Virus record (IMG/VR): IMGVR_UViG_3300021387_000072
Location: 1 to 64,000 of that record
DNA from: a virus
Lineage: Duplodnaviria; Caudoviricetes
DNA length: 64,000 nt
Direction: 5' to 3' (one strand)
The notes under the pieces: generated by a model
Told to the model about the DNA's origin: nothing
The model's input: the letters and a program-made list of their open reading frames with translations, nothing else
The model's database searches: none
Made by a program: the position numbers and the translations under genes
Part shown: positions 1-64,000 of the stretch, one piece after another
How the letters are laid out: the number at the start of each line of letters is the position of its first letter
Numbering within the stretch: position 1 is the first letter of the stretch

Positions 1-12
1 GTTTTCAGCAAG

Positions 13-56
13 TGGGGTTTAGAGGACTCGAACCTCCGACCTTTACGATGTCAACG
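13..56 (-). pseudogene. 3' half of tRNA-Val(GAC); candidate att core
   Basis: Minus strand CG-TTGACAT-CGTAA-AGGTC-GGAGG-TTCGAGT-CCTCT-AAACCCC-A gives anticodon loop, T arm and acceptor 3' strand; no D arm or 5' acceptor strand upstream. Confidence 0.75.
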
Positions 57-137
57 CGTCGGCAGATATTTACGCAAGTCTACATGATATGCGGGTTTGC
101 TTAAGTACCTGTTAATTACTGCGATTTGTGATGGAAT

Positions 138-178
138 AAAAATGGGGAGAAGACTCACAATCTTCTCCCCATTTTTTT
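138..178. terminator. Bidirectional intrinsic terminator ending the late operon
   Basis: AAAAATGGGGAGAAGA-loop-TCTTCTCCCCATTTTTTT at the holin stop. Confidence 0.85.
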
Positions 179-689
179 ACTCTTCTACAAAATATCCGGA
201 TGCAGGATCAGGCATAGGTGCTACATCTTCAACCGGTTCTTCAGGATCACATGCCGGGTCAATCATTGGAGCTACGTCATCAACAGGTGGTTCCGGGAAA
301 CATGCCGGTTCAATCATGGGAGCTGGCTCTTCAACAGGCGTTTCCATCGCACGAGCCGGTTCTTCTTCTTTGTCCTTGATGCCGACAGCAATCTGAGTCA
401 GATCAAGACTCTGCCATGCTGCCTTGATAGCATCAATGACAACCGTACTTTCGATATTCCAGCCGTCAAGCTTCAGAGATTCAAGAGCATACTTCATCTT
501 ATCTTCTCCACGGAAACGACCGAAGACAGCTTCTGCTGCATTCACTGCAACAGCCGCTGCTTCAGACAGACCTTTCCGTTCAAGGAACGGCTTAACGTTG
601 TGATCGAATACACGTTTGAAAATAATGCTGATGATTGTAACGAGTACGCTGAGTATAGCTGTCCAAGGAAACTCTCTAATAAATTCCAT
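177..689 (-). CDS. Holin (LL-H-like) with acidic Pro-rich repeat tail
   Basis: N-terminal TM helix, 'AAVAVNAAEAVF...GEDKMKYAL' pattern, last gene of tail module. Confidence 0.7.
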   Translation of the reverse strand: MEFIREFPWTAILSVLVTIISIIFKRVFDHNVKPFLERKGLSEAAAVAVNAAEAVFGRFRGEDKMKYALESLKLDGWNIESTVVIDAIKAAWQSLDLTQIAVGIKDKEEEPARAMETPVEEPAPMIEPACFPEPPVDDVAPMIDPACDPEEPVEDVAPMPDPASGYFVEE

Positions 690-705
690 AATAACACCTC
701 ATTCT

Positions 706-3700
706 TTATGTATCTGCAACTACTTCCGCAGTTACAGTTATTCTAAAAGTATTTTGTCTGTTAATATAAGTCTGATTAAGATTTCCGCTTTTCTGACAAT
801 TGATCAATACGTTTAATGTAGCGTCAGTCGCAAGCCATTGTGTGCTGGTAAAAGAAAAACTATAGTTATTGTAAACACCAATGTCATCAATCAGATTAGA
901 ATCACCATAAATAGCACCGGCTATAGTGCATCTTATTACGCCACCTGGATCTGAAGTACCCGCCGGACTATTTAATAAAATAAAGCCTGGTTCACTTATT
1001 GTAATTGTATATTTTGCTCTGGTTTGTCCAGGTACAAGCGTTACAGATGCACCAGCTCCAGTCAAAGAATCCAAAGAATCATTGACTTCAAGTGTTTGTC
1101 TGTATTCATAATGGAAGAATTTGGTATAAGAAACTCTTGTTCCAATACCAGTAGGATCAACAACAGGTTCTTCTCCTCCACCACCAGAACCAGTTGGCTT
1201 AAGCCATATCATTCCAGTAGTAGGATTTTGTGGTTGATCACTTTGATACACTACACTCTTTGTTGATAATACAGGATAACCTTCATTGTATAATTGTCCC
1301 CATATATAACAGTTGTACATTACAGCGTTGTTTATATATGATTCTGTTGTTGTCATTCGTCCATTTTCATCAACATCAAAATATGGCGTATTAACTATAA
1401 ATTTACCCTCGGAAGAAATGTTTAAGTATCCATTGGATGTAATATCAATACCATCTTTATTGATATCAATCTTTTGTGTTTTAAATGGCTTATCAATGTT
1501 TGGATCCGAAACCAAAGCAAGAATACGATTCTTATCTTGTGAAACAAGAGAATAATCATTTCCGTCTGTTATAACATTTAAGCTGCCATACAATGTTTCT
1601 GAAAGCATATGCTTAGTTTTTGATGAAGTATTTGGATCTTCAAATACTTGTATAAATTCAGCTGCTGTTGATATAGTATGCTGTTCATTATTTTCATCTA
1701 CATATGTACCATAAATACCTTCTGCTGTCTGTTTAACCTCGGTGTATTTTTCTGTTATACCTTCTACATTTTCGACTCTGCTTTTGATTTCTTCTGCTGT
1801 AATGTTAAGCAACGCTCGCATGCTGCGCTCCTCCTCATAGGAACGCGCAGCTTCGAGCGATATACTCTCAGCATTCTGCCTGATCATAGTCTCATATGTC
1901 AAAAGCTTACCGTCGATAGTCTCAATCTTTTTGAAGGATGACTTAAGTGTCTGATCTGTTTCAGAGATCAAACCCTGTAGATAGTTAACATTGAAGTTAG
2001 CCAACAGCTTATTGGTAGCGTTGTCATATCTTGACATCTTGCCTTTCACTTCACTGGCAACATCAGCTATGTGAGTCATGACATCCGTAAACGAATGCTG
2101 TTCCAGAGTAGACAGCTTTGTGTTAACAGTGATAGTGGTAAGCCAAGGCTTGTCGTAGCATTTCTTTATCTTATCAACGTATGCCCAGCAGTTCAGATTA
2201 AGATCATCATCTACAAGATGGATAGCAGACGTGATGTTAAGATCAGGAAAGTCTATATCAGATGTAATCTCAGATGCTCCGAAATCTTTACTGCCCATGT
2301 TGGAAGAGTAAAGGTCAAGGAACTCTATGTTGTAGGTTACTTCAGGCTTGGCTATCTCACGGAGATTATCAAGAGCGTCAGTGTATAGACGTGATTCATC
2401 TCCGTCTACATAGCTTGCATCCTGCCACCAACCTTCTCTATGCATATGATTGAGAGCAGATGTCATTTGCCTTTCATAATCATCGGCAGCTTTCTGTGCT
2501 TTATTCTTCGCGTTATACTTTGTAATATATGTATCATCTGAAAGATCAAGGAAGTTTTGCATATTCTCAAGCAATCCAATGTATTGATTATCTTCTGGAT
2601 ATTCGTTAATCGGAAGTCTGAGATACGTCATATCTTCTACAACAATAGTATTTTTATAATCATATTTATAACGATTATTTAATGTTCCGTATACAGATAT
2701 GACAAGACCATCTATTCCGCTTTCCAGTATTCTCCACTGATACCTGCCAAGTTCTGCAATCCTTACGTAATAGCAGTTGCCAGGTGTTACGAACTGACTT
2801 AATGTTTTCTGATTTACTTCTTTTGGCTGAATTCTACCGCATGAAATCCATTGCTGTTTTGCATTATAGAAATGAACAACAAGATTTTCTATACACATAG
2901 AATAACCTATAGAAGACGTAATGTCATATATACAGCCAGGAACAACTGGGAAATATGTTCTGTTGTAAACACATTTGAAATATGTATTGCCATCAGGAGA
3001 AACACCTTCATCATTTTTCCATGTGTCACTTGCTTCACCAGTTGCAAAGTCAATCCAACCTTCAGCTGACAGTTTTTGTGTAATGATATTAGATGGATGA
3101 TAATAGACATTATCAAATGAATAAGACTTTGTTTTGATTGCTGTTTCAGTAGCTTTATGTTTAACGGTTATCCATCTCTTCTGACTATTGTATGTAATCG
3201 AATCATCGTATTGACTTTCAAGATTTACGTCTGTTGTAAAAAGACAAAATCCATCATAACCATCATCGAAATAATAGTTACCGGCTGGTATAACAAGGTT
3301 GGTGTCTTCATCGTTATTGATAGCTTTTGCAAACTTCTTAAGAGAGAATGTCCGTTTAAGGTATGTTCCTTGCCAATACATATCTCTCTGTTTACATATA
3401 TGATACACTGTACCGAATAATGACGCACCATTCTTATCTGACTCTTCGTCACAATCAACCCATTGATTATTAGAAGAATTGTATTTACATAATGTGTTTG
3501 CTCTCCAGTTGTACCAGTATGCATTCGGTATTTTTACAGTTGGCTTTTCGTCTGAATACAATACAAACTTCCAGATGTTGTCTGTATCATAAACATAATT
3601 GTAATAATAGAAACCGTAGCCATCTGTTTCCAGATACTCTGCCGCATCCGATGAAGGCATGTCTTCCTGTATAAGATCTGATCCAGAATATGTAGGAGCT

Positions 3701-6576
3701 TCTTCTTCAACAAGACCGCCAGAATCATTAGATGATTTTGCATATTCAATATACTCACTCGAAAGAACCATATGATTAAACACGATAAGATTATTATCTT
3801 TCATATATTCAATTGCTTCACTAAGTGAGTGTACGGTTTGAGATATAACCTCTGATTGAAGAACTGTTGCATCATCCCATCCATCAAGCGCTTGTATTAT
3901 AATTTTTTTATTATCACTAGTTTCTACTCTGTCTGATGTAGTACAATCTTGAAACTTCGTATCGAGATATTCATAAAAAGATTCAGGACTTAATACGGTT
4001 CCGTCTGGAAGAATAGGTGTAGCAACTACTGTAAAAGGATGCAATTCAGTTCCTATTCCACGAGCAGATGAATAAAGCGTTGCATAACTATCGTCGTTAA
4101 AATCAGTCCATCCAGCTAATTGCATTGCTGGAGCTGGTATCTTTTGTCTTGATCCAAGATCAACACGGCTCCATTGACTAGAATATGTAATGAGTTGCTC
4201 TAAAGTATATCCATCAACAAGGCATAACGTCTGCCATGCAGGCGATGCAACTTTATTAATCCATTCATCCGAAGACGAACTGAGCCTTAAGGATATTTCA
4301 TCAGAAGTCATTTCATATGTAGTATCTTCATCTGGATTGATAGGTGTGACCGGTACATCAGAAGAAGGAATACTTTTTTTATTGGTCAATGGATTATAAC
4401 ACCAAAGCCAATGATACATTGGGAAAGATACCTTTGTTTTTGAGTTTACAAGATTGCCACCTTGTCCACTTGGTATAACGACAGTAGATGGTGGATTGTC
4501 AGTGAAAACTGTTACATGCGGAACAGTAGCTATAGTTGTAGCATTCTCAAGAGATTCAATAGCAGCTTCATCCAACGCTTCGTTTGAACCGATGTAGCCA
4601 GAAAGACTATTCGACTGGAAGAGATAGAACTCATCGTTCTCGATATCAATAGTCTTCATTGCTTCTTCGTAACTTACCCATAACTGTATAGCTTTCGGAT
4701 TAACCTGATCATCGAATACAGCTTTTAGATAATACTTATCCCAAGATACCGGCTTCTTATCTGTGGCTTTATGAAAGATATACAACACGGAACAGCCAGC
4801 GTTTGTTGGATCACCATCGTTATTCAGACTGTATGTAGTAACCCATTTAAAATATGAATCATTTGTAACATCGTAGTCTGTTCTGTAGATAACACCACGA
4901 GGATATTGATACTGTATAGCAGTTGCTTTATCAGTGTTAATGCCATCATCTGGATGTGTGATCTCTCCATAATCAAGGAACAGCGTAAGATAATCACTGA
5001 TGGTCCAGTCAGCACGTTTGATCTTCAGTTTACAGAATGGAACTGTGCCGATAAGATCACTGAGCTTGGATCTTCCTTCACTCATTTCAGCAGAAGCTTT
5101 CTTTACTTTTTCATAGTACTGCTTTGCATTCCGCTGAAATGAAGCTACCTTCTGAAGCATATCATTATCGAACAAGCCGACACTGATATAGTAATCGAAG
5201 TCCATTATGTAGCTGAACATATTCTCAACCTCATAATCTACTTCAACTGTCGCATTATCCACAGTAAGATAACTACCATCAGCCGATAGCGGAAGCATTG
5301 CTGTGACTTCCGCTAATCGGCTGTCAATAGTAGCAATAACATCTTCGTCTTCATACTTGGCACGTTCTGCTATGAGATTTTTATATTCCCTATACAGATC
5401 AATATAGCTTTTGCTCTCATCATTATCTCTGTAATTCATATCAAAGAGAAGAGTACCGGACATACCTTGCTTTACAAAGAATGCTACTGATGGTTCTTCT
5501 ATATGTTCAGTATTGTATCCATTATCGCCTTCGATTTCGTATCCTTCACCTTTCTCCACCCAAACATAGCTCATGGATGCCGGATCCAGGAGAGAGTAAA
5601 TCATCTTCCTTCCAGCTGCTATATTCTCTGTTGGTGTGAAGACAAAATAAACCATTATGCCGTCCAAATCTTCTACCCTGAAGTAATACTGCTCCCCAGC
5701 GACAAGCTCGAAATTGACTTTAAAAGTGTACTCAGTATGTACACTTTCAGAGATGTCACAGTAACCCAGTGTCTTGTCACCGAACGACCCATAAGCATAT
5801 AACTTTGTTCTGATGTTCTCAGTATTCTGTGTACGGGTTATGGCTTTTACATTGGTTCCGTAATAAAGTTCGATAGTTCCATTCTCTTTGGCATAGTCTG
5901 GTATCTCACCTTCCTTAACGCCGTAGAATGGATTGATCGGATATATATCAACAACATGTCTGTTGGTTCTGAAGACAGGCTTTGCATCAAACAGTTCACA
6001 CATCATGGTGATAAGCTTAAAGCATCCCGTCTTGGAGGATGCTTTAAGCGTTCTGTATTTTTTTGAACCATCTTTATCCGCAAAAGGATATACATAGCCT
6101 CGCTTCCATTCAGTACCTTCAAGGATAGTATCAAGAAGCTGTTCACATGTACCGATGTTATTACCATCATTATCTGAAAACTCAAGGCCGAGGTTCTTAT
6201 TCTTAAGAAGCTGAGAAGCATTGCCAGCTATTACTGATATTGTTTTTGTATATGCGTTGTGAGATATCTTTGGCTCCGAGATAAGGAACCAGTCGATGGC
6301 ATCTTCCTTATTATCATATTCAGTATCATCTTCAATGCTTCTAATAAGGAAGTCAGCCTTAAGATAACTCACGATTATATTTTCTTTAGTGCCTTCATCG
6401 TACTGTACGATAGTCGGCAAGTCAAAAGACAATTCTCTCCAGCCGTTACGTTCAGTTGCAATAAAAACATTAGTGGCCTGACCGGGAATGTCTACATAAT
6501 TATCATAGATTGGACATAGCTTGTTACCGGAATAATCATATATGTCCAAATGTAATACTCGTTTTTTATCTGCCAT
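706..6576 (-). CDS. Tail tip / Tal-like baseplate hub protein with long extension (1956 aa)
   Basis: Follows Dit; prophage-tail-like N-terminus ('ELYYGTNVKAITRTQNTENIRTKLYAYG'); late coiled coil ('IRQNAESISLEA'). Confidence 0.75.
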   Translation of the reverse strand: MADKKRVLHLDIYDYSGNKLCPIYDNYVDIPGQATNVFIATERNGWRELSFDLPTIVQYDEGTKENIIVSYLKADFLIRSIEDDTEYDNKEDAIDWFLISEPKISHNAYTKTISVIAGNASQLLKNKNLGLEFSDNDGNNIGTCEQLLDTILEGTEWKRGYVYPFADKDGSKKYRTLKASSKTGCFKLITMMCELFDAKPVFRTNRHVVDIYPINPFYGVKEGEIPDYAKENGTIELYYGTNVKAITRTQNTENIRTKLYAYGSFGDKTLGYCDISESVHTEYTFKVNFELVAGEQYYFRVEDLDGIMVYFVFTPTENIAAGRKMIYSLLDPASMSYVWVEKGEGYEIEGDNGYNTEHIEEPSVAFFVKQGMSGTLLFDMNYRDNDESKSYIDLYREYKNLIAERAKYEDEDVIATIDSRLAEVTAMLPLSADGSYLTVDNATVEVDYEVENMFSYIMDFDYYISVGLFDNDMLQKVASFQRNAKQYYEKVKKASAEMSEGRSKLSDLIGTVPFCKLKIKRADWTISDYLTLFLDYGEITHPDDGINTDKATAIQYQYPRGVIYRTDYDVTNDSYFKWVTTYSLNNDGDPTNAGCSVLYIFHKATDKKPVSWDKYYLKAVFDDQVNPKAIQLWVSYEEAMKTIDIENDEFYLFQSNSLSGYIGSNEALDEAAIESLENATTIATVPHVTVFTDNPPSTVVIPSGQGGNLVNSKTKVSFPMYHWLWCYNPLTNKKSIPSSDVPVTPINPDEDTTYEMTSDEISLRLSSSSDEWINKVASPAWQTLCLVDGYTLEQLITYSSQWSRVDLGSRQKIPAPAMQLAGWTDFNDDSYATLYSSARGIGTELHPFTVVATPILPDGTVLSPESFYEYLDTKFQDCTTSDRVETSDNKKIIIQALDGWDDATVLQSEVISQTVHSLSEAIEYMKDNNLIVFNHMVLSSEYIEYAKSSNDSGGLVEEEAPTYSGSDLIQEDMPSSDAAEYLETDGYGFYYYNYVYDTDNIWKFVLYSDEKPTVKIPNAYWYNWRANTLCKYNSSNNQWVDCDEESDKNGASLFGTVYHICKQRDMYWQGTYLKRTFSLKKFAKAINNDEDTNLVIPAGNYYFDDGYDGFCLFTTDVNLESQYDDSITYNSQKRWITVKHKATETAIKTKSYSFDNVYYHPSNIITQKLSAEGWIDFATGEASDTWKNDEGVSPDGNTYFKCVYNRTYFPVVPGCIYDITSSIGYSMCIENLVVHFYNAKQQWISCGRIQPKEVNQKTLSQFVTPGNCYYVRIAELGRYQWRILESGIDGLVISVYGTLNNRYKYDYKNTIVVEDMTYLRLPINEYPEDNQYIGLLENMQNFLDLSDDTYITKYNAKNKAQKAADDYERQMTSALNHMHREGWWQDASYVDGDESRLYTDALDNLREIAKPEVTYNIEFLDLYSSNMGSKDFGASEITSDIDFPDLNITSAIHLVDDDLNLNCWAYVDKIKKCYDKPWLTTITVNTKLSTLEQHSFTDVMTHIADVASEVKGKMSRYDNATNKLLANFNVNYLQGLISETDQTLKSSFKKIETIDGKLLTYETMIRQNAESISLEAARSYEEERSMRALLNITAEEIKSRVENVEGITEKYTEVKQTAEGIYGTYVDENNEQHTISTAAEFIQVFEDPNTSSKTKHMLSETLYGSLNVITDGNDYSLVSQDKNRILALVSDPNIDKPFKTQKIDINKDGIDITSNGYLNISSEGKFIVNTPYFDVDENGRMTTTESYINNAVMYNCYIWGQLYNEGYPVLSTKSVVYQSDQPQNPTTGMIWLKPTGSGGGGEEPVVDPTGIGTRVSYTKFFHYEYRQTLEVNDSLDSLTGAGASVTLVPGQTRAKYTITISEPGFILLNSPAGTSDPGGVIRCTIAGAIYGDSNLIDDIGVYNNYSFSFTSTQWLATDATLNVLINCQKSGNLNQTYINRQNTFRITVTAEVVADT

Positions 6577-6589
6577 AATGTTTCCACCT

Positions 6590-7666
6590 TTACATAAACG
6601 TAGGCTTATAAATAAACTTCACCCATTTGATATCACTGTCCGGTGTAGTGATGATGGACATCTCATTCATTTTGACTATGTTTGTAAGAGCATAGTTTGT
6701 ATATGTGCATGGAGTCTCAAGCCTTGCTCTGTTGTCGTCAATAATCTCTACGATCTTTACCCACTTGTCTTCGATGTAGGCGTAATGCCCAAGCATGAAG
6801 TCACTGAACAGATGGAAGGAATAGATTTCATCAGAGCCAGCTCTTGTATCTACATATACATCGCGGTGAATAGGGAAGGAAGGTTCCAGCTTTATGAAGC
6901 CATGATCATGATATGTGAAGGCCAGCTTACTTGTTGTGCCGTCTGTAAGAACAGTCTTGAAGTTAATACTGTCACACATCACATACTTATCCTTCATATC
7001 TTCAGTTGTTGTGTCGAACACAACGAGCTTCATCTCTGTATTGTTTGTGTTGTTCTTTATCGTTACGCCATAACCTGCCTTACCGGCTATGGCTACAGCT
7101 ACATGTGCCGCACTGGAACCGCCGTTATACAGAAGGAAATTCTTTATATATTCCCCAGCCTGATTCAGCGTGTGTTCTTTTGTCGGTGTATATTCTTCTT
7201 CAAGAAGACCACTGTTACCGGCAAGATAATCATCGTAGAGACCATCGTATGTAAGATAGTCTTTATCACATCTGCCGAATGGATAATATGCTTTAAGATG
7301 AATGGTGATAAAACCATTCTGTTTGTTTACGATATTTGTTGTATCGATGTTTACAACCGTGGCAATATAGTAAAGCCAGTTGCGGTTATTAAATATAAGT
7401 TTACCTGTGCGGCCTGGGTAAAAGAAAGATTCTACACGGGAAAGTATACCAGCAATAATCTCAGACTCTTCATATAAACATCTCAGATGAAATTCTTTTG
7501 GTTGTATGGTGGTTCCATAATAGTAGCCGCCATGATGACCTTCGTAAGACTGTTCATTAGTCTGATAATTACTGTGACCATATACCCATGTTTCATTGTT
7601 CTGCGGAACATACTCAAGACCGAAGTCTGTAATCTCTGCTCCGCAGAAACTAAAGCCACCTTGCAT
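6590..7666 (-). CDS. Distal tail protein (Dit)
   Basis: Directly after TMP; 'GFSFCG..ITDFGL', 'GKLIFN', 'LKAYYPFG' pattern. Confidence 0.75.
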   Translation of the reverse strand: MQGGFSFCGAEITDFGLEYVPQNNETWVYGHSNYQTNEQSYEGHHGGYYYGTTIQPKEFHLRCLYEESEIIAGILSRVESFFYPGRTGKLIFNNRNWLYYIATVVNIDTTNIVNKQNGFITIHLKAYYPFGRCDKDYLTYDGLYDDYLAGNSGLLEEEYTPTKEHTLNQAGEYIKNFLLYNGGSSAAHVAVAIAGKAGYGVTIKNNTNNTEMKLVVFDTTTEDMKDKYVMCDSINFKTVLTDGTTSKLAFTYHDHGFIKLEPSFPIHRDVYVDTRAGSDEIYSFHLFSDFMLGHYAYIEDKWVKIVEIIDDNRARLETPCTYTNYALTNIVKMNEMSIITTPDSDIKWVKFIYKPTFM

Positions 7667-7684
7667 AGAATCACCTCGTTTAAT

Positions 7685-7732
7685 AAAAATAAAAGGAGTT
7701 CAGAGCCGCCGCACCAACGAGCGGCTCTGAAC
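7685..7732 (-). terminator. Terminator-like hairpin after TMP
   Basis: GTTCAGAGCCGC/GCGGCTCTGAAC stem followed by a T-rich run on the minus strand. Confidence 0.65.
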
Positions 7733-7740
7733 GACCGTTA

Positions 7741-10700
7741 TTAAAATCCGAATACAGGAACACCAAGTCCCTGTCTTGTAAGCTCTTTAACAAACTGTTC
7801 ACCAACATGACGGGCAACAGCTTCATAATCTGCTTCATCTTCAAATTTAGCTTCGTTAAGAGTAATGATAACGTCACCGATAGTTGAAGTAGTAGAGTTC
7901 TTAAAGTCAGACGGAGAGAAGTCAGAAAGCATGGAAGGCACCCGAACAAAATCAGAGTACGTATGCATGGCTTCAATAATGTTATCAAACATATTGCTGT
8001 GATACATCTGTTCAGCCGTATCAACGAGTTCTTCAAATGCAGCAGTCTGTTGCGCATTGAGAACACGTTCTTTCTCGTGAACATACAGAAGACCTTCCTG
8101 ATCACCAGTATATGTACCAGTGTCAGCTTTAACAGCTGTCTTAAGTATTCTGTTTTTAACTTCATTCATAACTATGTTTGCCACATTTGATGTCGGGGTT
8201 ATAGTTGGTGTTTTGTTCTTATTTCCATACACCAAATCTGTGATATCTACAACATCATCTTTTGCTTCATCAACAACAGGAGTAATGCTAGGACCGTTCT
8301 TATTATTTTTATTCTTGTTAGAACCTGAGTTGTTAGAACTTCCACCAGATCCACTTCCAGATCCAGAACCACCTTTGCCTCCGACATATTCAGTGCCATA
8401 CCAATCACCAGTATTTGGATCATCATGATACCAAGATGCATTTAAGATATTTGCATCTATCATAGCATCATACTGCTGACCCCACGTGTACAGTAATGAT
8501 TGTTGTTCAGTAGCTGATTTATTAATATAATCATCAGACTGTTTCATAAAATCAAGGAAAGATTCTTTTGTTGCAAGTATTTGATTGATCCAGTCCCAAT
8601 ACGTATCAGTCTGACCAGTCATTTGTTTCCATGTATCATTCCAAGACTGAACCATCTGTTCTTGTGCTTTTGCCAAGCTATTCTTAAATTCATCGACGTT
8701 ATTCTGAAGCCATGCGAAAAGCTGATCGTGGTTCATACCCATAATCTCAGTCATCTCAGATGTGAAGTTATTGGCATCCTCAAGGAACGTAGCAAGCTGT
8801 TCATCACCAGCAGTCACGTAATCATCATAGGCTTTTGTCTGATCATCGATTGAAGCCTTCTGCGCATCTGCCTGTTTCTCAGCAATGTCCCAGCCAATAT
8901 CTTTTTCAATATCAGAGATCTTCTTGCGCATCTCAGCAGCATCCTTGGTACGAGTGCTGTCCATTTCGATAAGCGCAAGCTGCTTCTTGAGTTCAGCAAG
9001 CTCTTCATATTTCTCAGCTTCATCTTCAGCATCTTTGCGCATCTGAAGACGTTCATCAATCAGAGACTTCTCTTCTTCAAGAGCCTGTTTCTTCTTATCT
9101 ATATCTTTCTTTACAAGCTCCCATTCCTTCGTATATCTATCACGTATAGCTTGAAGAATGGTATCCTGCATAGATACTGTACCAGCCAGCATATCTCTCT
9201 GTTTCTGAATACGATTCTGAATTTCCTGTGCAAGCATATCTTCAAGAGTAATCCTTGTCTGCCTGATGGCTTCCTGATTCTCTTCAAGCTTCTTCTGGTT
9301 TTCTTCAATCGTATTGTTGAGTTCAGACATCTCTTCTTCCGCAGCAAGGAGTGCATCACGAAGATCGTACCAGTCATCTGAACCAGACTTTGTAGCCGCC
9401 ATCTGATCTTTAATCTTTTGTATGTTTGTTTCAAGAACAGGCTGATATGCTTGTTCAAGTTTAATCTCTTCTTCAAGCATCTTCCCGTAGTTGGAAAGTT
9501 CACCTTTGTTCTGATATTTTGTTTCTTCGTACTGAACCATCTTAATCTGATGCTCATACAAACTCTTACCGTGTTTGATACGCTTAAGAAGTTTCTGTGC
9601 GTCAGTTTCGGAGTTACCTCCTCCACCACCGCCACCAGATGCTTTTCTGCCAGTACCGCCACCAGCAAAACCTGTCTTTGAAGTATTAAGTTTTGCTGTA
9701 AGCTTTCCGTTTACTTCGCTTATATCCCAGTATGCTTCAACGCCAGCAGCCTGCATCATTTGAATCATAGCAGCAACGTCTTCGTTAATGAAAGCTCCGA
9801 GTTGAGAAAGAACCTCTTCAGAACTCATAGTAACTGTGCCACCAGAAACATAGACTTCAGGCCCGATTATTTCAATAGCACCTTGAGCATTAACTGCATC
9901 TTGAATGTCACTAGTAAATGTATCAATGTAATCGTTGATCATATCGAGATCGCCTTCTTCGGCTCTCTGTAAAGCTTCTTCGATTACATCTGCCTTGCTC
10001 TTATCCGTTAAATCTTTTTTATCGAAACCAGTCATTTCGGAAATCTTATCAAGAACATCGTTGTTCCGATTTCCTTTGCGATACTGTGATCTCCAATACT
10101 GATTATCATTTGCCTGCGCCATTGTCTTGTTCATGTTGGACATGAAGCTAGTTACATCTTTTGCTCTGCCTTTCAACGTATTGAAATTAGAAGCAACTTC
10201 TTCAGCATTGTCTGCATACCTATGAACATCTGAACTATGTTTTTTATCAAAGCCATTATTTACTTTAGACATGACATCAGCAAATTCTTCACCAGTTGTA
10301 GTACCATCCTTGAAGGCAGAGATTAAATCTTCCATACCTTCAACTCCGGTAGCTTGAAGCTCACTATCAACATCAAAGCCTTGAGCAAGCATGTTTTGAT
10401 ATACGCTTCTTGCACTGTTGAGATCAAGTGATGACGCATCGCCAGTCCAATCTGCTCCACCAAAAAGCTTAGACATCAAAGATTCGCCGTACTCAGTTGT
10501 ACGTCCGCTAATACCGTACTGTTTTCCACGGAGATATTCATCGTACATTGGATCTGTAATAATGCCACTGTTGCGTGCTTCAGTAAAAGCTACATATTCG
10601 GAATCACTGATAATATTATTGAACTGTTCATCTGTATACTGATTATCCTCAAGCCAGCCAGTAACATCATCTTTATTATTGAGATCAATACCGCTCTTAG

Positions 10701-13700
10701 CAAATTCTCTTGCCATACCATACAGATTATACGCGGCATTACTCTTTATATTAGAAGCAACTTCATCATACTTATCTTTAAATGGATTATCTGATTCTGA
10801 AGCACCAAGACTTTCAGACCAGCTTTCAATCATTTCTGCAAGCTGTTGAGCTGCAGTATCGCCAGTGCTTTTCAGTGCTTCTACTATAGAAGAAATATCT
10901 ACATCTGGTGTTGAAAGATTTTGATTATCAAGTACATCAGCATACTGTTTCAACTCTGCGTTAAAGAAATCTCTTACAGTATCATCAGACTCTTGCATCT
11001 GTTGTTCAAGCATTTTTCTTGCAAGCGCCTGATTGCCCTTAACCATATCAGCCGTCCAACCATTACCAAGAGCAGAAGCTATCTGTTCATATGTACTGGT
11101 AGAAGCTCTGCCTTGTTCCATTGCATCAAGAAGATATCTGTTGTTAGCGTTAGTACGACTCTGTGCCATGAACTGGCTTTGCAGACTATCTCTGCTGCTT
11201 TGACTACCGCTCCATGCGCCGAGGTAAGATACAAGCTGACTGTAATTATCTTTAGACTTATCAAGATCAAGCTGTTCAATCTCAGCAAGAAGATCTTCTT
11301 CATTACCGTAGTTTACATAATTACTCCAGGAACTGAGTTGGCCCAGGACAGATTGTGCATGCTGACCAAACACATTGTCTCGTTCATCTTCATGTGTCTT
11401 CCACCAATCAAGATACGCCGCATAGTAATTACTTGATCTGCTTTGATAAGGATTTGCATACGGTTCAAGCATAGCCAATGCCTGTTCATCAGTAATGGAA
11501 CCTTCATCTCTTGCTTGGATTAACGTATTAATATCAGCATGATCTTTTATATAGGTACTCCAGTCAACATTCTCAAGACCTTGCATACCTGCGAGAGCAT
11601 CCATTGTCTTTTGTCCGGCATATTGATTATTGCCAAAGATAGTCTGAAGACCAGTAAGTACACTACGTTCTTGTTGATTAGCAAAGTTTCTGCTTGCATA
11701 ATCAAGATTGGAATAGAAGGAACCAAGCTGATCATTGGTAGCCGGTGTATCGAATACAACTTCACCATTTTCGTATCTGGCTCCGATGGATTTTACAAGC
11801 TGTGCTATCTGAGGATTATTCTTTAAGGCATAATTGTATAATGATTCACTGTCCATTTCTAAGAATGGAGATGATCCTAATTGCAGCGTATCAAAGATAC
11901 CTTTGCCAACACCTGTAGTCCAGTTGCTGATGTTGGAATATACATCTGATTCAACATCAGTAAGATTTTGTTCTATGTTTTCCAGCGTTAAATCTTTTCT
12001 GTTGGTAGCAGCCTGAACAGCCTGAAGATTCTGATCAGTCAGTTCACCAGCTCTTATTCTTTCAATAGCTCTCAGTGCGTCACCATACGTCTTCCGTTGT
12101 GAGAGCACTGAAGACATGGTGGACGTACGTTCGCTATACGTGCCACCAAAGCCTTTAATAATAGAGGCTTGTGTTTCAGCCCAGTCAGTCTTACCGACAC
12201 TGCCAGTAAGTATCTGATTAACAAGATCAGCTATAATCTGATCAATGGATCCTACTCCATTAGTAATATAATCTGAGAAGCCAGCGACACCATTAAGATC
12301 TGAAAGTATCTGTGCATTGAATGCATTATCCTGATTAGAAAGAATTGAATCCTGATTATCTCTAAAGTATTTGAGAAGTTCCAACTGATAAGAAGAACCT
12401 TTACCAGTTACCGGATTAAGCATAGCATCAAACATCAGGTTACGGATATTAGCAGGAAGTGTTTCTTCTGATGCATTAAACAATATGTTGGCAAGGTCAT
12501 TACCTTCCATAAACTGTTTAATGGTTGCATCACTGAAACCAGTAAGAGTTGAGAGACTACCTTCAGCTCCGTTTCTCTTATTGCGCATAGCTGTAAGGAT
12601 AGTCTTTTGCATAGAATCACCAGAAGATAATCCATACAAAATACTAGAATAGATTTCAGAGGTCATTTCATTGAATTGATTTTCATCAAACAATACCTCT
12701 CCATTTTCTATACGCACATTAAGTTCTCTTATCGCACTCTTCAACATATCACTTACGCCAGTTCCGAGTGTTTCAATGATTTCATCAGTGTTCATGTCAT
12801 GTTCTAAATCTATTTTATTGATTTCAAAAACATGTTCGAAACCGTTAGCAATACCTTGAACATAATTCTTAAGAGTCGTGTTAATCCGTTCAGTTACTGT
12901 TTGCAATACTTCTTCAAAGTTTCCTGCATCAATTTCCCGATTTGCAAAACTTTGAAGTTCTGACAAAGCAGCAGCTTCGTTTTTCTTCATGTAATCATAA
13001 CTCTTACCTTGAGCAGTACCAGCAGCCAGGCTAACCTTGCTATATGTCCTTAGATTAGACATTAAACCAGCCAATGCGGAAGCCTGCTGATCATATGTAC
13101 CCAAGCCAAAGCTTGAGACAAAAGATCTTGTTGTATCTGCATAATCTGATTCGGCTATATTATCTAAATGCTTAACAGTCTCTATTGCTTTTTCAACATT
13201 ATATCTGTCGTTTACATCAGTGCTGCCACTGATAACTCTATCCAATCCAGCAAAGCGGCTGAGAATATTATTATACTGTTCTCCAGTAACACCGTTTGTA
13301 TCTTGCCATGATTTAGCGTTGAATGTGCCGCTATCAACTTGAGCAAGAATATCAGAAGCCCATCTAGCATACTGTAAACTGTTGGCAGTATCTGTTCCGA
13401 ATTGATATTTATTGTAAAGATAATCAGTGAATTTACTTATATTTTCACCATTCATCAGACGGTCATAATACTCACTGCCAAGCACTTCCTGCATATCAGC
13501 GATAGCCTGTATATCTTTAAGGTTATCTGATTTTGAAAGTGTTCCACGATCTTTGGTTCCAGTTATGATCTGGGATACGTAGTCTTTAACATTAGCAAGC
13601 TTTTCATCATTAGTTCTATATTTCTTGATACCAGTTTTCAGTTCATTAAGCTTATCAGTATCAAGAGTTCCATCTTTATACAGTTCAGTAAAACCGGATA

Positions 13701-16700
13701 GAGAACTAAGTTCTGAGAGTATATACCCCTCAATTAAATCATTTGGATTAAGGACGCCTTTTTTATCTTCATAATATCCAAGCAGTCTATTGTAATATTC
13801 ATTGTTTTTATTAAGTGTAGGATTCCTCATTCCACCTAATAACATGGCAGCAAAAGATCTATCGAGTGTTCCGTTTATACCGGCAGCATAGATGTTGGTT
13901 GCATTGGCGTTGCCTTCCATCCATGTCTGTGTTCTTTCATTATCAATACCAGTAAAATGATTCAAGCCAAACTTTGTGCCTGTGTTATTTAACTTCTCTA
14001 TCATACCAGAATACATAATGTCATCTATATTGCCAGCTTGATTTATACCGGCAAGTAATGAAGCTATAGTATCCTGGGAAATCTTTTGAATTTCGCCTTC
14101 ATCCCATTTGACTTTTCCGTTTTCAATTGTGAGTTTTAAATCTTCAATAGCAGTCTTAAGCCAATCTCCAACTGCGTCGCCCAATGAATCCAATGTGGCG
14201 AGAAGTTCAGTTGTACTCATATCTGTATTTAAATCAACTTTGCCAGAAAGCAATGACGAAAAACCTTCGTTAATACCATCTTCGAAATTCTTAACAAGCT
14301 CGTTATATGTTGATTGTACTGTGGCTTTCATCTGTTCTGCATTCGTTATATCTATATCAACACCAGTAAAGTTTTTAAGTATTTCAAGATCAGATGCTGT
14401 ATACGAACCTACACCAGCATTAAGTCTACGCATAGCAGCTGATGCTTTATCTATTTCATCATTCCTTGCTATAAGCTTTGAATACTCTGAAAGCTGTGTG
14501 CTGTACAATTGACCAGGCGTAAAAGCTTCAACGATGCCTTTAGATATATCAGAGTAGTTTGATTCTTTTATTAAACCAGACGCTATTGCGGCGTTTGTGT
14601 TACGCCTCATAGCGTCAACATCGTAATTTCCAGATTCAAGTTCTGTTTGGGATAACCCCATAAGCTCACGCATATTTCCAATACTTAATATGCGCTCTGC
14701 ATCAGCTTCGGAAATATCAAAATAGTTTGCAATATCTTTTGCAGAAAACTTAGCACCATCATGTTCATTTTTGAAGGCCATTAACTGTCGTGCATAATTA
14801 GCAATTTCAGAATCAGAAAAAGTGCTTACTCCATAAGCATATTGATTTGAAAGAGATCTTAATTCATTGTCACTGATTTTTTCTCCACGCGAAAGTCTTG
14901 CCGCAACATCTTCACCATAAACACTTATAATATCTTGTTGCATACGCTGGCGTAATTGTTCGTCTTCAGCAAGCGTAGTCCATGTCTTATTACCTGAGAT
15001 AATACTTTCTGCATTTGTACGTGCTGAATTCAGAATAGAATTCTTACTTCTATATTGTCCTACTGTTTTGTAATCAGATCCAAGAAGAGAAAGCTGATAC
15101 ATAACTGCATTTATATCATCTTGTGTAATAGTTCCAGCTTCATAATGCTCTGTCATAGTCTTCCATGCTGCATTTAAATCTGCACTCTTGGTGTCAGCAA
15201 GGAAGTTTTCAATATTTCCAAATGCACCAGAACTAAGTGCCTCATCTAAATATTTAACAGCTTGATCTGGTTTATAAAGAAGGTTTTGACCTGTTGCCAT
15301 AAATCTATATAAAGAATCAGCAAGAGATGTAAATCCATTCTTAGGTGTTATTGAATAAACAGAACTAATACCACGGCGTTTAGGTGTTTTATCATTACTA
15401 TCTTCGCCATTTGAATCTTCAGGTGAAGAATGTTCTGCCATATAAGCATCTGCATAATCAAAAAGATTGATTTGTTTAGTAGGTGTTATTTTATTATTGT
15501 TTAAATCTGTTTTGATTTTTTCTATAACACCGGATACAACAGTATTTTCATATCCAGCATCAGTTAAAATTTGTCTTGCTTTTGATTCATCTTGTGCTTC
15601 GAACTGTCCAGCTAATGTGTAGTCTCCAAGTATTCTACCATCTGGATCATCTTTAAAAATAGCTCGTATTATTGCAGCTAATATCTCACGAACATTTCCA
15701 TGCTTTGCATCTACTTTTTTATTACCATTAACTATGAAGTTATCGTAATTTGTAAATGTGACACCAGCATTTTGCATTGCATTTAAATAATCATTGATAA
15801 TATTAGCTAAACTATTTCTGCCTTCTATGGGCATGCTAGATAATTCTGTGCTTTTTCCATTAGCATCTACATAACTAGGCATACCTCTTAAATCTAATCC
15901 ATATAATATATCTGCTATTCTATCAGACCCAGTTTTTCCGTTATTAAGGACAAACGGATCCATTGCTGCTCCAAGAAGTTTAACTCCTAAATATGATCCG
16001 AATGATCTTGCCTCAATATCCGTGATTTCTTTTTGTTCTCTTGTTGTTTCAAACTCATTATTATTGTTGAAAAAGTCTGCCCACATTGCATTCCACAATT
16101 GTTCAAGCTGACGTTTATTAAATTTATCAGTTGAATCGGCTGCATTATCAAGAGCTTCCTTTGTTTTATTTGCGCTTGCAGCCATTTCTTCTATACTGCT
16201 AGACGCAGTATCTGATATTGCGCCAAGATTCTGCAATTCGGTTAATGCATTTTTCAGAGATACACTATCTTTTGCAGAAAGAAAACCTTTCTCGTCACGT
16301 CTTTCGTTTATTTCCGATGCACGTTGTTTTAAAGCTTTTATTCTTTTCGTATTCGCAGCATTTTCTGATTCTATATTATCTTGTACTTGTTCATATTGAT
16401 TATCGTATTTTGGCTGTGAAGAATTAAATATACTTAAACCGGCAACTGTTGCAGCACCAGCAGCAAGACCAAGTATTGGATGCCCGGTCATAAACAGCAA
16501 AAGCGTTGGAAGTAATGCAGCAAATGTAGTAAGAATACCCTCAAGACTACCCATACCGCTTGTAAGTTTTTCTACACCAGCAATAGCATTAGTAAGGAAG
16601 TCTATAAATCCAGTAAGTGCACCGCTGTCTGTGAGACTTTCAACAAGAGAATCAAATGTATTCTTAAGATTGGTAAGAGAAGCATTGAGACTATCGAGAT

Positions 16701-19700
16701 AGTAGCTGTACTTCTCATCTGTCATGCCTTCAGAATTTTCACTAAGCTTCAGATATTTATCAATAGCAGTAACACCATTTTCATCACGTTCTGCCATAGC
16801 AGACATAAGAGCATTGATATTAGAATACTGTCTCTGACCGCCAAAAGCATAAGCAAACTGTCCCTTACGAGCGGGAGAAAGATCATCCCACTGTTCAGCA
16901 ACAGCTGATAAAGCTTTCATAAATGGCAGGCGTTCTCCACCTTTATATATATCTACACCAAGCTGCTTGAAGATATTTGTAAGATCAGAGCCGGAGATCT
17001 CATTACCGTTCTCATCATACATGAGTTCCTTAGAACCAACCTTTGCGTAACGTCCCATGAATGTCTGCATTGCAGTACCGGCTACGTTACCGCCAAGCTG
17101 GGTATTAGCAGTCATTGCTGTAAGCATAGACACAAGCTCATTGAAAGAAACACCAACTTCACTTGCCGCATAGATAGATTTCTGCAGACCTTTGGTGATC
17201 TCAGCCGCAGTGGTGGCGGCTGAGTCACCAAGGGCTGAAATAACATCCATAGCCTGCTTGGCAGAATCAACCATGCCAGAATTCATTGCAACTGTAATGA
17301 GCTTAACTGCATCTGCTGCTTTAACGCCAGCTGTTGTACTGAATTTGATAACCTCATTAAGACGTTCTTCTACCTGAGTATCATCAAGACCTTGACGATA
17401 CAGAGCAGTGGCTGCTGATGTAACATCTTTAATAGGAGCTTTGAGTTTAACAGCAGTATCAATCAGCTTATCTCCAAGACCACCAATCTGTTCATCTGTT
17501 TTCAGAGTAACCATTTGAATCTCAGTCATAGCCTGATTAAACTGTTTGGTAAATTGAATAGCTTCTTGCATAGCTTTACGCCAAATACGAGTACCCAGAC
17601 GCTTTGCTATCATACCAACAGTCTGGCTGATAACAGAACCAATAGACTTAAGAAGATTAAAGGAATGATTGAACTGTTCCTGTTCTTTTCTTGCTCTTGC
17701 TATTGAATCCTGAAGCTTTTTATATTCCGCATCCAATGCCGCAATCTTTGCTTTATTAGATTCTACATTTTCACCTTGATCAACTTTATGTTGAAGCTGT
17801 TCTCTAGCATAATCTAAGCGCTTCATTTTTCCTTCATTGCTTTCGATTATGTTAGCAGCCTGATCCTTCATGCTTTCACGCCAGTTATACTCTTGAGCAA
17901 ATCTTGAAGCTATACCATACGAGCGAGTATATCTACGCATGGCAATATTTCTTTCAAACTGTTCTATCTGACGAGCAGCCTGATTGCCTGCAACGTTATA
18001 TTGATGCACATCCATATCAGTCTGAAGAGTATTTAATCTGCCAGCGTGTGCCATATCACGACTCTGATATTGAGCAAGAAGATTCTTTTCATAATCAGAA
18101 AGTTTTTCAACTTGTCCTTTTATATCTTTTTCTCTCTTCTGCATTGCTTCAATAAGTTTCTTGCCATCTTCAGAATTTTCATCTATCGCATTGCCATTCA
18201 TATCAGTCTTGCTTGTAAGATGGCTTTCTATATCAGCAGCTTCACTTGACAGCTTTGCAATGAGTTGCTTAACCTGATTCTGCTGCTTTTTATAATACTC
18301 CTGGACAGCTTCTACTGGTGAAAGATTTCTACCCCTCGTCAGTTGATCAATATTTATATCATTCGTAGAGATGTCAATATCAGATGCAGTACTGTAGTCT
18401 TGTGCGAGCCTCATGTTCATCTTCTGTTTTTCTTCATCAGAAGCTGCACTCTTACGCACCATCTCTACACCGCTCATGAGTTTATCGGTGAGACTATCAC
18501 TGCCATAAAACAGTGTATTTGTTCTACGTTCAATTTCATGTGTAGATCTGTAATAATCATTATCTTGTAAGGCAGTAAGCTCATCTTTTCTTTTTTCAAG
18601 CGCATCCAATTCATCAAAAACTTCTTGTTGTCTTGCAAGTGCTGCTTCAAATTCTGGAGACTTTTTATCTTTAATGGAGTCGGTCTTCTCACTCCACATA
18701 TCAAAATCTTTTTGTTTTTGCGTAATAGCACTTTCAAGTTTCTGTCTCTCAATAGCATGATTCCTTTGAAGCATATTAGCTTCAGTTGTACCGCGAGAGT
18801 TGAGAAGTTCATTCATCTGTAATGTACTATCAAATCTATCAAGACGTGCAAGAGAATATATATCATTGATAATACCTTCAGATTCATTGTACTGTCTATT
18901 GGCTTCGGTGTATTCACCTCTAAGAGCAGTACGCTTTCTTTCCATGTAGGAACGATTTGTCTGAAGATCAGTTAATCTTTTTTGCTCTTCAGCAGAAAGT
19001 GTAACACCATCATTAGGTTTTAATTCTTCTATTTGCCTATCGATATCTTTAATCTGTTGATTATAATTCTGTATTTCCGCAAGAGTTTTGTTTTTTTTAT
19101 TGAAGGCATCATTACGCTGATTAATTCTACGTTCATTCTCAGCATAAGCTCGACTATAATGACTCTCAAACTCACCGTTCTTTGACATATCCCAACGCCT
19201 GGCTTGAGAAGCCGTAGCAAAGTTGATAGCCTGTGCTTCGTTTAATGTATTAGTTCTGAAGTTACTATTGCGTGCGGCTTCATCTTCTCTTGCGTACCGT
19301 TTATTTCTTTCTTCCTGTTGAGGCAATGTATCAGTCATGGCCTTATTGAAAGATTCTTTAAGACCATTCATTGTCTGTACATACTTTTTCAGATCTTCAA
19401 GAAGAGAAGACTTTTCCGTTGACAGTCCAGTTGCTTTCTGCTCAGTTTCCAGTTGATCTATTTGATTCTGAACCTGAAGAACTTCACTGTTAATTTGATT
19501 TACAGTTTGCTGTGCATCAAGAATCTGATTCTGATACTGCTGAGCAATACGCTCACTCAAAGACATATTCTTGCCGCGAGTCATCTGGGCAAGCTTCTGA
19601 GAAAGAGAAGTAGTTCTTACTGAGATATTAGCACTTGTACCTTCACGAAGAGCTTTCATATAATTCTCTTCTTCTTTGCTTCTCTGCTCGTCAGTAAGAG

Positions 19701-22700
19701 TACTATCTTTGCTATTACGGATATTATCAATATTTATAAGACCGCTATGTACAAGAGATGCAATCCTTGACTCACCAGTACCATAAGCGTTGCCAACAAA
19801 GTTCATATAGAGATCACGACGCAGAGCCGCTATATCTCTTCTGTCACTGGATGTGGCTATTCTTTCTTCCGTTGCGTTACGCGCTTCAGTGGCAGCATCT
19901 CTTTGTTTTTCAAGTTCTTCTATCTGAGCTTGTATTCTGGCTCTTTCATTTTCCGTATCCGTATTTGTTCCTGAAGAAATCGGCTTTCCATCTGCTCCTA
20001 AAATTAACGAACTTCCTGGCGCTTGATAAGGTTCTTTATTCAGCTTGTCTAATTCATTTTGTTTTTCTGTGATTTGATTATTTAATCTTTCAATATCCAG
20101 ATCCTGACTATCTCTTTGACTATACAAGTTGTTAAGATTTGCTTGCTTAGATGCAATAGCATTAAGAATAGGATTGCTTTCACCAAATCTTTGATATGTA
20201 CCAAAAGCAGTATTCGTCAATCTATTTAAATCAGTTTGATCAGAAAGTCTGTACCTCTGATAGCGCATGCTGTTTAAGGAATAATTCAAATTCCTATTAG
20301 CTCTATCTCTGACTTCAGCTATTTCTTCTTGCTCTTCTCTCTTTAACCTATCGGGTTCTCTCAGTGCATCAATCTGCTTTTGATGTTCAATAAGACGTTC
20401 ACGTTCTTTTTCAAGATTGTCTTTAACATGTTGTCTGTTAGCACTAAGCTCTCCTTGAAACTCCTTAGAACTTAAACGTAATTCAATATCAGAGATAGCA
20501 TGCGAAGTATTAATCTTTTCTTGTTCAAGTTGCATGCGTCTTGCCTGATAGGATTCACGAACCTGTTCTTCAGGTGTAAGACTTCTTGATAAATTAAAGC
20601 TGTTAAGACGCTGTCTTCTTGATTCATCCTGCAGTTTCATATTATGTTCCATGGCAGCATGCAGTTCATTGTACCTTACTGTTTTATCGTAAGGGCTTCC
20701 ATGTTCCATAATCTCGCTAAGACCTTCCGTCATTGAAGAAAGTGTTTCTTCTCTGACACCCCAAAGACCTCTACGCCAGGATGCTTCTGTTTCCTTTGTG
20801 CGCTTTGTGCGATACTCATCAAGCTTACCTTTAAGAGCTTCTGCATCTTTTACATCCTGTTGTAATTCTTTACTTCTGGCTTGTTGTGCTTTTATCGTTT
20901 CTTCATCTTTTATTATCTTATTGCCTTGATCATCAGTTGCTTCAAGATCGCTTGCAATTCTCTTAATAGTGTCTGTCCGTGATGAAATATAATCTTCAAG
21001 ACTATCTGCTATACCATCAAAATATGAATCTACTTTATCAAAAGGATCTGCTCCAGATTTTGTAAAGTCAAGGCTCTTAAGAATTCTTCTTTCAGCTTTT
21101 CTTTCACTTTGAAGTCTTCTATTTGCTCTAAGCTGAATTCCTTTCACACCACGATCCTTGTCTTTTGTCATCGATTCAATGGCTGCTGTAAGATCATCAT
21201 ATATCTGTTGATCTTCTGCTTCGGTAAGAGACCAGTTTCCATCTTTATCTTCTGTGTATAATTTTTGCTCTTTACGTTTTGCTACAAAAGCGTCACGAAG
21301 TTTGCTGACTCTTTCTATATCTCTGTCGTATGAATCTATAAGATCTTGATCTTTAACAAACGATTCAGATACACCATTTACTTTTCTTCTAAAATATTCA
21401 GGAAGCATCTTGGCTTGATGCTTTGTATAGTTTGTAAAAGCCTTTTTTGTTTCTTCTTCTTTATCTATAACAGCTTTGTTAATGTTTCCGACAAAAGCTT
21501 GAAGCTCTAGATTATCCTTGTAATCATCTGCCCCTTGAACACCTTTAACAAAAATATCAGACTGACGCTTGAATGCATCCAACCAACCAAACATTGCATT
21601 GAAATGCTGTTCATCACTTGTTAACTCATCATTAAAACGGAGATCTTTCTTTAAAAAGTTTGAAAGTTCATTACCGTTATTAGCGACCTCGGAATACATA
21701 GTCTGAGCTTTTTCAAAACGCTCTCTTCTTTGTCTTGCTGTTTCCTGTATGTCCGCTGCTTTCTGAAGCAAAGCTACCATTGGATCTTCTGGAGGCTGTT
21801 CAGGCTGTTGTTGATTGTTAGAAGAACTTGATTGATCGCTCGTAGTATTTGCTTGTGAAGAAGTATTAGTGATAGTAGGTGTAGAAGTTTGTGGTGGTAT
21901 AGGTATTTTAATTAAACCATTTTCTATATCAGTGCGAACTGCGTTTTGATATTTCGCATACTCAGCCTTATCTATTGTGTCCCATGCTTTCTTTCCATAA
22001 TCTTGTGTGTAAGCAAATCTGATTTTTCTAAGATTATCATCTTGTGCAAAAGCATCATTTGTTTCTACCGCCTCTATATTTGACTGATATGATATGTTGC
22101 CTTGTTCATCTTTTACTTGCGTCAAAAACATTTTATAGGGGTCGTAGTAATGATCGCCTTCCCAAGCTTTTCTTGCAAATTCTTCAAGCTTATGTGCATA
22201 TGCCATAGCTTGCAGCAATCCTTTTTCTGCACCGTGCCAAGATGATTTATGGTCACCAACTATAAACTTACCGTTCGCTCCCTGTAATATATAGTCAGGA
22301 GCAAAACGAGACATAACTGGATTCCCTTTGCTGTCAAAAATACCATTTAATTCAAAAGGTATTTCTCCTTTTACAAGATCGTCAGCATTACTTGTCTTTG
22401 TTAGTCCAAGTCTTTTTGCTGTAGCTTCATCTACGTTTATCTTGCCTTCGGTACTTATTACATGTTCTCCATCCCATTGTTCTGAATCAAACGGATGGAA
22501 TGTATCACTCATGTAATTGAATAAAAACTGACCTGGTTGTTGCTTGCCATCTTTGCCAGAATAGATCGTATTAAGCTTTTTATTAATTCTTTTTGCTTCA
22601 CTTTTTCTTCCATCCAATGCTGATCTAACTCTGCCAGTTTTTTCATCGATTTTAAGTTCAGCAGCATCAAGCAATTCTTTTGGCTGTGAATTAAAAAAAT

Positions 22701-25700
22701 CATTCCACAAACCTGCAGTTTTTTCAGATGTCAATTCATCAGTAGGAAGTTGTGCCAGTTCATCCATTACATAACTTATGGCAGATCCAATCAATGCATC
22801 AGCATTAGTGTTTTCTGTATCGACCCAACCTTTTTCACCGGCATGCTGTGCTGCACGAATTTCAGCTTTTAACTGCTCTGCTCTATGAGCATTTGTATTT
22901 CCTACTCCGATGTTAACAGCTTTTTTATATTCTTTATCTGTTACAATATTATTATTGTTATCAAAAAAAGTCAGTCTATCTGCTGGCAATTGAAAAGTAG
23001 TTTCAGTTAATCCATTGCCTGCGATAAATGGCATACTTCGTGTTACTGTATATTCAGTATAATCTCTTGCGCTTAACAATTTGCCATTAGCATCTTTAAC
23101 TTTAGTATCAATAGGATCTTTTTCTATATTGGAAAGATTCCAACCTAAAAGTCTTGAATCAGCATAAGCTTTTCTTTCTGCTTCACTGGCTGATAATACT
23201 GTCTGTTGTTGCGCAGCAGCGGCATTCTGCTGGGCCGCTTGCTGCGCTTGAGCAGCTTGTTGCTCTTGAGCTGCTTGAGCTTGCGATGCTTGTTGTGCCG
23301 CCTGTTGCGCTGCTTGCTGTTCTGCTGTCTGCCGCGCTTGATCATATTCAGCTGCTTCCCGTGCTTGTTGCTGAAGCTCTTCTTCTCTGCGTTTTTCTTG
23401 TTCCTTCTGTGCTTTTTCATACCGCGCTCTCTGCATAACGGCTGTTTCATATGGGCGAGACAATTGCCGGTCTTCGCCAGCAAGAAACATATTTCTAGTT
23501 GCTGTCGGCATATTTTGATCTGTCAAAACCTTCTCATAAGTCATGCCGAAGTTCTTCAGATTTTCAACAACGTTTATGCCGCCGTCTCTAATATCGGCTA
23601 TACCAAGTTCTTTAAATAAACGTTGCGATTCAGCTTGCGCAGTTTTTATCTTGCCATTTTCATCTCTTAAATAAGTTTGATTTTCAAAATCATAAAGATT
23701 GCCATCAATACTTTTTTTACTGAGATTTTCTGAGATTTCTTCTTTTGCTAAATTTGCCGCAATTTGAAGCCTTTGCATATCTACATCTGATGTTAATATC
23801 TTCTCACCTGATTCGTTGGCTGGAAACAGTTGCATATACATATTCATGAAATTTTTAGTTCGTTCGCCAAGATCAGCATACTCTTCTGAATCATATATAA
23901 GATGAGTTATACCTTCAGATGCAGCATCGGTCATACTTTTATCCATATAAGGAGAAGCCCATTTTCTAAACAGAGCGCCTGATTGTGCAGCAGCACTGTA
24001 AAAAGATGGAAGATTTGTATGCATTAAGTTTATCTTCTTTAAAGCATCCATATCTACAATCACACCGTTTGATGCTTTAAAGTACCGTCTATCCCATTCA
24101 TCTGCTTGTTGCAAAGAAGACTTATCATTCAACGCACCTTCTGGCAGATTAGCTAAACGCATCCTTTGTGCTATTATTTTCTTTCTATCTGCCAATGTAA
24201 GATCTTCCAAATTGTCTACATTGTAATGCCTTTTTATATAAGTTCTATCTTTTCTATTAAAACCTTTAAAGTCTAAATTCCCTGCATCTCTGTCACTAAT
24301 ATGTTCCGGCTTTATATCATTTTTAAAATATCTTCCGAGAGGCAGGTCTATACCAGGAGTAATATCCAATAAATTAAATTTAGAATATTCTTTGCCAAGG
24401 TTTAATGAATTCCATGCATAGTCAGAAACTTTACCTTCACCTGGTCTCTTTGCAAGAGTAGACCAGTAGTTATAAGCTTCAGTACCTTCGAGACTTGATA
24501 AAATCAATTCAAGATTTGCATCATCTGATAAATCTGCCTGATTAACTCTACGAGCCATTGCATCAGCAAGACCCATTCGAATCTGTTGTTCGATTAAATT
24601 TTCAGCATAAGAACTCTTGATATTTTCATCATTTGGAATAGCAGTTCCATCACCTGTTTTAGGTGTCCATGTGAACATACCTTTTGTTGGTCTTCCGGCT
24701 TTCTTAACACGATCCCAGTGAAATTCCTGTGTCTCCTTAAACATCGGTACATACGTACCAATAATTCTTTTAATAAGGTCACCGTCAAGGTCAGCACCTT
24801 GAAGTGCATTCCAGTCTTCTTGACCAAGCATTACGCCACCAGTCTCAACAAAACGAGGAGCAAGGTTACCAATTTTCGATGAATCGTAATTATTTGCAAG
24901 AGCATCAAAAATTACACCAAGTTCTCTGGCTCTGTTTTTACCATAAACAAAACTGCCAATAGCCGTAGGACTTCTGCCAAATGCAATATATTCTTCATTC
25001 GGAACTGAGAAGTCAGCAACATTACTTATCTCTCTGCCATCTATATCTCTACTTCTTCGCAACAGCAAAATATCTTTAACACGTTCTTCGACAGCTTTTC
25101 TTCTATCTTCTGTTGCATCTTCTGCAATATCATATGTTGTTCCAAACAGTTTATTCCCATCTTTATCAGTCGCATTAGACAATGCTTCCTGTGCGATTTT
25201 TACAATACCGTCTGGAACACCATAAGCCTGATATAAAGCAGTAAGTGGATTCATAGAGTTTTCTATTATTCCAAATTCTTTGCCACTGAAATCAATCCAT
25301 TCATGACGTGACATTCTCTGTATTAATGAATCTCTATATTCTTTAATCTTTGTCTGTGCTTCATCTGAACCTATTAGCATTCTTGCTCTGTTCTCTGTTG
25401 CACTATTTATCTCTCTCGAAAGTGGATCATTGGGATCTTGAAAAACATATTTTTTAATACCTTCCAATGTATCCAATTCTTTCATTCTCTGTTCAAAGTC
25501 AGCACGTTGTCTTTCCTGCATCTCAGGACTTATGCGCATATATTCAGTCATTTGTGTTCCGAGATAATCAGACTTAGTACTGCGAGAATCGTAGTCAACC
25601 ATCTGACCAATTGGATGATGCCTAAGAAGTTCACCAGCTATATTATTAACACCAACAGCCAACATAGTTGGATCATTAGTTGCGTTTTGATCATACATGC

Positions 25701-28074
25701 CGTACTGCTTTTGTGCGGCATCCATTACAACATCAAGGTTTTTTATCAATGATGCATCCATAAACCCATTATAGTTTATAGCGTCAAACCTAACGGGTTT
25801 CATAATGGTTTTGCCATTTTCATCTTTTGTTTCGTATTTTATTGGACTGTTTACCCACCAATGATAATCTTCAGTAGGGTTACCATTAATATCTTCTTTA
25901 ACCGCAAGACCTGAACGTATGGCAAAGTCTCTGTTTGTTTCACCAGGAAGCCTACGCAATGACCCTTTGAAAGCAGTGCCGCCTCTAAACTGCATATTTG
26001 CAGGAAGCATATCTTCAGATACAAAACCAATACCGTCAAGATATTTTATTTTTCCTGTCTCATCTCTGGTATCGATAATAGCAATGTTTCCAGGAACTGT
26101 ATGCATTTTGCCTTTTTCATCATAAATAGTACGATCAAGAGTAATACCTGTTTTTGTTGTTGGAGTCCAGAGTTTATTTAAAGCATCGAAATATCTGCCA
26201 GCTTCTTCCTCCGACATAAATGGAGCATTAGGATCTCTGTACAGACTAAAGGCATTTCCTTTAAAACCAAGTCCTTTAGCCCATGCTTCATTTTTTTTGA
26301 TATAATCATTCATAGCATCTTCAGATATCATTCTGATAACAGCACCGCCTGCTTCCTGATGGGAAGCATGCGCTATCATATGATTATATCCGTCTACTTT
26401 TTCAAAAGACATTTCACCTGTCTCAGGATTTACCCATGCACCATTTTTAAAAATATCTCTTACACGCTGTACATGTTCAGCATTGTTTTTGTCATAGCCA
26501 TCCATCGATATAAGAGCTATTCTGTCATGCGCTTTTGAATTATGTCCACGTTCCTCAAGACCAAGCATTCGAGTCATTTCAGACTCAGGTATTGTTTCGT
26601 AATTTGTTGTACCTGACATACCTCCGAACAGCTGGTGTTTGCCGATAACATATCTATCGTACCCAACTTTCATTGGTGTTATTTCTTTTCTTTCAGTACG
26701 GCTATCTCTTCTAGATGATGTCCATCTTTGATCGTCGCTCATGCTTTCTATGCTGTCAAGCATACGAAGAGCATCAAGACTTTGTCGTGAGGATCCACCT
26801 TGCATACGGTTAAAGATAAACTTCTTGACTTCGTTCGAAGAATCTCCCTCTTCAGTTCCTTTTGCAAGATACATATTGTTAAGCCAGGAATTGAGACCAG
26901 TAGAACTCGTTCTGTTTTCGAATTGATTCCACATGTAACTACGGATATCTTCAAGATCGTCGGCTGTTAAACCTTCTCTCATTTCTACATATCCATGCGG
27001 ATTATAATAAGCAAGCGTTTGATTATCGCGTGAACGCTTCATTGTAAGCATTGCTTTTGCAAAAACCGGGTTATCCCGCATTTGTGCTTGAAGCATATTC
27101 ATTACTTGCTGAGAAAGATATTTACCGGAACTTTGTTGTGTATCACGTCTTTGATATGCTTCTTTATCCCATGCGCTTTTGAAACTTTCAGGTATCAACA
27201 ACGCCGGGTCTGTGTATGAATGTTTTTGTGCTCTGTTTAAGTTTATTCCATAAACAGGTTTAGTGAATTCACTTAATCTTTCAGGAGCCATAGTATGTGC
27301 AACAAGATGCTGTATATATTGCTGCATGTTTCTGTATGCGGCATTTCCAAATTCATCTTCATCGCCCCACATACCACCTTGAGGACCTTTTGCCTGACCA
27401 AAGAATGGTTCAAGTATTTTTTGAATTCTCTTATCTGCCATAATAGCATCAGAGATTTCATTCAAACTACTTCTCGCAATAGCATCAGATCCATTGTAAT
27501 TAGGAGCAGTTCTTCTCTTTATAACATTTACTATATCTGATGTTATAGCGTTAAGCCCTGCGGCACGTTCTTGACCAAGTGCACCTATAATACCTTGCAT
27601 ATATTGTTTGGAATGATTTATACCAAAAGGAGTATCACCAGTAACCATTGTTGCAAGTTGATTATATTCCCTTTGGCTGATAAGCAGATCGTTATAAGCA
27701 TTCTGCTTATTTTCCAATGACATATTGGTATTCTTAATCAGACCATCAATTCTCCGTGTAAGACCTTCCGCAGTAGTGCCAGCTCTTACAAGACTTCTTT
27801 CAAGCATGGATCCAAATACAGGAAGTCCTTCCATTGAAGCAGTAAGACCTTCAAACTGTTTCTGTGTATTCGCCACCTGGGCCTGCATAGTAGCGAGCAA
27901 TCCGTTAAGAGCTTCAAGTCTCTCGGCATCACTTGGTGATGTTATGCTACCTTGCTCAGAAGATTGTTCCAGCTTCTGCTTTTCAGCCTCAACCTCTTTC
28001 ATCTCTTCAAGCGTTTGACTTGCATTACTGTGCAAAGTAAGTTCTAAGTCTATGTTCTTCTTGTTATCAGACAT
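7741..28074 (-). CDS. Giant tape measure polyprotein (6777 aa): two-barrel RNAP-like domain, PD-(D/E)xK nuclease-like domain, coiled-coil repeats, TMP core and TM segment
   Basis: Lies between chaperones and Dit; TP901-type TMP core about aa 3500-3830 ('MDVISALGDSAATTAAEITKGLQKS'); hydrophobic segment about aa 3846-3883; RNAP motifs D680GIG, Q695FRGG..K703G, R1034SP, D1095LDGD; nuclease PD1927..D1941HK..Q1955xxxY. Confidence 0.9.
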   Translation of the reverse strand: MSDNKKNIDLELTLHSNASQTLEEMKEVEAEKQKLEQSSEQGSITSPSDAERLEALNGLLATMQAQVANTQKQFEGLTASMEGLPVFGSMLERSLVRAGTTAEGLTRRIDGLIKNTNMSLENKQNAYNDLLISQREYNQLATMVTGDTPFGINHSKQYMQGIIGALGQERAAGLNAITSDIVNVIKRRTAPNYNGSDAIARSSLNEISDAIMADKRIQKILEPFFGQAKGPQGGMWGDEDEFGNAAYRNMQQYIQHLVAHTMAPERLSEFTKPVYGINLNRAQKHSYTDPALLIPESFKSAWDKEAYQRRDTQQSSGKYLSQQVMNMLQAQMRDNPVFAKAMLTMKRSRDNQTLAYYNPHGYVEMREGLTADDLEDIRSYMWNQFENRTSSTGLNSWLNNMYLAKGTEEGDSSNEVKKFIFNRMQGGSSRQSLDALRMLDSIESMSDDQRWTSSRRDSRTERKEITPMKVGYDRYVIGKHQLFGGMSGTTNYETIPESEMTRMLGLEERGHNSKAHDRIALISMDGYDKNNAEHVQRVRDIFKNGAWVNPETGEMSFEKVDGYNHMIAHASHQEAGGAVIRMISEDAMNDYIKKNEAWAKGLGFKGNAFSLYRDPNAPFMSEEEAGRYFDALNKLWTPTTKTGITLDRTIYDEKGKMHTVPGNIAIIDTRDETGKIKYLDGIGFVSEDMLPANMQFRGGTAFKGSLRRLPGETNRDFAIRSGLAVKEDINGNPTEDYHWWVNSPIKYETKDENGKTIMKPVRFDAINYNGFMDASLIKNLDVVMDAAQKQYGMYDQNATNDPTMLAVGVNNIAGELLRHHPIGQMVDYDSRSTKSDYLGTQMTEYMRISPEMQERQRADFEQRMKELDTLEGIKKYVFQDPNDPLSREINSATENRARMLIGSDEAQTKIKEYRDSLIQRMSRHEWIDFSGKEFGIIENSMNPLTALYQAYGVPDGIVKIAQEALSNATDKDGNKLFGTTYDIAEDATEDRRKAVEERVKDILLLRRSRDIDGREISNVADFSVPNEEYIAFGRSPTAIGSFVYGKNRARELGVIFDALANNYDSSKIGNLAPRFVETGGVMLGQEDWNALQGADLDGDLIKRIIGTYVPMFKETQEFHWDRVKKAGRPTKGMFTWTPKTGDGTAIPNDENIKSSYAENLIEQQIRMGLADAMARRVNQADLSDDANLELILSSLEGTEAYNYWSTLAKRPGEGKVSDYAWNSLNLGKEYSKFNLLDITPGIDLPLGRYFKNDIKPEHISDRDAGNLDFKGFNRKDRTYIKRHYNVDNLEDLTLADRKKIIAQRMRLANLPEGALNDKSSLQQADEWDRRYFKASNGVIVDMDALKKINLMHTNLPSFYSAAAQSGALFRKWASPYMDKSMTDAASEGITHLIYDSEEYADLGERTKNFMNMYMQLFPANESGEKILTSDVDMQRLQIAANLAKEEISENLSKKSIDGNLYDFENQTYLRDENGKIKTAQAESQRLFKELGIADIRDGGINVVENLKNFGMTYEKVLTDQNMPTATRNMFLAGEDRQLSRPYETAVMQRARYEKAQKEQEKRREEELQQQAREAAEYDQARQTAEQQAAQQAAQQASQAQAAQEQQAAQAQQAAQQNAAAAQQQTVLSASEAERKAYADSRLLGWNLSNIEKDPIDTKVKDANGKLLSARDYTEYTVTRSMPFIAGNGLTETTFQLPADRLTFFDNNNNIVTDKEYKKAVNIGVGNTNAHRAEQLKAEIRAAQHAGEKGWVDTENTNADALIGSAISYVMDELAQLPTDELTSEKTAGLWNDFFNSQPKELLDAAELKIDEKTGRVRSALDGRKSEAKRINKKLNTIYSGKDGKQQPGQFLFNYMSDTFHPFDSEQWDGEHVISTEGKINVDEATAKRLGLTKTSNADDLVKGEIPFELNGIFDSKGNPVMSRFAPDYILQGANGKFIVGDHKSSWHGAEKGLLQAMAYAHKLEEFARKAWEGDHYYDPYKMFLTQVKDEQGNISYQSNIEAVETNDAFAQDDNLRKIRFAYTQDYGKKAWDTIDKAEYAKYQNAVRTDIENGLIKIPIPPQTSTPTITNTSSQANTTSDQSSSSNNQQQPEQPPEDPMVALLQKAADIQETARQRRERFEKAQTMYSEVANNGNELSNFLKKDLRFNDELTSDEQHFNAMFGWLDAFKRQSDIFVKGVQGADDYKDNLELQAFVGNINKAVIDKEEETKKAFTNYTKHQAKMLPEYFRRKVNGVSESFVKDQDLIDSYDRDIERVSKLRDAFVAKRKEQKLYTEDKDGNWSLTEAEDQQIYDDLTAAIESMTKDKDRGVKGIQLRANRRLQSERKAERRILKSLDFTKSGADPFDKVDSYFDGIADSLEDYISSRTDTIKRIASDLEATDDQGNKIIKDEETIKAQQARSKELQQDVKDAEALKGKLDEYRTKRTKETEASWRRGLWGVREETLSSMTEGLSEIMEHGSPYDKTVRYNELHAAMEHNMKLQDESRRQRLNSFNLSRSLTPEEQVRESYQARRMQLEQEKINTSHAISDIELRLSSKEFQGELSANRQHVKDNLEKERERLIEHQKQIDALREPDRLKREEQEEIAEVRDRANRNLNYSLNSMRYQRYRLSDQTDLNRLTNTAFGTYQRFGESNPILNAIASKQANLNNLYSQRDSQDLDIERLNNQITEKQNELDKLNKEPYQAPGSSLILGADGKPISSGTNTDTENERARIQAQIEELEKQRDAATEARNATEERIATSSDRRDIAALRRDLYMNFVGNAYGTGESRIASLVHSGLINIDNIRNSKDSTLTDEQRSKEEENYMKALREGTSANISVRTTSLSQKLAQMTRGKNMSLSERIAQQYQNQILDAQQTVNQINSEVLQVQNQIDQLETEQKATGLSTEKSSLLEDLKKYVQTMNGLKESFNKAMTDTLPQQEERNKRYAREDEAARNSNFRTNTLNEAQAINFATASQARRWDMSKNGEFESHYSRAYAENERRINQRNDAFNKKNKTLAEIQNYNQQIKDIDRQIEELKPNDGVTLSAEEQKRLTDLQTNRSYMERKRTALRGEYTEANRQYNESEGIINDIYSLARLDRFDSTLQMNELLNSRGTTEANMLQRNHAIERQKLESAITQKQKDFDMWSEKTDSIKDKKSPEFEAALARQQEVFDELDALEKRKDELTALQDNDYYRSTHEIERRTNTLFYGSDSLTDKLMSGVEMVRKSAASDEEKQKMNMRLAQDYSTASDIDISTNDINIDQLTRGRNLSPVEAVQEYYKKQQNQVKQLIAKLSSEAADIESHLTSKTDMNGNAIDENSEDGKKLIEAMQKREKDIKGQVEKLSDYEKNLLAQYQSRDMAHAGRLNTLQTDMDVHQYNVAGNQAARQIEQFERNIAMRRYTRSYGIASRFAQEYNWRESMKDQAANIIESNEGKMKRLDYAREQLQHKVDQGENVESNKAKIAALDAEYKKLQDSIARARKEQEQFNHSFNLLKSIGSVISQTVGMIAKRLGTRIWRKAMQEAIQFTKQFNQAMTEIQMVTLKTDEQIGGLGDKLIDTAVKLKAPIKDVTSAATALYRQGLDDTQVEERLNEVIKFSTTAGVKAADAVKLITVAMNSGMVDSAKQAMDVISALGDSAATTAAEITKGLQKSIYAASEVGVSFNELVSMLTAMTANTQLGGNVAGTAMQTFMGRYAKVGSKELMYDENGNEISGSDLTNIFKQLGVDIYKGGERLPFMKALSAVAEQWDDLSPARKGQFAYAFGGQRQYSNINALMSAMAERDENGVTAIDKYLKLSENSEGMTDEKYSYYLDSLNASLTNLKNTFDSLVESLTDSGALTGFIDFLTNAIAGVEKLTSGMGSLEGILTTFAALLPTLLLFMTGHPILGLAAGAATVAGLSIFNSSQPKYDNQYEQVQDNIESENAANTKRIKALKQRASEINERRDEKGFLSAKDSVSLKNALTELQNLGAISDTASSSIEEMAASANKTKEALDNAADSTDKFNKRQLEQLWNAMWADFFNNNNEFETTREQKEITDIEARSFGSYLGVKLLGAAMDPFVLNNGKTGSDRIADILYGLDLRGMPSYVDANGKSTELSSMPIEGRNSLANIINDYLNAMQNAGVTFTNYDNFIVNGNKKVDAKHGNVREILAAIIRAIFKDDPDGRILGDYTLAGQFEAQDESKARQILTDAGYENTVVSGVIEKIKTDLNNNKITPTKQINLFDYADAYMAEHSSPEDSNGEDSNDKTPKRRGISSVYSITPKNGFTSLADSLYRFMATGQNLLYKPDQAVKYLDEALSSGAFGNIENFLADTKSADLNAAWKTMTEHYEAGTITQDDINAVMYQLSLLGSDYKTVGQYRSKNSILNSARTNAESIISGNKTWTTLAEDEQLRQRMQQDIISVYGEDVAARLSRGEKISDNELRSLSNQYAYGVSTFSDSEIANYARQLMAFKNEHDGAKFSAKDIANYFDISEADAERILSIGNMRELMGLSQTELESGNYDVDAMRRNTNAAIASGLIKESNYSDISKGIVEAFTPGQLYSTQLSEYSKLIARNDEIDKASAAMRRLNAGVGSYTASDLEILKNFTGVDIDITNAEQMKATVQSTYNELVKNFEDGINEGFSSLLSGKVDLNTDMSTTELLATLDSLGDAVGDWLKTAIEDLKLTIENGKVKWDEGEIQKISQDTIASLLAGINQAGNIDDIMYSGMIEKLNNTGTKFGLNHFTGIDNERTQTWMEGNANATNIYAAGINGTLDRSFAAMLLGGMRNPTLNKNNEYYNRLLGYYEDKKGVLNPNDLIEGYILSELSSLSGFTELYKDGTLDTDKLNELKTGIKKYRTNDEKLANVKDYVSQIITGTKDRGTLSKSDNLKDIQAIADMQEVLGSEYYDRLMNGENISKFTDYLYNKYQFGTDTANSLQYARWASDILAQVDSGTFNAKSWQDTNGVTGEQYNNILSRFAGLDRVISGSTDVNDRYNVEKAIETVKHLDNIAESDYADTTRSFVSSFGLGTYDQQASALAGLMSNLRTYSKVSLAAGTAQGKSYDYMKKNEAAALSELQSFANREIDAGNFEEVLQTVTERINTTLKNYVQGIANGFEHVFEINKIDLEHDMNTDEIIETLGTGVSDMLKSAIRELNVRIENGEVLFDENQFNEMTSEIYSSILYGLSSGDSMQKTILTAMRNKRNGAEGSLSTLTGFSDATIKQFMEGNDLANILFNASEETLPANIRNLMFDAMLNPVTGKGSSYQLELLKYFRDNQDSILSNQDNAFNAQILSDLNGVAGFSDYITNGVGSIDQIIADLVNQILTGSVGKTDWAETQASIIKGFGGTYSERTSTMSSVLSQRKTYGDALRAIERIRAGELTDQNLQAVQAATNRKDLTLENIEQNLTDVESDVYSNISNWTTGVGKGIFDTLQLGSSPFLEMDSESLYNYALKNNPQIAQLVKSIGARYENGEVVFDTPATNDQLGSFYSNLDYASRNFANQQERSVLTGLQTIFGNNQYAGQKTMDALAGMQGLENVDWSTYIKDHADINTLIQARDEGSITDEQALAMLEPYANPYQSRSSNYYAAYLDWWKTHEDERDNVFGQHAQSVLGQLSSWSNYVNYGNEEDLLAEIEQLDLDKSKDNYSQLVSYLGAWSGSQSSRDSLQSQFMAQSRTNANNRYLLDAMEQGRASTSTYEQIASALGNGWTADMVKGNQALARKMLEQQMQESDDTVRDFFNAELKQYADVLDNQNLSTPDVDISSIVEALKSTGDTAAQQLAEMIESWSESLGASESDNPFKDKYDEVASNIKSNAAYNLYGMAREFAKSGIDLNNKDDVTGWLEDNQYTDEQFNNIISDSEYVAFTEARNSGIITDPMYDEYLRGKQYGISGRTTEYGESLMSKLFGGADWTGDASSLDLNSARSVYQNMLAQGFDVDSELQATGVEGMEDLISAFKDGTTTGEEFADVMSKVNNGFDKKHSSDVHRYADNAEEVASNFNTLKGRAKDVTSFMSNMNKTMAQANDNQYWRSQYRKGNRNNDVLDKISEMTGFDKKDLTDKSKADVIEEALQRAEEGDLDMINDYIDTFTSDIQDAVNAQGAIEIIGPEVYVSGGTVTMSSEEVLSQLGAFINEDVAAMIQMMQAAGVEAYWDISEVNGKLTAKLNTSKTGFAGGGTGRKASGGGGGGGNSETDAQKLLKRIKHGKSLYEHQIKMVQYEETKYQNKGELSNYGKMLEEEIKLEQAYQPVLETNIQKIKDQMAATKSGSDDWYDLRDALLAAEEEMSELNNTIEENQKKLEENQEAIRQTRITLEDMLAQEIQNRIQKQRDMLAGTVSMQDTILQAIRDRYTKEWELVKKDIDKKKQALEEEKSLIDERLQMRKDAEDEAEKYEELAELKKQLALIEMDSTRTKDAAEMRKKISDIEKDIGWDIAEKQADAQKASIDDQTKAYDDYVTAGDEQLATFLEDANNFTSEMTEIMGMNHDQLFAWLQNNVDEFKNSLAKAQEQMVQSWNDTWKQMTGQTDTYWDWINQILATKESFLDFMKQSDDYINKSATEQQSLLYTWGQQYDAMIDANILNASWYHDDPNTGDWYGTEYVGGKGGSGSGSGSGGSSNNSGSNKNKNNKNGPSITPVVDEAKDDVVDITDLVYGNKNKTPTITPTSNVANIVMNEVKNRILKTAVKADTGTYTGDQEGLLYVHEKERVLNAQQTAAFEELVDTAEQMYHSNMFDNIIEAMHTYSDFVRVPSMLSDFSPSDFKNSTTSTIGDVIITLNEAKFEDEADYEAVARHVGEQFVKELTRQGLGVPVFGF

Positions 28075-28097
28075 ATATATTCACCTCATATTCTTAA

Positions 28098-28141
28098 TGC
28101 AGAAGCCAAGAATCGAACTCAGCAGCTGTACCATTTTCTGC
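28098..28141 (-). ncRNA. Mini tRNA-like element (acceptor stem plus T arm only)
   Basis: GCAGAAA-ATGGTACAGCTG-CTGAG-TTCGATT-CTTGG-CTTCTGC-A. Confidence 0.5.
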
Positions 28142-28145
28142 ATAT

Positions 28146-28175
28146 AAAAGCAGTCAGCTCTCATAAGCTGACTGC
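28146..28175 (-). terminator. Terminator-like hairpin upstream of TMP
   Basis: GCAGTCAGC/GCTGACTGC stem then TTTT on the minus strand. Confidence 0.6.
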
Positions 28176-28183
28176 GAGTTCAT

Positions 28184-28639
28184 TCAAGGTTTCTTCTTTT
28201 CAAATGTCATACCGGGAAACAGATTGCTTATCTTATCTGCATTGTCTTCCCTTGTTATGCCGGTAGAAGCAGATCCCTCCTTGGATTCTGCTTCACCGGC
28301 ATTGTTTGCTTTCATATACTCCACCAGATTCTTGAACAGTTCGTTCTGCTGTTGTGCCATAACCGGATCTACACTCTTGCCGATGATGTTAATGACATCA
28401 TTGGCAAGACGGTTCAGCATATTTCTACCAGCATTCATCCTGTCTTTCTCAAGTTCTATAACTCTGTGGAGTTCATCCCATGTCAGTTCGTAGTCATCTA
28501 CAATAGATGGATCAAGATCTGACTTCTTCAGCACATACGCATAGTCCGGGTTAACGTAGAATGTGTAGGACTCCTGATCGTAATCCACACAGCCCGGAAG
28601 GATAATATTCATATAGTCATTATATGTCATGTTAATCAC
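28184..28639 (-). CDS. Hypothetical tail-region protein
   Basis: 151-aa ORF overlapping the upstream gene, in operon. Confidence 0.65.
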   Translation of the reverse strand: MINMTYNDYMNIILPGCVDYDQESYTFYVNPDYAYVLKKSDLDPSIVDDYELTWDELHRVIELEKDRMNAGRNMLNRLANDVINIIGKSVDPVMAQQQNELFKNLVEYMKANNAGEAESKEGSASTGITREDNADKISNLFPGMTFEKKKP

Positions 28640-29039
28640 TCACCTTTATCTCTGTTTTTGCAGTTGTCTTTGCCATTTGCTTAAACATATCACCAAGATA
28701 AGAGAAGTCATCACCGGAGCCGCCAGCTGTTGCATTAAATATCTGAGCGATATCTTTTGCATCAGCACCTTTGATTTTATAAACCTTCGCTTCATCAAAG
28801 ATCTTCATGGCACCAGCAAGCTTCTTAGGTTCACCGGCAAGCGGGAATGCCTTCGTAATATATTTCTGAGCATCCTTAAGGGCAAAGCTATTACCGTAGA
28901 GATTTGAAATACTTTCATAATTGAGTTTCTTACCAAGAGCCTTAAGCACATTTGTAAAGAACTCTATGCTCATGTTGTTTATCGCTTCTTCGTCAACAAC
29001 GCCCAGATGTGCTGCGATAACTGCTACGGCATCATCCAT
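28632..29039 (-). CDS. Tail assembly chaperone, T portion (reachable by -1 frameshift)
   Basis: In the -1 frame relative to the upstream ORF and open back to the A8 run. Confidence 0.7.
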   Translation of the reverse strand: MDDAVAVIAAHLGVVDEEAINNMSIEFFTNVLKALGKKLNYESISNLYGNSFALKDAQKYITKAFPLAGEPKKLAGAMKIFDEAKVYKIKGADAKDIAQIFNATAGGSGDDFSYLGDMFKQMAKTTAKTEIKVSD

Positions 29040-29041
29040 GC

Positions 29042-29506
29042 TTAGTCCGTCTTCATCTGAGCTTCCACTTTTTTTTCATATTCGTCTATATGATTAAGCC
29101 GACAAAAGATCTCAAGCATCTTATAAATTGTCTCGCTGTCCATATCGTCAAAGTTATTTTTGATTAGCCTTGGATCATCTGTCACAGCAATAAGCCAGTC
29201 GAACAACATCTTATCACTGCTGCGCTCCTTATCGAGAACACCATCCTGCAGAGAAAGAATCTCAACAAGCGGTGCCTTCTTAAGCAGCATATAGAATGAT
29301 GCTGTCCTGTCTCTCTGATACTTAACCTTTGTGGATTTGATTTCGATTTTCTTGCCTCCAATAATAACCACGTTCTCCGGATGACCTATCTCAGGAACTG
29401 GTTTATCAGATGGAGTATACTCTGGCACAGGCTTCTGTGTATCTGTAGGTTCCAGAGTTGGATTTGACGGTTCTGTGTATTCTGGTACATCTTTCCTCAT
29501 AGCCAT
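29042..29506 (-). CDS. Tail assembly chaperone G
   Basis: Follows tail tube; start reassigned using SD AAGGTG; slippery A8 run near the 3' end. Confidence 0.7.
   Translation of the reverse strand: MAMRKDVPEYTEPSNPTLEPTDTQKPVPEYTPSDKPVPEIGHPENVVIIGGKKIEIKSTKVKYQRDRTASFYMLLKKAPLVEILSLQDGVLDKERSSDKMLFDWLIAVTDDPRLIKNNFDDMDSETIYKMLEIFCRLNHIDEYEKKVEAQMKTD
29069..29076 (-). other. Programmed -1 frameshift site (A AAA AAA)
   Basis: GAA AAA AAA GTG; -1 frame reads AGT GGA AGC TCA GAT GAA GAC GGA CTA AGC ATG into the 29039 ORF. Confidence 0.7.
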
Positions 29507-29561
29507 CTTCATCACCTTATTTCCTTTAAAAACCTCTGTAATTATGTAGAGTTTTACAAAT

Positions 29562-29601
29562 AAAAAAAGGGATAGTTGCAATTCGGTTGCAACTATCCCT
29601 T
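29562..29601 (-). terminator. Intrinsic terminator after tail tube gene
   Basis: GGGATAGTTGCAA/TTGCAACTATCCC stem plus T7 on the minus strand. Confidence 0.85.
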
Positions 29602-29640
29602 GAGATTATACAACCTTAATTAACCTTTATATAACCTTTA

Positions 29641-30285
29641 TTAGGCGGCGTAATAGCCAACATAGTAAACGCGTTCGTCAGCACGATGCGGGTCCATAGC
29701 ACCAACAGTGATCTGGTTGCCAGCAACGTTCTTGTAGCTGTTACTGAAACCAGCAGCCTGGGTGATACGAGCGCGATAGATGATCTCAACAATGTAGCCC
29801 TTGATGTCAGCGCCACGGACGGCGTTCTCTTCGTCACCGGAGCCGTAAACCGGCCAGACCATGGTCATTTCACCGATAGCCGTGGTGCGGTTATCAACGC
29901 CACCACCGGAAACGGTAACAGGACGGAAGTAGGTCACATTGAGAGAGCTGATGTTATCAGCGATGGTGATAACGGTTGTATACTTTGTTTCGCCATCAGT
30001 CGGAGCAGTTTCCTCTGCAACGAAACTACCGGCTTCGGCAGTGGTGCCTTCAGCCTTGGTCAGACCGTCGATCACGATGGTGTCGATAACGGAAGTATCG
30101 GTCTTCAGAGTAACCTTGTGATCGGTAACATCATAGTTGCCGGTCGTAGGCAGAGTCAGAGTATCTTCCGTGAATGTCATACCATTAGCCAGCTCGAACA
30201 GAGAAGTATCGAACTGCTGAGAAGTCATGCTGACTTCATAGGAAGACTGACCGGGAAGATAGGCTACGGGGAAGAGGGACCAACC
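29641..30285 (-). CDS. Major tail (tube) protein, exon 2
   Basis: Continues exon 1 in frame: ...EVNA|GWSLFPVAYLPGQS...; codon bias resembles the capsid gene. Confidence 0.8.
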   Translation of the reverse strand, partial: GWSLFPVAYLPGQSSYEVSMTSQQFDTSLFELANGMTFTEDTLTLPTTGNYDVTDHKVTLKTDTSVIDTIVIDGLTKAEGTTAEAGSFVAEETAPTDGETKYTTVITIADNISSLNVTYFRPVTVSGGGVDNRTTAIGEMTMVWPVYGSGDEENAVRGADIKGYIVEIIYRARITQAAGFSNSYKNVAGNQITVGAMDPHRADERVYYVGYYAA

Positions 30286-31131
30286 CAATATGTTCAGTAC
30301 AGTTCGTTAGGCTGTACCCGCAACTTAATGCAGCTCTATATTACTATAGAAGTTCAGACTATATCACGATCTCAGAGAGATCACTGCCATTCAACCCACT
30401 TGGGTATTTAGTCGTTAGGCTTTTAGGAGAAATAATACCAATGCATTCCATGATACATATGGCTTTCACTTCTTAAAGCACTGCTTATCTTATTAACTCG
30501 TCCTTTTATATCTTGTGCCGCTTCAGTTAATGAACCATATACTTTGTTTGTTTCTTTACATATTATCTTTTTAGCGCATGGACTCTTGGAACCAGAAAGC
30601 TTTTCAGTTATTTTCTTTTTGGATTCATCTTTCCATACACGTTTTCTATTTGCTTCAGAAATAATATCTCTTGTCTTTTCGGAATGCGTATGTCCAAAGA
30701 ATGGATTATCTTTGCCGGGTTGAGATAAACCACCACGTTGCACGTTATATCCAAACTCTGGGTTCTGTGATTTATATTCTTTAATCATATCAGTTTCATA
30801 CTTATATGCATCTTCTTTATTGAGTCCTGCCTTTAATATTATATGATCAAAAGAAGCCCATCCATATTCCTGGATGGCTTCCCAAAATCTCGGTGTTACT
30901 TTGTAATTCTTTCCATCTCTTCCGTAGCGGATTTCTGGTTTAAGACTTGTAGCTCCGATATAAACCTTGCCATTAATCTTATTTTTATGCATATAAACTG
31001 TATATTTTTTATCCATATTATCTCTCCATTTAGCACGGTAAGTTGTCCTATGTTACCCTCAATCACATAGGAGTTTCTCCGTTTAGACAGTTTTGCAATG
31101 TGCCTCGCGACACAAGGCGCCAGTTTTACTT
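30286..31131 (-). mobile_element. Group I intron (846 nt) with homing endonuclease
   Basis: Exon 1 ends in U, intron ends in G; P1 CGCU/GGCG; P10 AACU/GGUU; R/S elements AACGACTA and GATATAGTCT. Confidence 0.9.
30423..31016 (-). CDS. Intron-encoded GIY-YIG homing endonuclease with NUMOD3/NUMOD1-like repeats
   Basis: 'TVYMHKNKINGKVYIG', 'GYN', 'NPFFGHTHSEKTR', 'KIICKETNKVYGSLTEAA'. Confidence 0.9.
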   Translation of the reverse strand: MDKKYTVYMHKNKINGKVYIGATSLKPEIRYGRDGKNYKVTPRFWEAIQEYGWASFDHIILKAGLNKEDAYKYETDMIKEYKSQNPEFGYNVQRGGLSQPGKDNPFFGHTHSEKTRDIISEANRKRVWKDESKKKITEKLSGSKSPCAKKIICKETNKVYGSLTEAAQDIKGRVNKISSALRSESHMYHGMHWYYFS

Positions 31132-31284
31132 AGCGTTAACTTCGTTGAACTGAACGTTAGGGGTAGCACTGAAGTCACTCAGCTGGTCAAAGTAGAACAG
31201 CTTGGAGTCAATCTTACGCTTGAACCATACCTTAGGAACGTCGGTAACATAACCCTGATACTTAGGCAGATACTGCATTGCCAT
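31132..31284 (-). CDS. Major tail (tube) protein, exon 1 (51 codons; absent from ORF track)
   Basis: MAMQYLPKYQGYVTDVPKVWFKRKIDSKLFYFDQLSDFSATPNVQFNEVNA with upstream AAGGATGTGG SD-like element. Confidence 0.85.
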
Positions 31285-31361
31285 AAATACCACATCCTTT
31301 ATTTCATTGATATATATTTCAAATCTCAGTATCAGCTCCTACTCTAATACGAGATGTGAAA

Positions 31362-31835
31362 TCAGAATACTTTTGTGAAGGAGAGAGTAAGGTTATACCT
31401 TGAATAGCCAATGGTACTTGTATTCATATCTCCTTCATTCGGATCGTAGAAACGGTACACGCCATTGTAACGGTTACCTAAAAGAAGCTGACGTAGCCGC
31501 AAAGCGATCAACTCTGTGCGGCACGTCAGCGCATCATTTGAGTAGTTATGTTGATACTTATCTTTAACATAAATATCAAAACTCAATATGTTTCTGCCAA
31601 CCCGTTCACCTAATGTAGAGATGGAAGCCATCGTATAGTTTATACGGACTGTCTCATCTTTAAGCACCGTAGATACAGTGCCTGTACGTATGAAATACTT
31701 CTCATAGAAATCTATGATGGTTGCTGTCTTTGGCAGCATCATCAGTTCTCTGAGAGCATCGTCTTTGAAGATGATGTTTCTGACGATATCGTTCCAGTCA
31801 GATATCCATGCATCTTGCTGCATTAACTGTGCCAT
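31362..31835 (-). CDS. Putative tail terminator/completion protein
   Basis: Position before tail tube; size. Confidence 0.55.
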   Translation of the reverse strand: MAQLMQQDAWISDWNDIVRNIIFKDDALRELMMLPKTATIIDFYEKYFIRTGTVSTVLKDETVRINYTMASISTLGERVGRNILSFDIYVKDKYQHNYSNDALTCRTELIALRLRQLLLGNRYNGVYRFYDPNEGDMNTSTIGYSRYNLTLSFTKVF

Positions 31836-31839
31836 AACA

Positions 31840-32190
31840 TCACCCTCTATTGAATCTTAATGTAGCGTTCTCGATGATGTACTCTTTCATAAAGTCTACC
31901 ATCTGATCGGAACACTTATTTAAAAGATAAGGATCGAACTGTATATGGATAGACATGTTCTCTCCGTTATCTGATACTGGATTAACTATAATGCCATTGA
32001 TTACTTCATCAGGAATGGATTTAAAATCATAGCCATGCTTGGTTGTCATAGATACAAGCTCTTCATTCATGGCCTGTGCTTCGAGCTGTATGTAAGTTAC
32101 AAGCTCTGCAGCTTTTTCTTTAAGGATTTCTCTTTCACTTTTCTTAAACGCTTCTTTGAATGCGCTTACGAAATCCGTTGATCCACTCAT
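31840..32190 (-). CDS. Neck-region hypothetical protein
   Basis: Translationally coupled ORF in neck module. Confidence 0.6.
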   Translation of the reverse strand: MSGSTDFVSAFKEAFKKSEREILKEKAAELVTYIQLEAQAMNEELVSMTTKHGYDFKSIPDEVINGIIVNPVSDNGENMSIHIQFDPYLLNKCSDQMVDFMKEYIIENATLRFNRG

Positions 32191-32927
32191 TACAGATCAC
32201 CACCGGGTTCCTTCTTAGCCTGTATTCTCAGAACACCATGCTTACCGGAAATATGCATGCCTTCATAACTGATGTCAACCACTGAGTAGATATCGTTTGC
32301 CCAGATAAAGTTATCTGCTGGACGAATCTTATTTGTCAGTTCATTGTACTGTACCGTTATGATAGACAGTGCGTTTGGCGTAACACCGGGTGTTGCTGAT
32401 ATGGCAGAGAACTCTGGTCTGCCGTCATATCTATATGCGTTCACTGGTATATTAGGAGCAATGACAATATGCCTGTCTTCTTCGCTCTCGATACGGAAAC
32501 CATTCTCATCATATTCCGTTTCAGAGAATCGTGTGAACGTAAGCATAACATTACATCTGAGTGCACGGCTCATTTTGTTATTGGGCTGCGGCGGGATATC
32601 CCAGTCAAGCACGTAGACAGTTTCATTATCATCGATAATAATATCTCCCTTACGGATATCATTCTTAACTGATGTTCTGAAGTTAATATTATTATCTGTA
32701 TTGGCATAGCGGCTCTTTGATTTATCCGGGTATATTTCTCCACGGATTACAATTTTTTCATAATCCGGTTCCTCTCTCTTATACCAGTTATGTATAAGTT
32801 CAAAGTTCATTACTGCACCCGGAATATCCATAGCAAGGAAGTTATCAAAGTCGCCAGGGAGAGTTGGAGGTACAAAGAATTTCAATGTTGATTCCTGGTC
32901 GCTATAGTTATAGCCCATGAGAACCAC
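32190..32927 (-). CDS. Putative head-closure/neck protein
   Basis: Position; two beta-barrel-like halves ('IRKGDII', 'IRPADNFIW'). Confidence 0.55.
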   Translation of the reverse strand: MVLMGYNYSDQESTLKFFVPPTLPGDFDNFLAMDIPGAVMNFELIHNWYKREEPDYEKIVIRGEIYPDKSKSRYANTDNNINFRTSVKNDIRKGDIIIDDNETVYVLDWDIPPQPNNKMSRALRCNVMLTFTRFSETEYDENGFRIESEEDRHIVIAPNIPVNAYRYDGRPEFSAISATPGVTPNALSIITVQYNELTNKIRPADNFIWANDIYSVVDISYEGMHISGKHGVLRIQAKKEPGGDL

Positions 32928-32928
32928 C

Positions 32929-33264
32929 TCATTGTCCTGTCATCTTAGCTACGTATTCGCCGCCTGACAGTGTATTGATACTCTTGCCGTTATAGCAGAG
33001 TGTTGTTGGAAGTCGTTCAACGTTATTCGCAGCATCGAGAAGTCTGCTGCGAATACGGCTGAAATCAAGAATGGTCTGTTCGGACCAGTTCGTTCTATTC
33101 GTTCCGTATGTCTTAATGAATTCTTTTTCAACTTCATTCAAGACACACTTGAGAGAATAACCGACATTATAACAAAACTCTGTAAAGCCAAGAGAGCTTT
33201 TTTCAAGTTTATGTGTGTCTCTGTTCTTCGTGAGAATAGAGACTGAATATCTATTATCAGTCAT
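32929..33264 (-). CDS. Hypothetical protein
   Basis: ORF in operon with SD. Confidence 0.6.
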   Translation of the reverse strand: MTDNRYSVSILTKNRDTHKLEKSSLGFTEFCYNVGYSLKCVLNEVEKEFIKTYGTNRTNWSEQTILDFSRIRSRLLDAANNVERLPTTLCYNGKSINTLSGGEYVAKMTGQ

Positions 33265-33276
33265 ACTACCACACCT

Positions 33277-33708
33277 TTAATCAGGTACTACAAAACGGAA
33301 CATCTTGAAGTACTTGATACGCCTTTCGTTTTCTAATGCTGATACTGTAGCCTGCATATTTGCATAAGGCTTATCCATATTTGATACAGAGATAGCATCA
33401 GTCGTATAGCTCACCATATTGTTATAGCCTGTCTTGACCGTATTATAGAACATGATCTTTGCAAGCAGTAAGACATACGCCTGTTCATCTATAGGCAGAT
33501 CTTCAGAGAACATAACTTCCTGAGTTTCTTCGTCGGTATAGATTTCTGTATCTTCGTATGCGGAGGCTCTAGCTGTATCAATATAAAGCTGTTCAAGTCC
33601 ATGAACAATCATCTGTTCATACTCTTCTTCTGTGAACGGAACCGGAACCTGCTGAAGTCTTGTTTCAAACTTTAGTTTCTCCTTAAGCTTTGTAATCGAA
33701 GTAGCCAA
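33277..33708 (-). CDS. Putative head-tail adaptor
   Basis: Helical 143-aa protein downstream of the capsid gene; SD AGGAGG. Confidence 0.55.
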   Translation of the reverse strand: MATSITKLKEKLKFETRLQQVPVPFTEEEYEQMIVHGLEQLYIDTARASAYEDTEIYTDEETQEVMFSEDLPIDEQAYVLLLAKIMFYNTVKTGYNNMVSYTTDAISVSNMDKPYANMQATVSALENERRIKYFKMFRFVVPD

Positions 33709-33729
33709 CTAAATCGCCTCCTTCTTTTC

Positions 33730-34185
33730 TTATTCTTCTTCGTCGGTTTCGAGAAAGTCTTTATCAGGCATCTTCTCTTTCAGAACCTTCAGCCTTGTAG
33801 AAGAAAGGTCCATCTTCTTTGCAATCTCAAAGATGGCATGAAGCTCAGCGGGATCTTCTATACCATCAAGGAATGCCTTGAGTTTCTTGGGTGTTCCTTT
33901 GAGAATATTCTCAATCTCGTCATCACTCATGTGAGGATTCGGATCATAATCTATATAAGCGGTAATCTGATCGAAAGGAATTTCCTTTCCGTTGGCATCG
34001 ACAGGCACAAGCATACGCTTGCCAAAGTACTTATCTTCAGTACAGATACTCTCAATAAAGAGAATGTCATCCAGTGTAAGCAGCTTGAAAGAGCCAGGCT
34101 GAATCTGTGTACGATGCCCATTAGGCAGAAGCACACCGATAGTATAGTTACACTTATTCATCACACGATATCTTACTTCTTCCAT
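33730..34185 (-). CDS. Hypothetical protein after capsid gene
   Basis: ORF with SD, in operon. Confidence 0.65.
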   Translation of the reverse strand: MEEVRYRVMNKCNYTIGVLLPNGHRTQIQPGSFKLLTLDDILFIESICTEDKYFGKRMLVPVDANGKEIPFDQITAYIDYDPNPHMSDDEIENILKGTPKKLKAFLDGIEDPAELHAIFEIAKKMDLSSTRLKVLKEKMPDKDFLETDEEE

Positions 34186-34212
34186 ATCCTTTTCCTTCTT
34201 CCTTATCAGATT

Positions 34213-34242
34213 TGAGCCGCTGCGATAGCAAGCAGCGGCTCA
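34213..34242 (-). terminator. Hairpin after major capsid gene
   Basis: TGAGCCGCTGC/GCAGCGGCTCA stem; weak T tail. Confidence 0.5.
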
Positions 34243-34253
34243 AATCATTACTC

Positions 34254-35258
34254 TTAGTTAATCTTATAAGCGCCGATGTTCGGGATCTTGTTAGTAACGA
34301 ACGCAGCCCCAAACCATTGGTCAAGTCTAATTTCGTACACAAGGTCATTGATGTTCTGAGCTTCGAAGGAGTTTACGCCACCTTCGTACAGAATCTTCAG
34401 GTTGTGCAGATCGACAGAGATATTGCCGGGTACGAGATACAGCCAGTTTGTCTTCATGATAGGCGTGGTCTTGCCAGTCTCATAAGCGTTAGGCATGGAG
34501 ATAACCGTGCTGCCCTTATACTTGCCCAGCATACCGGTAGAGGCATACTCGTTCATCTGATCATCAGAATAGGCCACAGTGCCATTACCGTTAGCACCAA
34601 CCATACCCTGAACACCGATCAGCTGAGACACAGCAGCGATATCGCCAACGATGGTCACAGGACCCAGGCGACGGAAGTATTCCAGCTGCTTGTCAAGGAT
34701 TGTGGTGTCGATACCATTGGCAGAGCCATAGAACGGAGAATGGAATTCAGCAACGGCCTTATGAAGAACGTCTTCAATGTAGCCGGTTTCCTTCAGAACC
34801 ATCTGTTCATTGGCCTGACGAACCAGATCAGGCATGTTCACACGATTGCAGCGAAGCTCCATGATGTTGATAGCAGGACGGCTGGACACTTCGATCGTAT
34901 CGATGAAGAGCTGCCTGCTGGCAACGTAGCTTCTCGGTGTGGTAGAACCCTTGGCCTGAATCACAGCATTGATACCACCGGTCTGCATATTGAAAGCAAT
35001 CTTCTCACCGAAGTTGCAGCGCTTGGTATCAGCGATGCTTTCCAGGAATCCCAGAGAATTCTGATGGATATCATTCATTGTGTAGGCCACGGTCTGACCG
35101 ATGGTATGAATGACTTCCTTAGTATTTTCCTGCTGTGCCAGTGTATGGAAAATTTCCTGTGCTTCATCTGCAGCGGCAGAATCAACGCGCTTGTTCTGAA
35201 CCTGATCAGCAAGCACCTTAATAAGCTTACTGTCGGCTGTAATACGAATAGGATCCAT
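34254..35258 (-). CDS. Major capsid protein (HK97 fold likely)
   Basis: 334 aa, strong codon bias, position between head accessory and neck genes; start reassigned to MDPIR (SD GAGGTG). Confidence 0.8.
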   Translation of the reverse strand: MDPIRITADSKLIKVLADQVQNKRVDSAAADEAQEIFHTLAQQENTKEVIHTIGQTVAYTMNDIHQNSLGFLESIADTKRCNFGEKIAFNMQTGGINAVIQAKGSTTPRSYVASRQLFIDTIEVSSRPAINIMELRCNRVNMPDLVRQANEQMVLKETGYIEDVLHKAVAEFHSPFYGSANGIDTTILDKQLEYFRRLGPVTIVGDIAAVSQLIGVQGMVGANGNGTVAYSDDQMNEYASTGMLGKYKGSTVISMPNAYETGKTTPIMKTNWLYLVPGNISVDLHNLKILYEGGVNSFEAQNINDLVYEIRLDQWFGAAFVTNKIPNIGAYKIN

Positions 35259-35311
35259 ATATATCACCTCAATAATGTATAGCACACAAGGTGCTTGTAA
35301 ATATGTATTTG

Positions 35312-35340
35312 AAAAGAGCGGCGTTATTGCCGCTCGTTTT
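35312..35340. terminator. Terminator-like hairpin upstream of capsid gene
   Basis: AAAAGAGCGGC-GTTATT-GCCGCTC-GTTTT. Confidence 0.55.
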
Positions 35341-35346
35341 CATAGG

Positions 35347-35793
35347 TTAACCCTTAAGGTTTCCACCGGCTGAAACAGTCAGTACCTTTCCGGGTTGTAT
35401 ATTGTTAGCCTCTACGAGAGATGCGGAGATAAGAAACTCTTCTCCCTCTTCGAGCGGATGCGCATTCAGCAACGCATCCGCTTCGACAGCATAACGTCTT
35501 GTATCATAAACATCACTATCATTGAAATCCCAAGTGTTTTCAATGAAATAGCAAAGTTCATTCAGTTTTCTAACAAGGACGCGATAGGCAGGCAGATTGT
35601 CGTAGATTTCTGCTGACTCACGAATCATGAATTCATTATCTGATTCTTTAAATATCAGCTTGTTGTTTTCTGGAAACATTATCATTCCGTTGTATACAAG
35701 TTCTTGCGTACCGTTTGAATACGATCCATCGTATACGTGGTTCTTGTATATTGTGATGTAACCGCATTTCAGTTCATTATCCACCATCGCCAT
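35347..35793 (-). CDS. Head decoration-like protein, paralog 5
   Basis: Shared motif GYIT..Y.G..NG...YD.LPA...ENTWDFND..YD...H.L..GEEF. Confidence 0.65.
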   Translation of the reverse strand: MAMVDNELKCGYITIYKNHVYDGSYSNGTQELVYNGMIMFPENNKLIFKESDNEFMIRESAEIYDNLPAYRVLVRKLNELCYFIENTWDFNDSDVYDTRRYAVEADALLNAHPLEEGEEFLISASLVEANNIQPGKVLTVSAGGNLKG

Positions 35794-35820
35794 TGCTATC
35801 ACCTCCTTCATGTATATTTA

Positions 35821-38800
35821 TTAAGTGCAGAATCCAAGACGGATACCGTGTTGCTCAGTAACTGCCTTGGTGTTTCTTGTGCCATCAGCAGCAATAACAT
35901 TCATGGTTGTATCTGCTACGGTTCTTGTCCAGTAGATTTGTGCTGCTGTTGTGGTACTCGTTTCTGGGAAATATGCTTTTCGCATTTCGTCGTTGGTGAA
36001 ATGGCCATAATCATGACCTTCTTCAGAACCATAAGCAATACCGAGTTCTTTCAGAGAAGGAATCCACATATAGCAGTTAACCCATTCATGTGTAACTGTA
36101 TTTGAATTAAGTTTGCATCTATGTCTCTTTGCAACTTGAAGAACCGCATTTTGAAGATTGCTTGGTAAATAATCTTTTAAAGAGTCAACATACGTTTTTA
36201 TAGCAGAACCAGAATAACCACCGTATACACCGGTACCACTTGTTGTTCCGCTTGCAGCGGAAAGATTCCACTTGTATTTTGTTGTAAGAATTTCTTTGGA
36301 AAGCCATGTCATATGTGCATAGGATGTACCACCTGGAAGTGGATCGATATCAAACCCAACAAGCACCATTGTTATTGTGTCAATTGTTGCTGCGCCGCCT
36401 GAGTTGCTTGTAAGTTCAAGTTCAATCTCATCACCAACGTGATATAGTTTTTTATATGTACCATTCGAACATGCAGTTATCACAGAAGACCAGTTCATCA
36501 GGCTTGTATCAATAACTCTGAAATTTCTTGAATCATCCACTCTGAGTTCGAATCTGTGAGAAGATGTGGATCTTGTGCTGGAATTAAGATACAAAGCTTG
36601 TGATTGTGTTGCTGTACGATCTATGCTGATAACATGATAATTCGTACCATCATAACGGAACTGCACAATATCATTAGCGCGAATCACATTAGCTCTAAGC
36701 TTAAACTCACCGCTATAAATAGGTTTTGCTCCAGTGCTGTTTATGTTTAATGTAGCATTTGCTGGAACATCATAAGTAAACTTTATACTTACAAAACCAT
36801 TTGTGTTTAAAACAAAACCTGATAGGGTAGCTACTTTTGCAGCAGTACTTGCCTCTGTGCTACATAGCCCATAACCACTACCGAAATATGGAGGGCTTAC
36901 ATTATTAAGTTTTGTTTTATCGGATGCACTCATAAGGCCAGCTGCACTTGTTGTAGCGGCAGTATTAGGTATTTTGACAGTACGGTCTGTAGCACCAGTA
37001 ACATGACCAGTAGAATCAGATGTTATCTGTGAAATTGTAAATGTACTGCCAAAGCCTGGAGTCTGGTTCGCTGTTGGTTTGCCAGTTCTCGCAGTATAAC
37101 TCGGATGTGAATATGCTGGAGGATCACCCCAAGTACCATCAGCTTTAAGAAAAGCTCCTACGTCAGCCTTTGTTGGTTTTGGAACAAGACCAGCAGCACC
37201 GTCTGCAGATGATGATGCACCGGTCATTGTAGCTACAGTCTTCTTGGTTGCTGTTATTACACCCTGTGCGTTCTGAGATATCGTAGCTATAAAAGTAGAA
37301 CTCGTACCAGAAGCGGATGGATCAGAGACAGCAGTTTGTGTATTCTTTTTGCCACTGATATCTTGATGAGCAGTAATTACAGTCTGCCATGTACCATCGC
37401 CTCTAAGGAATTTTGTTTGTGCACCAGCTCCAGGAGCAGGTACTAAGCCAGCAGTACCGGCAGTTGAAGCATTTGCAGCACCCATGTTTGGAGGTGATGC
37501 CCAATCGCCATCGCCACGAAGGAACAGCGTTCTATCTGCTTTTACTGGTTTAGGTACAAGACCGGTATGACCATCAGCACTTGATGTTGCACCACCCATG
37601 GTACGCACTGTACTTTTGGTAGCAGATATTACACCTTGAGCATTCTGAGAAATAGTGGCAATATAAGTTACACCAGAGCCTGATGCTGATGGATCTGATA
37701 CTGCTGTCTGTGTCTTTTTATATGTGGAAGAAATTGTATTACCGTCTCCATCTTGTGTGGCTTTTGTGGCAGAGGTGGCATTACCGACAAATTCGGTGGC
37801 TGTTACTTTCTTAGGAAATGTAACATTGCGTTGATAATCGTATCCATAAACATGACCGGTTTTTGCTATATTGTTTGGTGTTGTCCAACATGCAGTGCCG
37901 AAGGCTTGTATTTTCAGAATAGAAAGACCAACATTGCCGGAATATGTATGCTTTGTTATGCCAAATGTAAATCTGATTTTACTGTAATTTGATTCAGGAT
38001 AAGAATTATAATATGTACTAAATGGCTCGACATTAATTATGTTCCAGCCACTCCAACCCGCTAAGCTAACATGGTCAGCAATATTAACCCATGTTGTTTC
38101 ACTTTGTTTTAATGCTTTTTCTATTGTTACATAACTACCACTAGAACCATTTGTTGAAACAAAAATGGCGAATTTCCTGAGATTGGCATATAAACCTGCT
38201 GTATTTGTTGTAACTGTAAATCGTACAAGGCAATTAGCGTCAGGTCTATTATCAGCATTGCTTTTACCAACATTGGCAGAACCACCGATAGAAGAAAATA
38301 TTTTCATTTTTTCTTCATCTGTCAAACCAAAGTCTGTCCATGTTGCTCCAGCATCTCTAGAATACTCTACTTGAAGACCAGCTGCTATTAATAATTCAAA
38401 TCTGTTTGCACTTAATTCTGAAATAATACCAGCATCTACAGGACTTGCGTTGCCAGCAATGTTTTTACCACCCCACTCAAGATATGCTTCCTTGCCAACA
38501 TTATCTAATCCCATGTCGGTCTTCAGCTTGGCGGCTGTAACAACGTCACTGGTTGTACCATTGATAGTCTTTGTTATCTTTTTATTCGTAGCATCATACG
38601 CTATTGTGCTTACAGTAGCAGACTTATCTGCTTTACCGCTTATATCCTGGTGGGCAGTCACGACTGTTTGCCACGTAGCATCGCCACGAAGAAATTTTGA
38701 TTGTGAACCAGCGGGAGCTTGCACCATACCCTTCGTACCAGCAGCGCTAGCACTAGCACCAGTCATTGTAGGTAACGTCTGATGAGCGGTAAGAACTTTA

Positions 38801-41379
38801 GCACCGTTGGAGTACAGACAGTTATCCGTACCAACATAGGCTTTCACATTACTGTATGTTTGAGGATTAGCGTCCTGAGAAGTTGCGCCAACTAAATATA
38901 ACTTCGACGTGCTATTTGTAGCACCAGCAGTATTCTTAGTATCTGTAGGAACTACCCATTGTGCATCACCACGGAGGAATTTAGTTTGAGATCCTGCAGG
39001 AGCCTGCACCATTCCTTTAGTACCAGCTGCTGATGCTGATGCTGCACTCATCGTTGGCAATGTTTGATGTGCAGTCAGTGCTGTCTGCCATGTACCGTCT
39101 TGACGGAGGAACTTTGTGCCACCACTGGATGTACCCAATGCGGCTTTAACTACAGTGGCGTTTACTACATTTGATACTTTTCTTCTATGGTATGTTATAG
39201 TAGATGTCCCACCACCGGCATACTGCGCTACAAGATAGTCATCCAGAGTTGCAGGTGAAGAACCTTCTGTTAGGCAGTTAATTATGTCTGAAGCTGTAGA
39301 CCATGTAGCATTGCCACGAAGGAATTTGACATGTGCGCCAACTCCTGGCTGCGGCACGATGCCCGCTGTACCAGCAGCGGTATCTGACGCACTAGTCATA
39401 GTTGCAGGTGCAGCCCAGTCTCCGTCTCCACGAAGGAATAAGGTTCTGTCTGCTTTTACTGGTTTGGGTACCAAGCCAGCTGTGCCATCAGCACTAGAAG
39501 ATGCACCTGTCATAGTACTTACAGTTTTCTTTGTGGCTGAAATAACACCCTGGGCGTTTTGTGAGACTGTGGCTATAAAGGTAGTACTGGTGCCACTGGC
39601 AGAAGGATCACTTACTGCGGTCTGAACTTTCTTATAGGTTGAGGAGATGACTTTACCATCTCCGTCTTGTGTAGCTTTGGTGGCTGAAGATGCAGATGTA
39701 GCTGAAGTAGCACTGGTTGCGCTGTCTGCAGTTTTAGCATGAGCTACATTGCCTGCATCTACAGATACATTGCCTGTTACGGTTTTATAAACTTCAACAC
39801 TGGTTTTCGGATCTGTTTCGGTGGTTCCACTAACCTCGCTTGAATTCACAAGAGTCCATCCGTTATTTGATCCTTCAAGTATATAAGCTTTACAGCGCAT
39901 CCATCCGCTGCAATGAATATATGCACTTACTTCTGTATCAGCAGTTATACTATTAACCTTTGTAACAACTACATCATTTTCTCCAAAGCCATAACGGATA
40001 ATCCATTCTACTGTAGTATCTGTAGTTTTATTTGAATTTGCTCTTGCTGCTATTTTTACAACACCATATCTGCCAGCTGAGAATCTTCCATGAATAATAA
40101 CAATAGCAGAATAGTCTGCATTCACACCTGCTTTAAGTGTCATTTTTGCAAATCTGTGCCATGGATAGTTGTTTTGGCCTTGGCTGTCTATGTAGCAATG
40201 ATTGAAATAAAACGACGATAGAGCCTTAGGTATACCACCATCTAGATAAATACCTTGTTTAGCTGAACCAACATCTGCAGTGCCAAGCTGTGTTGGTATA
40301 GCCCAAGTAGCATCGCCTCGCAAGAACTTGGTCTGAGATCCAGCTGGGGCTTGAACCATACCTTTGGTGCCAGCGGCACTGGCTGAAGCAGCGCTCATAG
40401 TTGGAAGCGTTTGATGGGCAGTGAGTACTTTTACACCGCCCGAATAAAGACAACCATCCGTACCGACATAAGCCGTATCCTGGCTGTAAGTCTGAGGATT
40501 CGCTGCTTGTGACTCAGCTCCAATAAGGAACAGCTTCTTTGAGCTATCTGTAGAACCTGTTGTATTCAGGGTGTTTGTAGGTGTAACCCATTGACCGTCA
40601 CCTCTCAGGAATTTAGCCTGAGATCCGGCTGGAGCCTGTACCATGCCTTTTGTTCCAGCAGCGGATGCACTAGCACCAGTCATTGTCGGTAGAGTCTGAT
40701 GTGCGGTCAGAACCTTTACACCACCAGAATACAGGCATCCATCCGTACCAATGTATGCTGTATCATGCGAATACGTTTGAGGATTAGCGGCTTGGCTCTC
40801 AGCACCGATAATGAAAAGTTTCTTGGAACTGTCTGTTGAGCCAGTGGTATTCAGAGTGTTTGTAGGCACTGCCCATGTGCCATCGCCTCTAAGAAAACTC
40901 GTTTGCTTTCCCGCTGCAGGCGCAGGCACGTAACCACCGCTGCCTGCTGCCGAAGCGGAAGCACCTTTCATGGCTGGCGTTACTGTATCACTATCCAAGC
41001 TTGTCAGCGCCCAATACTTGGTACCGTTATCAAACAGGTAGAACATATATGTTCTCTTATCGCCAAGATTGCCGACAGCTGTAAGGTTACCAACAGTATT
41101 ATTACGAAACTGTTTTATTGCCAAAGCCCCTGTGCCGTTGACATTCATCTTTACCTTATCAACAGCAACAGAGTTTGTATTTGTAAATGTTACGAAAATG
41201 ATTGCACCGTTAACGAGATTGGCGGCATCAAAGTCTGCACAAACGACATCCTTAGTTTCCGTTGCCGCCGCAGTTGAACACGTACCGAAAAATATATGTT
41301 CAAGCTTCGTTCTCGCAACAGCATCCTTAATATTATACGTTGTGTTATTCAGTGCTTTTATCTTGGATATATCTGCCAT
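35821..41379 (-). CDS. Long fibre protein with FLRGDGxW repeats and a C-terminal DUF6273/C-type-lectin-like domain
   Basis: More than 10 'FLRGD(G/A)xW' repeats; C-terminus 'YHVGD...WIPSLKEL...YWTRT...GIRLGFC'. Confidence 0.75.
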   Translation of the reverse strand: MADISKIKALNNTTYNIKDAVARTKLEHIFFGTCSTAAATETKDVVCADFDAANLVNGAIIFVTFTNTNSVAVDKVKMNVNGTGALAIKQFRNNTVGNLTAVGNLGDKRTYMFYLFDNGTKYWALTSLDSDTVTPAMKGASASAAGSGGYVPAPAAGKQTSFLRGDGTWAVPTNTLNTTGSTDSSKKLFIIGAESQAANPQTYSHDTAYIGTDGCLYSGGVKVLTAHQTLPTMTGASASAAGTKGMVQAPAGSQAKFLRGDGQWVTPTNTLNTTGSTDSSKKLFLIGAESQAANPQTYSQDTAYVGTDGCLYSGGVKVLTAHQTLPTMSAASASAAGTKGMVQAPAGSQTKFLRGDATWAIPTQLGTADVGSAKQGIYLDGGIPKALSSFYFNHCYIDSQGQNNYPWHRFAKMTLKAGVNADYSAIVIIHGRFSAGRYGVVKIAARANSNKTTDTTVEWIIRYGFGENDVVVTKVNSITADTEVSAYIHCSGWMRCKAYILEGSNNGWTLVNSSEVSGTTETDPKTSVEVYKTVTGNVSVDAGNVAHAKTADSATSATSATSASSATKATQDGDGKVISSTYKKVQTAVSDPSASGTSTTFIATVSQNAQGVISATKKTVSTMTGASSSADGTAGLVPKPVKADRTLFLRGDGDWAAPATMTSASDTAAGTAGIVPQPGVGAHVKFLRGNATWSTASDIINCLTEGSSPATLDDYLVAQYAGGGTSTITYHRRKVSNVVNATVVKAALGTSSGGTKFLRQDGTWQTALTAHQTLPTMSAASASAAGTKGMVQAPAGSQTKFLRGDAQWVVPTDTKNTAGATNSTSKLYLVGATSQDANPQTYSNVKAYVGTDNCLYSNGAKVLTAHQTLPTMTGASASAAGTKGMVQAPAGSQSKFLRGDATWQTVVTAHQDISGKADKSATVSTIAYDATNKKITKTINGTTSDVVTAAKLKTDMGLDNVGKEAYLEWGGKNIAGNASPVDAGIISELSANRFELLIAAGLQVEYSRDAGATWTDFGLTDEEKMKIFSSIGGSANVGKSNADNRPDANCLVRFTVTTNTAGLYANLRKFAIFVSTNGSSGSYVTIEKALKQSETTWVNIADHVSLAGWSGWNIINVEPFSTYYNSYPESNYSKIRFTFGITKHTYSGNVGLSILKIQAFGTACWTTPNNIAKTGHVYGYDYQRNVTFPKKVTATEFVGNATSATKATQDGDGNTISSTYKKTQTAVSDPSASGSGVTYIATISQNAQGVISATKSTVRTMGGATSSADGHTGLVPKPVKADRTLFLRGDGDWASPPNMGAANASTAGTAGLVPAPGAGAQTKFLRGDGTWQTVITAHQDISGKKNTQTAVSDPSASGTSSTFIATISQNAQGVITATKKTVATMTGASSSADGAAGLVPKPTKADVGAFLKADGTWGDPPAYSHPSYTARTGKPTANQTPGFGSTFTISQITSDSTGHVTGATDRTVKIPNTAATTSAAGLMSASDKTKLNNVSPPYFGSGYGLCSTEASTAAKVATLSGFVLNTNGFVSIKFTYDVPANATLNINSTGAKPIYSGEFKLRANVIRANDIVQFRYDGTNYHVISIDRTATQSQALYLNSSTRSTSSHRFELRVDDSRNFRVIDTSLMNWSSVITACSNGTYKKLYHVGDEIELELTSNSGGAATIDTITMVLVGFDIDPLPGGTSYAHMTWLSKEILTTKYKWNLSAASGTTSGTGVYGGYSGSAIKTYVDSLKDYLPSNLQNAVLQVAKRHRCKLNSNTVTHEWVNCYMWIPSLKELGIAYGSEEGHDYGHFTNDEMRKAYFPETSTTTAAQIYWTRTVADTTMNVIAADGTRNTKAVTEQHGIRLGFCT

Positions 41380-41404
41380 TGCAGTTTCCTCCTGCAAATT
41401 ATTA

Positions 41405-43249
41405 TCATGACACTGTTATTGTTGCCGAAGTGCCAGTGAATGTTGGCTGTGATACCGTGCCTGCTGGGGTATACTTACCTGTAGAAGTAAGAGATGCGCC
41501 AGTAAAGATAAGCTCCTTGCCAGTACCGGTAAAGGTAGGCTGGCTTGAAGTAGCGCTCTTAATACCGGTAGCGATCGTCTGACTTGAAAATGTAGGCAGA
41601 GTTACAGCCGTGGGCGTATTCGCAGTGAAGCTGCCAGCGGTCCAACCAAATGTCAGCGTTTCATTGGATACACTCGTAGTAAGCTCTGGCAGTGTACATG
41701 ATGCCTTCGTACCGGCAGTAACAGCACCACCACCACTTGCAGAAGCAGCCACATACTTCGTAGCTGTATTCACTGTCACTGTGATTGTAGGCGTACTTAC
41801 AGTACCAGCAGGCGTATAGTTTGCAGTACCCTCGCCGATACTGATTGTACCGGCTGGTGTGCCAGTCACTGACACGGATTTTTCAGTACCGGTGAATGTT
41901 GGCTTTGAAACTGTACCGGCAGGCTTATAAGTAGTAGAGGCACTATCTTTAAAAGCCAGAGCTTTAAGAGAACCGGTAGAGCCAAATTCATGCCATTTGT
42001 TATCTGTGCTTGAGAATATAAATTCAAGAGAACCGTAGATAACGATATCACCGGACTGAGGTGTATAGTTATTGGAATCAATAACGATAGGGGATGTAGT
42101 CGCACCATTCGTAAGTGCTGTGGTTGTTACGCCACGGTAATGCATACCACCTGACAGTGCAGTAGTGATAGGCTCAAGCACACTGGAAACATACGTTGCA
42201 ACAGCTGCAGACGTAGGCAGATTGCTGCTGCTTGCTGAAAGAGTTGTATCAACACCCTTTGCAGAAGCTGCGGCAAGTGTATAGCCGTTATACGTCTTAT
42301 TCGTAAGAGCCTGTGTATCACTGAGGTTTACAACCTGCTTACCATTTGAATACAGATGGTTACTCGAAATGTACACATTATCATTACTGTATGTCTGAGG
42401 AGAAGCAGCCTGGGTCTTAGCACCAATGACAAACAGCTTATTCGTTTCGTCATTTGTAGAACCAGTGGTGTTGGTTGTATTTGTAGGTACAACCCACGCA
42501 CCGTCACCGCGCAGGAAGCTTGCCTGCTTTCCTGCAGCGGGTGCTGGCACAAGACCTTTTGTACCGGCTGCTTCAGCAGTAGCACCACCCATTACAGTAC
42601 CCGGTATCGTTATCGTCCTTGAAGTGCCTGATGTAACGTGACCAAGCGTATTGGTTGTAATATCAGTAACAGTGAATGTACCGCCAAAGCCAGGAGATGC
42701 ATCTGCATCTGGCTTGCCATCTACAGCAGTGTAAGTTGGATGTGTGTACACGGTGTCTGTAGGCTTTGCCCATGTACCGTCACCACGAAGGAACTTACCC
42801 TGCTCACCAGCGGCTGGTGCAGGCACAATACCTTTCTGACCGCCAGCTTCTGATGTGGCACCTTTAAACTGCTGTTCTCCAAGGAAGACGAAATTTGTGC
42901 CGTCGTATATGTATTCATATACGTAACTGGCAATGCCACCGGCTCCAATATAACTTGAAGTAACAACGCCGCTCTTATAATAGATAGGCTTTGCCCCGGT
43001 ACCATTGACATTAAGCTTTGGCGAAGCAGCCGTGTTTGTGTTTGTGAATTTGACAGCGATGATAGCACCCGGCTGAAGTTCCCATCCGGTAACGCCACTT
43101 GCAAGTGTAACGGCTTTCTCTGCTGTGCCTGCTGCTGTTTCACAAGTGCCGAATGTGACATTGGTATAAGTCAGGTGTGATCTCGCTGTAGCGTCTTTGA
43201 TATTATATGAACTGCCAGAAGGCAGAACAACTTTTGAAATATCAGCCAT
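41405..43249 (-). CDS. Fibre protein with P(A/T)GTVSxPTFTGT repeats
   Basis: Shares 'MADISK...YNIKDAxAR' and 'FGTCxTAAxT' with the downstream fibre; TAATG coupling to the upstream gene. Confidence 0.75.
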   Translation of the reverse strand: MADISKVVLPSGSSYNIKDATARSHLTYTNVTFGTCETAAGTAEKAVTLASGVTGWELQPGAIIAVKFTNTNTAASPKLNVNGTGAKPIYYKSGVVTSSYIGAGGIASYVYEYIYDGTNFVFLGEQQFKGATSEAGGQKGIVPAPAAGEQGKFLRGDGTWAKPTDTVYTHPTYTAVDGKPDADASPGFGGTFTVTDITTNTLGHVTSGTSRTITIPGTVMGGATAEAAGTKGLVPAPAAGKQASFLRGDGAWVVPTNTTNTTGSTNDETNKLFVIGAKTQAASPQTYSNDNVYISSNHLYSNGKQVVNLSDTQALTNKTYNGYTLAAASAKGVDTTLSASSSNLPTSAAVATYVSSVLEPITTALSGGMHYRGVTTTALTNGATTSPIVIDSNNYTPQSGDIVIYGSLEFIFSSTDNKWHEFGSTGSLKALAFKDSASTTYKPAGTVSKPTFTGTEKSVSVTGTPAGTISIGEGTANYTPAGTVSTPTITVTVNTATKYVAASASGGGAVTAGTKASCTLPELTTSVSNETLTFGWTAGSFTANTPTAVTLPTFSSQTIATGIKSATSSQPTFTGTGKELIFTGASLTSTGKYTPAGTVSQPTFTGTSATITVS

Positions 43250-44286
43250 TAGGTATACCACCCTTCATATTTAAAAACGATAGCATCCTGCTCTTCGTCC
43301 GCTTCGAGATCCAGCATTTCAGAATCTCTCAGCTTTTGTTCGATTTTATCAAAACGATTACTTCTCGCAGAGAAAGACATACTGACATCAAAATCGTCAA
43401 TAGAGAAGTTGGAGGAGTCTGTCTTCTGTAATACAAGATTAAATGTATACCCCGGCTCTGATATCACATATGAGTCACCGGCATTCAATGTTATATAGCG
43501 AACAAACTCATTGCCTGATGCTGAATAAAAGAAGACCTTCATCTTATAGCCTTCTTTCACTTTAAACAAAGTGCCGGTAGGGAAGGGGACCAAGACGGAC
43601 ATACGGAGAGAAGTCTGTCGCTTACCGACATAAAGATAACTTCCATCATAGATATTGATATCTCCATACATCCACAAAGAGTCTACGCCATAATCGTTTA
43701 AAGCGTCTGAGTAGAGTTCACTCATGACGCTATCCAAATCAATCTTGAGTTTTTCAATCTCTTCGGTATTTAACTGAATAGCTTTTTTATTATTGAAAAT
43801 TCTACTGATGTAGCCAGTAATACGCATATACGTTTTATTGCTGTCTATATCAATTACTCCCAGAGGGACACTCTGAATCACGTACCTTACATTATACGAA
43901 TTATCAATAACATATGACCCTTCACCTATGATCTCTTTTGATTTTATAAACTGAGTTTCATCGTCTATATCGTAGAGATATAGCATAGCCTTACATCCTT
44001 CAGCTACATAAAAAAGAGTGCCTGTTTTGCATGCCATATAAGATGTTGCTGCAATACTGGTTCTGGAAGAATTTTCAATAAGCGTTCCACTTTCTGGATC
44101 TATATCCGCATACATAAAGTAATCACTTAAGGGATAATGTGCATTCTCCACAAACTCATAAGAGTCTTCCATGATTCTTTTGACTGTTGCAGACAGATTC
44201 GGAATTTCCCGCTTTTCAAGCTTTTCTATTCTGCTTAACTGACGTTCGTCACCAAGCAGATAATTGTATAAAAAAGTCTTTGTCAT
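43249..44286 (-). CDS. Virion accessory protein with a duplicated beta domain
   Basis: Two similar units ('FMYADIDPESG..GTLFYVAEGCKAM' and 'WMYGDINIYDG..GTLFKVKEGYKMK') joined by a coiled coil. Confidence 0.6.
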   Translation of the reverse strand: MTKTFLYNYLLGDERQLSRIEKLEKREIPNLSATVKRIMEDSYEFVENAHYPLSDYFMYADIDPESGTLIENSSRTSIAATSYMACKTGTLFYVAEGCKAMLYLYDIDDETQFIKSKEIIGEGSYVIDNSYNVRYVIQSVPLGVIDIDSNKTYMRITGYISRIFNNKKAIQLNTEEIEKLKIDLDSVMSELYSDALNDYGVDSLWMYGDINIYDGSYLYVGKRQTSLRMSVLVPFPTGTLFKVKEGYKMKVFFYSASGNEFVRYITLNAGDSYVISEPGYTFNLVLQKTDSSNFSIDDFDVSMSFSARSNRFDKIEQKLRDSEMLDLEADEEQDAIVFKYEGWYT

Positions 44287-45080
44287 TATGGATCACTTCC
44301 AGAATCTACATTGCTTACAACAATACCTCCACGTTCATCAAAACTGATTTCGTAGATTTCGTTCTTATCGTTCTTCAGCAGCATACCGTTCATAATGCCT
44401 GTCTTAACATTACCATCGGCACCGACAAACAATGTTGTACCGGCAAGGCGTTCATCCTGTGCCTTCATAACAACCTCACTCCTCCTGGCATACTCATCGT
44501 CGAGCGTCTTCTTAAGCTGAGTGAGTTCTGTTTTCAGCATGTTTATTTCTTCCATGGTTTTCTGTTCCTCGGCATTATTATCCACGATCATCCATCCCTG
44601 GTTTCCTTCCGGGTCTGCGATCTCCTGCTGAAGATCTTCAAGTTGTTTGACGGTTATAATTTTCCCAACAAGTTCTTCATCTGAGTTCTGAACATACGGA
44701 CCAATTACAAACTCATCGCCAGCCTCAAGAGGATGAATACGCATACGCTCTCCCGGTGCGGTATAATACTTCGTCACATCAAAGATGTAGTCGTTATTAT
44801 AGTCCCACTGGTTATCGACAAAGCATATAAATGGATCCACGGAATCTACCTTTACACGGAGAGCTTTAAGACCGCCGTATATGGCTGTTTCCTCGATAAT
44901 CTCGAAATACGAGTTCTGAAAATCTTCCGGGGTTGGTATTTGGGTTTCAAATGTTTCGGCATCGTATTTTAATATGGCACCGTTACATATTGACAGACCA
45001 GTTTCATTCGATGCAAACCCATAATATATATTATTCGTCAGCACTGTCATGTACCCATATGAAAGTACCATATACGACAC
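44286..45080 (-). CDS. Head decoration-like paralog 4 with coiled-coil C-terminal extension
   Basis: YGYMTV...DNQWDYN...RIHPLEAGDEF followed by a heptad segment. Confidence 0.65.
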   Translation of the reverse strand: MSYMVLSYGYMTVLTNNIYYGFASNETGLSICNGAILKYDAETFETQIPTPEDFQNSYFEIIEETAIYGGLKALRVKVDSVDPFICFVDNQWDYNNDYIFDVTKYYTAPGERMRIHPLEAGDEFVIGPYVQNSDEELVGKIITVKQLEDLQQEIADPEGNQGWMIVDNNAEEQKTMEEINMLKTELTQLKKTLDDEYARRSEVVMKAQDERLAGTTLFVGADGNVKTGIMNGMLLKNDKNEIYEISFDERGGIVVSNVDSGSDP

Positions 45081-45093
45081 CTTCTTTCTTTAC

Positions 45094-45552
45094 TTAAGAG
45101 AAGGTGCGTTCATTCAGTTTCAGACAATCAAACTTCTTGTTCAGAAGATTCTCTGCTTCAGTATAGGGTCCGACAAGGAATTCCTCACCTTCAGACAGGG
45201 CATGAACTCGCATCATGTCTCCGGCTTCAACGCAATGTGTCTTCGGGTCATATGCGCAAGAATCATTATAGTTCCACTGATTCTCAACAAAGTAGAGAAG
45301 GTCAACAAGCTTATTGACGCGGATACGGACGGCAGGAAGGCCATCATAAACATCCGTTACTTCCACGATCTCAAACTCGTTGCCTCCATCCTCAGTGACG
45401 GCAACGAGACTGAGATCGGTGGTATCCGCATGAAGAATGTCAGACATGACAATCTCACCATTGAAAACCTTCTTCTCAGTATCGTTGATTGCACTGCCAT
45501 AGAAAACGTTATCATTACAGACGGTCATATATCCATAAGAATGATCAATCAT
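45094..45552 (-). CDS. Head decoration-like paralog 3
   Basis: YGYMTV...YDGLPA...ENQWNYND...RVHALSEGEEF. Confidence 0.65.
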   Translation of the reverse strand: MIDHSYGYMTVCNDNVFYGSAINDTEKKVFNGEIVMSDILHADTTDLSLVAVTEDGGNEFEIVEVTDVYDGLPAVRIRVNKLVDLLYFVENQWNYNDSCAYDPKTHCVEAGDMMRVHALSEGEEFLVGPYTEAENLLNKKFDCLKLNERTFS

Positions 45553-45558
45553 TTTTTA

Positions 45559-46065
45559 TCATTCCTTTCCTTTAAACGGCAGATCGTCCAGAGTAAGCTC
45601 ACTGCCAACAGTCATTGCTACCTGCTTATAGAGTACAAACACTTCACCGGTCTGCAGCTTATGCGCACGAAGCCTGTGATTCTGTTCAGTGCCGTAAGTC
45701 TTGGTATCATAAGACATACTGTCGTTATAATCCTGCAGGCTCTCGACAAAGTACAGAGGCTCTGTACCCAGCTGCTTGACATAGATATGGTTTGCGATAA
45801 GGTCCACGTTCACGCCGCTGACAACGGGCGTTTCCTCAAGACTGCCTTCGATAGCGTCAGTCTTAATGCAGATAAACTTATAGTCGCCGGTAGGCTTGGG
45901 ACCGCCAAGAACGATAGGACCGTACTCATTGGTATTATCTACATCCAGTGTCATGAGTGAACCATTCTGCACTGCATCTTCGAGGTTATTCATATAAGCG
46001 CCAAGATAGGTTTCGTCACGCAGAACAGTCATCTGACCGTACTGCACAGTTTTACTAAAAGCCAT
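45559..46065 (-). CDS. Head decoration-like paralog 2
   Basis: YGQMTV...ESLQDYND...RAHKLQTGEVF. Confidence 0.65.
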   Translation of the reverse strand: MAFSKTVQYGQMTVLRDETYLGAYMNNLEDAVQNGSLMTLDVDNTNEYGPIVLGGPKPTGDYKFICIKTDAIEGSLEETPVVSGVNVDLIANHIYVKQLGTEPLYFVESLQDYNDSMSYDTKTYGTEQNHRLRAHKLQTGEVFVLYKQVAMTVGSELTLDDLPFKGKE

Positions 46066-46079
46066 AATCTCACATCCTT

Positions 46080-46580
46080 TTATGATGCCACGGTCATGGT
46101 ATTGTCACCGGTGATTGTGACAATCGTTCCAGGCTGATATGTTTCTATAATATTGGGATCAAGGCTGATGATAAACATTTCACCGGCATGCAGACGATGC
46201 AGACGCACATAGTCGCCCTTCGCAGCAGCATACCTTGTCATGTCATACTTCCAGTCATCATTGTAGTCCCACTGATCGTCCACGAGGAAGAACTCGCCGC
46301 CAGGGGTAATATTCTTTACGAGGATCTCGATAGCCGGGATACCGTCGTAAACAGTGGTGGCACTGTGAACCACACCGGTCAGCGTACCGCCATTGGTACT
46401 CCGGGTGATAATAAACAGTGACTTCCGCTGATCATCATTAGCGTCAAACTTCAGATTGGCATGCACACAATTCTGAAGTAGGCCGTCATCACCATTGATG
46501 GCACGTCCTTCATAGTTCAGATCTGTGAGCATGGTCATATACCCGCACATCGGGTAGCTTGTCGTATAATCGAACGCCAT
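46080..46580 (-). CDS. Head decoration-like paralog 1
   Basis: CGYMTM...YDGIPA...DDQWDYND...RLHRLHAGEMF. Confidence 0.65.
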   Translation of the reverse strand: MAFDYTTSYPMCGYMTMLTDLNYEGRAINGDDGLLQNCVHANLKFDANDDQRKSLFIITRSTNGGTLTGVVHSATTVYDGIPAIEILVKNITPGGEFFLVDDQWDYNDDWKYDMTRYAAAKGDYVRLHRLHAGEMFIISLDPNIIETYQPGTIVTITGDNTMTVAS

Positions 46581-46594
46581 TGTCTTTCACCTCA

Positions 46595-47953
46595 TTATGC
46601 TTTATCCAGAAGCGAGAAATGCGTTCTGGGTTCTGGTTCGTTATTGTCACGCTTCTCCAGAAGAGAGAAACGGTTGGCGGATCCAAGGTCACTGACAAAA
46701 GGGTTTGTCTGTGTGGTATCCACATGCGCCGCAGAAGCAACAGTCCTTGTCGGCTCAGTCTCTGACATTGCGTCGATCTTCGTCTTAAGCTCGGCGATCT
46801 CTGCAATCAGTGTCTGCACTGCAGAAGCAAGCGCCTGAACTTCGCTCTGTTCATTCGAAGCTGTAGTTTCTGCTTCCGTTTCCGAAGCTGTAGTTTTGAC
46901 TTCAGTTTCCGCAGCAGTTTCAGCAGACGCAGTTTCCTGTGCTTCTTTTTCATACACGTTCTCCGTCACAATACGATCAATGGTTTCAGCCCTTGCGCTG
47001 TTGCCAGTATCGGAATCATAAACGTCAGTAGCACTTATTGTGGTATCCTCCTGCCGCACATAGATAGCAGCCTGATTTCTCTCGCCGTTATCTTCCTGTG
47101 CAGCGGCTTCTTCCGTATGCTCCTCTTCGACTGAAGCTGTATTCGTTTCAGCCGCCTGCACGGCAGGCTCGGTAGGGGCTGGGGTCTCTTCCACATTAGC
47201 ATTCTCGGTAACGGGGTTTTCCGTGGTCTCTGCCGCAGTTTCATTTACCTGAGGCTCTGCTTCTGGCGTTCCCGTCTGCTCGGTCTGTTCCGTCTGTTCG
47301 GCGTTCTCAGTCGTAGCTTCTGTGGATTCATTCTTGGCTTCAGCTGCTTCTTCTGCAGCCTGAATCTGAATGTTATCTTTATTCATGGTTTCATCTCCCT
47401 GATTTAAACACTGGGCGATAAGCTGCATAGCAACAGCCTCATCACAAGCGGGATGTGTTACGATAGCGGCACCTTCGAGATAGTTCTTCTCGCTTGCGTC
47501 AACAATCATATTCCCGTCTTCGTCTTCTGAATGTTCTCCAACAAGAAGTTCAAAACTGAATTTCAAACCGCCAGAAGCAAACAGATTACTGATAGCGGAA
47601 CATACTTCACGGTATCTCTTTAAAATTTTAGCCGTAATGATGCACTGAGCGCCATCCTCTGTTTCCCTTTTCTCGAAATCAACGATGGACCCGATGATCT
47701 GACTTGTGAAAACATCCAGAAGTTTATTATATTTATGATCAATGTCTTTGCCCTTTATCAAACCATTGACATCAGCACAAAGCGGATCACCGATATACTT
47801 CTTCTTATGGGCAATGATCTCGTCCATGAAAGCTTCGGTAACCCTGACCTTATTGGCGTTAACCTTCAGATTGAAGAGTACGCCCTTGACATATATACAT
47901 GCGTCATTGGTTTGCAGTTCGGAGATGACAGCATCCGCAATTATTCTATGCAT
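46595..47953 (-). CDS. Prohead protease/scaffold
   Basis: After portal; 'KFSFEL', 'GAAIVTHPA' protease-like N-domain plus acidic low-complexity and coiled-coil scaffold region. Confidence 0.75.
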   Translation of the reverse strand: MHRIIADAVISELQTNDACIYVKGVLFNLKVNANKVRVTEAFMDEIIAHKKKYIGDPLCADVNGLIKGKDIDHKYNKLLDVFTSQIIGSIVDFEKRETEDGAQCIITAKILKRYREVCSAISNLFASGGLKFSFELLVGEHSEDEDGNMIVDASEKNYLEGAAIVTHPACDEAVAMQLIAQCLNQGDETMNKDNIQIQAAEEAAEAKNESTEATTENAEQTEQTEQTGTPEAEPQVNETAAETTENPVTENANVEETPAPTEPAVQAAETNTASVEEEHTEEAAAQEDNGERNQAAIYVRQEDTTISATDVYDSDTGNSARAETIDRIVTENVYEKEAQETASAETAAETEVKTTASETEAETTASNEQSEVQALASAVQTLIAEIAELKTKIDAMSETEPTRTVASAAHVDTTQTNPFVSDLGSANRFSLLEKRDNNEPEPRTHFSLLDKA

Positions 47954-48083
47954 TATCCATCATCCTTTTATTTATACACACTGGTAGGAGTCAGTGTGTA
48001 CTTTTAATTTAAAAGAAGGCCGGTATACCGACCTATAAGCACCAGTCTGTTTCTTTAATGTCTTGCAGGCAAAAAGACAAACG

Positions 48084-49658
48084 TCATGTAGTGTTGGATT
48101 CTTTTTTAGCTTTCCGTGTCTGGGTGCTAGTCTGAGAATCCTTTGGATCAGAATGCCGTTCTTCATCCGACTTGGTTGGACGGCCTGCTTCACCACTGCT
48201 ACTTTCTTCCGTATTCTGTACTGTTATGCGACTGACGAATACATCGTCAGTACCATTCTCGGCTTCCTGTTCTCTGCGTTCTTTCTCTCTTGCTATGCTA
48301 TAGCCCTTCGATTCAAGATACGTCTGTGTAGAGACAACGCCGTTAAGCCACAGTTTTTCACACTCCTCACGGAGTTCTTTCTGACCGCTCATGCTGAGTG
48401 GTTTGAAGTGGAAAACCGGGACATTCTTAAGATTATTCGTATGAATAAGCTTAATGTCTTCTATCAGCCGAAGATTCACTTTGAACATGAAATCTTCGAA
48501 CTCACGTCTTGCGGCTTCTATGCGGGAAGCCGCAGACTGTACCGATACCTGGGCAGAGGCAAAGGTGGAACCTTCCTCGCCAGAACCGGATACAATGATG
48601 CCAGCAATACCGCCTGCAGAAAGGATGTCAGCATTAACCTGCTCATACATAGGCCACTGATACAGGTCACTCATATCGGCCTGTATAACAGAGGACTTGG
48701 CAAGGTAGGGGACAACCACAAGAGGATTATCCCTCATGCCTTTCTGGTAGACATTGCGTATCGTCTTGATCTGCTGTTCATCTGGCAGCATTTCATAAGG
48801 CATCTTCTCGTCGCCAACCCTGACCTCGACAAAGGATCTCATTCCGATATTCAGCTGTGCAGCCTCATACTTGGATATAAGTTCTTTCTTGGCAAGGGCT
48901 GGCAATGCGCTTGCAATCCACGGAACCGCATAGCGCATCCAGCCTTCTTTGGTACCCTGAAACACATACGTGTTATCCGGGTTAAGCCTCGCATACTGTG
49001 TACCTTGCTTGAGAGCTTCAGCCACTTCAGGAGGATAACCAGCAAGGATATCTTCAAGGCTGTTGTCTTCAACACCGTCTATATCAGTAGTCGTGTACAT
49101 GCGCTGCTGGAATTCCATCTTAAGACTCTGAACATCGTAGTCCACGATGGGAGTACCGTTGACGGTAATCTGACCGATCTTACACTTTGCAGGATTCAGG
49201 GTCATGATGTTTCCGTTCCAGATATAGCAGAACACGTTGGCGTACTTATAGAACTGTGTAAAGATATCGTCAATCTTTTCACGGAGCCGCATCTTCTCAT
49301 AATGCTCTTCGAAGATTGCTATGGTCTTTTCCGTATCGCATGTGAGATACCAGTCTCCGACAGAGAAAGGTACATAGACGTGCTTGATAATACCATGAAC
49401 AATGGGATCAGCATCAGTGTAGTAATCCGCAAGCTGGTAAAAAGTATTGATGTTTCTTTGTTTGTCTCTAAGGAGACTGTCGTAGTCTGCAGAATTAAGG
49501 TCACTGCTGTATGTGATATTGGAATTCTCAAACGCAGTCAGTTCCTTTTCTCCTGTATCATCCATAGCTCCCCAGACAATGATTGGTTTGTGAGACTGTG
49601 CACTGGCAGTCTGACGTGCATTTCTTCTGAATAAATTGCGCAGGCTGAATCTCGCCAT
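48084..49658 (-). CDS. Portal protein
   Basis: About 525 aa directly after the large terminase. Confidence 0.8.
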   Translation of the reverse strand: MARFSLRNLFRRNARQTASAQSHKPIIVWGAMDDTGEKELTAFENSNITYSSDLNSADYDSLLRDKQRNINTFYQLADYYTDADPIVHGIIKHVYVPFSVGDWYLTCDTEKTIAIFEEHYEKMRLREKIDDIFTQFYKYANVFCYIWNGNIMTLNPAKCKIGQITVNGTPIVDYDVQSLKMEFQQRMYTTTDIDGVEDNSLEDILAGYPPEVAEALKQGTQYARLNPDNTYVFQGTKEGWMRYAVPWIASALPALAKKELISKYEAAQLNIGMRSFVEVRVGDEKMPYEMLPDEQQIKTIRNVYQKGMRDNPLVVVPYLAKSSVIQADMSDLYQWPMYEQVNADILSAGGIAGIIVSGSGEEGSTFASAQVSVQSAASRIEAARREFEDFMFKVNLRLIEDIKLIHTNNLKNVPVFHFKPLSMSGQKELREECEKLWLNGVVSTQTYLESKGYSIAREKERREQEAENGTDDVFVSRITVQNTEESSSGEAGRPTKSDEERHSDPKDSQTSTQTRKAKKESNTT

Positions 49659-49670
49659 ATGCACACCTCC

Positions 49671-51314
49671 TTAAAACTTACTGGCAATGCCCCAGCATAC
49701 TGGTCCACGTTTATGCTTCTTGATATTGTCATCTTCCAGAATACCGATGTAGTCACAGCCCATAGCCACAGAACTGTAGCGGTCCTTATGGGTACCAGCT
49801 CTGAACGTATCGTAGATGGCGTTGCCGGAAGAACTTATCTTGCAGACAATGTTGCCCATCTCGTACTGAAGTGCGTCGGCTTCAAGGAACACTGCGTAGG
49901 TTTCCTCATCCATAGTAAACTTCTCGTCAGGATTCTGAGCCTTGGCCTGCATGATACGGCTTGACTTTGGCAGCTGCAGAGTCTGCTTCTCAAGGAACAC
50001 GCGCATTGTTGAAGCCATGTGCTGGTTGATTGTCTGTACAGCGCGTATAGGATGCAGCTTCGGTTCGGCATTAGGAATAGACATCGGCTCGTCATCATGG
50101 ACGAGCGGTGGATATTCCTTGCCGGTTTCAGTATCAATCCATGCATCCATAAAGAATTTAGAAAAAGAATCGCCGACACCACGAGCGTCGTAGACGATTC
50201 TCTCTGCATTCGGAAAGCGTTTATGATAAATGATACGAACCTCATTGGACAGAACGTCCAGGCCCTTACCATTCATTGACCGCATATAGACAAGCTTCTT
50301 CATGAAGCTGCCATCGTTTCTCTCCGCAAACTTAATTACGGAGACGATTGTATTGTCCGAGCCTTTGGCATCCGACGTAGCAATGTCAACAGCGATAACG
50401 TAACGGCTCTTGCTGTTCTTTGGCTGTGCAAGCTCGATCTGTTCCAGTGTTCTGCACGGTTCCGTCAAAGAATATGGAAAGGCCGAGTTCTCTGTTGCAC
50501 CGGCAAAGATGGATCCATATTCCATATCAAAGATCTGCTTCGCCATACGTGCCTGTTCTTTCTCGAAAAACTCAGCATCCGTTATGCCATCGTCTATAGC
50601 CGCCTCATACGACAAGGCGCAGGCAAAGGCTTCAGGCTTGCCTGCCGCCATGTCTCTGGCAACACGCTTGAAGTCTTCATAAAAGGTATTTGTCTTTTCA
50701 CATGCAGAGGTTATGGCAACGAACTTTGAAGGATAATCCTTAAAGTTGTACTGCCTGCTGATATCACGCCTGTAGTTGGACAGAGGCTTGACGATAGCAT
50801 CAATGTCATCCTGCTCAAGCATAAGAGCTTCATCAATAACAATGACCTTGGCTCTGCGTCCTCTGGCGCTTATAAGGCTGGAGCTTTCCATATAGGATCC
50901 GTTCTTGAAGTAGCACGATCCCTTATCCTTGGAAAGCTGAACCAATGTACGTGAACCGTTTGTTTTAAGCTCCGCAGCCATATTGGGATTCATATCCACA
51001 AGCTGCTTGAGCTTACCGAAAACAAGAGTAGCCTGCTGTGCAGTACCGGAACACACAAAGATGATCGTACCCGGATAGAGAGAACACAGTGCAAAGCATG
51101 CGATAGCGATGACATACGTTTTACCGTAACCACGAGAACACACGTCCTTTGCATCACTGCATCTTCCGAACTCTCTGACAATGATCTTCTGTGTAGGCAT
51201 GAGCTTTATTGGCGCGAACTGATCCTCGATAAAGATATCAAGGTGATCTCTGTAGAACATGACCTGCTCTTCCATAAGATCCCAGTTCGAGATAACGCCT
51301 GGCTTTGCAATCAT
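49671..51314 (-). CDS. terL: Terminase large subunit
   Basis: Walker A SRGYGKT, Walker B VIVIDE, nuclease acidic motifs VDIA, YDARG, HKDRYSS. Confidence 0.93.
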   Translation of the reverse strand: MIAKPGVISNWDLMEEQVMFYRDHLDIFIEDQFAPIKLMPTQKIIVREFGRCSDAKDVCSRGYGKTYVIAIACFALCSLYPGTIIFVCSGTAQQATLVFGKLKQLVDMNPNMAAELKTNGSRTLVQLSKDKGSCYFKNGSYMESSSLISARGRRAKVIVIDEALMLEQDDIDAIVKPLSNYRRDISRQYNFKDYPSKFVAITSACEKTNTFYEDFKRVARDMAAGKPEAFACALSYEAAIDDGITDAEFFEKEQARMAKQIFDMEYGSIFAGATENSAFPYSLTEPCRTLEQIELAQPKNSKSRYVIAVDIATSDAKGSDNTIVSVIKFAERNDGSFMKKLVYMRSMNGKGLDVLSNEVRIIYHKRFPNAERIVYDARGVGDSFSKFFMDAWIDTETGKEYPPLVHDDEPMSIPNAEPKLHPIRAVQTINQHMASTMRVFLEKQTLQLPKSSRIMQAKAQNPDEKFTMDEETYAVFLEADALQYEMGNIVCKISSSGNAIYDTFRAGTHKDRYSSVAMGCDYIGILEDDNIKKHKRGPVCWGIASKF

Positions 51315-51326
51315 AGAACCACCGCC

Positions 51327-52232
51327 TTAAATACTGTCAAGGCCGAGTGAGGCTACGATATGCCTATAATTATTTATCACGCGATCTACATCGTCTTCAG
51401 GCCATTGGATTTTTCTCTGCATGGTATGCCCGGTCTGTTCCAGCTTAAGCGTTGTTTCAGCCCAGCACGTAAGACCACTGGTATCGCCAACTTTGCGCTT
51501 GCATGCAGCAAAGTTGGCTGACTTGGAAAATGTATCGAAAAGAATGCTGGCATCCTTAACGTCCGAGAAAGGACAGCGTCCAGCATTGTAATCTTCCCAA
51601 GCCTTATTAAGCTGTAAGCTTGCTCTGCAAACCTTCTTGGCATAGTCCCTGAGATTCTCATTATCAAAAGAGAAGTCCTTCTCAAGATTCACGTAGTACT
51701 CTTCAAGGTACTTAAGCTCTGCAGCCGTGAAGTATCCGCTGAAAAAATCATCGTACTTCTTCTCTTTATCGTCAGGCTCTTCCGTCAGTGCGCCTGAAGC
51801 CTTGGCTTCGGCGTAGGAATTAAAGCCGCTCTTATCCGAGTCGTAGTACTTATAGAAATTTTTCATGTTGATGATACCCGGGATTTGGGTTATCGTTGTC
51901 TTTTCAAGAAGGAGCTGTCTCCGATCCTCAGAACTTTTCTGATAAACCTCATTGCCGTTCAAGAGTCTCTCCGCTCTCTTCTGTGCAGCGTCCCACATTT
52001 TCTGTGAGAACTCTCTATGATTCTCCCAGAAATATTCCCTGACATCTTCCTTGGTCTGGCACTTACCGAAACAGCTTATGCACCACACATCTCTATGCAG
52101 TTGATCAGTCCATTCCTTATTAGAGAAAAATTCCTTCAAAGGCTTTGGCTGTCCGCACTTAAGACATGCACGTTTCACTTCCGGTGTTGGCTTCTGATTC
52201 TGCGGTGTCGATGTGAGTGTATCGATCGTCAC
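51327..52232 (-). CDS. Zn-finger protein, possible terminase small subunit
   Basis: CLKC...CISC; immediately upstream of terL. Confidence 0.55.
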   Translation of the reverse strand: MTIDTLTSTPQNQKPTPEVKRACLKCGQPKPLKEFFSNKEWTDQLHRDVWCISCFGKCQTKEDVREYFWENHREFSQKMWDAAQKRAERLLNGNEVYQKSSEDRRQLLLEKTTITQIPGIINMKNFYKYYDSDKSGFNSYAEAKASGALTEEPDDKEKKYDDFFSGYFTAAELKYLEEYYVNLEKDFSFDNENLRDYAKKVCRASLQLNKAWEDYNAGRCPFSDVKDASILFDTFSKSANFAACKRKVGDTSGLTCWAETTLKLEQTGHTMQRKIQWPEDDVDRVINNYRHIVASLGLDSI

Positions 52233-52573
52233 GTTGCATCATCTTTTTTCTGCTTCTTCTTGTACGCCTCGTTAAAGTCCTTATCGTACTTCTTGAGTTC
52301 ACTACATGGACCCTGGAATTCTGTAACACCCTTCTTCTTCTGAGCGTCATACTCACGCTTCAGTGCATAGAATTTTGCAAGAGCCTCAAAGAGTTCGGGA
52401 GTCTTTGCATACTTCCAGGTATAAATACTAATGCCGTTCACCATCTTTACTCTGGTAAAGGCACACTTAAAGCCGATGTCTTCGAGCCATTCCTTTTCCA
52501 TACGGATCTGCGTAGCATACTCCTTATCGAAATAATGTTTCAGACTGGCAAAGTTTTCAGTAGCTTCATTCAT
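52229..52573 (-). CDS. Hypothetical protein
   Basis: Start reassigned to MNEATE because the longer ORF overlaps the tRNA. Confidence 0.6.
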   Translation of the reverse strand: MNEATENFASLKHYFDKEYATQIRMEKEWLEDIGFKCAFTRVKMVNGISIYTWKYAKTPELFEALAKFYALKREYDAQKKKGVTEFQGPCSELKKYDKDFNEAYKKKQKKDDAT

Positions 52574-52615
52574 GTTTATCACTTCTTTTCTTTTTATCGT
52601 AGCACTTTCGTGCAG

Positions 52616-52698
52616 CGCCGTCTGCAGGATTCGAACCTGCGATCCTTTCGGATTTTTGTTTTCAAGACAAACGTCATAAGCCTCTCGACCAAAACGGC
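52616..52698 (-). tRNA. tRNA-Ser(TGA)
   Basis: GCCGTTT/AGACGGC acceptor, TTTGT-CTTGAAA-ACAAA anticodon arm, long variable arm, GCAGG-TTCGAAT-CCTGC, discriminator G; no encoded CCA. Confidence 0.85.
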
Positions 52699-52740
52699 AT
52701 ATGCGTGTTTTGTTGCGGCACAAAACACAAAGCCTCAGAT

Positions 52741-53031
52741 TTAGATGTAGTAAAGGTAGGACCATGATTTTTTGTAATCACGATTGCATACACAAAGATC
52801 TTCATACTCAGTAGGATCAGAGAGTTTATTGCGCCACATAGTACGAAGAGAACCCTGATCCTTCCGGTACGCGTCAGGAAGAAACATAGTGTCAGGCTTC
52901 CACCAAAAATGTTCCTTGCTCTTGCAGCGTGCGAATATGTAGGGCTTTCTGTGAAGTGTGCCGTCTACAAAAGCATTGTGCCATTTCCATTTCTTCTTCT
53001 TGTCAATTATTGACCTCGTATGTCTGTCCAT
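52741..53031 (-). CDS. Hypothetical basic protein between the tRNAs
   Basis: Start reassigned to MDRHTR. Confidence 0.5.
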   Translation of the reverse strand: MDRHTRSIIDKKKKWKWHNAFVDGTLHRKPYIFARCKSKEHFWWKPDTMFLPDAYRKDQGSLRTMWRNKLSDPTEYEDLCVCNRDYKKSWSYLYYI

Positions 53032-53081
53032 CTTTATCACTCTTTCTCCATATCGTTTACATACGGCATAGCCGCATAGAA

Positions 53082-53155
53082 AGCCGTCAGTGGGACTTGA
53101 ACCCACGACCCGGTGATTACAAATCAACTGCTCTGGCCAACTGAGCTACGACGGC
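53082..53155 (-). tRNA. tRNA-Thr(TGT)
   Basis: GCCGTCGTAGCTCAGTTGGCCAGAGCAGTTGATTTGTAATCACCGGGTCGTGGGTTCAAGTCCCACTGACGGCT folds as a cloverleaf. Confidence 0.92.
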
Positions 53156-53242
53156 AAAAGAGACAGCCTTCTGGCGGGGAGGCTGTCCGAGCGAAAGGAG
53201 GAACATGCAATACATGCTTTATAGGACAACACTATGCCCCAA

Positions 53243-53518
53243 TTACATAGTGTCTATGTCTGAGTTATAGGCTTCGAATTCTATGTTGGCGAGAATATCG
53301 ACGAGCGTCTGTACAAGCTCGTCGTTCTCCATGAATCCGTTTGAAAGATAGTAACGACAATTGATGTTGTTCTGCAGAAAAAGCATTGCACGATTGAATT
53401 CCCTGTCATCCCGCAAATCGTATTCGGTTCCGGTATCAGGATCAATCAGCGACACAGGGCCAACGAACAACGCAATAACATCTTTAATGTGATCTCTGTA
53501 TTCTGGTGTCAGTTTCAT
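53243..53518 (-). CDS. Hypothetical protein, first gene of leftward unit
   Basis: SD GGAG; just downstream of the repeated promoter-like motif. Confidence 0.6.
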   Translation of the reverse strand: MKLTPEYRDHIKDVIALFVGPVSLIDPDTGTEYDLRDDREFNRAMLFLQNNINCRYYLSNGFMENDELVQTLVDILANIEFEAYNSDIDTM

Positions 53519-53539
53519 TTTATCGTCTCCGCTACTTCT

Positions 53540-53579
53540 CTTCTCCCATTATAGCAATTCTCGAATGAGGAGAAATTTT
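53540..53579 (-). promoter_or_regulatory. 40-bp promoter/operator motif, copy 1
   Basis: Minus strand AAAATTTCTCCTCATTCGAGAATTGCTATAATGGGAGAAG; TGnTATAAT inside an inverted repeat. Confidence 0.7.
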
Positions 53580-53646
53580 TCTGGTTTTGTATGAAGAAAA
53601 ATTTCCTGTTCGGAAATGGGAGAAAGTTTTCTGGGAGAGCTTCCTT

Positions 53647-53686
53647 CTTCTCCCATTATAGCAATTCTCGAATGAGGAGAAATTTT
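53647..53686 (-). promoter_or_regulatory. 40-bp promoter/operator motif, copy 2 (identical)
   Basis: Exact direct repeat of 53540-53579. Confidence 0.7.
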
Positions 53687-53775
53687 ATCATGAGATTTGA
53701 GGAGCATGATAAAATTTTGAACTCGTGACTAAAAGGAACGAGGAGAAATTTCTATGTAATCAGGAGTAGAAGAAG

Positions 53776-54099
53776 ATGAAAGAAGACGTACTGTATCTTT
53801 GCCAAAGGATTGCCATAATGAGGAACATTCAAGGCATCTCTCAATCGGAGTTGGCGTACTCAGCCGGTATATCAAGGAATGCACTGAGCGATATCGAGAT
53901 GGGAAAGTCTGTACCGAAGGTCAGCACAGTGATCGACATATGCGATGCTATGAAGATAACCTTCGGCGATATTATGCCGCCAAGGCTATACCCAGCCCCG
54001 CTATCGCCAAGCACGAAGCGCTGGGTGCGCGACGTGCTGCAGGCGATGCGGGGAGTAAACATGGCAGACGTGGAGATTCTGCTAACCAGACTTGGCTGA
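53776..54099 (+). CDS. XRE-family HTH regulator
   Basis: 'GISQSELAYSAGISRNALSDIEMGKSVPKVSTVIDICDAM'. Confidence 0.9.
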   Translation: MKEDVLYLCQRIAIMRNIQGISQSELAYSAGISRNALSDIEMGKSVPKVSTVIDICDAMKITFGDIMPPRLYPAPLSPSTKRWVRDVLQAMRGVNMADVEILLTRLG

Positions 54100-54183
54100 C
54101 AAAGTTTTCAGATGCACTACAATATGCAGGCACCTTGTGCCGTCTTTCCCGGAGAAATCTGATGTAGACGTATGGAGTCTTTT

Positions 54184-54351
54184 ATGCGTGATCGTAAATT
54201 GCAGAGAGAGGTAAAGAAGTATGGACTGCCAGAGAAGAGAGACAAGTGTGGGGTGAAGGATCCTACACCTTATCAGGCTATGGTGAACATACTGCTGGAG
54301 GAAGCACGGAAAGAAGGGTTAATAAAAAGAAAGCCGGAGGCTCGATATTAA
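54184..54351 (+). CDS. Small hypothetical protein (55 aa; absent from ORF track)
   Basis: SD GGAG; MRDRKLQ...GVKDPTPYQAMVNI... Confidence 0.5.
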   Translation: MRDRKLQREVKKYGLPEKRDKCGVKDPTPYQAMVNILLEEARKEGLIKRKPEARY

Positions 54352-54373
54352 GATCGAAGCCCCGGCTTTCTTT
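54326..54373. terminator. Bidirectional terminator between convergent genes
   Basis: AAAGAAAGCCGG...CCGGCTTTCTTT. Confidence 0.7.
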
Positions 54374-54385
54374 ATGTGTGTAGTT

Positions 54386-55114
54386 TTAGAACGGAATGGT
54401 ATCAGAGTGATGCACTATGACAGGTGCATGAGACCACCATGGTGCTTCATTCTCTACAGGCGTTATATCACGCATAACCCTGTAACCCTGACGGATATAG
54501 AACGGTGCTTCACGAGCAGGCTCATCATCATCAAGCTGATCTGGATTATCCCATTCGTCAGGATCAAGACCAAGATCATCTTCTTCTTCCAATTCAAAAG
54601 GCATTGGAAATGAAGGACCAGTGTGAAAGAAATTAGCAGCACTAGTACGTTTCTCGATTAAAGTACGAGACCAGTCTTCAATAGCGTATACTTCAGTCCA
54701 GTCAACATCGTACATGACGAGTATATTCTTATGCTTCTGATATTTTAATGCAGTGATAACTTCTTCAGCGTCAACAGCATACTTATGTCCAAGAACTACT
54801 ATAGGCAAAGACATACTGCCACGTTTGAACAGTGGGTCAACTTCTTCATCAGTAAGACCGCCACACCACTGTTCTTCTTCTTTTCGTGTTTCATAGTCAT
54901 ACACCATCTTATCATAATCCAAGTTAGCATTTATAAATGCATCCTTTAACTTCTTTGTTAATTCTGGATTCGACTTAGGTGCTGGGATTATGACTATGCT
55001 ACTAGAGAAAACATGCTCTTGAGCATAACCATAAAAGTCAATCATGTCTTTTTCATCAAAGTACTCACTGTGAAATTCACCTTGATGATATATAGGATTA
55101 AATACTGTTTTCAT
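54386..55114 (-). CDS. Hypothetical protein with acidic C-terminal region
   Basis: Start MKTVFN with SD GAAAGGA. Confidence 0.6.
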   Translation of the reverse strand: MKTVFNPIYHQGEFHSEYFDEKDMIDFYGYAQEHVFSSSIVIIPAPKSNPELTKKLKDAFINANLDYDKMVYDYETRKEEEQWCGGLTDEEVDPLFKRGSMSLPIVVLGHKYAVDAEEVITALKYQKHKNILVMYDVDWTEVYAIEDWSRTLIEKRTSAANFFHTGPSFPMPFELEEEDDLGLDPDEWDNPDQLDDDEPAREAPFYIRQGYRVMRDITPVENEAPWWSHAPVIVHHSDTIPF

Positions 55115-55447
55115 AATATGTCCTTTCTGTGTTTTTGTTATTGGTATTGTAATGAAGTGGGGAAGTGGAGTCAAGGAGTTGTAAAGGATTCAGATGAAGG
55201 AATGAGTTGGAAACGGAAAATGAGTTGGAAAAGATCAGTTACTTGCATCCGTTTGGGTGCCGAAACTTTCGAACGGTAATCCCCACCCCTCCGCTCGAAA
55301 GTCATCAGTGCAAGACGTTGTGCTGATGGTTGACGGTGCGGCTGAATCCGCACGTAGCATAAGGCTGGCTGGTTGCTAAAAACCAGCAAAATAAAATATC
55401 CGCAGACACTAAACCACACTGCGGATAATGGAAGGAGGTTCATCTAT

Positions 55448-55837
55448 ATGATGAACTATAATATTTATTCCTATCAGTGGGAGATTATACACTCCCACGA
55501 CGAATTCTGCAACTACACTGAGTTTTCCAAACTCAGTGAGAGCGAGCAGAATGAAATTCTTCATACTCTGATCTCCTATGATCAGGGTATGAGAAGGATT
55601 GATATGGAATTTCGGGATGTTCAGTCCCGGAATTCAATCCTCCTCGCTAAAGGCGAGGACATGGACATCGTTGTCGACTCCATGTGGGCGACGATGCAGG
55701 CCATGGACCGTGACCGTGGCAGGCTTCATAGTAAAGCCTGCGCGGTCCTGCATAAATATCCACGGGTTTTCCCGGGGACTTGGCCCAGGGAAAGGATTAC
55801 CGCCTGGATTAGAACCATTCAGGAGGTGACTGACTAA
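55448..55837 (+). CDS. Hypothetical protein, first gene of plus-strand cassette
   Basis: SD AGGAGG before ATG 55448. Confidence 0.6.
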   Translation: MMNYNIYSYQWEIIHSHDEFCNYTEFSKLSESEQNEILHTLISYDQGMRRIDMEFRDVQSRNSILLAKGEDMDIVVDSMWATMQAMDRDRGRLHSKACAVLHKYPRVFPGTWPRERITAWIRTIQEVTD

Positions 55838-55933
55838 CGTTGATGGATGGACATACAGTCAATAAAGACTGTCTGTCCATTAAAACCCCTACTGTCGTGA
55901 GACAGGAGCTGGTCCAAAGGCCAGGTAAAAGTC
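55832..55933 (+). ncRNA. Twister ribozyme, circularly permuted (P5 type); predicted cut 55881/55882
   Basis: GTT-GA-TGG-P1(ATGGACA/TGTCCAT)-TAA-AAC-C-CC-P3(CTGTC GTGA GACAG)-CTGG-T-CCA-AA-GG-CCAG; P2, T1 and T2 all pair. Confidence 0.8.
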
Positions 55934-56079
55934 GTGTTTGGAGAATTCGCGTGCTTGCCTGCGCGTAGAGTTAGGCAATGGGATCACAACCAATAGTGTA
56001 AAGCTGTAACTCAGCAATATAAATGTCCCGGAGTGGTACAAGCACTCCGGGGACAAATGCGGTGAAAGGAGAGAATGCC

Positions 56080-56241
56080 GTGGATCACCGCTTCACTGTG
56101 GCTGCTGAGATGATCCTTTGGTTCGTCCGCCAGACGAAAAAGGATTTGATCATCTTTGCAGCAAGAGTTGCTTCTGGCAAATATGAACTGGTTTGGTCAA
56201 GCGATTTGCTTGAGTTCATGTTGATGCCAAAACACAACTAA
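56080..56241 (+). CDS. Small hypothetical protein
   Basis: SD AAAGGAG, GTG start. Confidence 0.45.
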   Translation: MDHRFTVAAEMILWFVRQTKKDLIIFAARVASGKYELVWSSDLLEFMLMPKHN

Positions 56242-56304
56242 CTCTTTCTGAGAGATTCCACTCTCTCAGATCACATCCTATAGCAGAGAGAGGAATCTGT
56301 CAAC

Positions 56305-56373
56305 ACGTCCTTGGGCATGACGTTAAACTGCCCTTTGATTATATAAAGACCTGGGCATGTCTCTAAACTGTCT
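56305..56373 (+). ncRNA. Two tandem H-type pseudoknots in the RNAP leader
   Basis: ACGTC-CTT-GGGCA-T-GACGT-TAAAC-TGCCC and AGAC-CT-GGGCA-T-GTCT-CTAAAC-TGTCT. Confidence 0.7.
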
Positions 56374-56398
56374 AATAAAGATAAAGGAGTGTGCAGAC

Positions 56399-59104
56399 GT
56401 GTACATTCTTAAACTTGATGCCCGTCAAAAGTTCGGCTTCGCTGCCGGTGCTGCTGATCCGTTTGAATCTGTTGGAAACGAGTTTCACAATCCCGTTGTT
56501 GTGAAGCTCGGGTCCAATAAGGTTGAGAGGCAGGATCGTATTCCTCTGCCTCGGTATGGGATTCTCCGCGTCAATTTCAGACGCATCGCTATCCCCGACG
56601 AACTCGACAAGGGCTTCAACCCTGATCTCGACCTCTGTCAGGCAGAGGCCGAAGCCCGTGCTCAGCTTTGGCGTGAGCAGGGGTACATCGACCTCTTTGG
56701 TCGCCATTACGTCTTGCTCGATCAGAGCAGCAATGGCGTAAAGGTGGCAGAGGCTGAATTTATCCTTGATGGCTACCGCGATGCCTACCTTGATTGGTGG
56801 CACTGCGGGATGAAGCTTCTGGGTCTCGATCTCCATACTCAGGTGGAGAAAGACGCCAGGGCTACAACTACATGTCTTCCACATTGTTATTACTTTGGGG
56901 AAGATGGATCCATTGAGTATCTTCAGGGCCTGATTCCCGAAATGATCATCGACGACATGGTTATAATGCCGAAAGTGGTCACGGGAAACCACCAGGCACT
57001 TGAAGGAAAAACACGTCTGTTCAACATGACAGACAAACCTGTAGAAGGTGTAGAGCCTGGTCAGGTTGGTATTTCATCTGAAGCATGGGAAGAAACAGAC
57101 TCTGATGGTGGCATCTGGTACGTACTAGATGACACCAAAGAGGATGAGAACTCCCGTAAAATCAAGACCATGGCAAAACAAGGCAAATTCATCTCCTACA
57201 CAATCAACGCCGCTGGCGAAAAAGGTTGTGTAAATATTATCCTTAAATCCACTTTAATTTCCTTCCTTGAAGAGGAAATTAAAGATGGATATATTAAGGA
57301 ATATAAGAGAGATGAAGCCGGGAATCTCATCGCCGCATATACAGAGAACGCGTGGCATGAGAAGGTCAACTTTCTTGGAAAACCACTGTTCGGGACGCCT
57401 GATACCTTTAAGTGGTTCAAGTCTCAGGACTTCAAAATCCCTGAGGGCTGGAGCCAGTTCATCGAAGGATTTAACTCTTATGGACACACCTTTGACGTGT
57501 CCGTAGTTCCACATGTCGTTTGGCGGCATATGCCGTACCAGATGACACTGGGACTCATCCAGTCTAAAGAAGATGCGGATTGGATGATTAATCGTGAAGT
57601 GTCAAATCTTAATTCATACAAAATCCCCGAGGAAGCTGCAAAGCTCCTGCCTAAGTGGATGAGGGAAGCTTTGAAAGTTTACCCCGAACTCTGGCAGGAC
57701 AAATTCTTCCGCTTTTGCGCTCAGGCTGCTTATACAAAGAAGCGTTGGGCCGCAATGGCCGGGAAGCTTGACCGTATGGGAAAATACTTCTTCCTTGCTC
57801 CTGATACTGTCGGTATCTTTAGGGCATGGTGTGGTGACAATCGTCCCTACATCCAGGCTGGTAATATCATTCAGCCTGGTTGTGAGGAAGGAAAGCGAGT
57901 CGTTATGGCTCGCAATCCCTTCCCCGGGATCAATTTCTGTCTCAGAACCCGGCAGAAGATTGATGAAAAGTATTATGGGTTCTACACCTCTAACACTGTT
58001 TATGTTTCCATGCTGGACGATAGCATGGTACGGATGCAGGCCGACTTCGATGGTGATAAGGTGTTCATCATCGAAGACGAAGAGGTATATGCCATGGCTG
58101 AGAAAGCCCTGAAGGCTACTGGATATCTCACCGTGAGGTGGGCCAAGCCTGATGGACATAAGCAGCCTTACTCTGATGAGGTTTTCTGGAATCATGTTCT
58201 TGAAGCCAATACGTCGGAGGTTGGCATAATCTGCTCGGGTATAGTCAAAGTTCGTGCTGTGGACGCACAGCAGAACAAGGACTGGGAAACCAGTACCGCC
58301 TATGATCTTGAGAAAAACGCCATAGGCGAAGCAGCGTGCACCTTGGACATCGACGCTGCCAAAGGTACTGGTGCGAAGGTCCAGGCATGGTACGCCATTG
58401 CAGAAGGCAAAGCATATAAATATGCCAAGCGCCCTCTCCACATGGCGTATCAGAAGAGTTCTCCTGCTCCTAATACTGACGAAGCTGTCGAGAAGAAATG
58501 TAGGGAGTTTGAGAAATCAAACTACTACGGACATCATCTTCTCGATTATGCCACACAGATGATTGGTGTCCTTACGGATGAAACGCTGTATGTGGACGCA
58601 CATAGCAGCGAAGAATTCAGGTATCTCAAGCTGACCAGCGATCCCAAGCATACAAAAGGGAAAGCTGGTCTGGCTGACCTCCTGAGTGAGGCCATCAAGG
58701 AGTTCCGTACCGAGTACGCACGTCTGTGCGCAGCCACGGACAACTCCATGGCTACGAGCGAATTCACGAAGAGGTATTATGAAAACCTCAGAGTGAAGAT
58801 CCTCGCAAGAGGGTTCAACGCTGGCATGACACAGGAAGAAACTGTCGATGCCCTTATCAAGACCGTTTATAACGGCTATAAGGACATCGATATTGCTGCT
58901 CACGAGAAGGAGTTCCGCATTCTGTGGACTTGCTTCGGTGAGGAGCTGGTAGCAAATCTCAAGGCTAATCAGGGAATCAAGAATGAAGATATTGACAACC
59001 CTGAAGATGCCTATTGTCCTGATGAATCTGAAGAGGACTTCGCTGTTCTCGACGAAGACATGTGCTTCGCCGATGAAGGCGATGGCTTCTTCATGGACGA
59101 GTGA
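56399..59104 (+). CDS. Single-subunit two-barrel RNA polymerase (YonO / RNAi-RdRP-like)
   Basis: SDGG, GEKG, ARNP (57911) and ADFDGD (58043-58057) in order; about 900 aa; GTG start after AAGGAG. Confidence 0.85.
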   Translation: MYILKLDARQKFGFAAGAADPFESVGNEFHNPVVVKLGSNKVERQDRIPLPRYGILRVNFRRIAIPDELDKGFNPDLDLCQAEAEARAQLWREQGYIDLFGRHYVLLDQSSNGVKVAEAEFILDGYRDAYLDWWHCGMKLLGLDLHTQVEKDARATTTCLPHCYYFGEDGSIEYLQGLIPEMIIDDMVIMPKVVTGNHQALEGKTRLFNMTDKPVEGVEPGQVGISSEAWEETDSDGGIWYVLDDTKEDENSRKIKTMAKQGKFISYTINAAGEKGCVNIILKSTLISFLEEEIKDGYIKEYKRDEAGNLIAAYTENAWHEKVNFLGKPLFGTPDTFKWFKSQDFKIPEGWSQFIEGFNSYGHTFDVSVVPHVVWRHMPYQMTLGLIQSKEDADWMINREVSNLNSYKIPEEAAKLLPKWMREALKVYPELWQDKFFRFCAQAAYTKKRWAAMAGKLDRMGKYFFLAPDTVGIFRAWCGDNRPYIQAGNIIQPGCEEGKRVVMARNPFPGINFCLRTRQKIDEKYYGFYTSNTVYVSMLDDSMVRMQADFDGDKVFIIEDEEVYAMAEKALKATGYLTVRWAKPDGHKQPYSDEVFWNHVLEANTSEVGIICSGIVKVRAVDAQQNKDWETSTAYDLEKNAIGEAACTLDIDAAKGTGAKVQAWYAIAEGKAYKYAKRPLHMAYQKSSPAPNTDEAVEKKCREFEKSNYYGHHLLDYATQMIGVLTDETLYVDAHSSEEFRYLKLTSDPKHTKGKAGLADLLSEAIKEFRTEYARLCAATDNSMATSEFTKRYYENLRVKILARGFNAGMTQEETVDALIKTVYNGYKDIDIAAHEKEFRILWTCFGEELVANLKANQGIKNEDIDNPEDAYCPDESEEDFAVLDEDMCFADEGDGFFMDE

Positions 59105-59157
59105 CTTTGAAGAGGGAGTGCTGGACTCTACATCCAGCCTCCCTCTTCTCGTTCCCC

Positions 59158-59225
59158 TCCCGCCTGATGAGGGTTAGTGCCAAGCTGGTGACTTGGCGAA
59201 ATGCGAAAGCATAGCGGGAAACCAG
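59158..59225 (+). ncRNA. Type I hammerhead ribozyme variant; predicted cut after 59213
   Basis: TCCCGC-CTGATGA-[8-nt insert, GCCAAG/CTTGGC]-GAAA-TGC GAAA GCA-TA-GCGGGA; loop II CTGGT can pair with downstream ACCAG. Confidence 0.7.
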
Positions 59226-59332
59226 AAGCTTCATCCCGTACAGAGAACTTTTTATGTTCGTCCGAGTTGGCTGATGACGATCAGTGTGAGTGCAACTCTT
59301 ACAACGGGCAAATATATGGAAGGAGGTTGACC

Positions 59333-60226
59333 ATGATGGCAACCTTTAAGAAGTTTTCTGTTTCTCTTGTTAACAGCGAAGGCAAAGAAGTTTATTTCTC
59401 CTTTGCTACGCAGGCCGAAGCAATTCAGTTTTGCCAGGCCGTCCGCTCTGGTTCTAATCAGGTAATTAAGACCTGGAAGTGGAACCAGGATGCCGGCAAA
59501 GCCGAGCTGGTTGATCTGGACAACCAGCCGGATCTCGCCGTCAAGGTGCTGTGGCAGGCACCTGATGGGAGTAATGGCGACCGCGAAATGCCCACCATTG
59601 GTGAGGCAGAAGACGCGGTTCGCCGCGCAATCGGCAAAGGCTTCAAAGCCTACTATACAGTAGGCGGCAAGGCATTTATGCCTGCAGATGTAAAGCCTGT
59701 AAAGCCTACTCCCGCTGCCTTTCCTGCTCCCGTGGAGCAGAAAGCAGCAACCGCTCCCGCTGCTCCCAAGCAGCCCATGGAGGTCCACATCTGGACCGAC
59801 GGAAGCTGCAAAGGTAATGGCAAAGCAGAAAACCGCGGTGGCTGGGCCGCGGTTCTGGTGTGTGGCGAACACCAGAAAGAGATAAGCGGTGGTGTCGCAA
59901 ACACCACCAACAACAGGATGGAACTTCAGGCTGTAGTTGAAGGGCTGAAAGCTCTGAAATTCAAAGCCGAGGTTACCATCCATTCAGATTCGGCCTACTT
60001 CTCTAACGCCATCGAAAAGGGATGGCTTAAGAAGTGGCGCTCGGCAGGCTGGATTAATGCCCAGAGAAAGCCTGTTGAAAACCGTGACCTCTGGGAGGAG
60101 TTCTGTGCACTCTCCATAGAAAAGTGCACACACCTCCACGTTGAAAAGGTTGCCGGTCATGCCGGTAACCCCCTCAACGAAAGGTGCGACACGCTTGCTG
60201 TAGCAGCAGCAAGCGCTGTCGAATAA
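59333..60226 (+). CDS. rnhA: Ribonuclease HI with N-terminal extension
   Basis: WTDGSC, TNNRMEL, HSDS, VAGHAG, NERCD motifs; SD GGAGG. Confidence 0.92.
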   Translation: MMATFKKFSVSLVNSEGKEVYFSFATQAEAIQFCQAVRSGSNQVIKTWKWNQDAGKAELVDLDNQPDLAVKVLWQAPDGSNGDREMPTIGEAEDAVRRAIGKGFKAYYTVGGKAFMPADVKPVKPTPAAFPAPVEQKAATAPAAPKQPMEVHIWTDGSCKGNGKAENRGGWAAVLVCGEHQKEISGGVANTTNNRMELQAVVEGLKALKFKAEVTIHSDSAYFSNAIEKGWLKKWRSAGWINAQRKPVENRDLWEEFCALSIEKCTHLHVEKVAGHAGNPLNERCDTLAVAAASAVE

Positions 60227-60289
60227 CCCATTCCCCAATGACGAAGGGGCCTTGTCAGTTTACTCTGACTTGGCCCCTTTCGTCAACCC

Positions 60290-60360
60290 GCAGAGCACAC
60301 CCTTCGGGGTGTAATGCCCCACTCATAATACGGGCTTGTGAGTGCTGGTTGCAAGGCCAG
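60290..60360 (+). ncRNA. Twister ribozyme, circularly permuted; predicted cut 60312/60313
   Basis: GCA-GA-GCA-P1(CACCC TTCG GGGTG)-TAA-TGC-C-CC-P3(ACTCATAA/TTGTGAGT)-G-CTGG-T-TGC-AA-GG-CCAG; covaries with the 55832 copy. Confidence 0.8.
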
Positions 60361-60522
60361 ACAAGTCAAATGCCGCAAGCTGGTGCGTAATCCAGCAGCA
60401 ATGTGAAAGCCATTGCCACCGCAAGGTGTACGAGACTCCCGGTAGGAGTGACAGTCAGTATCGCACCAATACAACTTAAGCCCCGGTGCTACCAACACCA
60501 GGGCCGGAAAGGGGGATAACCA

Positions 60523-60639
60523 GTGAAGTTCTATTACACTGGCTACTCCGTCATGGGCCGTCTCCATGACGGAAGCTGGATGCCCTTCGCCACAGAGGAA
60601 GAGTACCGCGAGTACTATAACTCCGAAAGCGAGGACTAA
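60523..60639 (+). CDS. 38-aa small phage protein (absent from ORF track)
   Basis: MKFYYTGYSVMGRLHDGSWMPFATEEEYREYYNSESED; SD GGGGGA; resembles small FATExEYxEY proteins recalled from Firmicute phages. Confidence 0.65.
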   Translation: MKFYYTGYSVMGRLHDGSWMPFATEEEYREYYNSESED

Positions 60640-60776
60640 TCCAAAAAGTCCGAAATGAATTCTAGCATAGGTGCTGCTGGAATGCAACCTGGGTGCAGCC
60701 GGTAATCTGCACGTAAGACTGCCTTGCTGGTGGGAGGTCAAACCAGTAATTATTATTTTATACTGGAGGTACCATT

Positions 60777-61208
60777 ATGAAGAACAATACTATGAGCACT
60801 CCTTTGGACATTTTGGCAGAAGATTTTCAGGCCGAAAACGACTGGTGGAATGAAAAGGGCTTCAGGAATCCGGAATCCATGAAGCTCGATGATCTTATTA
60901 AGTATGTAGAAACTCTTAATGAGGATCGTAGGGTTGAATACATCGAATTGTTTGATGAGCATTTTAATCTGTATTTTTGGGATCCCGATTATGGTCCCGA
61001 AGACAGTCTGGCTGATCTAATCGACAGCCCGGACGATCGGATTGTAGATGAATACGAGGAGCGTTTCCCCGTGTATCATGATGAACCCTGGGACTTCAAC
61101 AACGCTTCCGATGAAGAGCAGGACGAGTACCTCGACTGGCTCGAAAGGAGGTGCAATATCGTTACTACTCCTACGATAATTGAAGGGCTTGATGAGCTGC
61201 CCTTCTGA
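60777..61208 (+). CDS. Highly acidic hypothetical protein ending in DELPF
   Basis: SD GGAGG; D/E-rich. Confidence 0.65.
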   Translation: MKNNTMSTPLDILAEDFQAENDWWNEKGFRNPESMKLDDLIKYVETLNEDRRVEYIELFDEHFNLYFWDPDYGPEDSLADLIDSPDDRIVDEYEERFPVYHDEPWDFNNASDEEQDEYLDWLERRCNIVTTPTIIEGLDELPF

Positions 61209-61210
61209 TA

Positions 61211-61290
61211 TGCCGAAACCCGGACTGTCGTGAGACAGGCTGGGTCAACAGGGTGGTGGTTACCCCTGTTCTGATGATGGCAAACCGCTA
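61211..61290 (+). ncRNA. Type II hammerhead ribozyme with pseudoknot; predicted cut after GUC at 61246
   Basis: TGCC-GAAA-CCCGG..CTGGG-TC-AACAGGG-loop-CCCTGTT-CTGATGA-T-GGCA; loop TGGTGGTT pairs with AACCGCTA. Confidence 0.82.
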
Positions 61291-61299
61291 TTCATCAGC

Positions 61300-62245
61300 T
61301 CACCTCTATTTCCCTCCCCCAGGGAAAATCCAGGACAGCACCTGTTCGGGCGGGACATTTTCCTGGCGTGAGCCTTACTTGTTCTTATAGTATTACTTGG
61401 CGTATGGTTGGCGTTTACCCATTCTGGGCGTGTAACACCGCCGCACGGCGGCGGCTTGAACCTGTGGGTAAACTGTACCACATGCTTGGGTTAAGCAGTG
61501 AGTCGTTCACTTCAACACGCTGGCGTGAACCGCGTGTGCGTGGGGCGCACACGGCGTTCACACAGCGACTGTTCCTGAGTCTTGCTCACCTTGCGCAACT
61601 GCTCGGCCTCTCACCGCTTCTATGCGGTATCGGCCTACACAGTTGCTTATGGTGCCATGCTACAGTAACACATTCAATAGACTTGTGTTACCGGCGCAAG
61701 GCGCCTGCTTGGTGATGTGGAGAACGTCGTGAGACAGTTCGGCTCGAAAATCCCACTGGGTCACATGCAAGAGGCTAGGTCTTGCATGATGAATTAGCTC
61801 GGCGAAAGCCATTGAGCTAGTGTCAGTCGGCCTAGCCCCGACAACGTCTCGTCAACCAGACGTTAAAGTTAGGTTGACTTTTTATCCAGACGCTATCATG
61901 GGCGGCATCTGGATGAATGAAGTCCATGCGCAGAGGCTAGTCCTGTAGTTAAAATACTGACTGGTGTGTAGGCCAAGGCCCTACCGGATGGAAAGCAAAT
62001 GACCATCATTTGCCCTGTGGTTGGCAGAGCAACCCAGCCACTGCAGTCTGAAAGATGACTGTGGTCAAATTCAGTCATCCCGAAAGGGATGCATATAGTG
62101 AACTTCATCCAGCATGTCTTGCACAACATGTTGGATGATTATAGCGGATGTTCACCCCAGACTGATGAACCGCCTGCAACAGGCGTGAATTGTTGCTACC
62201 CACATGCAGTGTTTGTGCAGACACTGTATGTGGGTATTTTTTTTC
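61300..62245 (+). ncRNA. Candidate large structured noncoding RNA(s)
   Basis: No credible ORF; many nested stems, GNRA loops, a kissing-loop pair and a pseudoknot; ends at a terminator. Confidence 0.55.
62197..62244 (+). terminator. Intrinsic terminator
   Basis: TACCCACATGCAGTGT...ACACTGTATGTGGGTA-T8. Confidence 0.8.
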
Positions 62246-62372
62246 TTACTTGGCCTAAACAGCATGTGTCATCGTGACACATGTGATATCTTCACCAAAC
62301 GCGGCAAGGCCGCTACTTGGTGATGTGGAGAAGACGTTCTCCAAAAATATATAAAGACTTTGGAGGTTTATC

Positions 62373-62570
62373 ATGGAAAATAAAGTTTATCTTGTACAGG
62401 TGCACTTCTTCATGTTCAACAGTTATGAATGGGAAGAGGATATAACTCCTGTGAAGGTGTTTCGCAATCTGAAAGATGCCGAGGCTTTTCAGAAAGAAAA
62501 GATGGCATCTTTCCCTAAGGAAAAGTATAGAGACCATGAAGTCTCTATTACTGAACTGCCGATTTCCTGA
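62373..62570 (+). CDS. Small hypothetical protein
   Basis: SD GGAGG. Confidence 0.6.
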   Translation: MENKVYLVQVHFFMFNSYEWEEDITPVKVFRNLKDAEAFQKEKMASFPKEKYRDHEVSITELPIS

Positions 62571-62576
62571 ATCATC

Positions 62577-62617
62577 ATAATGCTCACCGCTGTGATTGGC
62601 GGTGAGCATTATTTTTT
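62577..62617 (+). terminator. Intrinsic terminator
   Basis: ATAATGCTCACCGC/GCGGTGAGCATTAT followed by a T run. Confidence 0.75.
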
Positions 62618-62649
62618 CTCCTCATTCGAAAATTGCTGTAATGGGAGAA
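62615..62649 (+). promoter_or_regulatory. Third copy of the promoter/operator motif (2 mismatches, opposite orientation)
   Basis: TTTCTCCTCATTCGAAAATTGCTGTAATGGGAGAA. Confidence 0.65.
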
Positions 62650-62666
62650 AAGAAAGGATGATGTAT

Positions 62667-63284
62667 ATGGTAAACCCACCTGAGGTTATACACTTCAACA
62701 ACTTCAAAGGTGTATCTCATAAATCTATTGTCACTGAGATAATAGACAAGTTTGGCCTTAAAGAAGAAGAGGCCAAACTGCTCATGCTGTATGGATGTTG
62801 TAGCAACAGGTTTGCTCCATCAAAACAGTATATTGAGAATAAGACTGGCATTCTCAAAGAACATGTCAGTCGTGTTCGCAAGAAACTGGTAGATGATGGA
62901 TTCATTGAATACAGCAATGAGAATGGCGTATATACAATCTATCTTGACTGGCAACAGTTAAGAGATCTTGCAAGCGTTCCTGCAGACAAAGTTGGCAAGA
63001 AGAAGACCAGGATTGTGGCAAAGGTAGATCACAACTGGACTCCCAAGTATGCTTACTTCAACAATAAGCATATGTCGGATGAGACCAAGATGATGCTCTT
63101 TGCCAGTGAATTCTGGAACATTCCTCTCAATAACATTTACCCTGAAGAAGACGAGACATTTGGAATGTCTAAAGAGTTCCTTGCTCAAAAAGCAAAGGAT
63201 GCTCATGAGTTCTTCTATGAGGGTGGATTTGAGAGGGAATTCCCTGAAGTGGCTCAGATGGACTTCGGTCCTGTACCCTTTTAA
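62667..63284 (+). CDS. Winged-HTH protein, possible replication initiator or regulator
   Basis: 'PSKQYIENKTGILKEHVSRVRKKLVDDGFIEY'. Confidence 0.6.
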   Translation: MVNPPEVIHFNNFKGVSHKSIVTEIIDKFGLKEEEAKLLMLYGCCSNRFAPSKQYIENKTGILKEHVSRVRKKLVDDGFIEYSNENGVYTIYLDWQQLRDLASVPADKVGKKKTRIVAKVDHNWTPKYAYFNNKHMSDETKMMLFASEFWNIPLNNIYPEEDETFGMSKEFLAQKAKDAHEFFYEGGFEREFPEVAQMDFGPVPF

Positions 63285-64000
63285 TAATCCACATTTCTGC
63301 GGAATATTTAGTTATAATTCTATATATAAAATAGTTATAGAATTATATCTAAAAATAGCGAAAAATGGGTTCCATATTATTAATGGGGGAAAATACTCGT
63401 GTTTGGTTTTGAGGGGAACTCTGTCATGGAGTCAGGAGAGACTGGCGTGGAACAGTTCTTTCTATGTTCCATTTCCTCTCCATTCCTCCTCTCCTCCTCC
63501 ACTTCCTCTCACCTCGTGAGAGCATCTCTACAAACCCACTAAGCAGACGCTAAATGCGAGTGAACTTGATACCGTCAAGTGAACGAGCATTTAGCGTAGC
63601 GTCTTCACACACTTTTAGTTTTAATACTGACTAGTGTAAGACCACTGCTGATCTGCATCGCTTGTCGCGTCTCCAAAAGAGCGACAGCGATGCGACTACC
63701 TCTTTGTTCCGAAACAAAAATTGAATATAAACATCTCTCTTCTTATCATCCCCATGCTTCTCGCTTGCGTTGGTCTCAGCGATCGCATGGGGATTACTCG
63801 TGTTGTTCCTTTATCTCTCTGTTTGTTAAACCCATATGACTCTGTGGAGTATAACATCTTTTCTTTCTTCGCCTTACGGCTCGAAAGAAAAGAGTGACAT
63901 AAGGGTTTTTAGAGATAAAGCCGCGAGAATTTGAAAAATTTGTGTTGTCCTCTCCCCATCCCCTCGCACGGCGAGGGGCTTGGTGAGGTGGTGGTTTCAA

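Follow-up and report, generated by a model that had tools for sequence, protein, structure and literature searches.

The phage described here probably injects its own RNA polymerase, carried as a module of a giant tape measure protein, to start a staged transcription programme. The window, the stretch of 64,000 nucleotides that was analysed, covers the left half of a siphophage genome (G000) that is complete at 126 kb and comes from animal-gut metagenomes. The phage is temperate, since a tyrosine integrase is present at genome positions 124624–125856, and its host is probably a Firmicute. The ends of the genome carry a 56-bp terminal repeat, which is probably an assembly overlap. The phage is also present in RNA libraries, as contigs without strand or end information.

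An RNA polymerase fold in the tape measure protein

The tape measure protein, 6777 amino acids long, is encoded by a single open reading frame on the minus strand (7741–28074). It was identified by matches to PhageMin_Tail and tape-measure PHROGs, spanning about residues 3217–3855, in a core at residues ~3217–3880 (16435–18426, minus strand; PF10145, 4e-13; phrog_4211, 3e-22; phrog_4704, phrog_167 and phrog_28). Gene order agrees, as the genes that follow immediately downstream are Dit and Tal (together 706–7666, minus strand): Dit (6590–7666) matches Sipho_tail at 1.9e-8, and Tal (706–6576) matches Prophage_tail at 1.5e-10.

The N-terminal module of this protein, at residues ~373–1234 (24373–26958, minus strand), is predicted by modelling to be a single-chain two-barrel RNA polymerase fold. 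The AlphaFold2 model of residues 371–1250 has a pLDDT of 85.3 and a pTM of 0.81, with a pLDDT above 90 for the full two-barrel core. Foldseek matches the model to QDE-1 with an E value of 4e-9. With VIA-align, the five best matches are single-chain two-barrel RNA polymerases, among them RDR2 (Z 13.7), QDE-1 (Z 13.4), P74-26 gp62 (Z 13.0) and P23-45 gp96 (Z 9.5), and the remaining chains have Z scores of at most 8.0. A metal-binding loop, DLDGD, is found at residues 1095–1099 (24778–24792, minus strand). A folded polymerase of ~100 kDa would need to pass the tail tube or unfold within it.

The fused polymerase belongs to a family of ~30 representative clusters, whose full-length members are all giant proteins of 3.7–5.6 thousand amino acids. 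Across 27 homologues at 25–47% identity, the DxDGD, RSP and QxRxxGxKG motifs hardly vary. The three aspartates (Asp-725, Asp-727 and Asp-729 in the numbering of the model) are kept in at least 90% of 28 sequences, and RSP (Arg-664 and Pro-666) and QxRxxGxKG (Gln-325, Arg-327, Lys-333 and Gly-334) are conserved as strongly. Retention of the catalytic residues across the whole giant tape-measure family argues for a selected enzymatic role.

Profile comparison with hhalign relates the fused domain to the YonO-like family with 91% probability (E 1e-6) over both barrels, and comparisons with the YonO clade overall range from 51 to 91%. The same method detects no sequence relation to P23-45 gp96 or gp64 (<1%). 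BLASTP found no match of the domain to any characterised polymerase, and there was no Pfam, PHROG or PDB sequence match. That the profile of the fused domain weakly resembles the YonO clade, and gp96 not at all, is a new observation.

Two stand-alone polymerases

The earlier note on this DNA had proposed two two-barrel RNA polymerases in the window, one fused to the tape measure and one stand-alone enzyme with a DFDGD motif at 56399–59104. Folds, catalytic motifs and relatives bear this out. The stand-alone enzyme is encoded on the plus strand by a reading frame of 915 residues at 56357–59104, within which 56399 is an alternative start, and its DFDGD (residues 563–567) lies at 58043–58057 on the same strand. 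It matches phrog_8308 at 9e-23, and by BLASTP it matches YonO of phi3T (2e-10) and a homologue in the YonO position (2.5e-13). Its model aligns with QDE-1 (Z 16.5; Foldseek E 2.6e-10), and hhalign joins its clade to the YonO clade with an E value of 1.6e-44. By these sequence comparisons, the enzyme is a divergent YonO-type paralogue.

A third polymerase lies beyond the end of the window, at genome positions 75666–78530. This is the YonO orthologue (phrog_8308, 7e-183), with 37% identity to phi3T YonO over 666 residues. It heads the replication genes, 17 kb to the right of the second polymerase, and the late arm starts 20 kb away. YonO transcribes the late genes of SPbeta (Forrest et al. 2017, PMC5467207), and the orthologue outside the window is a better candidate for late-gene transcription. 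The two-polymerase programme proposed earlier thus stands as to the presence of both enzymes, but the genome holds three.

Co-occurrence of the polymerases was found in three related genomes (G001, G002 and G003), each of which encodes the fused enzyme and at least one stand-alone enzyme. G002, which is 95% complete, carries the fused polymerase, the YonO orthologue, RNase H and a paralogue that resembles the second polymerase and is divergent from the terminase arm. In G003 and G001, the fused polymerase is accompanied by one stand-alone enzyme each. The recurrence of the three-polymerase layout in relatives is a further new observation.

The GC-rich cassette

As the earlier note had stated, the second polymerase lies in a GC-richer cassette transcribed away from the structural operon, on the opposite strand; the GC fraction is 0.496 in the cassette and averages 0.413 over the genome. 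The cassette is ~7–9 kb long, runs on the plus strand, and adjoins and diverges from the minus-strand packaging and structural arm, near whose head is the large terminase (49671–51314, minus strand; Terminase_6N, 5e-5). At the left edge are an XRE-type HTH regulator (53776–54099, plus strand; PHROG transcriptional regulators/repressors, 1e-9), whose homologue in the related contig L007 bears HTH_3, and a divergent 262-residue gene, whose sigma-70-like promoter (TTGACT-17-TACAAT) occupies 55174–55146 of the minus strand. Downstream of the polymerase is an RNase H-domain protein (59201–60226, plus strand; PF00075, 3e-34; phrog_531, 5e-52), and this linkage is found likewise in L007 and G002.

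Along the strand of the cassette, no strong intrinsic terminator is met before 62197–62245, and a second follows at 62577–62617. A scan for sigma-70-like sites showed no enrichment (19 found, 16.7 expected) and gave no plus-strand site from 55.1 to 56.3 kb. A conserved promoter-like element of ~30 nt (PE, core CATTCGAGAATTGCTATAATGGGAGAAG) is present on both flanks of the cassette. Two tandem copies, which are exact 41-nt repeats, face the structural arm at 53536–53682 on the minus strand. Another copy faces right just past the second terminator, at the right end of the cassette (62615–62654, plus strand), with a counterpart at 11458 in L007. In both G000 and L007, the copies at the flanks point outward and none lies inside. 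GC content, the sigma-70-like scan, the terminators and the outward PE copies all favour the view that the cassette is a transcription domain of its own.

The PE stands at the head of the late structural arm, of the 62.6-kb unit and of the YonO/replication unit. Its position ahead of the structural arm is shared with L007, and a variant form stands there in G002 and G001; G002 has four copies in all. The SPbeta-like contig L004 gave no PE match. The element contains TGCTATAAT, an extended -10 consensus, so the host sigma-A RNA polymerase could recognise the G000 copies. In G002, the variant form is a poorer fit to this consensus. This outward-facing promoter-like element at the cassette flanks and the head of the late arm is also a new observation.

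At the head of the cassette (55200–55312, plus strand), direct repeats of GAGTTGGAAA at 55200–55233 are followed by a hairpin. The element is conserved in G000, L007 and G002, where the stem sequences differ, and the repeats, which are also conserved in relatives, look operator-like. It is a candidate early promoter, operator or packaging site.

Ribozymes

Four ribozymes had been proposed in the cassette, of which one exceeds its Rfam threshold. This is a type II hammerhead at 61211–61289 (plus strand), 3 nt past the stop codon of the reading frame at 60777–61208, which scores 39.1 bits with RF02276 (Hammerhead_II; cut-off 37 bits); L007 has one at the matching position (37.1 bits). The other three are below cut-off or undetected by Rfam. 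A twister-P5-like candidate at 60289–60360 (plus strand) scores 28.6 bits with RF02684 (E 0.0085), below the cut-off of 37.6 bits, and is near-identical in L007. A twister-like element of three hairpins at 55836–55932 (plus strand; z -5.3), just past the stop codon of the reading frame at 55373–55837, shares the architecture of that candidate and has no Rfam match at E≤1. A hammerhead-like three-way junction at 59158–59217 (plus strand; z -3.7) was recognized by eye from CUGAUGA, GAAA, stem III and a stem I of CCCGC/GCGGG, and the Rfam search gave no match.

Hammerhead and twister ribozymes cluster in bacterial and phage genomes. The elements found here resemble such clusters (RF02276, RF02684) in lying a few kilobases apart, just past stop codons and on the coding strand. 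They differ in punctuating an operon with genes for an RNA polymerase and for RNase H, in positions conserved in a relative, and in that two of the four are unrecognized by Rfam.

A proposed transcription programme

A tape-measure-borne RNA polymerase has been proved by experiment to start a staged programme only in the Thermus phage P23-45, where it transcribes a 9-kb pre-early block that holds the gene of the non-virion RNA polymerase (Chaban et al. 2024, PMC10770324). In the GenBank record of P23-45, this block likewise diverges from the terminase/structural arm. The virion enzyme is gp96 and the non-virion enzyme gp64 (PDB 8H2M/8H2N, 8F5M). Both phages have a giant tape measure (5002 residues in P23-45) bearing a two-barrel polymerase with DxDGD that begins ~330–370 residues from the N terminus, and a second, stand-alone two-barrel enzyme in a divergent block of ~7–9 kb. 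The folds also match (gp62, Z 13.0; gp96, Z 9.5).

Since the fused domain is detectably similar in sequence to the YonO clade but not to gp96 or gp64, the fusion probably arose independently, and the functional analogy is one of architecture. With an inter-barrel connector of ~160 residues, as against 67 for gp96, the fused domain may not have the flat, clamp-less shape of that enzyme. Other differences are the host (Thermus, as against a mesophilic gut bacterium, probably a Firmicute), the temperate lifestyle indicated by the integrase, the third polymerase, and the GC-rich cassette with self-cleaving ribozymes. The programme was demonstrated experimentally in P23-45, whereas here it is proposed from sequence and models.

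We give an even chance to a staged three-polymerase programme on the lines of P23-45, started by the tape-measure-borne enzyme. The polymerase module, which we infer to be present in the virion and catalytically active, would be assembled as part of the tail and released into the cell envelope when the phage infects. It would then transcribe the cassette as the first DNA to enter, which is an assumption, as the 56-bp repeat probably does not mark physical ends. Hammerhead and twister ribozymes would cut the long transcript into units, yielding the second polymerase and RNase H, which may clear RNA–DNA hybrids that such simple polymerases leave behind. Polymerases made by the phage would then presumably read the PE at the late arm, the 62.6-kb unit and the YonO/replication unit. 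The order proposed earlier, from injected enzyme to cassette, second polymerase and later genes, is plausible and copies that of P23-45, a precedent the earlier note does not name. The programme overall is plausible too, and the cassette abuts and diverges from the packaging genes as in that phage. The partial independence from host RNA polymerase put forward earlier is weakened by the integrase and the XRE-type regulator, since a route through the host enzyme must operate at induction.

Alternative explanations

It is possible, but rather unlikely, that the cassette is an ordinary immediate-early operon of a temperate phage, read by the host RNA polymerase, with the XRE-type regulator and the divergent 262-residue gene exerting control through the GAGTTGGAAA sites. 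The stand-alone polymerases would then be middle and late enzymes, like YonO in SPbeta, and the tape-measure polymerase an accessory for DNA pulling, primers or a boost to early expression only on infection. The integrase favours this explanation, as prophage induction cannot use an injected enzyme and the cassette must be expressible in some other way too. So do the regulator at 53776–54099 with its HTH_3 homologue, the minus-strand promoter at 55174–55146, the conserved operator-like repeats and the precedent of SPbeta, in which expression of the early genes, and of yonO itself, precedes the action of YonO (PMC5467207). However, the plus strand at 55.1–56.3 kb is devoid of sigma-70-like sites, which are not enriched overall, the whole family of the fused polymerase has kept its catalytic residues, and P23-45 provides the opposing precedent (PMC10770324).

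Two further explanations concern the enzymes themselves. That at least one of the three uses RNA templates or makes replication primers, for example by copying the ribozyme-bearing cassette RNA, is improbable. In its favour, both models are closest in structure to the RNA-dependent polymerases QDE-1 and RDR2, one GenBank phage has its homologue annotated as an RNA-dependent RNA polymerase, and the second polymerase is adjoined by RNase H and by structured RNAs that are long and conserved. Yet YonO, gp96, gp64 and phi14:2 gp66 are all DNA-dependent (PMC5467207, PMC10770324), and QDE-1 and RDR2 rank top partly because the PDB sequence and fold searches gave no YonO-family match. It is very improbable that the tape-measure N-terminal domain is a non-polymerizing structural or DNA-binding plug, leaving transcription to the two stand-alone enzymes. 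The marginal sequence similarity to characterised polymerases and the DLDGD context of the middle aspartate, in place of DFDGD, would fit a plug, but the conserved aspartates, RSP and basic QxRxxGxKG and the confidently modelled full two-barrel core oppose it.

Relation to other phage systems

A programme started by the tape-measure enzyme would also share features with other phages. SPbeta is likewise a temperate siphophage of Firmicutes type, and the third enzyme here is the orthologue of its YonO; SPbeta has a single such enzyme, whose gene immediately precedes its target, the late operon, and a tape measure without a polymerase. N4-like phages and the crAss-like phi14:2 carry a polymerase within a very large virion protein that is injected and transcribes early genes, but they are podoviruses without a tape measure. 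The phi14:2 enzyme gp66 (PDB 6VR4) is of the two-barrel type (Z 6.2–7.4 against the present models), and the N4 virion RNA polymerase is T7-like, not two-barrel. The jumbo phages phiKZ and AR9 have a two-stage, host-independent programme of virion and non-virion two-barrel enzymes; theirs are multisubunit and packaged in a myovirus head, whereas those found here are single chains, one of them in the tail.

Genome organization and host

The complete IMG/VR record, of which the window is the first 64 kb, is 126,028 bp long, is rated 100% complete by CheckV and carries a 56-bp repeat at its termini. This repeat probably stems from overlap in the assembly of a circular form and does not mark a physical end. 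Gene calls and profiles place a siphovirus packaging, head and tail arm on the minus strand from position 177 to ~53.5 kb, containing TerL (49671–51314), a 6777-residue tape measure protein recognized by tape-measure profiles (7741–28074), Dit (6590–7666) and Tal (706–6576), all on that strand. From ~55.4 kb onward, gene direction switches to the plus strand. Near the ends of the record, outside the window, a tyrosine integrase is encoded on the plus strand (genome 124624–125856, L026:624–1856; Phage_integrase, 4e-18), and the phage is therefore temperate. Pfam matches identify a DHH phosphoesterase, a ThiF/E1-like protein and a reverse transcriptase (RVT_1, 3e-26), encoded consecutively on the plus strand beyond the window (genome 70637–74357). 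Also to the right of the window are Sak, a primase-helicase, a DNA polymerase III alpha subunit and a SpoIID/NlpC-P60/SH3 endolysin. The domains of this lysin point to a Firmicute host, and the phage DNA was found in animal-gut metagenomes.

A predicted RNA polymerase at the N terminus of the tape measure protein

The tape measure gene is one frame of 6777 amino acids without interruption, and the Pfam and PHROGs tape-measure profiles match residues ~3217–3855. The first 1800 residues have no match in Pfam, PHROGs or the PDB sequences, and tblastn with the same region against 50,697 GenBank phage records also gave none. With residues 371–1570 as the query, 45 hits were obtained among 1.84 billion representative proteins, and they covered query residues 3–864. 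Every long hit is a protein of 3699–5632 amino acids that matches at its own residues ~300–1100, and the short hits resemble fragments. Judged by sequence, the hits are giant tape measures that form one family, in which the N-terminal module is conserved.

Three motifs are conserved in at least 90% of the rows of a 28-sequence alignment: DLDGD at residues 1095–1099 (Asp-1095, Asp-1097 and Asp-1099), RSP at 1034–1036 (Arg-1034 and Pro-1036), and QxRxxGxKG (Gln-695, Arg-697, Lys-703 and Gly-704). RSP and DLDGD fall in register with their YonO-like counterparts (RSP/RNP...DxDGD), and the KG of the third motif aligns with the invariant Lys-289 of the YonO-like alignment. From this alignment we infer that QxRxxGxKG may be functionally equivalent to the basic residues of the β-like barrel in YonO-like proteins.

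An AlphaFold2 model of the fused domain, built from the 28-sequence alignment, has a pLDDT of 85.3 and a pTM of 0.81. Comparison with the PDB using Foldseek places QDE-1 and RDR2 at the top (E values of 4e-9 to 5e-5), followed by the largest subunits of multisubunit RNA polymerases. With VIA-align, run against 48,161 representative chains, the best matches are RDR2 (Z = 13.7 over 485 residues), QDE-1 (Z = 13.4 over 522), gp62 of phage P74-26 (Z = 13.0 over 403) and gp96 of Thermus phage P23-45 (Z = 9.5 over 382, and also 9.3); all others score 8.0 or less. The model, the fold matches and the conserved DLDGD, RSP and QxRxxGxKG motifs confirm the proposal of the earlier note that a two-barrel polymerase resides inside the tape measure. 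By fold and motifs, the N-terminal domain is a single-chain two-barrel (double-psi β-barrel) RNA polymerase, for which template-dependent RNA synthesis is predicted. Its position, N-terminal in the protein that occupies the tape measure slot, is that of the P23-45-type architecture.

A further domain follows the polymerase at residues ~1575–2100 of the tape measure (window 22000–23400, minus strand), flanked by Q/A-rich and P/T/S/Q-rich low-complexity linkers. It has no Pfam or PHROG match.

Two additional polymerases of the YonO family

The 915-residue protein encoded at 56357–59104 on the plus strand matches phrog_8308 at 9.3e-23 over residues 347–889. Using tblastn against GenBank phages, it was found in SPbeta-group phages only, where the matching gene carries the annotation "similar to yonO". 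Local BLASTP gave 2.4e-10 for YonO of phi3T and 2.5e-13 over 579 residues for P0007, a homologue at the YonO position whose gene lies directly upstream of an SPbeta-like YonJ/YonG/terminase/YonD/YonB late module. The model of this second polymerase has a pLDDT of 62 overall, with values of 80–94 for core residues 250–590, and its fold matches are QDE-1 (Z = 16.5), RDR2 (14.4), gp62 (11.1) and gp96 (10.8), with a Foldseek E value of 2.6e-10. All nine sequences compared retain RxP and DxDGD, the latter as Asp-563, Asp-565, Gly-566 and Asp-567 of the 915-residue protein. Sequence and model together identify it as a YonO-family member with a predicted two-barrel fold.

When the phage's own genome was searched with this protein, a further locus emerged at genome 75666–78530 (L003:124–2988, plus strand), outside the window. 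It encodes a third two-barrel RNA polymerase of 954 residues with a DCDGD motif, a C-terminal Cys-rich tail and a phrog_8308 match at 7e-183. With 37% identity to phi3T YonO over 666 residues (E = 1e-131), the protein is by its similarity the true YonO orthologue. An hhalign comparison of the clade of the second polymerase with the YonO clade gives an E value of 1.6e-44, which identifies the enzyme in the window as a divergent paralogue of this orthologue. The earlier count of two polymerases was thus one too few.

The fused domain is more distant. Its profile aligns with the combined YonO-like family at a probability of 91% (hhalign; E = 1e-6, 339 columns) and with the YonO clade alone at 51% (E = 1.6e-4, 496 columns), in an alignment that starts at the first barrel's KG motif and runs past the DxDGD of the second. 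Pairwise BLASTP of the fused domain with the other polymerases gave no match. Pfam holds no family for any of the three enzymes, phmmer against the PDB sequences returned nothing for either polymerase in the window, and a homologue search with the YonO-like protein alignment gained no further sequences.

Co-occurrence of the polymerases in related phages

A search with a six-sequence alignment of the fused domain showed that four IMG/VR contigs encode it. In G002 (105 kb, 95% complete), the minus strand encodes a 5453-residue tape measure, upstream of which is the terminase arm, and the divergent plus-strand arm has as its first large gene that of an 836-residue enzyme resembling the second polymerase. 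An RNase H follows 1.5 kb after this enzyme; another 17 kb along is a YonO orthologue (54% identical). The 27-kb fragment G003 encodes the fused domain together with a paralogue that resembles the second polymerase, and G001 (59% complete) encodes the fused domain and a YonO orthologue broken by TAG codons only. Rather than being absent from close relatives, the fused polymerase thus co-occurs with one or both kinds of stand-alone polymerase in G002, G003 and G001, a set with too few complete genomes for statistics. In the YonO orthologue of G001 (loci L015 and L017), the reading frame is interrupted 12 times, each time by TAG, a pattern that suggests TAG recoding.

Organization of the polymerase cassette

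The second polymerase lies in a cassette with a GC content of 0.496 (55175–62245), compared with 0.413 genome-wide and 0.381 in the tape measure gene. Its genes encode a 154-residue protein, a 72-residue protein, the polymerase, an RNase H-domain protein (PF00075, 3e-34) and a 143-residue protein, and it also contains about 1.5 kb of structured non-coding sequence. The first strong terminators on the plus strand are at 62197–62245 and 62577–62617. A consensus scan found 19 sigma-70-like sites against 16.7 ± 4.4 expected, so that there is no excess, and none on the plus strand at 55.1–56.3 kb.

A type II hammerhead ribozyme (RF02276) is situated at 61211–61289 on the plus strand, 3 nt after the stop at 61208, and scores 39.1 bits, above the gathering cut-off of 37. 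Its positional counterpart in L007, a contig from a relative with a matching cassette, scores 37.1 bits and is also above the cut-off. A twister-P5 candidate (RF02684; 60289–60360, plus strand) scores 28.6 bits, below the cut-off of 37.6, with an E value of 0.0085 in 9 kb; its sequence is kept in L007. A twister-like element at 55836–55932 (plus strand) has the same three-hairpin plan as this candidate, and a hammerhead-like element at 59158–59217 (plus strand) has CUGAUGA, GAAA, a GAAA-capped stem III and a CCCGC/GCGGG stem I. Rfam at E ≤ 1 reported neither of these two elements. A supposed hammerhead at 55255–55345 was rejected: its core is CUGAUGG with an insertion, and the relatives show just a plain long hairpin. 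In the equivalent cassette of G002, a textbook-looking type I hammerhead (78655–78715, plus strand; L030:18655–18715) has CUGAUGA, GAAAC, GUC and three stems; it was missed by Rfam at E ≤ 0.1.

The polymerase of L007 is 65% identical to the second polymerase and is likewise followed by an RNase H, and the hammerhead comes after the same small open reading frame. Several non-coding blocks are better conserved in L007 than the proteins, namely 55945–55985 (41 identical bases) and most of 60307–60709. The first of these is on the plus strand upstream of the polymerase gene, and here the 72-residue open reading frame (56023–56241) is an insertion that separates the block from the start of the polymerase. 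The regions 60363–60709 and 61290–62196 (plus strand), about 1.3 kb together, are GC-rich and hairpin-dense with no convincing open reading frame; long stretches are identical in L007, against 65% for the neighbouring proteins. They have no Rfam family at E ≤ 1 and are possibly novel structured RNAs. A motif with the core CTTGGTGATGTGGAGAA occurs three times on the plus strand (61443–61471, 61696–61724 and 62304–62332), the last copy between a strong terminator and a small open reading frame with a good ribosome-binding site, and again at the equivalent place in L007 (10363–10377). It is either a candidate promoter internal to the cassette or a candidate RNA motif.

A conserved promoter-like element brackets the cassette

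A promoter-like element of ~30 nt, PE, is seen as an exact 41-nt repeat; two copies (53.54 and 53.65 kb) are on the minus strand and face the structural arm. A third copy at 62.62 kb (plus strand) directly follows the second terminator, and a fourth is at genome 75.65 kb (plus strand), at the annotated start of the YonO orthologue. Given that PE overlaps this annotated start, the real start may be Met-18. The core of the element is CATTCGAGAATTGCTATAATGGGAGAAG. It brackets the cassette yet is not present inside it, and this is the only region so bracketed and free. In L007, PE is found on both cassette flanks, facing outward. The distant relative G002 has four copies of a variant, ACATTCGAGAATGGATATATATGAGAAGGGA, one of which heads the terminase arm and one of which lies between the tape measure and Dit; G001 has a further variant. 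No PE was found upstream of the late operon in SPbeta-like phages (the contig L004 and phi3T, L001). Among the metatranscriptome contigs that match the window (see below), one loose end at 53535 is only an assembly jump between PE copies.

Because the conserved block adjacent to the TATA is off the sigma-A -35 position, and because PE is absent from the SPbeta-like contig, the element is suggested to be a promoter for a phage polymerase. Its TGCTATAAT in this phage is by sequence also a good extended -10 for the host RNA polymerase. The head of the cassette has a different conserved element (55200–55312), common to this phage, L007 and G002, which consists of GAGTTGGAAA repeats and a hairpin. 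The position of the hairpin is kept in all three, and its stem sequence differs.

Comparison with P23-45 and YonO

In P23-45, the first ~1124 residues of a 5002-residue tape measure constitute the virion RNA polymerase, which uses AT-rich promoters to transcribe a pre-early block of 9 kb. This block encodes the non-virion polymerase gp64, a reader of GC-rich promoters, and for its late genes the phage uses the host enzyme (Chaban et al. 2024, PMC10770324). The pre-early block (genes 59–77 in the GenBank record) diverges from the terminase and structural arm in the same way as the cassette described here, a likeness of gene layout alone. Using hhalign, the fused domain matched P23-45 gp96 and gp64 at less than 1% probability (0.9% for gp96), with single sequences standing in for families. 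There was no BLASTP match to gp96 and the hmmsearch score was -0.8, a comparison with a single gp96 sequence that leaves room for very remote homology. By analogy, the fused domain would work like gp96 yet fall outside its sequence family. Because there is profile similarity to the YonO clade but less than 1% probability for gp96 and gp64, the fusion is most simply read as an event separate from the Thermus one; otherwise the two would have diverged beyond recognition.

YonO transcribes the SPbeta late operon, and its promoter was left unknown (Forrest et al. 2017, PMC5467207). Our search of the full-text literature found no paper on a tape-measure-fused polymerase outside Thermus phages. A table of phage two-barrel RNA polymerase genes from Chaban et al. 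(PMC10770324, Supplementary Data 4) lists, in the part covered, two entries for each genome. Neither "tape measure" nor "TMP" appears in it; "YonO" is mentioned three times, and the two mentions displayed are two entries of one record.

Possible transcription programs

The present analysis shows the folds, motifs, gene order, boundaries and conservation. The best-supported reading, to which we give about an even chance, is that infection starts as in P23-45, with transcription by the injected fused enzyme, and that phage polymerases then take over. The N-terminal module would be carried in the virion, would be active and would use the cassette as its template. Ribozymes would cut the long cassette transcript, RNase H would clear hybrids, and PE would be read by the phage polymerases. 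What the earlier note observed is confirmed, and its two-polymerase program is partly supported; it falls short in the number of polymerases and in that a temperate phage needs a host polymerase route at induction.

This last point favors a rival in which the cassette is a normal temperate-phage immediate-early operon read by the host polymerase, with an XRE-type switch at 53.8–55.3 kb and the fused enzyme as an accessory: since an integrase is present, some such route is necessary at induction. We consider this account, set beside a cassette whose head has no plus-strand sigma-70-like site in the consensus scan, to be a serious but less probable one. An RNA-templated or priming role seems improbable, and it is at least as improbable that the fused domain, with its conserved motifs, is an inactive relic. 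The start by an injected enzyme extends to a bolder proposal, which we put forward only tentatively. A group of temperate gut siphophages would have joined a YonO-related polymerase to their tape measure in an independent event, and a cascade would run from the injected enzyme to the cassette enzyme and on to the YonO orthologue, making infection largely independent of the host polymerase. PE would then be the first promoter consensus for the YonO family, and the ribozymes and RNase H would process RNA and clear R-loops for single-chain polymerases that are blind to terminators.

Tape-measure-fused RNA polymerases have been shown experimentally in Thermus phage only. If mesophilic gut phages have this architecture too, in a sequence family unrelated to the Thermus one, tail-delivered transcription would be a recurrent solution and not a thermophile oddity, and the fusion may well have arisen by convergence. 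Besides the probable independent fusion, the locus is of interest for its third polymerase, candidate promoter consensus and ribozyme-punctuated polymerase operon. The three polymerases, PE, the element at the cassette head and the putative ribozyme-cut operon could together settle how YonO-type enzymes find promoters, a question since 2017, and the locus could show how a temperate phage squares an injected polymerase with prophage induction.

Matching metatranscriptome contigs and tRNA genes

Pieces 100% identical to the window, from the structural arm and the cassette (for example 60243–60640 and 61602–62178), are present in four animal-gut metatranscriptome runs from two studies; these are stored as contigs, in which strand, ends and level cannot be read, and the match does not imply an RNA origin of the signal. 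Two tRNA genes (Ser-TGA and Thr-TGT) are located between the PE copies and the terminase genes. A 178-residue open reading frame at 52229–52765 (minus strand) overlaps a well-scoring tRNA-Ser gene at 52615–52698 on the same strand and is therefore probably spurious or shorter.

Follow-up and report, generated by a model that had tools for sequence, protein, structure and literature searches.

What is a conserved domain doing between two low-complexity linkers in the N-terminal third of a giant tape measure protein (TMP), and could it be a nuclease that the phage delivers along with its DNA? The question is raised by an uncultured phage (Caudoviricetes) known from IMG/VR record IMGVR_UViG_3300021387_000072, of which positions 1-64,000 form the 64,000-nt window that was analysed and to which the coordinates refer. 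TMPs have long been viewed as passive rulers, sometimes with a cell-wall hydrolase. Work published in 2024 on Thermus phage P23-45 found that the first RNA polymerase of a phage may be part of its TMP (PMC10770324). In the present TMP, a first-pass annotation had proposed a RecB/Cas4-like PD-(D/E)xK nuclease as a second cargo, next to such a polymerase. The TMP is laid out as follows:

7741..28074, minus strand: giant TMP ORF, one uninterrupted reading frame of 6,777 aa with no cysteine
6590-7666: Dit gene, immediately downstream of the TMP ORF
23575..26637, minus strand: putative N-terminal RNA-polymerase-like (RNAP-like) module, aa ~480-1500, with a DLDGD motif
24778-24792, minus strand: the DLDGD metal-binding motif, aa 1095-1099, with DxDGD invariant in 7/7 homologues
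23203..23403, minus strand: Q/A-rich helical linker, aa 1558-1624, from a low-complexity scan and modelled as a single long helix
21907..23202, minus strand: predicted RecB/Cas4-like PD-(D/E)xK nuclease domain, aa 1625-2056, from conservation, hhalign, AlphaFold and fold searches
21790..21906, minus strand: P/T/S/Q-rich linker, aa 2057-2095, from the low-complexity scan
16849..17436, minus strand: TMP core (PF10145, PhageMin_Tail), aa 3547-3742, E 6.5e-20
16420..16551, minus strand: two hydrophobic, probably membrane-spanning segments, aa 3842-3885, from a Kyte-Doolittle scan

The identity of the ORF as a TMP is supported by the PF10145 match and by the Dit gene that follows it, and the PF10145 core is also where conservation is highest (0.72-0.75 identity). 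The same protein carries this core and the N-terminal DxDGD motif, and its gene has the place of the tape measure in the tail operon. The whole TMP has just three low-complexity stretches, and two of these border the nuclease domain; both linkers described in the first-pass annotation are present, and in homologous TMPs their places are taken by an E/A/K-rich stretch and a P/G/N-rich stretch, respectively. The domain itself had been placed at 21900-23150, and it is there, although its best bounds are slightly wider. Some 1,800 residues separate it from the membrane-spanning segments further downstream. Its position beside the RNAP module, also proposed earlier, holds as well: in 7/7 homologous TMPs the nuclease domain is fused directly after the RNAP-like module, whose DxDGD motif (at aa 1095 here) is conserved in all seven.

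Within the domain, the putative active site can be followed motif by motif:

21985-22809, minus strand: confidently modelled core of the domain (AlphaFold), aa ~1756-2030
22759..22803, minus strand: motif I helix ADALIGSAISYVMDE, aa 1758-1772, invariant A-D-A-x-I-G-S-x-I-S-x-V-M-D, a helix in the models
22438..22455, minus strand: strand motif STEGKI, aa 1874-1879, T-E-G-K-I including E1876 invariant, a beta strand in the model
22291..22308, minus strand: motif II RFAPD1927Y, aa 1923-1928, invariant in 7/7, at the start of a strand in the model
22240..22257, minus strand: motif III GD1941HK1943SS, aa 1940-1945, invariant in 7/7, at the end of the next strand in the model
22195..22224, minus strand: motif IV KGLLQ1955AMAY1959A, aa 1951-1960, with K, G, Q, Y and A invariant, in the long helix after motif III

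The strings on which the nuclease was originally proposed are exact in letters and numbering: RFAPD1927YIL starts at aa 1923 (22285-22308), FIVGD1941HK at aa 1937 (22246-22266) and LLQ1955AMAY at aa 1953 (22198-22218). The helix motif of the RecB/Cas4 clade, G-x-x-x-H-x-x-x-(D/E), corresponds to GSAISYVMDE (aa 1763-1772), with GSLVHALIDE as its counterpart in the phage's own stand-alone nuclease; Y1768 is a His in the other six proteins. Taken together, the active-site set looks complete, with D1771/E1772 in the first helix followed by E1876, D1927, D1941, K1943, Q1955 and Y1959.

Homologues of the domain are rare. Only seven were found among 5.8 billion protein clusters, all of them TMPs of 5,144-6,777 aa, and tblastn with the nuclease domain or with the RNAP region retrieved nothing from 50,697 phage records. 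Every motif residue is invariant in all seven proteins despite an identity of only ~30-35% across the domain. Mean identity reaches a local peak of 0.46 at aa 1901-2000, which in the N-terminal 3,400 residues is topped only by the RNAP catalytic centre (aa 1001-1100, 0.53). None of the seven proteins has a cysteine in this domain, and because there are no cysteines there can be no Fe-S cluster.

Neither the curated models of Pfam, NCBIfam and PHROGs nor the PDB sequences gave a match to the domain, even at E 10, and this includes the PF12705 (PDDEXK_1) HMM in hmmscan. The domain is thus outside the curated PF12705 family, and the homology becomes visible only when profiles are compared with profiles. 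The phage encodes a canonical Cas4-like nuclease of that family (257 aa; G000:C1:84153-84878 and L002:1471-2241), which has cysteines at both ends (the four Fe-S cysteines) and whose gene adjoins a metallophosphoesterase; in a six-frame PF12705 search of the whole phage genome, this gene at 84153-84878 is the sole match. When the TMP domain was aligned with the family of this stand-alone protein (121 members) using hhalign, the score was 37.7 (P 2.1e-4), and motif I, TE.K, D, DHK and QxxxY were collinear in both families. In these alignments ADALIGSAISYVMDE stands opposite NAFASLGSLVHALIDE of the stand-alone protein, STEGKI opposite GTETKY, D1927 opposite the motif-II Asp, motif III opposite LDHKSKS and motif IV opposite QQYLY. 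Sixty column-shuffled controls gave 15.6 ± 2.6 and never more than 22.0, with 14.7 for the reversed family; the observed score is ~8 sd above the shuffled controls. With the invariance in 7/7 proteins, this indicates that the RecB-family signature seen earlier does not arise by chance.

The fold was addressed with a template-free AlphaFold2 model built from TMP sequences only (an alignment of 7 sequences, Neff about 1.9). Mean pLDDT is 58.8, with core blocks at 70-90 and about one third of the modelled residues below 50. The order of helix, strands and helix is compatible with the placement of the motifs: D1927 opens strand 1928-1931, D1941-x-K1943 ends strand 1937-1943, and Q1955 and Y1959 lie in helix 1946-1971. 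A PD-(D/E)xK core has the order alpha-beta-beta-beta-alpha-beta, its Asp opening the second strand and its (D/E)xK lying in the third; both motifs fall in the corresponding places of a predicted structure of modest confidence. Foldseek against the PDB ranks ACE1, of the Cas4 family, first (prob 0.95-0.96, E 0.011-0.023); most other matches are RecB, AdnA, AddA, MGME1, Exo5, Cas4, lambda-exonuclease-type and type II restriction enzymes. VIA-align, searched against 48,161 chains, gives Dna2 (Z 6.6, 185 aligned), AdnA (Z 6.5), AddB (Z 6.0, 209 aligned), MGME1 (Z 5.6, rmsd 3.8), RecB (Z 5.2) and RecC (Z 4.3), and a first, longer model had matched the AddB nuclease domain at Z 6.5 over 237 residues. 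No individual PDB match is significant alone, with Foldseek E ≥0.011 and VIA Z <8, a range that possibly reflects a common arrangement. Against BFVD, Foldseek reaches E 3.9e-4 (prob 1.00), and nearly all named matches are phage PD-(D/E)XK, RecB-family or Cas4-family exonucleases. As a lead only, an ESM Atlas feature search places the domain near PDDEXK_3, PDDEXK_1 and DUF2800 clusters at 0.88-0.89. All three structure searches therefore retrieve RecB/Cas4-family nucleases, as expected of the restriction-endonuclease-like fold that had been predicted.

Modelling and conservation together support aa 1625-2056 as a separate RecB/Cas4-like domain by fold and active site, outside any named family. 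Neither of the two results that would have overturned the earlier proposal, a different fold or variable motif residues, was obtained. Of the earlier RecB/Cas4-like assignment, fold and active site stand, whereas neither a curated Pfam or NCBIfam model nor the Fe-S cysteines of Cas4 could be matched to the domain. Cas4 proper (CRISPR-associated, DUF83) and Fe-S nucleases of the AddB/Dna2/Exo5 type are ruled out, as the four cysteines for a [4Fe-4S] or [2Fe-2S] cluster are missing, and rather than beside CRISPR-Cas adaptation genes or a helicase partner, the domain sits in the TMP of a phage structural operon.

The reading we prefer, with a probability of roughly 0.6, is that of a highly diverged, cysteine-free PD-(D/E)xK nuclease of the RecB/Cas4 branch that is delivered through the tail and acts on DNA ends or single-stranded DNA. 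Dna2, AdnA/AddB, RecB, MGME1, Exo5 and Cas4 all act on such substrates. As the active-site residues are intact, the phage probably delivers a nuclease along with its DNA. We infer that the domain enters the host, has a role at DNA ends and is catalytically active there. The first-pass annotation had likewise conjectured an injected nuclease, with genome-end processing, template preparation or an attack on host DNA as its possible tasks. On ejection of the TMP from the tail during infection, the last part out, just before the DNA, would be the N-terminal third, which would come to lie on the cytoplasmic side of the channel, in the way suggested for gp96 of P23-45. There the predicted nuclease would act in a Mg2+-dependent manner on DNA ends or single-stranded DNA. 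Its most likely target would be the leading end of the incoming genome, where a direct terminal repeat could be resected to permit annealing or recombination. Alternatively, the target would be DNA of the host or of a competitor. Besides the missing curated matches, the shallow alignment, the modest model confidence and the lack of an individually significant PDB match, two points count against this picture. A folded domain of 430 residues does not obviously fit in the lumen of the tail tube, and a role in recombination would be partly redundant, given the canonical stand-alone Cas4-like nuclease in the same phage.

Four other explanations deserve attention. The strongest of them, which we nevertheless consider rather unlikely, is that the RecB-like fold serves mainly as a clamp on the leading end of the packaged genome, with cleavage absent or limited; it would tie the DNA to the exiting TMP, hand it to the adjacent RNAP and shield it from host RecBCD/AddAB. 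In siphoviruses the N-terminus is the part of the TMP closest to the head and to the DNA end there. DNA ends are bound by all of the best structural neighbours, the domain is directly beside the polymerase, and the matches include RecC (Z 4.3), which has an inactivated RecB-type nuclease domain. However, inactivated PD-(D/E)xK domains usually lose their catalytic residues, while here not one of them (D, DxK, QxxxY, the motif I acidic residues) varies although overall identity is ~30%, the pattern of an active enzyme. Slightly less probable still is an active nuclease directed at host or rival nucleic acid, be it for host shut-off, nucleotide scavenging or the destruction of plasmids, prophages or superinfecting phages. 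The conserved active site would suit this, phage recombination is already covered by the Cas4-like nuclease beside the metallophosphoesterase, and there is a parallel in polyvalent proteins that travel with phage DNA, whose frequent DNase domains have been suggested to break down the DNA of the host or of rivals (PMC5512222). Yet a chromosome is a large substrate for the one to few tethered copies in each virion, end-processing enzymes rather than non-specific DNases have the closest folds, and the phage's own DNA, entering right beside the domain, would need protection.

PD-(D/E)xK endonucleases are fused to the polymerases of bunyaviruses and influenza virus, a loose precedent for an accessory role, and the domain could likewise assist its fused polymerase by trimming transcripts or by exposing a single-stranded template for the virion RNAP. 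We regard this as very improbable. The domain does follow the polymerase directly in 7/7 proteins and the bunyavirus L-protein endonuclease is among the weak Foldseek matches, but cap-snatching endonucleases are placed well behind the RecB/Cas4/Dna2 group, DNA as the substrate is indicated by QxxxY and by the collinear alignment with a family of Cas4-like DNA exonucleases, and P23-45 gp96 transcribes without such a domain. Finally, a fortuitous motif match in a structural spacer of some other fold, with no nucleic-acid function, would agree with the lack of a curated family match and with the modest model confidence, but it is largely refuted by the shuffled controls, the three structure libraries and the motif invariance, which all agree.

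If the domain is indeed an active DNA-end nuclease beside a polymerase, the tail would be more than a channel and would deliver a small enzyme kit. This raises the question of what happens to the leading genome end in the first seconds of infection, and whether its processing is coupled to pre-early transcription. A more speculative and on balance doubtful extension is that the RNAP and the cysteine-free RecB-type nuclease form a two-enzyme 'first-contact' unit, repeatedly assembled at the TMP N-termini of giant-tailed phages. In such a unit, processing of the leading genome end by the nuclease, or its clearing or preparation of the template, would let the tethered polymerase start pre-early transcription while DNA is still entering; the loss of all cysteines, and with them of the ancestral Fe-S cluster, would have adapted the protein to being stored in the tail and passing through it in a non-native state. 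Phage genome delivery would then have a new step in which the two enzymes are mechanistically coupled. As a natural predicted nuclease of RecB/Cas4 type without an Fe-S cluster, the domain also bears on the purpose of that cluster. It is worth noting that curated HMM libraries and PDB sequence searches miss this domain, and similar cargo in giant phage proteins is therefore probably under-annotated.

The combination of an RNAP and a RecB-type nuclease inside a TMP is an arrangement not found in the literature searched, but its parts have known relatives. Polyvalent proteins carry multiple enzymatic domains, including DNases, on one polypeptide, and are proposed to be delivered with the DNA and to act early (Iyer et al. 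2017, PMC5512222). They are built on other anchor domains, usually with a processing peptidase, and TMPs are absent from that paper; the 6,777-aa TMP has no HExxH motif. In P23-45, gp96 is a 5,002-aa TMP whose N-terminal RNAP module has two barrels and a DxDGD motif, and this RNAP is present in virions as part of the full-length TMP; in the authors' proposal, its place of action is the cytoplasmic face of the TMP pore (PMC10770324). It is thus a published precedent for enzyme cargo at a TMP N-terminus and, like the present TMP, is entirely free of cysteines. A nuclease is not mentioned in that paper (PMC10770324), and gp96 has no D...(D/E)xK...QxxxY pattern, no hhalign similarity at aa 1100-2500 to the TMP nuclease domain or the Cas4-like family, and Peptidase_M23 as its only Pfam match.

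AddB/AdnA/RecB, Dna2, MGME1, Exo5 and ACE1 provide the best PDB structural matches (3u44_B, 9np6_A, 5ld2_B, 5ean_A, 5zyt, 7lwa, 9iac/9iab) and have the RecB-type motifs, including QxxxY, in common with the TMP domain. Sequence identity to this group is only 10-15%, at Z 5-6.6. AddB, Dna2, Exo5 and Cas4 have an Fe-S cluster; the TMP domain has neither this nor an attached helicase, and lies in a phage tail protein. The phage Cas4-like/RecB-family exonucleases of PF12705 differ in being free replication or recombination enzymes rather than part of a 6,777-aa virion protein, in their length (~260 aa versus ~430 aa in the TMP domain, which has large insertions separating motif I from motif II) and, in the stand-alone protein, in the four Fe-S cysteines. 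Even so, the order of the five motifs, the rather uncommon 'DHKS' version of motif III and the predicted fold are common to both, and it is to these exonucleases that the best BFVD matches of the TMP domain belong.

The putative RecB/Cas4-like PD-(D/E)xK nuclease domain lies within a tape measure protein (TMP) of 6,777 amino acids. The virus record is a complete genome of 126,028 bp with direct terminal repeats, and the TMP is encoded by an open reading frame (ORF) of its structural region.

ORFs of the structural region (window coordinates, strand, description)
7741..28074, minus strand: TMP, one uninterrupted ORF of 6,777 codons
28184-30288, minus strand: four ORFs of 151, 135, 179 and 215 aa, separating the TMP from the endonuclease gene
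30423-31016, minus strand: 197-aa ORF with tail genes on both sides and a match (phrog_314, E 2e-31) to homing endonuclease families of the GIY-YIG type
35821-41397 and 41405-43261, minus strand: two adjacent large head-module ORFs of 1,858 and 618 aa

PF10145 (Pfam PhageMin_Tail) matches the TMP at aa 3547-3742 (E 6.5e-20) and a distal tail protein gene comes directly after it; ORF 7741..28074 is the TMP of a siphovirus-type structural operon. The four ORFs at 28184-30288 occupy the expected place of the chaperone and tail tube genes, and have no PHROG match at E 0.001. Both head-module ORFs match phrog_4302, a family of unassigned function, in several stretches, and may encode repeat-containing virion proteins.

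Along the TMP, a putative RNA polymerase (RNAP) comes first, followed by the Q/A helix, the nuclease and the P/T linker; some 1,400 residues, mostly of low conservation, then lead to the TMP core, after which come two hydrophobic segments at aa 3842-3885 and then a C-terminal part of 2,900 residues. The first-pass annotation, made by a model from the sequence alone, had placed the nuclease between two low-complexity linkers. Both are real (Q/A-rich, aa 1558-1624; P/T/S/Q-rich, aa 2057-2095) and are two of the three low-complexity stretches in the whole protein, and since they flank aa 1625-2056 (window 21907-23202), this segment is a separate, linker-bounded module.

As a sequence family, the domain is so far limited to seven giant TMPs. 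It has no Pfam match, even at E up to 10, and none in PHROGs, and neither it nor its counterpart in the relative P0007 matches NCBIfam. Likewise, phmmer against PDB sequences gave no match, and neither the domain nor the RNAP region had a tblastn match in 50,697 phage records. Exhaustive phmmer of 1.84 billion representative proteins found only the TMP itself and one other cluster. A word-indexed search of 5.8 billion clusters yielded six relatives (P0002-P0007), each of 5,144-5,797 aa and all with PF10145, and no shorter or stand-alone version of the domain. An alignment-driven scan of IMG/VR for the domain found nothing, and a degenerate DNA pattern for GDHKSS...KG..Q...YA matched only the P0007 contig in JGI metagenomes and none of the viral or genome contigs. 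When IMG/VR was scanned with the TMP core, only one unrelated 432-aa protein was returned, at 9434-10732 of locus L003 (IMGVR_UViG_3300024999_000040, 148,716 bp), 26% identical to the core region; as this protein is not part of a giant ORF, the conserved core is also found in ordinary-sized proteins.

Across the seven domains, identity to the query is approximately 30-35%. The motif strings that had been picked out initially (RFAPD1927Y, GD1941HK1943 and Q1955AMAY1959) are exact in the TMP translation, numbering included, and belong to blocks that are invariant in the alignment of the seven proteins.

Invariant blocks of the domain (TMP residues, minus-strand ORF; 7-protein alignment)
aa 1671-1679: DYxEYTVTR
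aa 1758-1771: ADAxIGSxISxVMD
aa 1875-1879: TEGKI
aa 1923-1928: RFAPDY
aa 1940-1945: GDHKSS
aa 1951-1960: KGxxQxxxYA
aa 1999-2009: NIxxxETxDxF

At aa 1901-2000, identity to the six relatives averages 0.46, and in the N-terminal 3,400 residues this is exceeded only at aa 1001-1100 (0.53), a conservation peak that holds the invariant DxDGD motif of the putative polymerase. An active site that stays unchanged while its surroundings drift is the pattern that would be expected of a working enzyme.

The phage also encodes a stand-alone Cas4-like nuclease outside the window. This 257-aa PF12705 (PDDEXK_1) protein has cysteines near each terminus (G000:C1:84153-84878 in the phage genome, E 8e-22), and the gene is seemingly present on the contigs of two relatives too. 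It is found directly after a 392-aa protein (G000:C1:82940-84896 for the two; 288-1466 and 1471-2244 of locus L002) with the motifs GD...GNH...HGD...GHLH, judged by eye to be metallophosphoesterase-like, and the two may work as a pair in recombination or end processing. The TMP domain fails to reach the PF12705 model. A profile of the seven TMP domains was aligned by hhalign with a profile of 121 members of the stand-alone family, giving a local score of 37.7 (P 2.1e-4); at a lower alignment threshold the match spans 138 columns with the same motif order.

Aligned segments in hhalign (TMP domain / stand-alone family)
NADALIGSAISYVMDE / NAFASLGSLVHALIDE
ISTEGKI / LGTETKY
FAPDYIL / VVDMIL
FIVGDHKSS / IILDHKSKS
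LLQAMAYA / YKQQYLYS

As a null, 60 column-shuffled family alignments and one reversed alignment were used. The shuffled alignments scored 15.6 ± 2.6 (n = 60, maximum 22.0) and the reversed one 14.7, so that the native score lies about 8 standard deviations above the null. Past the catalytic helix, the NIxxxETxDxF block, within the stretch at window 21985-22100 (minus strand, aa 1992-2030), aligned weakly with TIEKIENADLF of the stand-alone family; this C-terminal pairing, NIEAVETND with TIEKIENAD, has an hhalign P of 0.035, and the block could be a further fold element common to both. The two nucleases also have in common the less common 'DHKS' variant of motif III, which is compatible with the idea that the TMP domain descends from the nuclease gene of this phage. 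Compared with the stand-alone enzymes, the TMP domain is longer by about 170 residues, and large insertions (aa 1775-1870 and 1880-1920) separate motif I from motif II; these might be the counterpart of the arch through which Dna2, MGME1, Exo5 and Cas4 thread ssDNA. A resemblance of DYTEYTVTRSMPF (aa 1671-1683) to a cysteine-replaced version of the Cas4 N-terminal 'YSxLxxFxxCPxxF', picked out by eye, was rejected since hhalign did not support it.

Two template-free AlphaFold2 models were made from a shallow alignment of TMP sequences only. The first (aa 1470-2110) was poor overall, with a mean pLDDT of 45.8. Its top Foldseek matches were to ACE1, a Cas4-family protein, and VIA-align aligned 237 residues with the nuclease domain of AddB (Z 6.5) in a search dominated by coiled-coil matches to the linker helix. 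The second (aa 1728-2052) reached a mean pLDDT of 58.8 and a pTM of 0.58, with 70-90 in the catalytic core. In this model D1927 starts one strand, D1941-x-K1943 end the next, Q1955 and Y1959 lie on the long helix that follows, and GSxISxVMDE is on an upstream helix; the predicted arrangement is the PD-(D/E)xK layout. Foldseek against the PDB again placed ACE1 first (probability 0.95-0.96, E 0.011-0.023), followed by RecB, AdnA, AddA, MGME1, LHK-Exo, Exo5, Cas4 SSO0001, type I-C Cas4 and lambda exonuclease, together with numerous restriction enzymes of type II, none of these PDB fold matches being significant alone. VIA-align, a method independent of Foldseek that was run over 48,161 chains, gave Dna2 (Z 6.6), AdnA (6.5), AddB (6.0), MGME1 (5.6; rmsd 3.8 Å, 135 aligned) and RecB (5.2), and several of its best ten rows were RecB-type nuclease domains. 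In BFVD, two Foldseek matches had E < 0.001 (best 3.9e-4, probability 1.00), and nearly all the named matches were phage PD-(D/E)XK, RecB-family or Cas4-family exonucleases. As no more than a lead, ESM Atlas features pointed to clusters of PDDEXK_3, PDDEXK_1 and DUF2800 (0.88-0.89).

The profile test and the fold searches agree, and the active-site residues are invariant in all seven proteins, which supports the PD-(D/E)xK RecB/Cas4-like identity proposed in the first-pass annotation. With independent methods converging in this way, the probability of the fold and homology assignment is put at roughly 0.9. An in-frame homing endonuclease or intein was rejected: the domain is at the same position in seven of seven proteins, has linkers on either side, and lacks cysteine and splicing motifs. 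Release of the cargo by a processing metallopeptidase is unlikely because the HExxH motif is absent from all seven TMPs.

Three things are shown for the domain: its fold family, an active site that is both intact and conserved, and where it sits in the protein. In siphoviruses the TMP has its C-terminus at the tip of the tail and is the first to be expelled when infection begins. For this reason, and also on the P23-45 model, the N-terminal third would leave last, directly ahead of the DNA, and would reach the cytoplasmic side. DNA ends or single-stranded DNA are the substrates of all its structural neighbours (Dna2, AdnA/AddB, RecB, MGME1, Exo5 and Cas4), and because of this the domain is best read as a putative end-directed, metal-dependent DNA nuclease beside a tethered polymerase, the most likely substrate of which would be the terminal repeat of the incoming genome. 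Alternatively, the nuclease might attack host or rival DNA, or the domain might clamp DNA ends with little cleavage; a role with RNA or in template preparation is a further alternative.

It is worth noting that the domain contains no cysteine at all, and is thus unable to hold the Fe-S cluster of Cas4, AddB, Dna2 or Exo5. Six of the seven TMPs, including the 6,777-aa query, are cysteine-free over their entire length, which exceeds 5,000 residues (the exception, P0006, contains two cysteines), and the TMP of Thermus phage P23-45, gp96 (5,002 aa), has none either. Avoidance of cysteine may be generally imposed on proteins that the tail stores and then expels, and the Fe-S cluster would have been lost from the domain because of it.

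The N-terminal part of gp96 is a virion RNA polymerase, present in P23-45 virions within the full-length protein and proposed to carry out pre-early transcription where the TMP pore opens on the cytoplasm; the domains that the paper mentions include membrane and metallopeptidase ones and no nuclease (PMC10770324). In gp96 (12164-27172, minus strand, of the P23-45 locus L004), the D...(D/E)xK...QxxxY pattern is absent, aa 1100-2500 have no hhalign similarity to the TMP domain or to the Cas4-like family, and Peptidase_M23 is the only Pfam match below E 0.001. The nuclease thus goes beyond what the gp96 precedent contains. No description of a tape measure protein fused to a nuclease or PDDEXK domain turned up in full-text literature searches, and a survey of polyvalent proteins reports injected multi-domain proteins with DNases and leaves tape measure proteins unmentioned (PMC5512222). 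A nuclease inside a TMP, beside a putative virion RNA polymerase, is thus a context not found in the literature searched, and the domain itself represents a new branch of the RecB/Cas4-like nucleases, one that is very divergent and Fe-S-free.

Follow-up and report, generated by a model that had tools for sequence, protein, structure and literature searches.

We report that a giant tail tape measure protein (TMP) of an uncultured phage from the animal gut carries, at aa ~470-1235, what is likely to be a single-chain two-barrel DNA-dependent RNA polymerase of the YonO/QDE-1 type, which would form one polypeptide with the ruler, be injected and transcribe the pre-early genes. It looks complete and of the cell type and, by analogy with a studied phage, is probably injected together with the DNA. 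An original prediction, made from the DNA letters, had proposed that the TMP's N-terminal domain is a two-barrel RNA polymerase, and the conservation of its motifs, a profile match to YonO and its predicted fold all bear this out. The window, that is, the whole stretch analysed, comprises 64,000 nucleotides (positions 1 to 64,000 of the virus record IMGVR_UViG_3300021387_000072) of a 126-kb genome.

The giant tape measure protein and its locus

The TMP gene (P0001; 7741..28074, minus strand) is an open frame without a stop codon that encodes 6,777 aa. It lies directly upstream of the Dit and Tal-like genes, between these and other tail genes. The gene for Dit, the distal tail protein (6590..7666, minus strand), is recognized by phrog_33 (E 6.6e-13) and PF05709 (E 1.9e-8). 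The Tal-like tail tip protein of 1,956 aa (706..6576, minus strand) matches PF06605 Prophage_tail (E 1.5e-10), weakly YOMG_N, and SPbeta YomG by BLASTP (E 1e-4). A TMP core can be found at aa 3547-3742 (16849..17436, minus strand), with matches to PF10145 in Pfam (E 3e-20) and to SPbeta YomI by BLASTP (E 1.5e-17), and it is followed at aa ~3843-3885 (16420..16548, minus strand) by a hydrophobic, probably membrane-inserting segment with Kyte-Doolittle values of at least 1.6 in 19-residue windows. Ten of the 11 PHROG families that match the TMP-core third of the protein are tape-measure families. The PF10145 core, the position in the locus and the hydrophobic segments identify the 6,777-aa protein as a phage tail tape measure protein, and the earlier placement of this ORF at the TMP position, with a TMP core at aa 3500-3830, was thus confirmed by PF10145, the ten PHROG families and the Dit and Tal neighbours.

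A phmmer search against 1.8 billion representatives returned 44 matches, ~30 of which are proteins of 3,700-6,800 aa with the polymerase domain at aa ~370-1100. The polymerase core, the TMP core and a C-terminal TMP module (aa 6150-6777; 7744..9627, minus strand; phmmer E values down to 1e-218) are each present in all 29 other giant proteins, which points to one conserved architecture. Neither the polymerase region nor the C-terminal module gave a match in tblastn searches of 50,697 GenBank phages, and a single-protein search for related loci in viral contigs and genome contigs returned no relative and no host or prophage.

The genome is metagenome-derived and the length of the ORF is extraordinary, which could suggest that the ORF is artefactual, through chimeric assembly or through the merging of a polymerase gene and a TMP gene in one reading. 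We consider this barely credible. A single 31-kb Logan contig with an even depth of ~70x matches positions 8500-28400, nearly the whole ORF, with 0 differences. A second sample yielded pieces from a related strain which, albeit short and of low depth, are 95-99% identical along the giant ORF. In view of this contig and these pieces, there is no sign of the chimera that the original prediction had named as a possible refutation. The same arrangement of polymerase, TMP core and C-terminal module also recurs in the 29 further proteins, which come from other samples. Contigs from RNA libraries also align along the giant ORF, which is no proof of transcription.

Motifs and predicted fold of the polymerase domain

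The two-barrel core at aa 470-1235 (24370..26667, minus strand) is the sole N-terminal segment common to all 29 other giant homologues. The motifs on which the original prediction was based (DGIG/KG, FGRSP and DLDGD) were found exactly as quoted and at the positions given. The first-barrel (beta-like, DPBB-B) motif DGIG...QFRGGTAFKG occupies aa 680-704 (25963..26037, minus strand) and reads LDGIGFVS...MQFRGGTAFKGSL at aa 679-706; it is conserved, and its hhalign partner is DGCG...VRLPWVKG of YonO. The RSP motif at aa 1034-1036 (24967..24975, minus strand; read as FGRSP at aa 1032-1036) precedes the catalytic loop and aligns with LRSPH of YonO. The metal-binding DLDGD of the second barrel (DPBB-A) lies within LQGADLDGD at aa 1095-1099 (24778..24792, minus strand). 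Together, RSP and DLDGD fit the [RK]xP-x(20-100)-DxDxD filter of Chaban et al. (PMC10770324).

A search for further TMPs with a DxDGD motif had been suggested; among the giant homologues described above, all 30 sequences keep the three aspartates D1095, D1097 and D1099 of the metal-binding triad that characterizes the two-barrel superfamily, where a lack of conservation would have spoken against a polymerase. G681, Q695, R697, K703, G704, R1034 and P1036 are likewise kept in 30 of 30 and D680 in 28 of 30; R697 and K703, the conserved basic residues of the barrel, align with the R/K-G motif of YonO. At position 1098, the sequences have G, A or S. The 30 sequences share only about 25-48% identity, and the positions around the signature residues vary. 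A scan of the 442 ORFs of at least 60 aa in this genome for the pattern D.D[GAS]D gave just four matches, three of them in polymerase-like proteins. With the pattern so rare and with 30 homologues that differ little or not at all in the motif residues, the motif match goes beyond chance. Within aa 1-1700, no domain was recognized by Pfam (PF05183 RdRP included), by PHROG (E<=0.01) or by phmmer against PDB sequences.

An AlphaFold (AF2) model built from a 24-row alignment has a mean pLDDT of 74, with most of the polymerase core above 80. Foldseek retrieved 18 matches from the PDB at E<=0.001, every one of them to QDE-1 or RDR2, with the strongest at E 8.5e-9; in BFVD, the leading matches are to phage proteins that carry an RdRP annotation, with E values down to 7e-12. 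Foldseek and VIA matches include RDR2, QDE-1, gp62, gp96 and gp66; the best 15 VIA rows are without exception single-chain two-barrel polymerases, and the largest subunits of multisubunit RNA polymerases come next. Global TM-scores against QDE-1 are low, at ~0.3. The model contains a long helix after DxDGD (model residues 851-880), and its inter-barrel region is a confidently predicted helical domain of ~225 residues (model residues ~481-705). The overall fold is thus predicted to comprise two double-psi barrels. The structure and profile comparisons that the original prediction had called for came out largely in its favour: the model, which retrieves single-chain two-barrel polymerases, matches QDE-1, RDR2 and, more weakly, gp66, and hhalign pairs the domain, at moderate affinity, with the YonO motifs, so that the absence of a double-psi-barrel fold, which would have counted against the proposal, was not observed.

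Proposed mechanism and alternative explanations

The TMP would be packed in the tail tube, exit the virion at infection and help to form the conduit for the DNA. An N-terminal polymerase would then be expected to arrive in the cell together with the leading DNA end, and it is reasonable to assume that the polymerase is delivered along with the TMP. The injected polymerase could then transcribe the first (pre-early) genes without the host polymerase. These genes would probably include one or both of two free-standing YonO-like polymerases of the same phage, which would then take over. One of them, a protein of 915 aa with DFDGD at aa 563 (56357..59104, plus strand), matches phrog_8308 (E 9e-23), YonO by BLASTP (E 1.9e-7) and the YonO family by hhalign (Prob 97.5%), and its sequence makes it a candidate non-virion RNA polymerase. 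The other was found by the phrog_8308 search of the phage's own genome at genome positions 75666-78530. Besides the TMP polymerase, the genome thus has two genes for separate, putatively non-virion two-barrel polymerases, such as phage P23-45 also encodes, and a relative at 33% identity likewise combines, on one contig, the TMP-fused polymerase with a YonO-like gene. That the TMP polymerase is catalytically active, is present in virions and is delivered into the cell is what we infer, as is the choice of the genes that it transcribes; the same scheme has been demonstrated experimentally for gp96 of P23-45 (PMC10770324). Searches for a promoter-like motif returned tRNA-like repeats only among exact 11-16-mers, and only AT-rich or Shine-Dalgarno-like words among one-mismatch 10-mers in intergenic DNA.

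It is conceivable, though unlikely, that the polymerase is delivered but cut from the ruler, at assembly or after ejection, to act as a free enzyme. Some TMPs are processed, and a 74-residue low-complexity Q/A-rich linker read from the sequence (aa 1552-1625; 23200..23421, minus strand), at which such a cut might occur, parts the polymerase region from the remainder of the protein and tolerates an in-frame indel between strains (a 6-nt deletion in the related strain of the second sample), as a flexible tether would. The sequence, however, reveals no protease site or protease dependence, the region that follows the polymerase core (aa 1235-1560) is common to just five of the 29 relatives, and in the only studied case, gp96, the polymerase occurs in virions within the full-length, uncleaved protein (PMC10770324). 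We find it rather improbable that an active two-barrel polymerase serves here mainly for something other than early mRNA, such as pulling in the genome by transcription, making primers or copying RNA. The best structural matches, QDE-1 and RDR2, are indeed RNA-dependent polymerases, but template preference is not given by similarity of fold, both gp96 and the domain's closest relative by sequence, YonO, transcribe from DNA, and a double-stranded DNA phage offers no obvious RNA template at entry. That the domain is an inactivated relic, now kept in the tail only as a structural element or plug, appears very improbable. Standard family models fail to recognize it and its size seems awkward for the lumen of a tail tube, yet the catalytic signature residues are invariant across 30 sequences of ~25-48% identity while their neighbours vary, as would be expected of an enzyme under selection. 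An injected transcriptase joined to the ruler therefore remains our preferred reading.

Downstream of the linker, we noted a lead to a second cargo. Motifs resembling those of PD-(D/E)xK nucleases (PDYIL, GDHK and QAMAY) can be read at aa 1925-1959 (22198..22302, minus strand), in a segment that occurs in one of the 29 homologues only (P0008). Its three nearest named clusters in a protein atlas are all PD-(D/E)xK, with scores of 0.88-0.89 that lie below the 0.9 threshold, and a single-sequence AlphaFold model of aa 1640-2090 has a pLDDT of 36, too low to use.

Comparison with known systems

YonO is the only sequence relative detectable for the TMP polymerase domain. A family profile was aligned with YonO by hhalign at Prob 93-94% and E ~1e-7 (1.4e-7 over 429 collinear columns), with the DGxG/KG, RSP and DxDGD motifs paired. 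Alignment with a YonO-family profile was also collinear (Prob 61.5%, E 8e-5), as was a second profile-profile run against the YonO-like family, which gave Prob 7.5% and E 0.005; because of this last run, we regard the specific affinity to YonO as moderate, not strong. BLASTP of the domain against YonO was non-significant, and the phrog_8308 (YonO family) model matched only the two free-standing genes in this genome, not the TMP domain. Although both proteins have the DGxG...KG, RSP and DxDGD motifs, YonO is a free-standing protein of 839 aa that is not known to occur in the virion, whereas the polymerase here is fused to a TMP; the spacing from KG to DxDGD is ~391 aa here and ~263 in YonO, and the two barrels are joined by a helical connector that exceeds that of YonO by ~130 aa.

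The backbone of the phage distantly resembles that of SPbeta (TerL/YonF, E 3e-33; TMP core/YomI, E 1.5e-17; YonJ; YomG). In the TMP of SPbeta, the core is preceded by just ~350 residues, which would not accommodate a polymerase. SPbeta-like Pfam matches (YonB, YomU and YomX) were also seen in a relative. QDE-1 and RDR2 share merely 10-12% identity with the domain and are cellular, RNA-dependent enzymes with no virion role. The crAss-like virion RNA polymerase gp66 of phi14:2 (PDB 6VR4) is not a TMP and comes from a group of short-tailed phages, and the structural match to it is much weaker than those to RDR2 and QDE-1.

The closest parallel is found in phages of Thermus. The original prediction had held that no fusion of a virion RNA polymerase to a siphovirus TMP was known; this did not stand, as gp96 of P23-45 was published as a tape-measure-fused virion RNA polymerase in 2024 (Chaban et al., 2024, Nat Commun 15:317; PMC10770324). 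Fusions of the gp96 type also occur in P74-26, G20c and TSP4, four Thermus phages in all, and no TMP fusion outside this group is flagged in the part of their supplementary survey of phages with at least two RNA polymerases that was searched (PMC10770324). The gp96 enzyme is active, is present in virions and transcribes pre-early genes, and its crystal structures (PDB 8H2M/8H2N) revealed a flat, clamp-less shape with a 67-residue disordered connector, a flatness proposed to permit passage through the tail (PMC10770324). As in gp96, the polymerase described here shares one polypeptide with a genuine TMP and lies N-terminally in it (aa 470-1235 with PF10145), and the membrane domains of gp96 have a probable counterpart in the hydrophobic segment at aa ~3843-3885. 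The two polymerases nevertheless share no sequence similarity detectable by hhalign (Prob 0.1-0.5%), and BLAST between the compared parts of P23-45 and this genome gave no match. DxDGD lies at aa 1095 here and at aa 779 in gp96, the inter-barrel region is predicted to be a long helical domain instead of a short disordered connector, and the setting is an animal gut and not a hot spring. Three polymerases, predicted for this phage from sequence and a modelled fold, compare with two in P23-45. With 6,777 aa, the ruler exceeds its P23-45 counterpart in length by a third; P23-45 has a ~800-nm tail, and simple extrapolation would give a tail on the order of a micrometre.

What is new here is the lineage, since both the polymerase and the phage belong to lineages different from those of the Thermus case, and the fusion seems to have an origin of its own, separate from that in the Thermus phages, in which an SPbeta-like lineage took up a YonO-like gene. 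The chances are, in our view, evenly balanced for a wider reading in which one clade of gut phages related to SPbeta joined a polymerase of the YonO lineage to its TMP independently of the Thermus phages, runs a cascade of three polymerases (one injected and two acting later), kept a large inter-barrel domain and, in some members, carries a nuclease as second cargo. If true, the large inter-barrel domain would mean that the flat, clamp-less shape of gp96 is not required for delivery through a tail, and the phage offers a natural test of that idea, as well as a second system for how an enzyme of ~760 residues is housed in a tail tube or threaded through it. The phage also exemplifies a 126-kb genome with three two-barrel polymerases. 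The TMP-borne polymerase published for four Thermus phages recurs here with another polymerase lineage and another phage lineage in the mesophilic gut. Its occurrence in ~30 sequence clusters of the same architecture points to a recurrent, general strategy of host-independent early transcription in long-tailed phages.

Results

The window covers the initial 64 kb of a 126,028-bp virus record obtained by metagenomics of an animal gut; the record is classed as complete, and its ends overlap by 56 bp. The tape measure protein (TMP) gene occupies 7741..28074 on the minus strand (6,777 codons without the stop). The tape-measure core PF10145 lies mid-protein (aa ~3547-3742; Pfam E 3e-20) and is followed C-terminally by a hydrophobic stretch (aa ~3843-3885), and 10 PHROG tape-measure families match the middle of the TMP. 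The Dit gene (6590-7666) is next downstream, followed by that of a 1,956-aa Tal-like protein (706-6576), while the large terminase gene (49671-51314) is found upstream. A GIY-YIG-type homing endonuclease gene (30423-31016, minus strand; phrog_314, E 2e-31) sits among the tail genes. Adjacent minus-strand genes in the head/tail module (35821-41397 and 41405-43261) encode proteins of 1,858 and 618 aa, each with a match to phrog_4302, whose function is unknown; the 1,858-aa protein matches in three stretches. Two minus-strand tRNA genes identified by Rfam (52616-52698 and 53082-53155) are located directly upstream of the structural operon.

All three motifs that the original prediction read as a polymerase signature within the TMP are present where it placed them, with DLDGD at 24778-24792, in an open reading frame that also carries the PF10145 core and lies in a tail-module setting. 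A chimeric assembly had been named as a possible source of error. We found no break: a 31-kb Logan contig with even ~70x depth covers 8500-28400, nearly the whole TMP frame, with zero differences. Fragments from a second sample, 95-99% identical, are distributed along the frame; in this related strain, 6 nt are missing in frame in the Q/A-rich linker (window 23261-23271, minus strand).

With aa 450-1550 as the query, a full HMMER search over 1.8 billion representatives returned 44 matches, approximately 30 of which are proteins of 3,700-6,800 aa matched at aa ~370-1100, the remainder being short fragments; no free-standing protein or annotated polymerase was among the 44. In a MAFFT alignment of 30 N-termini (this TMP and 29 relatives), overall identity is only ~25-48%, and G681, Q695, R697, K703, G704, R1034, P1036 and the predicted catalytic-motif aspartates D1095, D1097 and D1099 are kept in every sequence. 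D680 is kept in 28 of the 30, and G, A or S occupies position 1098. Segment-by-segment phmmer comparison identified exactly three modules common to all 29 relatives: the polymerase core (aa 470-1235), the tape-measure core (aa 3450-3900) and the C-terminal ~630 residues. Because these modules are shared throughout, the sequences indicate that the polymerase-TMP fusion is an old and conserved architecture and not an assembly accident.

Standard family searches (Pfam, PHROGs, and phmmer against PDB sequences) did not recognise the polymerase domain. Residues 300-1400 were modelled with AlphaFold2 from 24 aligned sequences. The model has a mean pLDDT of 74, with residues ~469-1229 mostly above 80, and predicts a folded domain of ~760 residues in which a large helical insert separates two beta-rich regions. 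Foldseek comparison with the PDB (E<=0.001) gave 18 matches, all to the eukaryotic RNAi polymerases QDE-1 and RDR2 (best 8.5e-9). Among predicted viral structures, phage proteins with an RdRP annotation ranked first (best E 7e-12), ahead of crAss-like phage proteins. Since motifs, conservation and predicted fold agree, the reading of this domain as a two-barrel RNA polymerase is well supported.

In hhalign, the family profile also aligns with YonO, the single-subunit RNA polymerase of SPbeta (Prob 92.6-94%, E 1e-7 to 5e-7). The alignment is collinear, exceeds 400 columns, and pairs DGIG with DGCG as well as the KG motif, RSP and DxDGD. Against a 25-sequence profile built from the genome's own YonO-like family, the trimmed core scored Prob 61.5% (E 8e-5) and the untrimmed alignment Prob 7.5% (E 0.005). 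As these profile-profile scores are weaker and input-dependent, we rate the specific affinity to YonO as moderate.

The ORFs of the genome contain four matches to the pattern D.D[GAS]D, which, besides the TMP, marks two YonO-like proteins. One, of 915 aa (56357-59104, plus strand; phrog_8308, E 9e-23; DFDGD at aa 563), matches the YonO family with hhalign Prob 97.5% and is very divergent, with two relatives only in a search of 5.8 billion proteins. Its gene heads a plus-strand block transcribed away from the structural operon. The third polymerase is a 954-aa YonO orthologue encoded outside the window (genome 75666-78530, L003:11666-14530, plus strand; phrog_8308, E 7e-183), with 34% identity to YonO over 878 aa, DCDGD at aa 589 and a Cys-rich, zinc-ribbon-like C-terminal tail that is weakly Rpb12-like. 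All of the closest cultured relatives of this orthologue belong to Bacillota phages. In a relative, one contig encodes both a TMP polymerase with 33% identity to the present one and a YonO-like protein; directly upstream of the YonO-like gene (L013:1-278) are an RVT_1 reverse transcriptase and an AAA/nSTAND3-like gene.

The plus-strand cassette downstream of the 915-aa polymerase gene contains a type II hammerhead ribozyme (61211-61289, plus strand; Rfam 39.1 bits against a gathering score of 37); no other proposed ribozyme reached the Rfam gathering score. A tRNA T-arm-like 22-nt word, ATGTGAGGTGCAAATCCTCACC, has 5 copies genome-wide and its core, GGTGCAAATCC, has 7, in both cases mostly beyond the window. 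K-mer searches yielded no promoter candidates.

The ruler could carry a second cargo. At aa ~1925-1959 (window 22198-22302, minus strand), PDYIL, GDHK and QAMAY form a RecB-type PD-(D/E)xK pattern, in a segment that only the 5,632-aa relative P0008 shares. Three PD-(D/E)xK families topped a protein-atlas search with this segment, below the reliability threshold, and single-sequence folding of it gave no usable model. We regard a putative RecB-like nuclease segment as a lead.

Discussion

The arrangement is of an already known kind. The original prediction knew of no siphovirus TMP-RNAP fusion, a claim that is wrong because gp96 of Thermus phage P23-45, a 5,002-aa TMP with an N-terminal two-barrel RNAP, has been published (Chaban et al., Nat Commun 2024; bioRxiv 2022; PMC10770324). 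In gp96, DFDGD lies at 779-783, the minimal active fragment spans aa 327-1124, and crystal structures reveal a flat, clamp-less enzyme (PMC10770324). The gp96 polymerase binds and transcribes, from AT-rich promoters, a 9-kb pre-early region that also encodes gp64, another RNAP, which is not part of the virion. In P23-45 virions the polymerase is present within full-length gp96, and this phage is an established case of the role proposed below (PMC10770324). Obligatory cleavage of the polymerase from the ruler would have no precedent.

TMPs exit the virion at infection and help build the DNA channel. We infer that, as the TMP of this phage leaves the virion, its N-terminal polymerase may enter beside the leading DNA end and transcribe the first genes without the host enzyme, while remaining tethered to the ruler via the Q/A-rich linker (aa 1552-1625). 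By analogy with P23-45, we propose a three-polymerase relay in which the ruler-borne enzyme would start transcription and one or both free YonO-like enzymes would continue it.

The genome's likeness is to SPbeta: TerL/YonF (E 3e-33), TMP core/YomI (E 1.5e-17), YonJ exonuclease (E 1e-12), Tal/YomG and a YonR-like repressor all have matches, and the contig of the closest relative carries SPbeta-type genes near its TMP (Pfam YonB, YomU_Tube and YomX_C). The SPbeta TMP itself cannot hold a polymerase, because only ~350 residues precede its core. Neither gp96 nor gp64 has similarity to the family profile (hhalign Prob 0.1-0.6%), and no protein of this genome has a match in the 30-84 kb region of P23-45. 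The sequence comparisons suggest that an SPbeta-like lineage fused a YonO-lineage polymerase to its tape measure, independently of the Thermus phages. Less probably, the shared layout of an N-terminal two-barrel RNAP on a TMP would descend from a common fused ancestor with gp96, followed by extreme divergence. DGxG...KG is common to YonO and the TMP polymerase, whereas a pattern search showed it to be absent from gp96 and gp64.

The TMP polymerase differs from YonO in the distance from KG to DxDGD (~391 aa versus ~263), the extra length corresponding to the confidently modelled helical region. That inter-barrel region also contrasts with the gp96 connector, which is short and disordered. This system differs from the known case in polymerase lineage, phage lineage, habitat and inter-barrel architecture, and in the presence of two further polymerases in the genome.

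Follow-up and report, generated by a model that had tools for sequence, protein, structure and literature searches.

Does a phage divide one long message into separate mRNAs by means of ribozymes placed between its own genes? The question is raised by a stretch of 64,000 nt (the window; positions 1 to 64,000 of IMG/VR virus record IMGVR_UViG_3300021387_000072), in which an earlier note described four self-cleaving ribozymes, each close behind a stop codon. The genome to which it belongs, that of an uncultured phage, is a complete virus record of 126 kb with terminal repeats.

Four self-cleaving motifs, two twisters and two hammerheads, are present between genes of this phage. All are intergenic and on the coding strand; within 5.4 kb they enclose three gene units, and each begins 1-63 nt after the preceding stop codon. 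The conserved core nucleotides and the pseudoknots are intact in all four. Independent parses placed the ribozymes where the note had put them and gave identical cut sites; the distances from the stop codons also agreed, a 1-base offset being a matter of counting convention. No further ribozymes were identified elsewhere in the 126-kb genome, using Rfam at E<=1 and our own twister and hammerhead descriptors. Three of the motifs, the type II hammerhead and both twisters, are well supported. A single long message is probably cut by the four ribozymes into gene-length pieces. Gene layouts punctuated by ribozymes have been known in phages since 2011, and the locus is a clean new example of the phenomenon, not a new phenomenon.

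Gene content and probable limits of the transcription unit

The coordinates of all features are collected in Table 1. The 154-aa protein encoded upstream of the first ribozyme belongs to no Pfam, PHROG or NCBIfam family. Between twister 1 and the polymerase gene lies a structured leader that would serve the polymerase unit as 5' UTR; it contains a possible small ORF with no family match.

The gene which the note had called an RNA polymerase was confirmed as such, and its product is of the YonO-like type. Based on tblastn it matches SPbeta-group phages (E 2e-4), the match lying inside a phi3T gene whose annotation notes its similarity to SPbeta yonO, and pairwise BLASTP gave an E value of 2e-10 with the DxDGD motifs aligned. 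The metal-binding motif ADFDGD occupies residues 562-567, and DFDGD is invariant in 4 homologues. There was no Pfam match and no PDB sequence match. Among 5.8 billion proteins only three homologues of the polymerase were found (P0002-P0004, 37-68% identity). No relatives were revealed by scans of viral, metagenome and genome contigs with the polymerase protein or its alignment, by a search of viral contigs using the RNase H, or by blastn comparison with GenBank phages.

The RNase H gene encodes an RNase HI domain in its C-terminal half (Pfam RNase_H, 3e-34; NCBIfam ribonuclease HI equivalog, 5e-48) and an N-terminal domain without assigned function. Its start was chosen from the sequence; the longest ORF (59201-60226) would cross the hammerhead cut site. 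The proteins of the third unit showed no family match. The ribozyme cluster thus surrounds the phage's own RNA polymerase and RNase H genes.

Two long hairpins, one behind the polymerase gene and one behind the RNase H gene, had been reported to lack a terminal U tract, and the folding energies and z scores bear both of them out as real; a U tract follows neither. A terminator scan identified no strong intrinsic + strand terminator between 55.3 kb and 62197, and the first strong one downstream is likely to be the 3' end of the transcription unit. Since no such terminator precedes 62197, a long transcript that is cut into units is the most economical reading, the absence of terminators being the one ground for a single transcript.

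Table 1. Genes, ribozymes and other features of the cluster, in window coordinates
Feature	Position	Strand	Evidence or detail
Upstream gene, 154 aa	55373..55837	+	ORF list; TAA 55835-55837 abuts twister 1
Twister ribozyme 1, type P5	core 55839-55924; 55828-55937 with P5 closing helix	+	Rfam, descriptor, covarying alignment, MFE
Twister 1 P5 helix	55828-35 with 55930-37	+	
Twister 1 P2	55839-41 with 55884-86	+	GUU with AAC
Twister 1 T2 pseudoknot	55844-46 with 55914-16	+	UGG with CCA
Twister 1 P1	55847-55880	+	
Twister 1 predicted cut	U55881/A55882	+	
Twister 1 T1 pseudoknot	55887-88 with 55919-20	+	CC with GG
Twister 1 P3	55892-55905	+	
Twister 1 P4	55909-12 with 55921-24	+	
Structured leader, 432 nt, twister 1 to polymerase gene	55925..56356	+	fold z-score -5.65
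Possible small ORF in polymerase leader	56062-56241	+	sequence
YonO-like single-chain RNA polymerase, 915 aa, two-barrel type	56357..59104	+	tblastn, BLASTP, motif
Long hairpin, 10+6 bp, polymerase stop to type I hammerhead	59109..59148	+	-29.1 kcal/mol, z -7.05
Type I hammerhead-like ribozyme	59158-59225	+	sequence parse, descriptor
Type I stem I, 6 bp	59158-63 with 59214-19	+	
Type I CUGAUGA core	59164-70	+	
Type I 8-nt insert	59171-78	+	
Type I stem II, 6 bp	59179-84 with 59192-97	+	
Type I GAAA	59198-201	+	
Type I stem III, 4 bp	59201-04 with 59209-12	+	
Type I predicted cut	A59213/G59214	+	H17 = A59213
Type I pseudoknot, 5 bp	59185-89 with 59221-25	+	loop II CUGGU with ACCAG
RNase H gene, 297 aa	59333..60226	+	ATG 59333 with GGAGG ribosome-binding site
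Long hairpin, RNase H stop to twister 2	60239..60285	+	-33 kcal/mol, z -9.53
Twister ribozyme 2, type P5 layout	60290-60360	+	Rfam, model R2, descriptor, alignment A7
Twister 2 P2	60290-92 with 60315-17	+	GCA with UGC
Twister 2 T2 pseudoknot	60295-97 with 60350-52	+	GCA with UGC
Twister 2 P1	60298-60311	+	
Twister 2 predicted cut	U60312/A60313	+	
Twister 2 T1 pseudoknot	60318-19 with 60355-56	+	CC with GG
Twister 2 P3	60321-43	+	
Twister 2 P4	60345-48 with 60357-60	+	
Third unit: 416-nt structured leader and 143-aa gene (60777-61208)	60361..61208	+	fold z -3.42; ORF, ribosome-binding site
Candidate 38-aa ORF in third-unit leader	60523-60639	+	sequence
Type II hammerhead	61211-61288	+	Rfam Hammerhead_II above gathering score
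Type II stem II, 4 bp	61211-14 with 61279-82	+	extra U61278
Type II GAAA	61215-18	+	
Type II stem III, 6+5 bp	61218-45	+	
Type II predicted cut	C61246/A61247	+	H17 = C61246
Type II stem I, 7 bp	61247-53 with 61264-70	+	
Type II CUGAUGA	61271-77	+	
Type II pseudoknot, 6 bp including one G-U	61256-61 with 61283-88	+	loop I GUGGUU with AACCGC
First strong downstream intrinsic terminator	62197..62246	+	18-bp stem then T run; terminator scan

Structure of the four motifs

The note had proposed a check against Rfam covariance models, which was passed in part: the type II hammerhead exceeded its gathering score, the twisters remained below theirs, and the type I hammerhead gave no match.

The type II hammerhead, which begins 2 nt after TGA 61206-61208, scored 39.1 bits with Rfam Hammerhead_II (RF02276), for which the gathering score is 37. 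Stems I and III are closed and stem II is open, and the core consists of CUGAUGA, GAAA, the A15.1-U16.1 pair and H17. There is an extra U between A9 and G10.1, and the same U occurs in homologous hammerheads of near-identical design in phage contigs L148 and L162. A pseudoknot between loop I and the tail that follows stem II is typical of type II hammerheads (PMC3088659); in the two contigs it is located at the same places with other sequences (GGCU:AGCC in L162, GCCC:GGGC in L148). A 14-nt hairpin was tried as a marker of kin phages and abandoned, since the 80 loci examined (at least 118 matching stretches) were mostly chance-like. Among these 80 it sits in a hammerhead only in L148 and L162, and none of the loci encodes relatives of the window's proteins.

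Twister 1 overlaps the upstream stop codon, as the note had claimed, its P5 closing helix covering part of TAA 55835-55837, while twister 2 begins 63 nt after the RNase H stop (TAA 60224-60226). With the Rfam Twister-P5 model (gathering score 37.6) twister 1 (55838-55924) scored 27.9 bits, and only when a short stretch was searched, and twister 2 (60289-60360) scored 28.6 bits (E 0.01). These low scores are attributed to the inserted P3 stems, the long P1 of copy 1 and compensatory changes in the pseudoknots which the model cannot score. A second model, R2, rests on 26 twisters in other phage contigs, which had originally been located through a pattern derived from the window's P4 loop; in the genome it matched only the two window twisters. 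Twister 2 reached 42.5 bits (E 4e-8) with R2, which holds other-phage twisters only, and twister 1 reached 16.8 bits (E 0.07), a weak result with either covariance model for this copy. Twelve of the other-phage twisters pass the Rfam gathering score. The twister seed consisted of three sequences, followed by model-guided realignment; MAFFT alignments were dropped for model building because P1 was misaligned.

Across the 126-kb genome a descriptor including T1 and T2, the pseudoknots that connect the P4 loop with the strands beside P1 and P2, matched the two twisters and no other site, and 100 shuffled genomes gave no match at all. The window's two copies and 27 twisters from other phage contigs were combined in an alignment of 29 sequences (A7). 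Both copies retain every conserved letter in it: GA, the cut-site UAA, GGU and AAG. Pairing was 95%, and 16 of the 18 pairs, T1 and T2 included, had compensatory changes, a level of covariation reached by none of 500 shuffles. T1 and T2, which were not fitted by the covariance model, covary over all 29 sequences, and 91-93% of their cells are paired. Both copies keep P2 around P1, then P4, in the P5-permuted order, as judged from the Rfam alignments and MFE folds; the MFE fold of twister 1 reproduces P5, P2, P1, P3 and P4. Compared with the type-P5 twisters of Rfam RF02684, the window copies are the same in fold, conserved nucleotides, T1/T2 and genetic context, but they have C-G where T1 has G-C, changed P2 and T2 pairs and an added P3 stem, and in twister 1 P1 amounts to 13 bp with one internal mismatch. 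A hairpin of 16 nt is identical in twister 1 and the type II hammerhead.

The type I hammerhead begins 53 nt after the polymerase stop (TGA 59102-59104). Its core is complete (CUGAUGA, GAAA, the A15.1-U16.1 pair formed by A59201 and U59212, and A as H17) and stem I is open, and no Rfam hammerhead model, RF00163 for type I included, matched 59130-59250 even at E<=10. The hammerhead descriptor matched only the two hammerhead sites in the genome; in its loose form it was rejected as proof, giving about 0.5 matches per shuffled genome. Only the total stem length discriminates somewhat, the 16 bp of this motif being equalled in 16 of 400 shuffled genomes (about 4%). The layout of the pseudoknot is the same as that of the type I hammerhead in phage contig L081; an alternative GGUU:AACC pairing was superseded by the longer CUGGU:ACCAG. 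The insert can be drawn as 8 nt between A9 and stem II, or as a single G-C pair followed by an 8-nt bulge, and the type I hammerheads of other phage contigs are without any insert. In the MFE fold all three stems survive, but the CUGAU of the core is paired with the insert. Because of this insert the ribozyme may be slow or inactive.

Proposed processing of the message and alternative explanations

We favour, with moderate confidence, a + strand block that is cut co-transcriptionally by the four ribozymes into gene units, by which neighbouring cistrons are uncoupled. The + strand from about 55.3 to 62.2 kb would be read as one polycistronic RNA in which the ribozymes fold during transcription and cut at 55881/2, 59213/4, 60312/3 and 61246/7. 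This would release the upstream early-gene RNA, a 3.3 kb unit for the YonO-like RNA polymerase, a 1.1 kb unit for RNase H, a 0.9 kb unit for the 143-aa gene and a tail RNA of about 1 kb ending at the terminator. Cleavage by twisters and hammerheads leaves 2',3'-cyclic phosphate and 5'-OH ends. All three layouts (type P5 twister, type I and type II hammerhead) put a closed hairpin directly 5' of the cut, and every upstream product should thus be hairpin-ended with a single unpaired nucleotide, as judged from the sequence; two junctions add a further long hairpin upstream of the ribozyme. The likely effect would be to uncouple the fate and translation of adjacent cistrons without a host endonuclease. 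The note had read the cluster in much the same way, and genuine folds in intergenic positions on the coding strand, with no strong terminator among them, support that reading in part. The note also took the units to be stabilised, but the pieces may become either more or less stable. The idea of processing into gene-length units is itself not new, having been published for clustered phage hammerheads and repeated for twisters (PMC3088659, PMC6765202).

The same cuts could have the opposite consequence. If the 5'-OH ends were attacked by a host 5' exonuclease, or a protective 3' context were removed, the ribozymes would lower expression, and polymerase and RNase H would be limited. RNase J in its exonuclease mode prefers 5'-monophosphate. 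Nevertheless, in the one bacterial case that is well understood, the 5'-OH product left by the glmS ribozyme is degraded by RNase J1 (PMC3997798), and expression responds to twisters placed in the 3' UTRs of reporters (PMC6765202). In the window, both twisters give products with 8-10 unpaired nucleotides at the start, and these twisters are without the covarying 5'-end helix found downstream of many other-phage twisters, both of which would suit such an attack. Other features look protective: each upstream product is hairpin-ended, the start of the type II hammerhead product lies within a hairpin, the type I product can fold its 5' end into a 6-bp hairpin (59214-19 with 59234-39), and the two extra long hairpins stand just before two of the ribozymes. 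Down-regulation is considered unlikely.

The arrangement of ribozymes in other phages bears on whether they act as insulators, the cut giving the downstream cistron a fixed 5' leader and freeing it from upstream structure and ribosome traffic, with stability a secondary matter. The engineered RiboJ element is an insulator of this kind. Among 21 ribozymes in nine other phage contigs, 15 start -5 to +6 nt from a stop codon and are followed, 17-40 nt from their end, by a start codon with a ribosome-binding site before it, a spacing that favours insulation, as do the strongly structured leaders downstream of both window twisters. Unlike those of the other arrays, the window ribozymes are separated from the next clear start codon downstream by 113-1090 nt, which leaves no short standard leader; insulation as the main role is quite unlikely here.

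The junction between polymerase and RNase H might in addition be a regulated cut, a self-contained, host-independent counterpart of T7 RNase III processing that sets the ratio of the YonO-like polymerase to the downstream genes. Pairing of the insert with the catalytic core would be the off state and the pseudoknot between loop II and the 3' tail the on state, with a contribution from the long hairpins. We regard such a switch as distinctly improbable.

That the motifs, or some of them, are passengers or relics which phage recombination has spread and which have no role, the type I hammerhead in particular being inactive, is very improbable. The non-canonical insert of that hammerhead and its failure to match Rfam fit such an origin, the shared 16-nt hairpin suggests sequence exchange, and the function of phage ribozymes in general is still unproven (PMC6765202). 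Against it stand the intact cores and pseudoknots of all four motifs, a position and strand which obey the rule of other phages, and covariation of the ribozyme structures across phages, which implies selection. Re-joining or circularisation of the ribozyme-bounded RNAs by a ligase accepting 5'-OH and 2',3'-cyclic-phosphate ends is scarcely credible: the end chemistry suits RtcB-type ligases and Perreault et al. considered that splicing or circles might occur, but they detected no such products (PMC3088659), and no RtcB, RNA ligase, 2H-type ligase or AAA_33-type kinase was found in the phage genome.

Comparison with known systems

One-strand arrays of 2-9 ribozymes were identified in phage contigs L008, L015, L027, L079, L081, L086, L092, L109 and L148, with up to nine twisters in 5 kb. 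Twisters, hammerheads and ribozymes of other classes are often neighbours of one another and of phage genes (PMC6765202, PMC8782182), and the role of self-cleaving ribozymes in bacteria and phages is an open question (PMC6765202). The present locus, from an uncultured phage, opens no new question. It is compact, with two ribozyme classes, three layouts and a hairpin-ended upstream product at each cut, and it brackets recognisable genes, for a YonO-like RNA polymerase and RNase H, rather than anonymous small ORFs. It would be a convenient construct for asking what such cuts do to phage messages: make them more stable, make them less stable or simply uncouple them.

With the bacterial glmS ribozyme the locus would share self-cleavage within an mRNA and a 5'-OH downstream product, the fate of which decides expression in glmS (PMC3997798, PMC6765202). 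The glmS ribozyme differs in being ligand-dependent, in lying in a 5' UTR and in destabilising its message via RNase J1, whereas the window shows no evident ligand dependence.

In T7 the early polycistronic mRNA is cut between genes by host RNase III, among other places at both junctions flanking the phage RNA polymerase gene, to give hairpin-ended mRNAs with 5'-phosphate and 3'-OH ends. The window RNA would likewise be cut around a phage polymerase gene into hairpin-ended products, but would cut itself and carry 5'-OH and cyclic-phosphate ends.

The closest counterparts are the clustered hammerheads that flank genes in prophages, for which gene-length mRNA processing was proposed by Perreault et al. 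in 2011; native polycistronic constructs of about 2 kb were cleaved in vitro, and one cluster also in E. coli (PMC3088659). In those clusters, as in the window, coding-strand ribozymes bracket single phage genes or short blocks in a way that would turn a long transcript into gene-length mRNAs, and type I and type II hammerheads with loop-to-tail pseudoknots occur. Unlike them, the window mixes two ribozyme classes and brackets the genes of a YonO-like polymerase and RNase H, two of its junctions add a long hairpin, and one of its hammerheads has an 8-nt insert.

Gene block and its polymerase

The virus record (126,028 bp) is complete, with direct terminal repeats, and the window is its first 64 kb. 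Structural genes occupy the minus strand to about 53 kb, and one uninterrupted reading frame in the structural region is 6,777 aa long (7741-28074, minus). The plus-strand gene block starts at about 53.7 kb.

Features of the plus-strand block, with predicted ribozyme cut sites
Feature	Position	Strand	Predicted cut	Basis
154-aa ORF	end 55837	+		ORF list
Twister 1	55839-55924	+	55881/2	hand parse
915-aa ORF	56357-59104	+		ORF list
Long hairpin	59109-59148			
Type I hammerhead candidate	59158-59225	+	59213/4	hand parse
RNase H gene	between 915-aa ORF and 143-aa ORF	+		Pfam, NCBIfam
Long hairpin	60239-60285			
Twister 2	60290-60360	+	60312/3	hand parse
143-aa ORF	60777-61208	+		ORF list
Type II hammerhead	61211-61288	+	61246/7	hand parse
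First strong intrinsic terminator of block	62197-62236	+		terminator scan

No sequence match to the 915-aa protein was found in Pfam, NCBIfam or PDB. Proteins of Bacillus phages in the SPbeta group were matched by residues 435-632; the phi3T match falls in a gene annotated as similar to SPbeta yonO, and pairwise BLASTP aligned the DxDGD motifs (E value 2e-10). YonO, a single-chain polymerase, is kin to the multi-subunit enzymes and transcribes the late genes of SPbeta as a single operon (PMC5467207), and the label "RNAP" given in the earlier note is therefore reasonable. The protein is very isolated: a set of 5.8 billion clustered proteins contained just three homologues (37-68% identity), across which its ADFDGD motif is invariant, and no homologue was found in the scanned IMG/VR, JGI metagenome and GTDB genome contigs. 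The next gene encodes an RNase HI domain (Pfam 3e-34, NCBIfam 5e-48). Its true start is probably ATG 59333, which is preceded by GGAGG, so that the type I hammerhead cut would lie in the 5' leader, outside the coding region.

Identification of the ribozymes

All four motifs were parsed by hand from the sequence, which confirmed the motifs recorded in the earlier note and reproduced its four predicted cut sites. The Rfam search found the type II hammerhead at 61211-61289 (39.1 bits, gathering threshold 37). Twister 2 was matched by Twister-P5 at 60289-60360 (28.6 bits), but a relaxed threshold was needed, and twister 1 (55838-55924, 27.9 bits) was recovered only if a short stretch was searched. 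The type I hammerhead candidate was matched by no hammerhead model.

Both twisters have the P5-permuted order of P2 strand, GA, T2 strand, P1 hairpin, U/AA (cut after U), P2 strand and T1 strand, followed by an optional P3 and then P4, whose loop carries the T2 and T1 partners. The conserved letters are kept and departures from the Rfam consensus are paired changes. T1 is CC:GG in both, while T2 is UGG:CCA in twister 1 and GCA:UGC in twister 2. Twister 1, in which P2 is GUU:AAC, is the more divergent copy, having a P1 of 13 bp as well as an inserted P3; the MFE fold includes its P5 helix (55828-35 with 55930-37), which bears out the reported overlap with the stop codon. A descriptor combining the Rfam consensus with the T1 and T2 pseudoknots matched exactly these two twisters in the 126-kb genome and nothing in 100 dinucleotide-shuffled genomes.

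A search for the P4-loop pattern revealed the same twister design in other IMG/VR phage contigs. A covariance model was seeded with three of these twisters, 26 foreign twisters were collected (12 of which reach the Rfam gathering score), and the model was rebuilt. Run over the whole genome, it gave two hits and no others, 60290-60360 at 42.5 bits (E 4e-8) and 55839-55924 at 16.8 bits (E 0.07). In the alignment of 29 twisters 95.3% of cells are paired, both sides change in 16 of 18 pairs, and the covariation level was reached by none of 500 shuffles; when partners were slid, pairing fell to 25-49%. T1 and T2 lie outside what the model fits; 91-93% of their cells are paired, with both-side changes in four of five pairs. 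On this sequence evidence we take twisters 1 and 2 to be genuine members of the class.

The type II hammerhead has a full core, stems of 7, 4 and 6+5 bp, one extra U ahead of G10.1, and the loop I-to-tail pseudoknot typical of this type (Perreault et al. 2011, PMC3088659). The same design, including the stem III hairpin and the extra U, occurs in two other phage contigs (L148, L162) with different pseudoknot sequences. Within the real genome, the hammerhead descriptor matched the two hammerhead candidate sites and no others. In the type I candidate the core is perfect, the stems measure 6, 6 and 4 bp, and loop II pairs with the tail past stem I in a 5-bp pseudoknot, a layout shared with the canonical type I hammerhead of contig L081. 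Counting against the candidate, an 8-nt insert lies where A9 meets stem II and pairs with the core CUGAU in the MFE fold, and 4% of shuffled genomes contain a descriptor match of equal quality. Its position within the cluster considered, the candidate is rather likely to be active as a ribozyme.

One 16-nt hairpin segment (core CUGUC-GUGA-GACAG) recurs without change as P3 of twister 1 (55891-55906) and, in the type II hammerhead, as the stem III tip (61224-61239); with flanks, 22 of 24 nt match. Stem III in the unrelated L148 and L162 is the same hairpin, and a near copy lies at 61724-61737. Exchange of sequence between the ribozyme classes could explain this, as could a binding site that they share.

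Predicted RNA ends

The predicted cuts would uncouple neighbouring cistrons. By the established chemistry of such cuts, the upstream piece ends in a 2',3'-cyclic phosphate and the downstream piece starts with a 5'-OH (PMC6765202). In all three layouts, twister P1 or hammerhead stem III forms a closed hairpin immediately 5' of the predicted cut, and every upstream piece would therefore terminate as a hairpin plus one nucleotide. Two upstream pieces would carry an extra long hairpin near the 3' end; both hairpins, described earlier as long and lacking a U tract, are real and very stable (z -7.1, -9.5), and no U tract follows either. The downstream piece of the type II hammerhead would start inside a hairpin, and in that of the type I candidate 59214-19 could pair with 59234-39 as a terminal hairpin of 6 bp, while those of twisters 1 and 2 would begin with 8-10 free nucleotides. 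Cutting may make the pieces either more or less stable. RNase J prefers 5'-monophosphate in its exonuclease mode, yet degrades the 5'-OH glmS product (PMC3997798). No end-healing or sealing enzymes for such ends were recognisable in the phage genome. The proposal that one long transcript is cut into stabilised mRNA units is partly supported.

The leaders 3' of the twisters (55925-56356, 60361-60776) are much more stably folded than shuffled sequence (z -5.65 for the first, -3.42 for the second), and neither has an Rfam match. Within the 416-nt leader after twister 2 lies a candidate 38-aa ORF (60523-60639) with a good ribosome-binding site and no family match. An RNA of about 1 kb (61247-62246) with few ORFs would run from the predicted type II hammerhead cut to the strong terminator, its 5' end falling within the stem I hairpin.

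Comparison with other phages and known systems

One-strand ribozyme arrays are common in other phage contigs. L027 has nine type-P5 twisters on a single strand in a 5.2-kb stretch (5084-10251, minus; T1 variants GC:GC and CC:GG both present), L015 and L109 have three each, and mixed hammerhead and twister pairs occur in L008, L081, L086, L109 and L148. Across nine foreign phage contigs 15 of 21 ribozymes start -5 to +6 nt from a stop codon, and most end 17-40 nt ahead of a start codon with an upstream ribosome-binding site. In the window, by comparison, longer spacers (113-1090 nt) follow the ribozymes, and hairpins are added at two junctions.

Many foreign type-P5 twisters (L015, L027, L079, L109 and others) carry, 8-14 nt past the ribozyme and immediately before the ribosome-binding site, a segment which complements the first nucleotides of the 3' cleavage product (the A-A-P2-T1 strand) and covaries with them (AAACCCC:GGGGTTT, AAACGCC:GGCGTTT, AACCCGC:CGGGTT). 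Complements of at least 6 nt occur in 10 of 27 twisters, against 6.6% of mismatched partners and 0 of 27 upstream. Since this pairing is mutually exclusive with P2 and T1, the segment looks like a post-cleavage 5'-terminal helix or off-switch. It is absent from twisters 1 and 2.

The closest functional analogue lies in phage T7, whose early mRNA is processed by RNase III, likewise on both sides of the phage polymerase gene. Multiple hammerheads flank prophage genes in the work of Perreault et al. (2011), where native polycistronic constructs were shown to cleave and processing into gene-length mRNAs was proposed (PMC3088659). A 2019 review restated this idea for twisters, noting the function as still unproven (PMC6765202), and several ribozyme classes are on record as associating with one another and with phage genes (PMC8782182). 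Ribozyme-punctuated phage genes are already known, and the window holds a further example, of modest interest.
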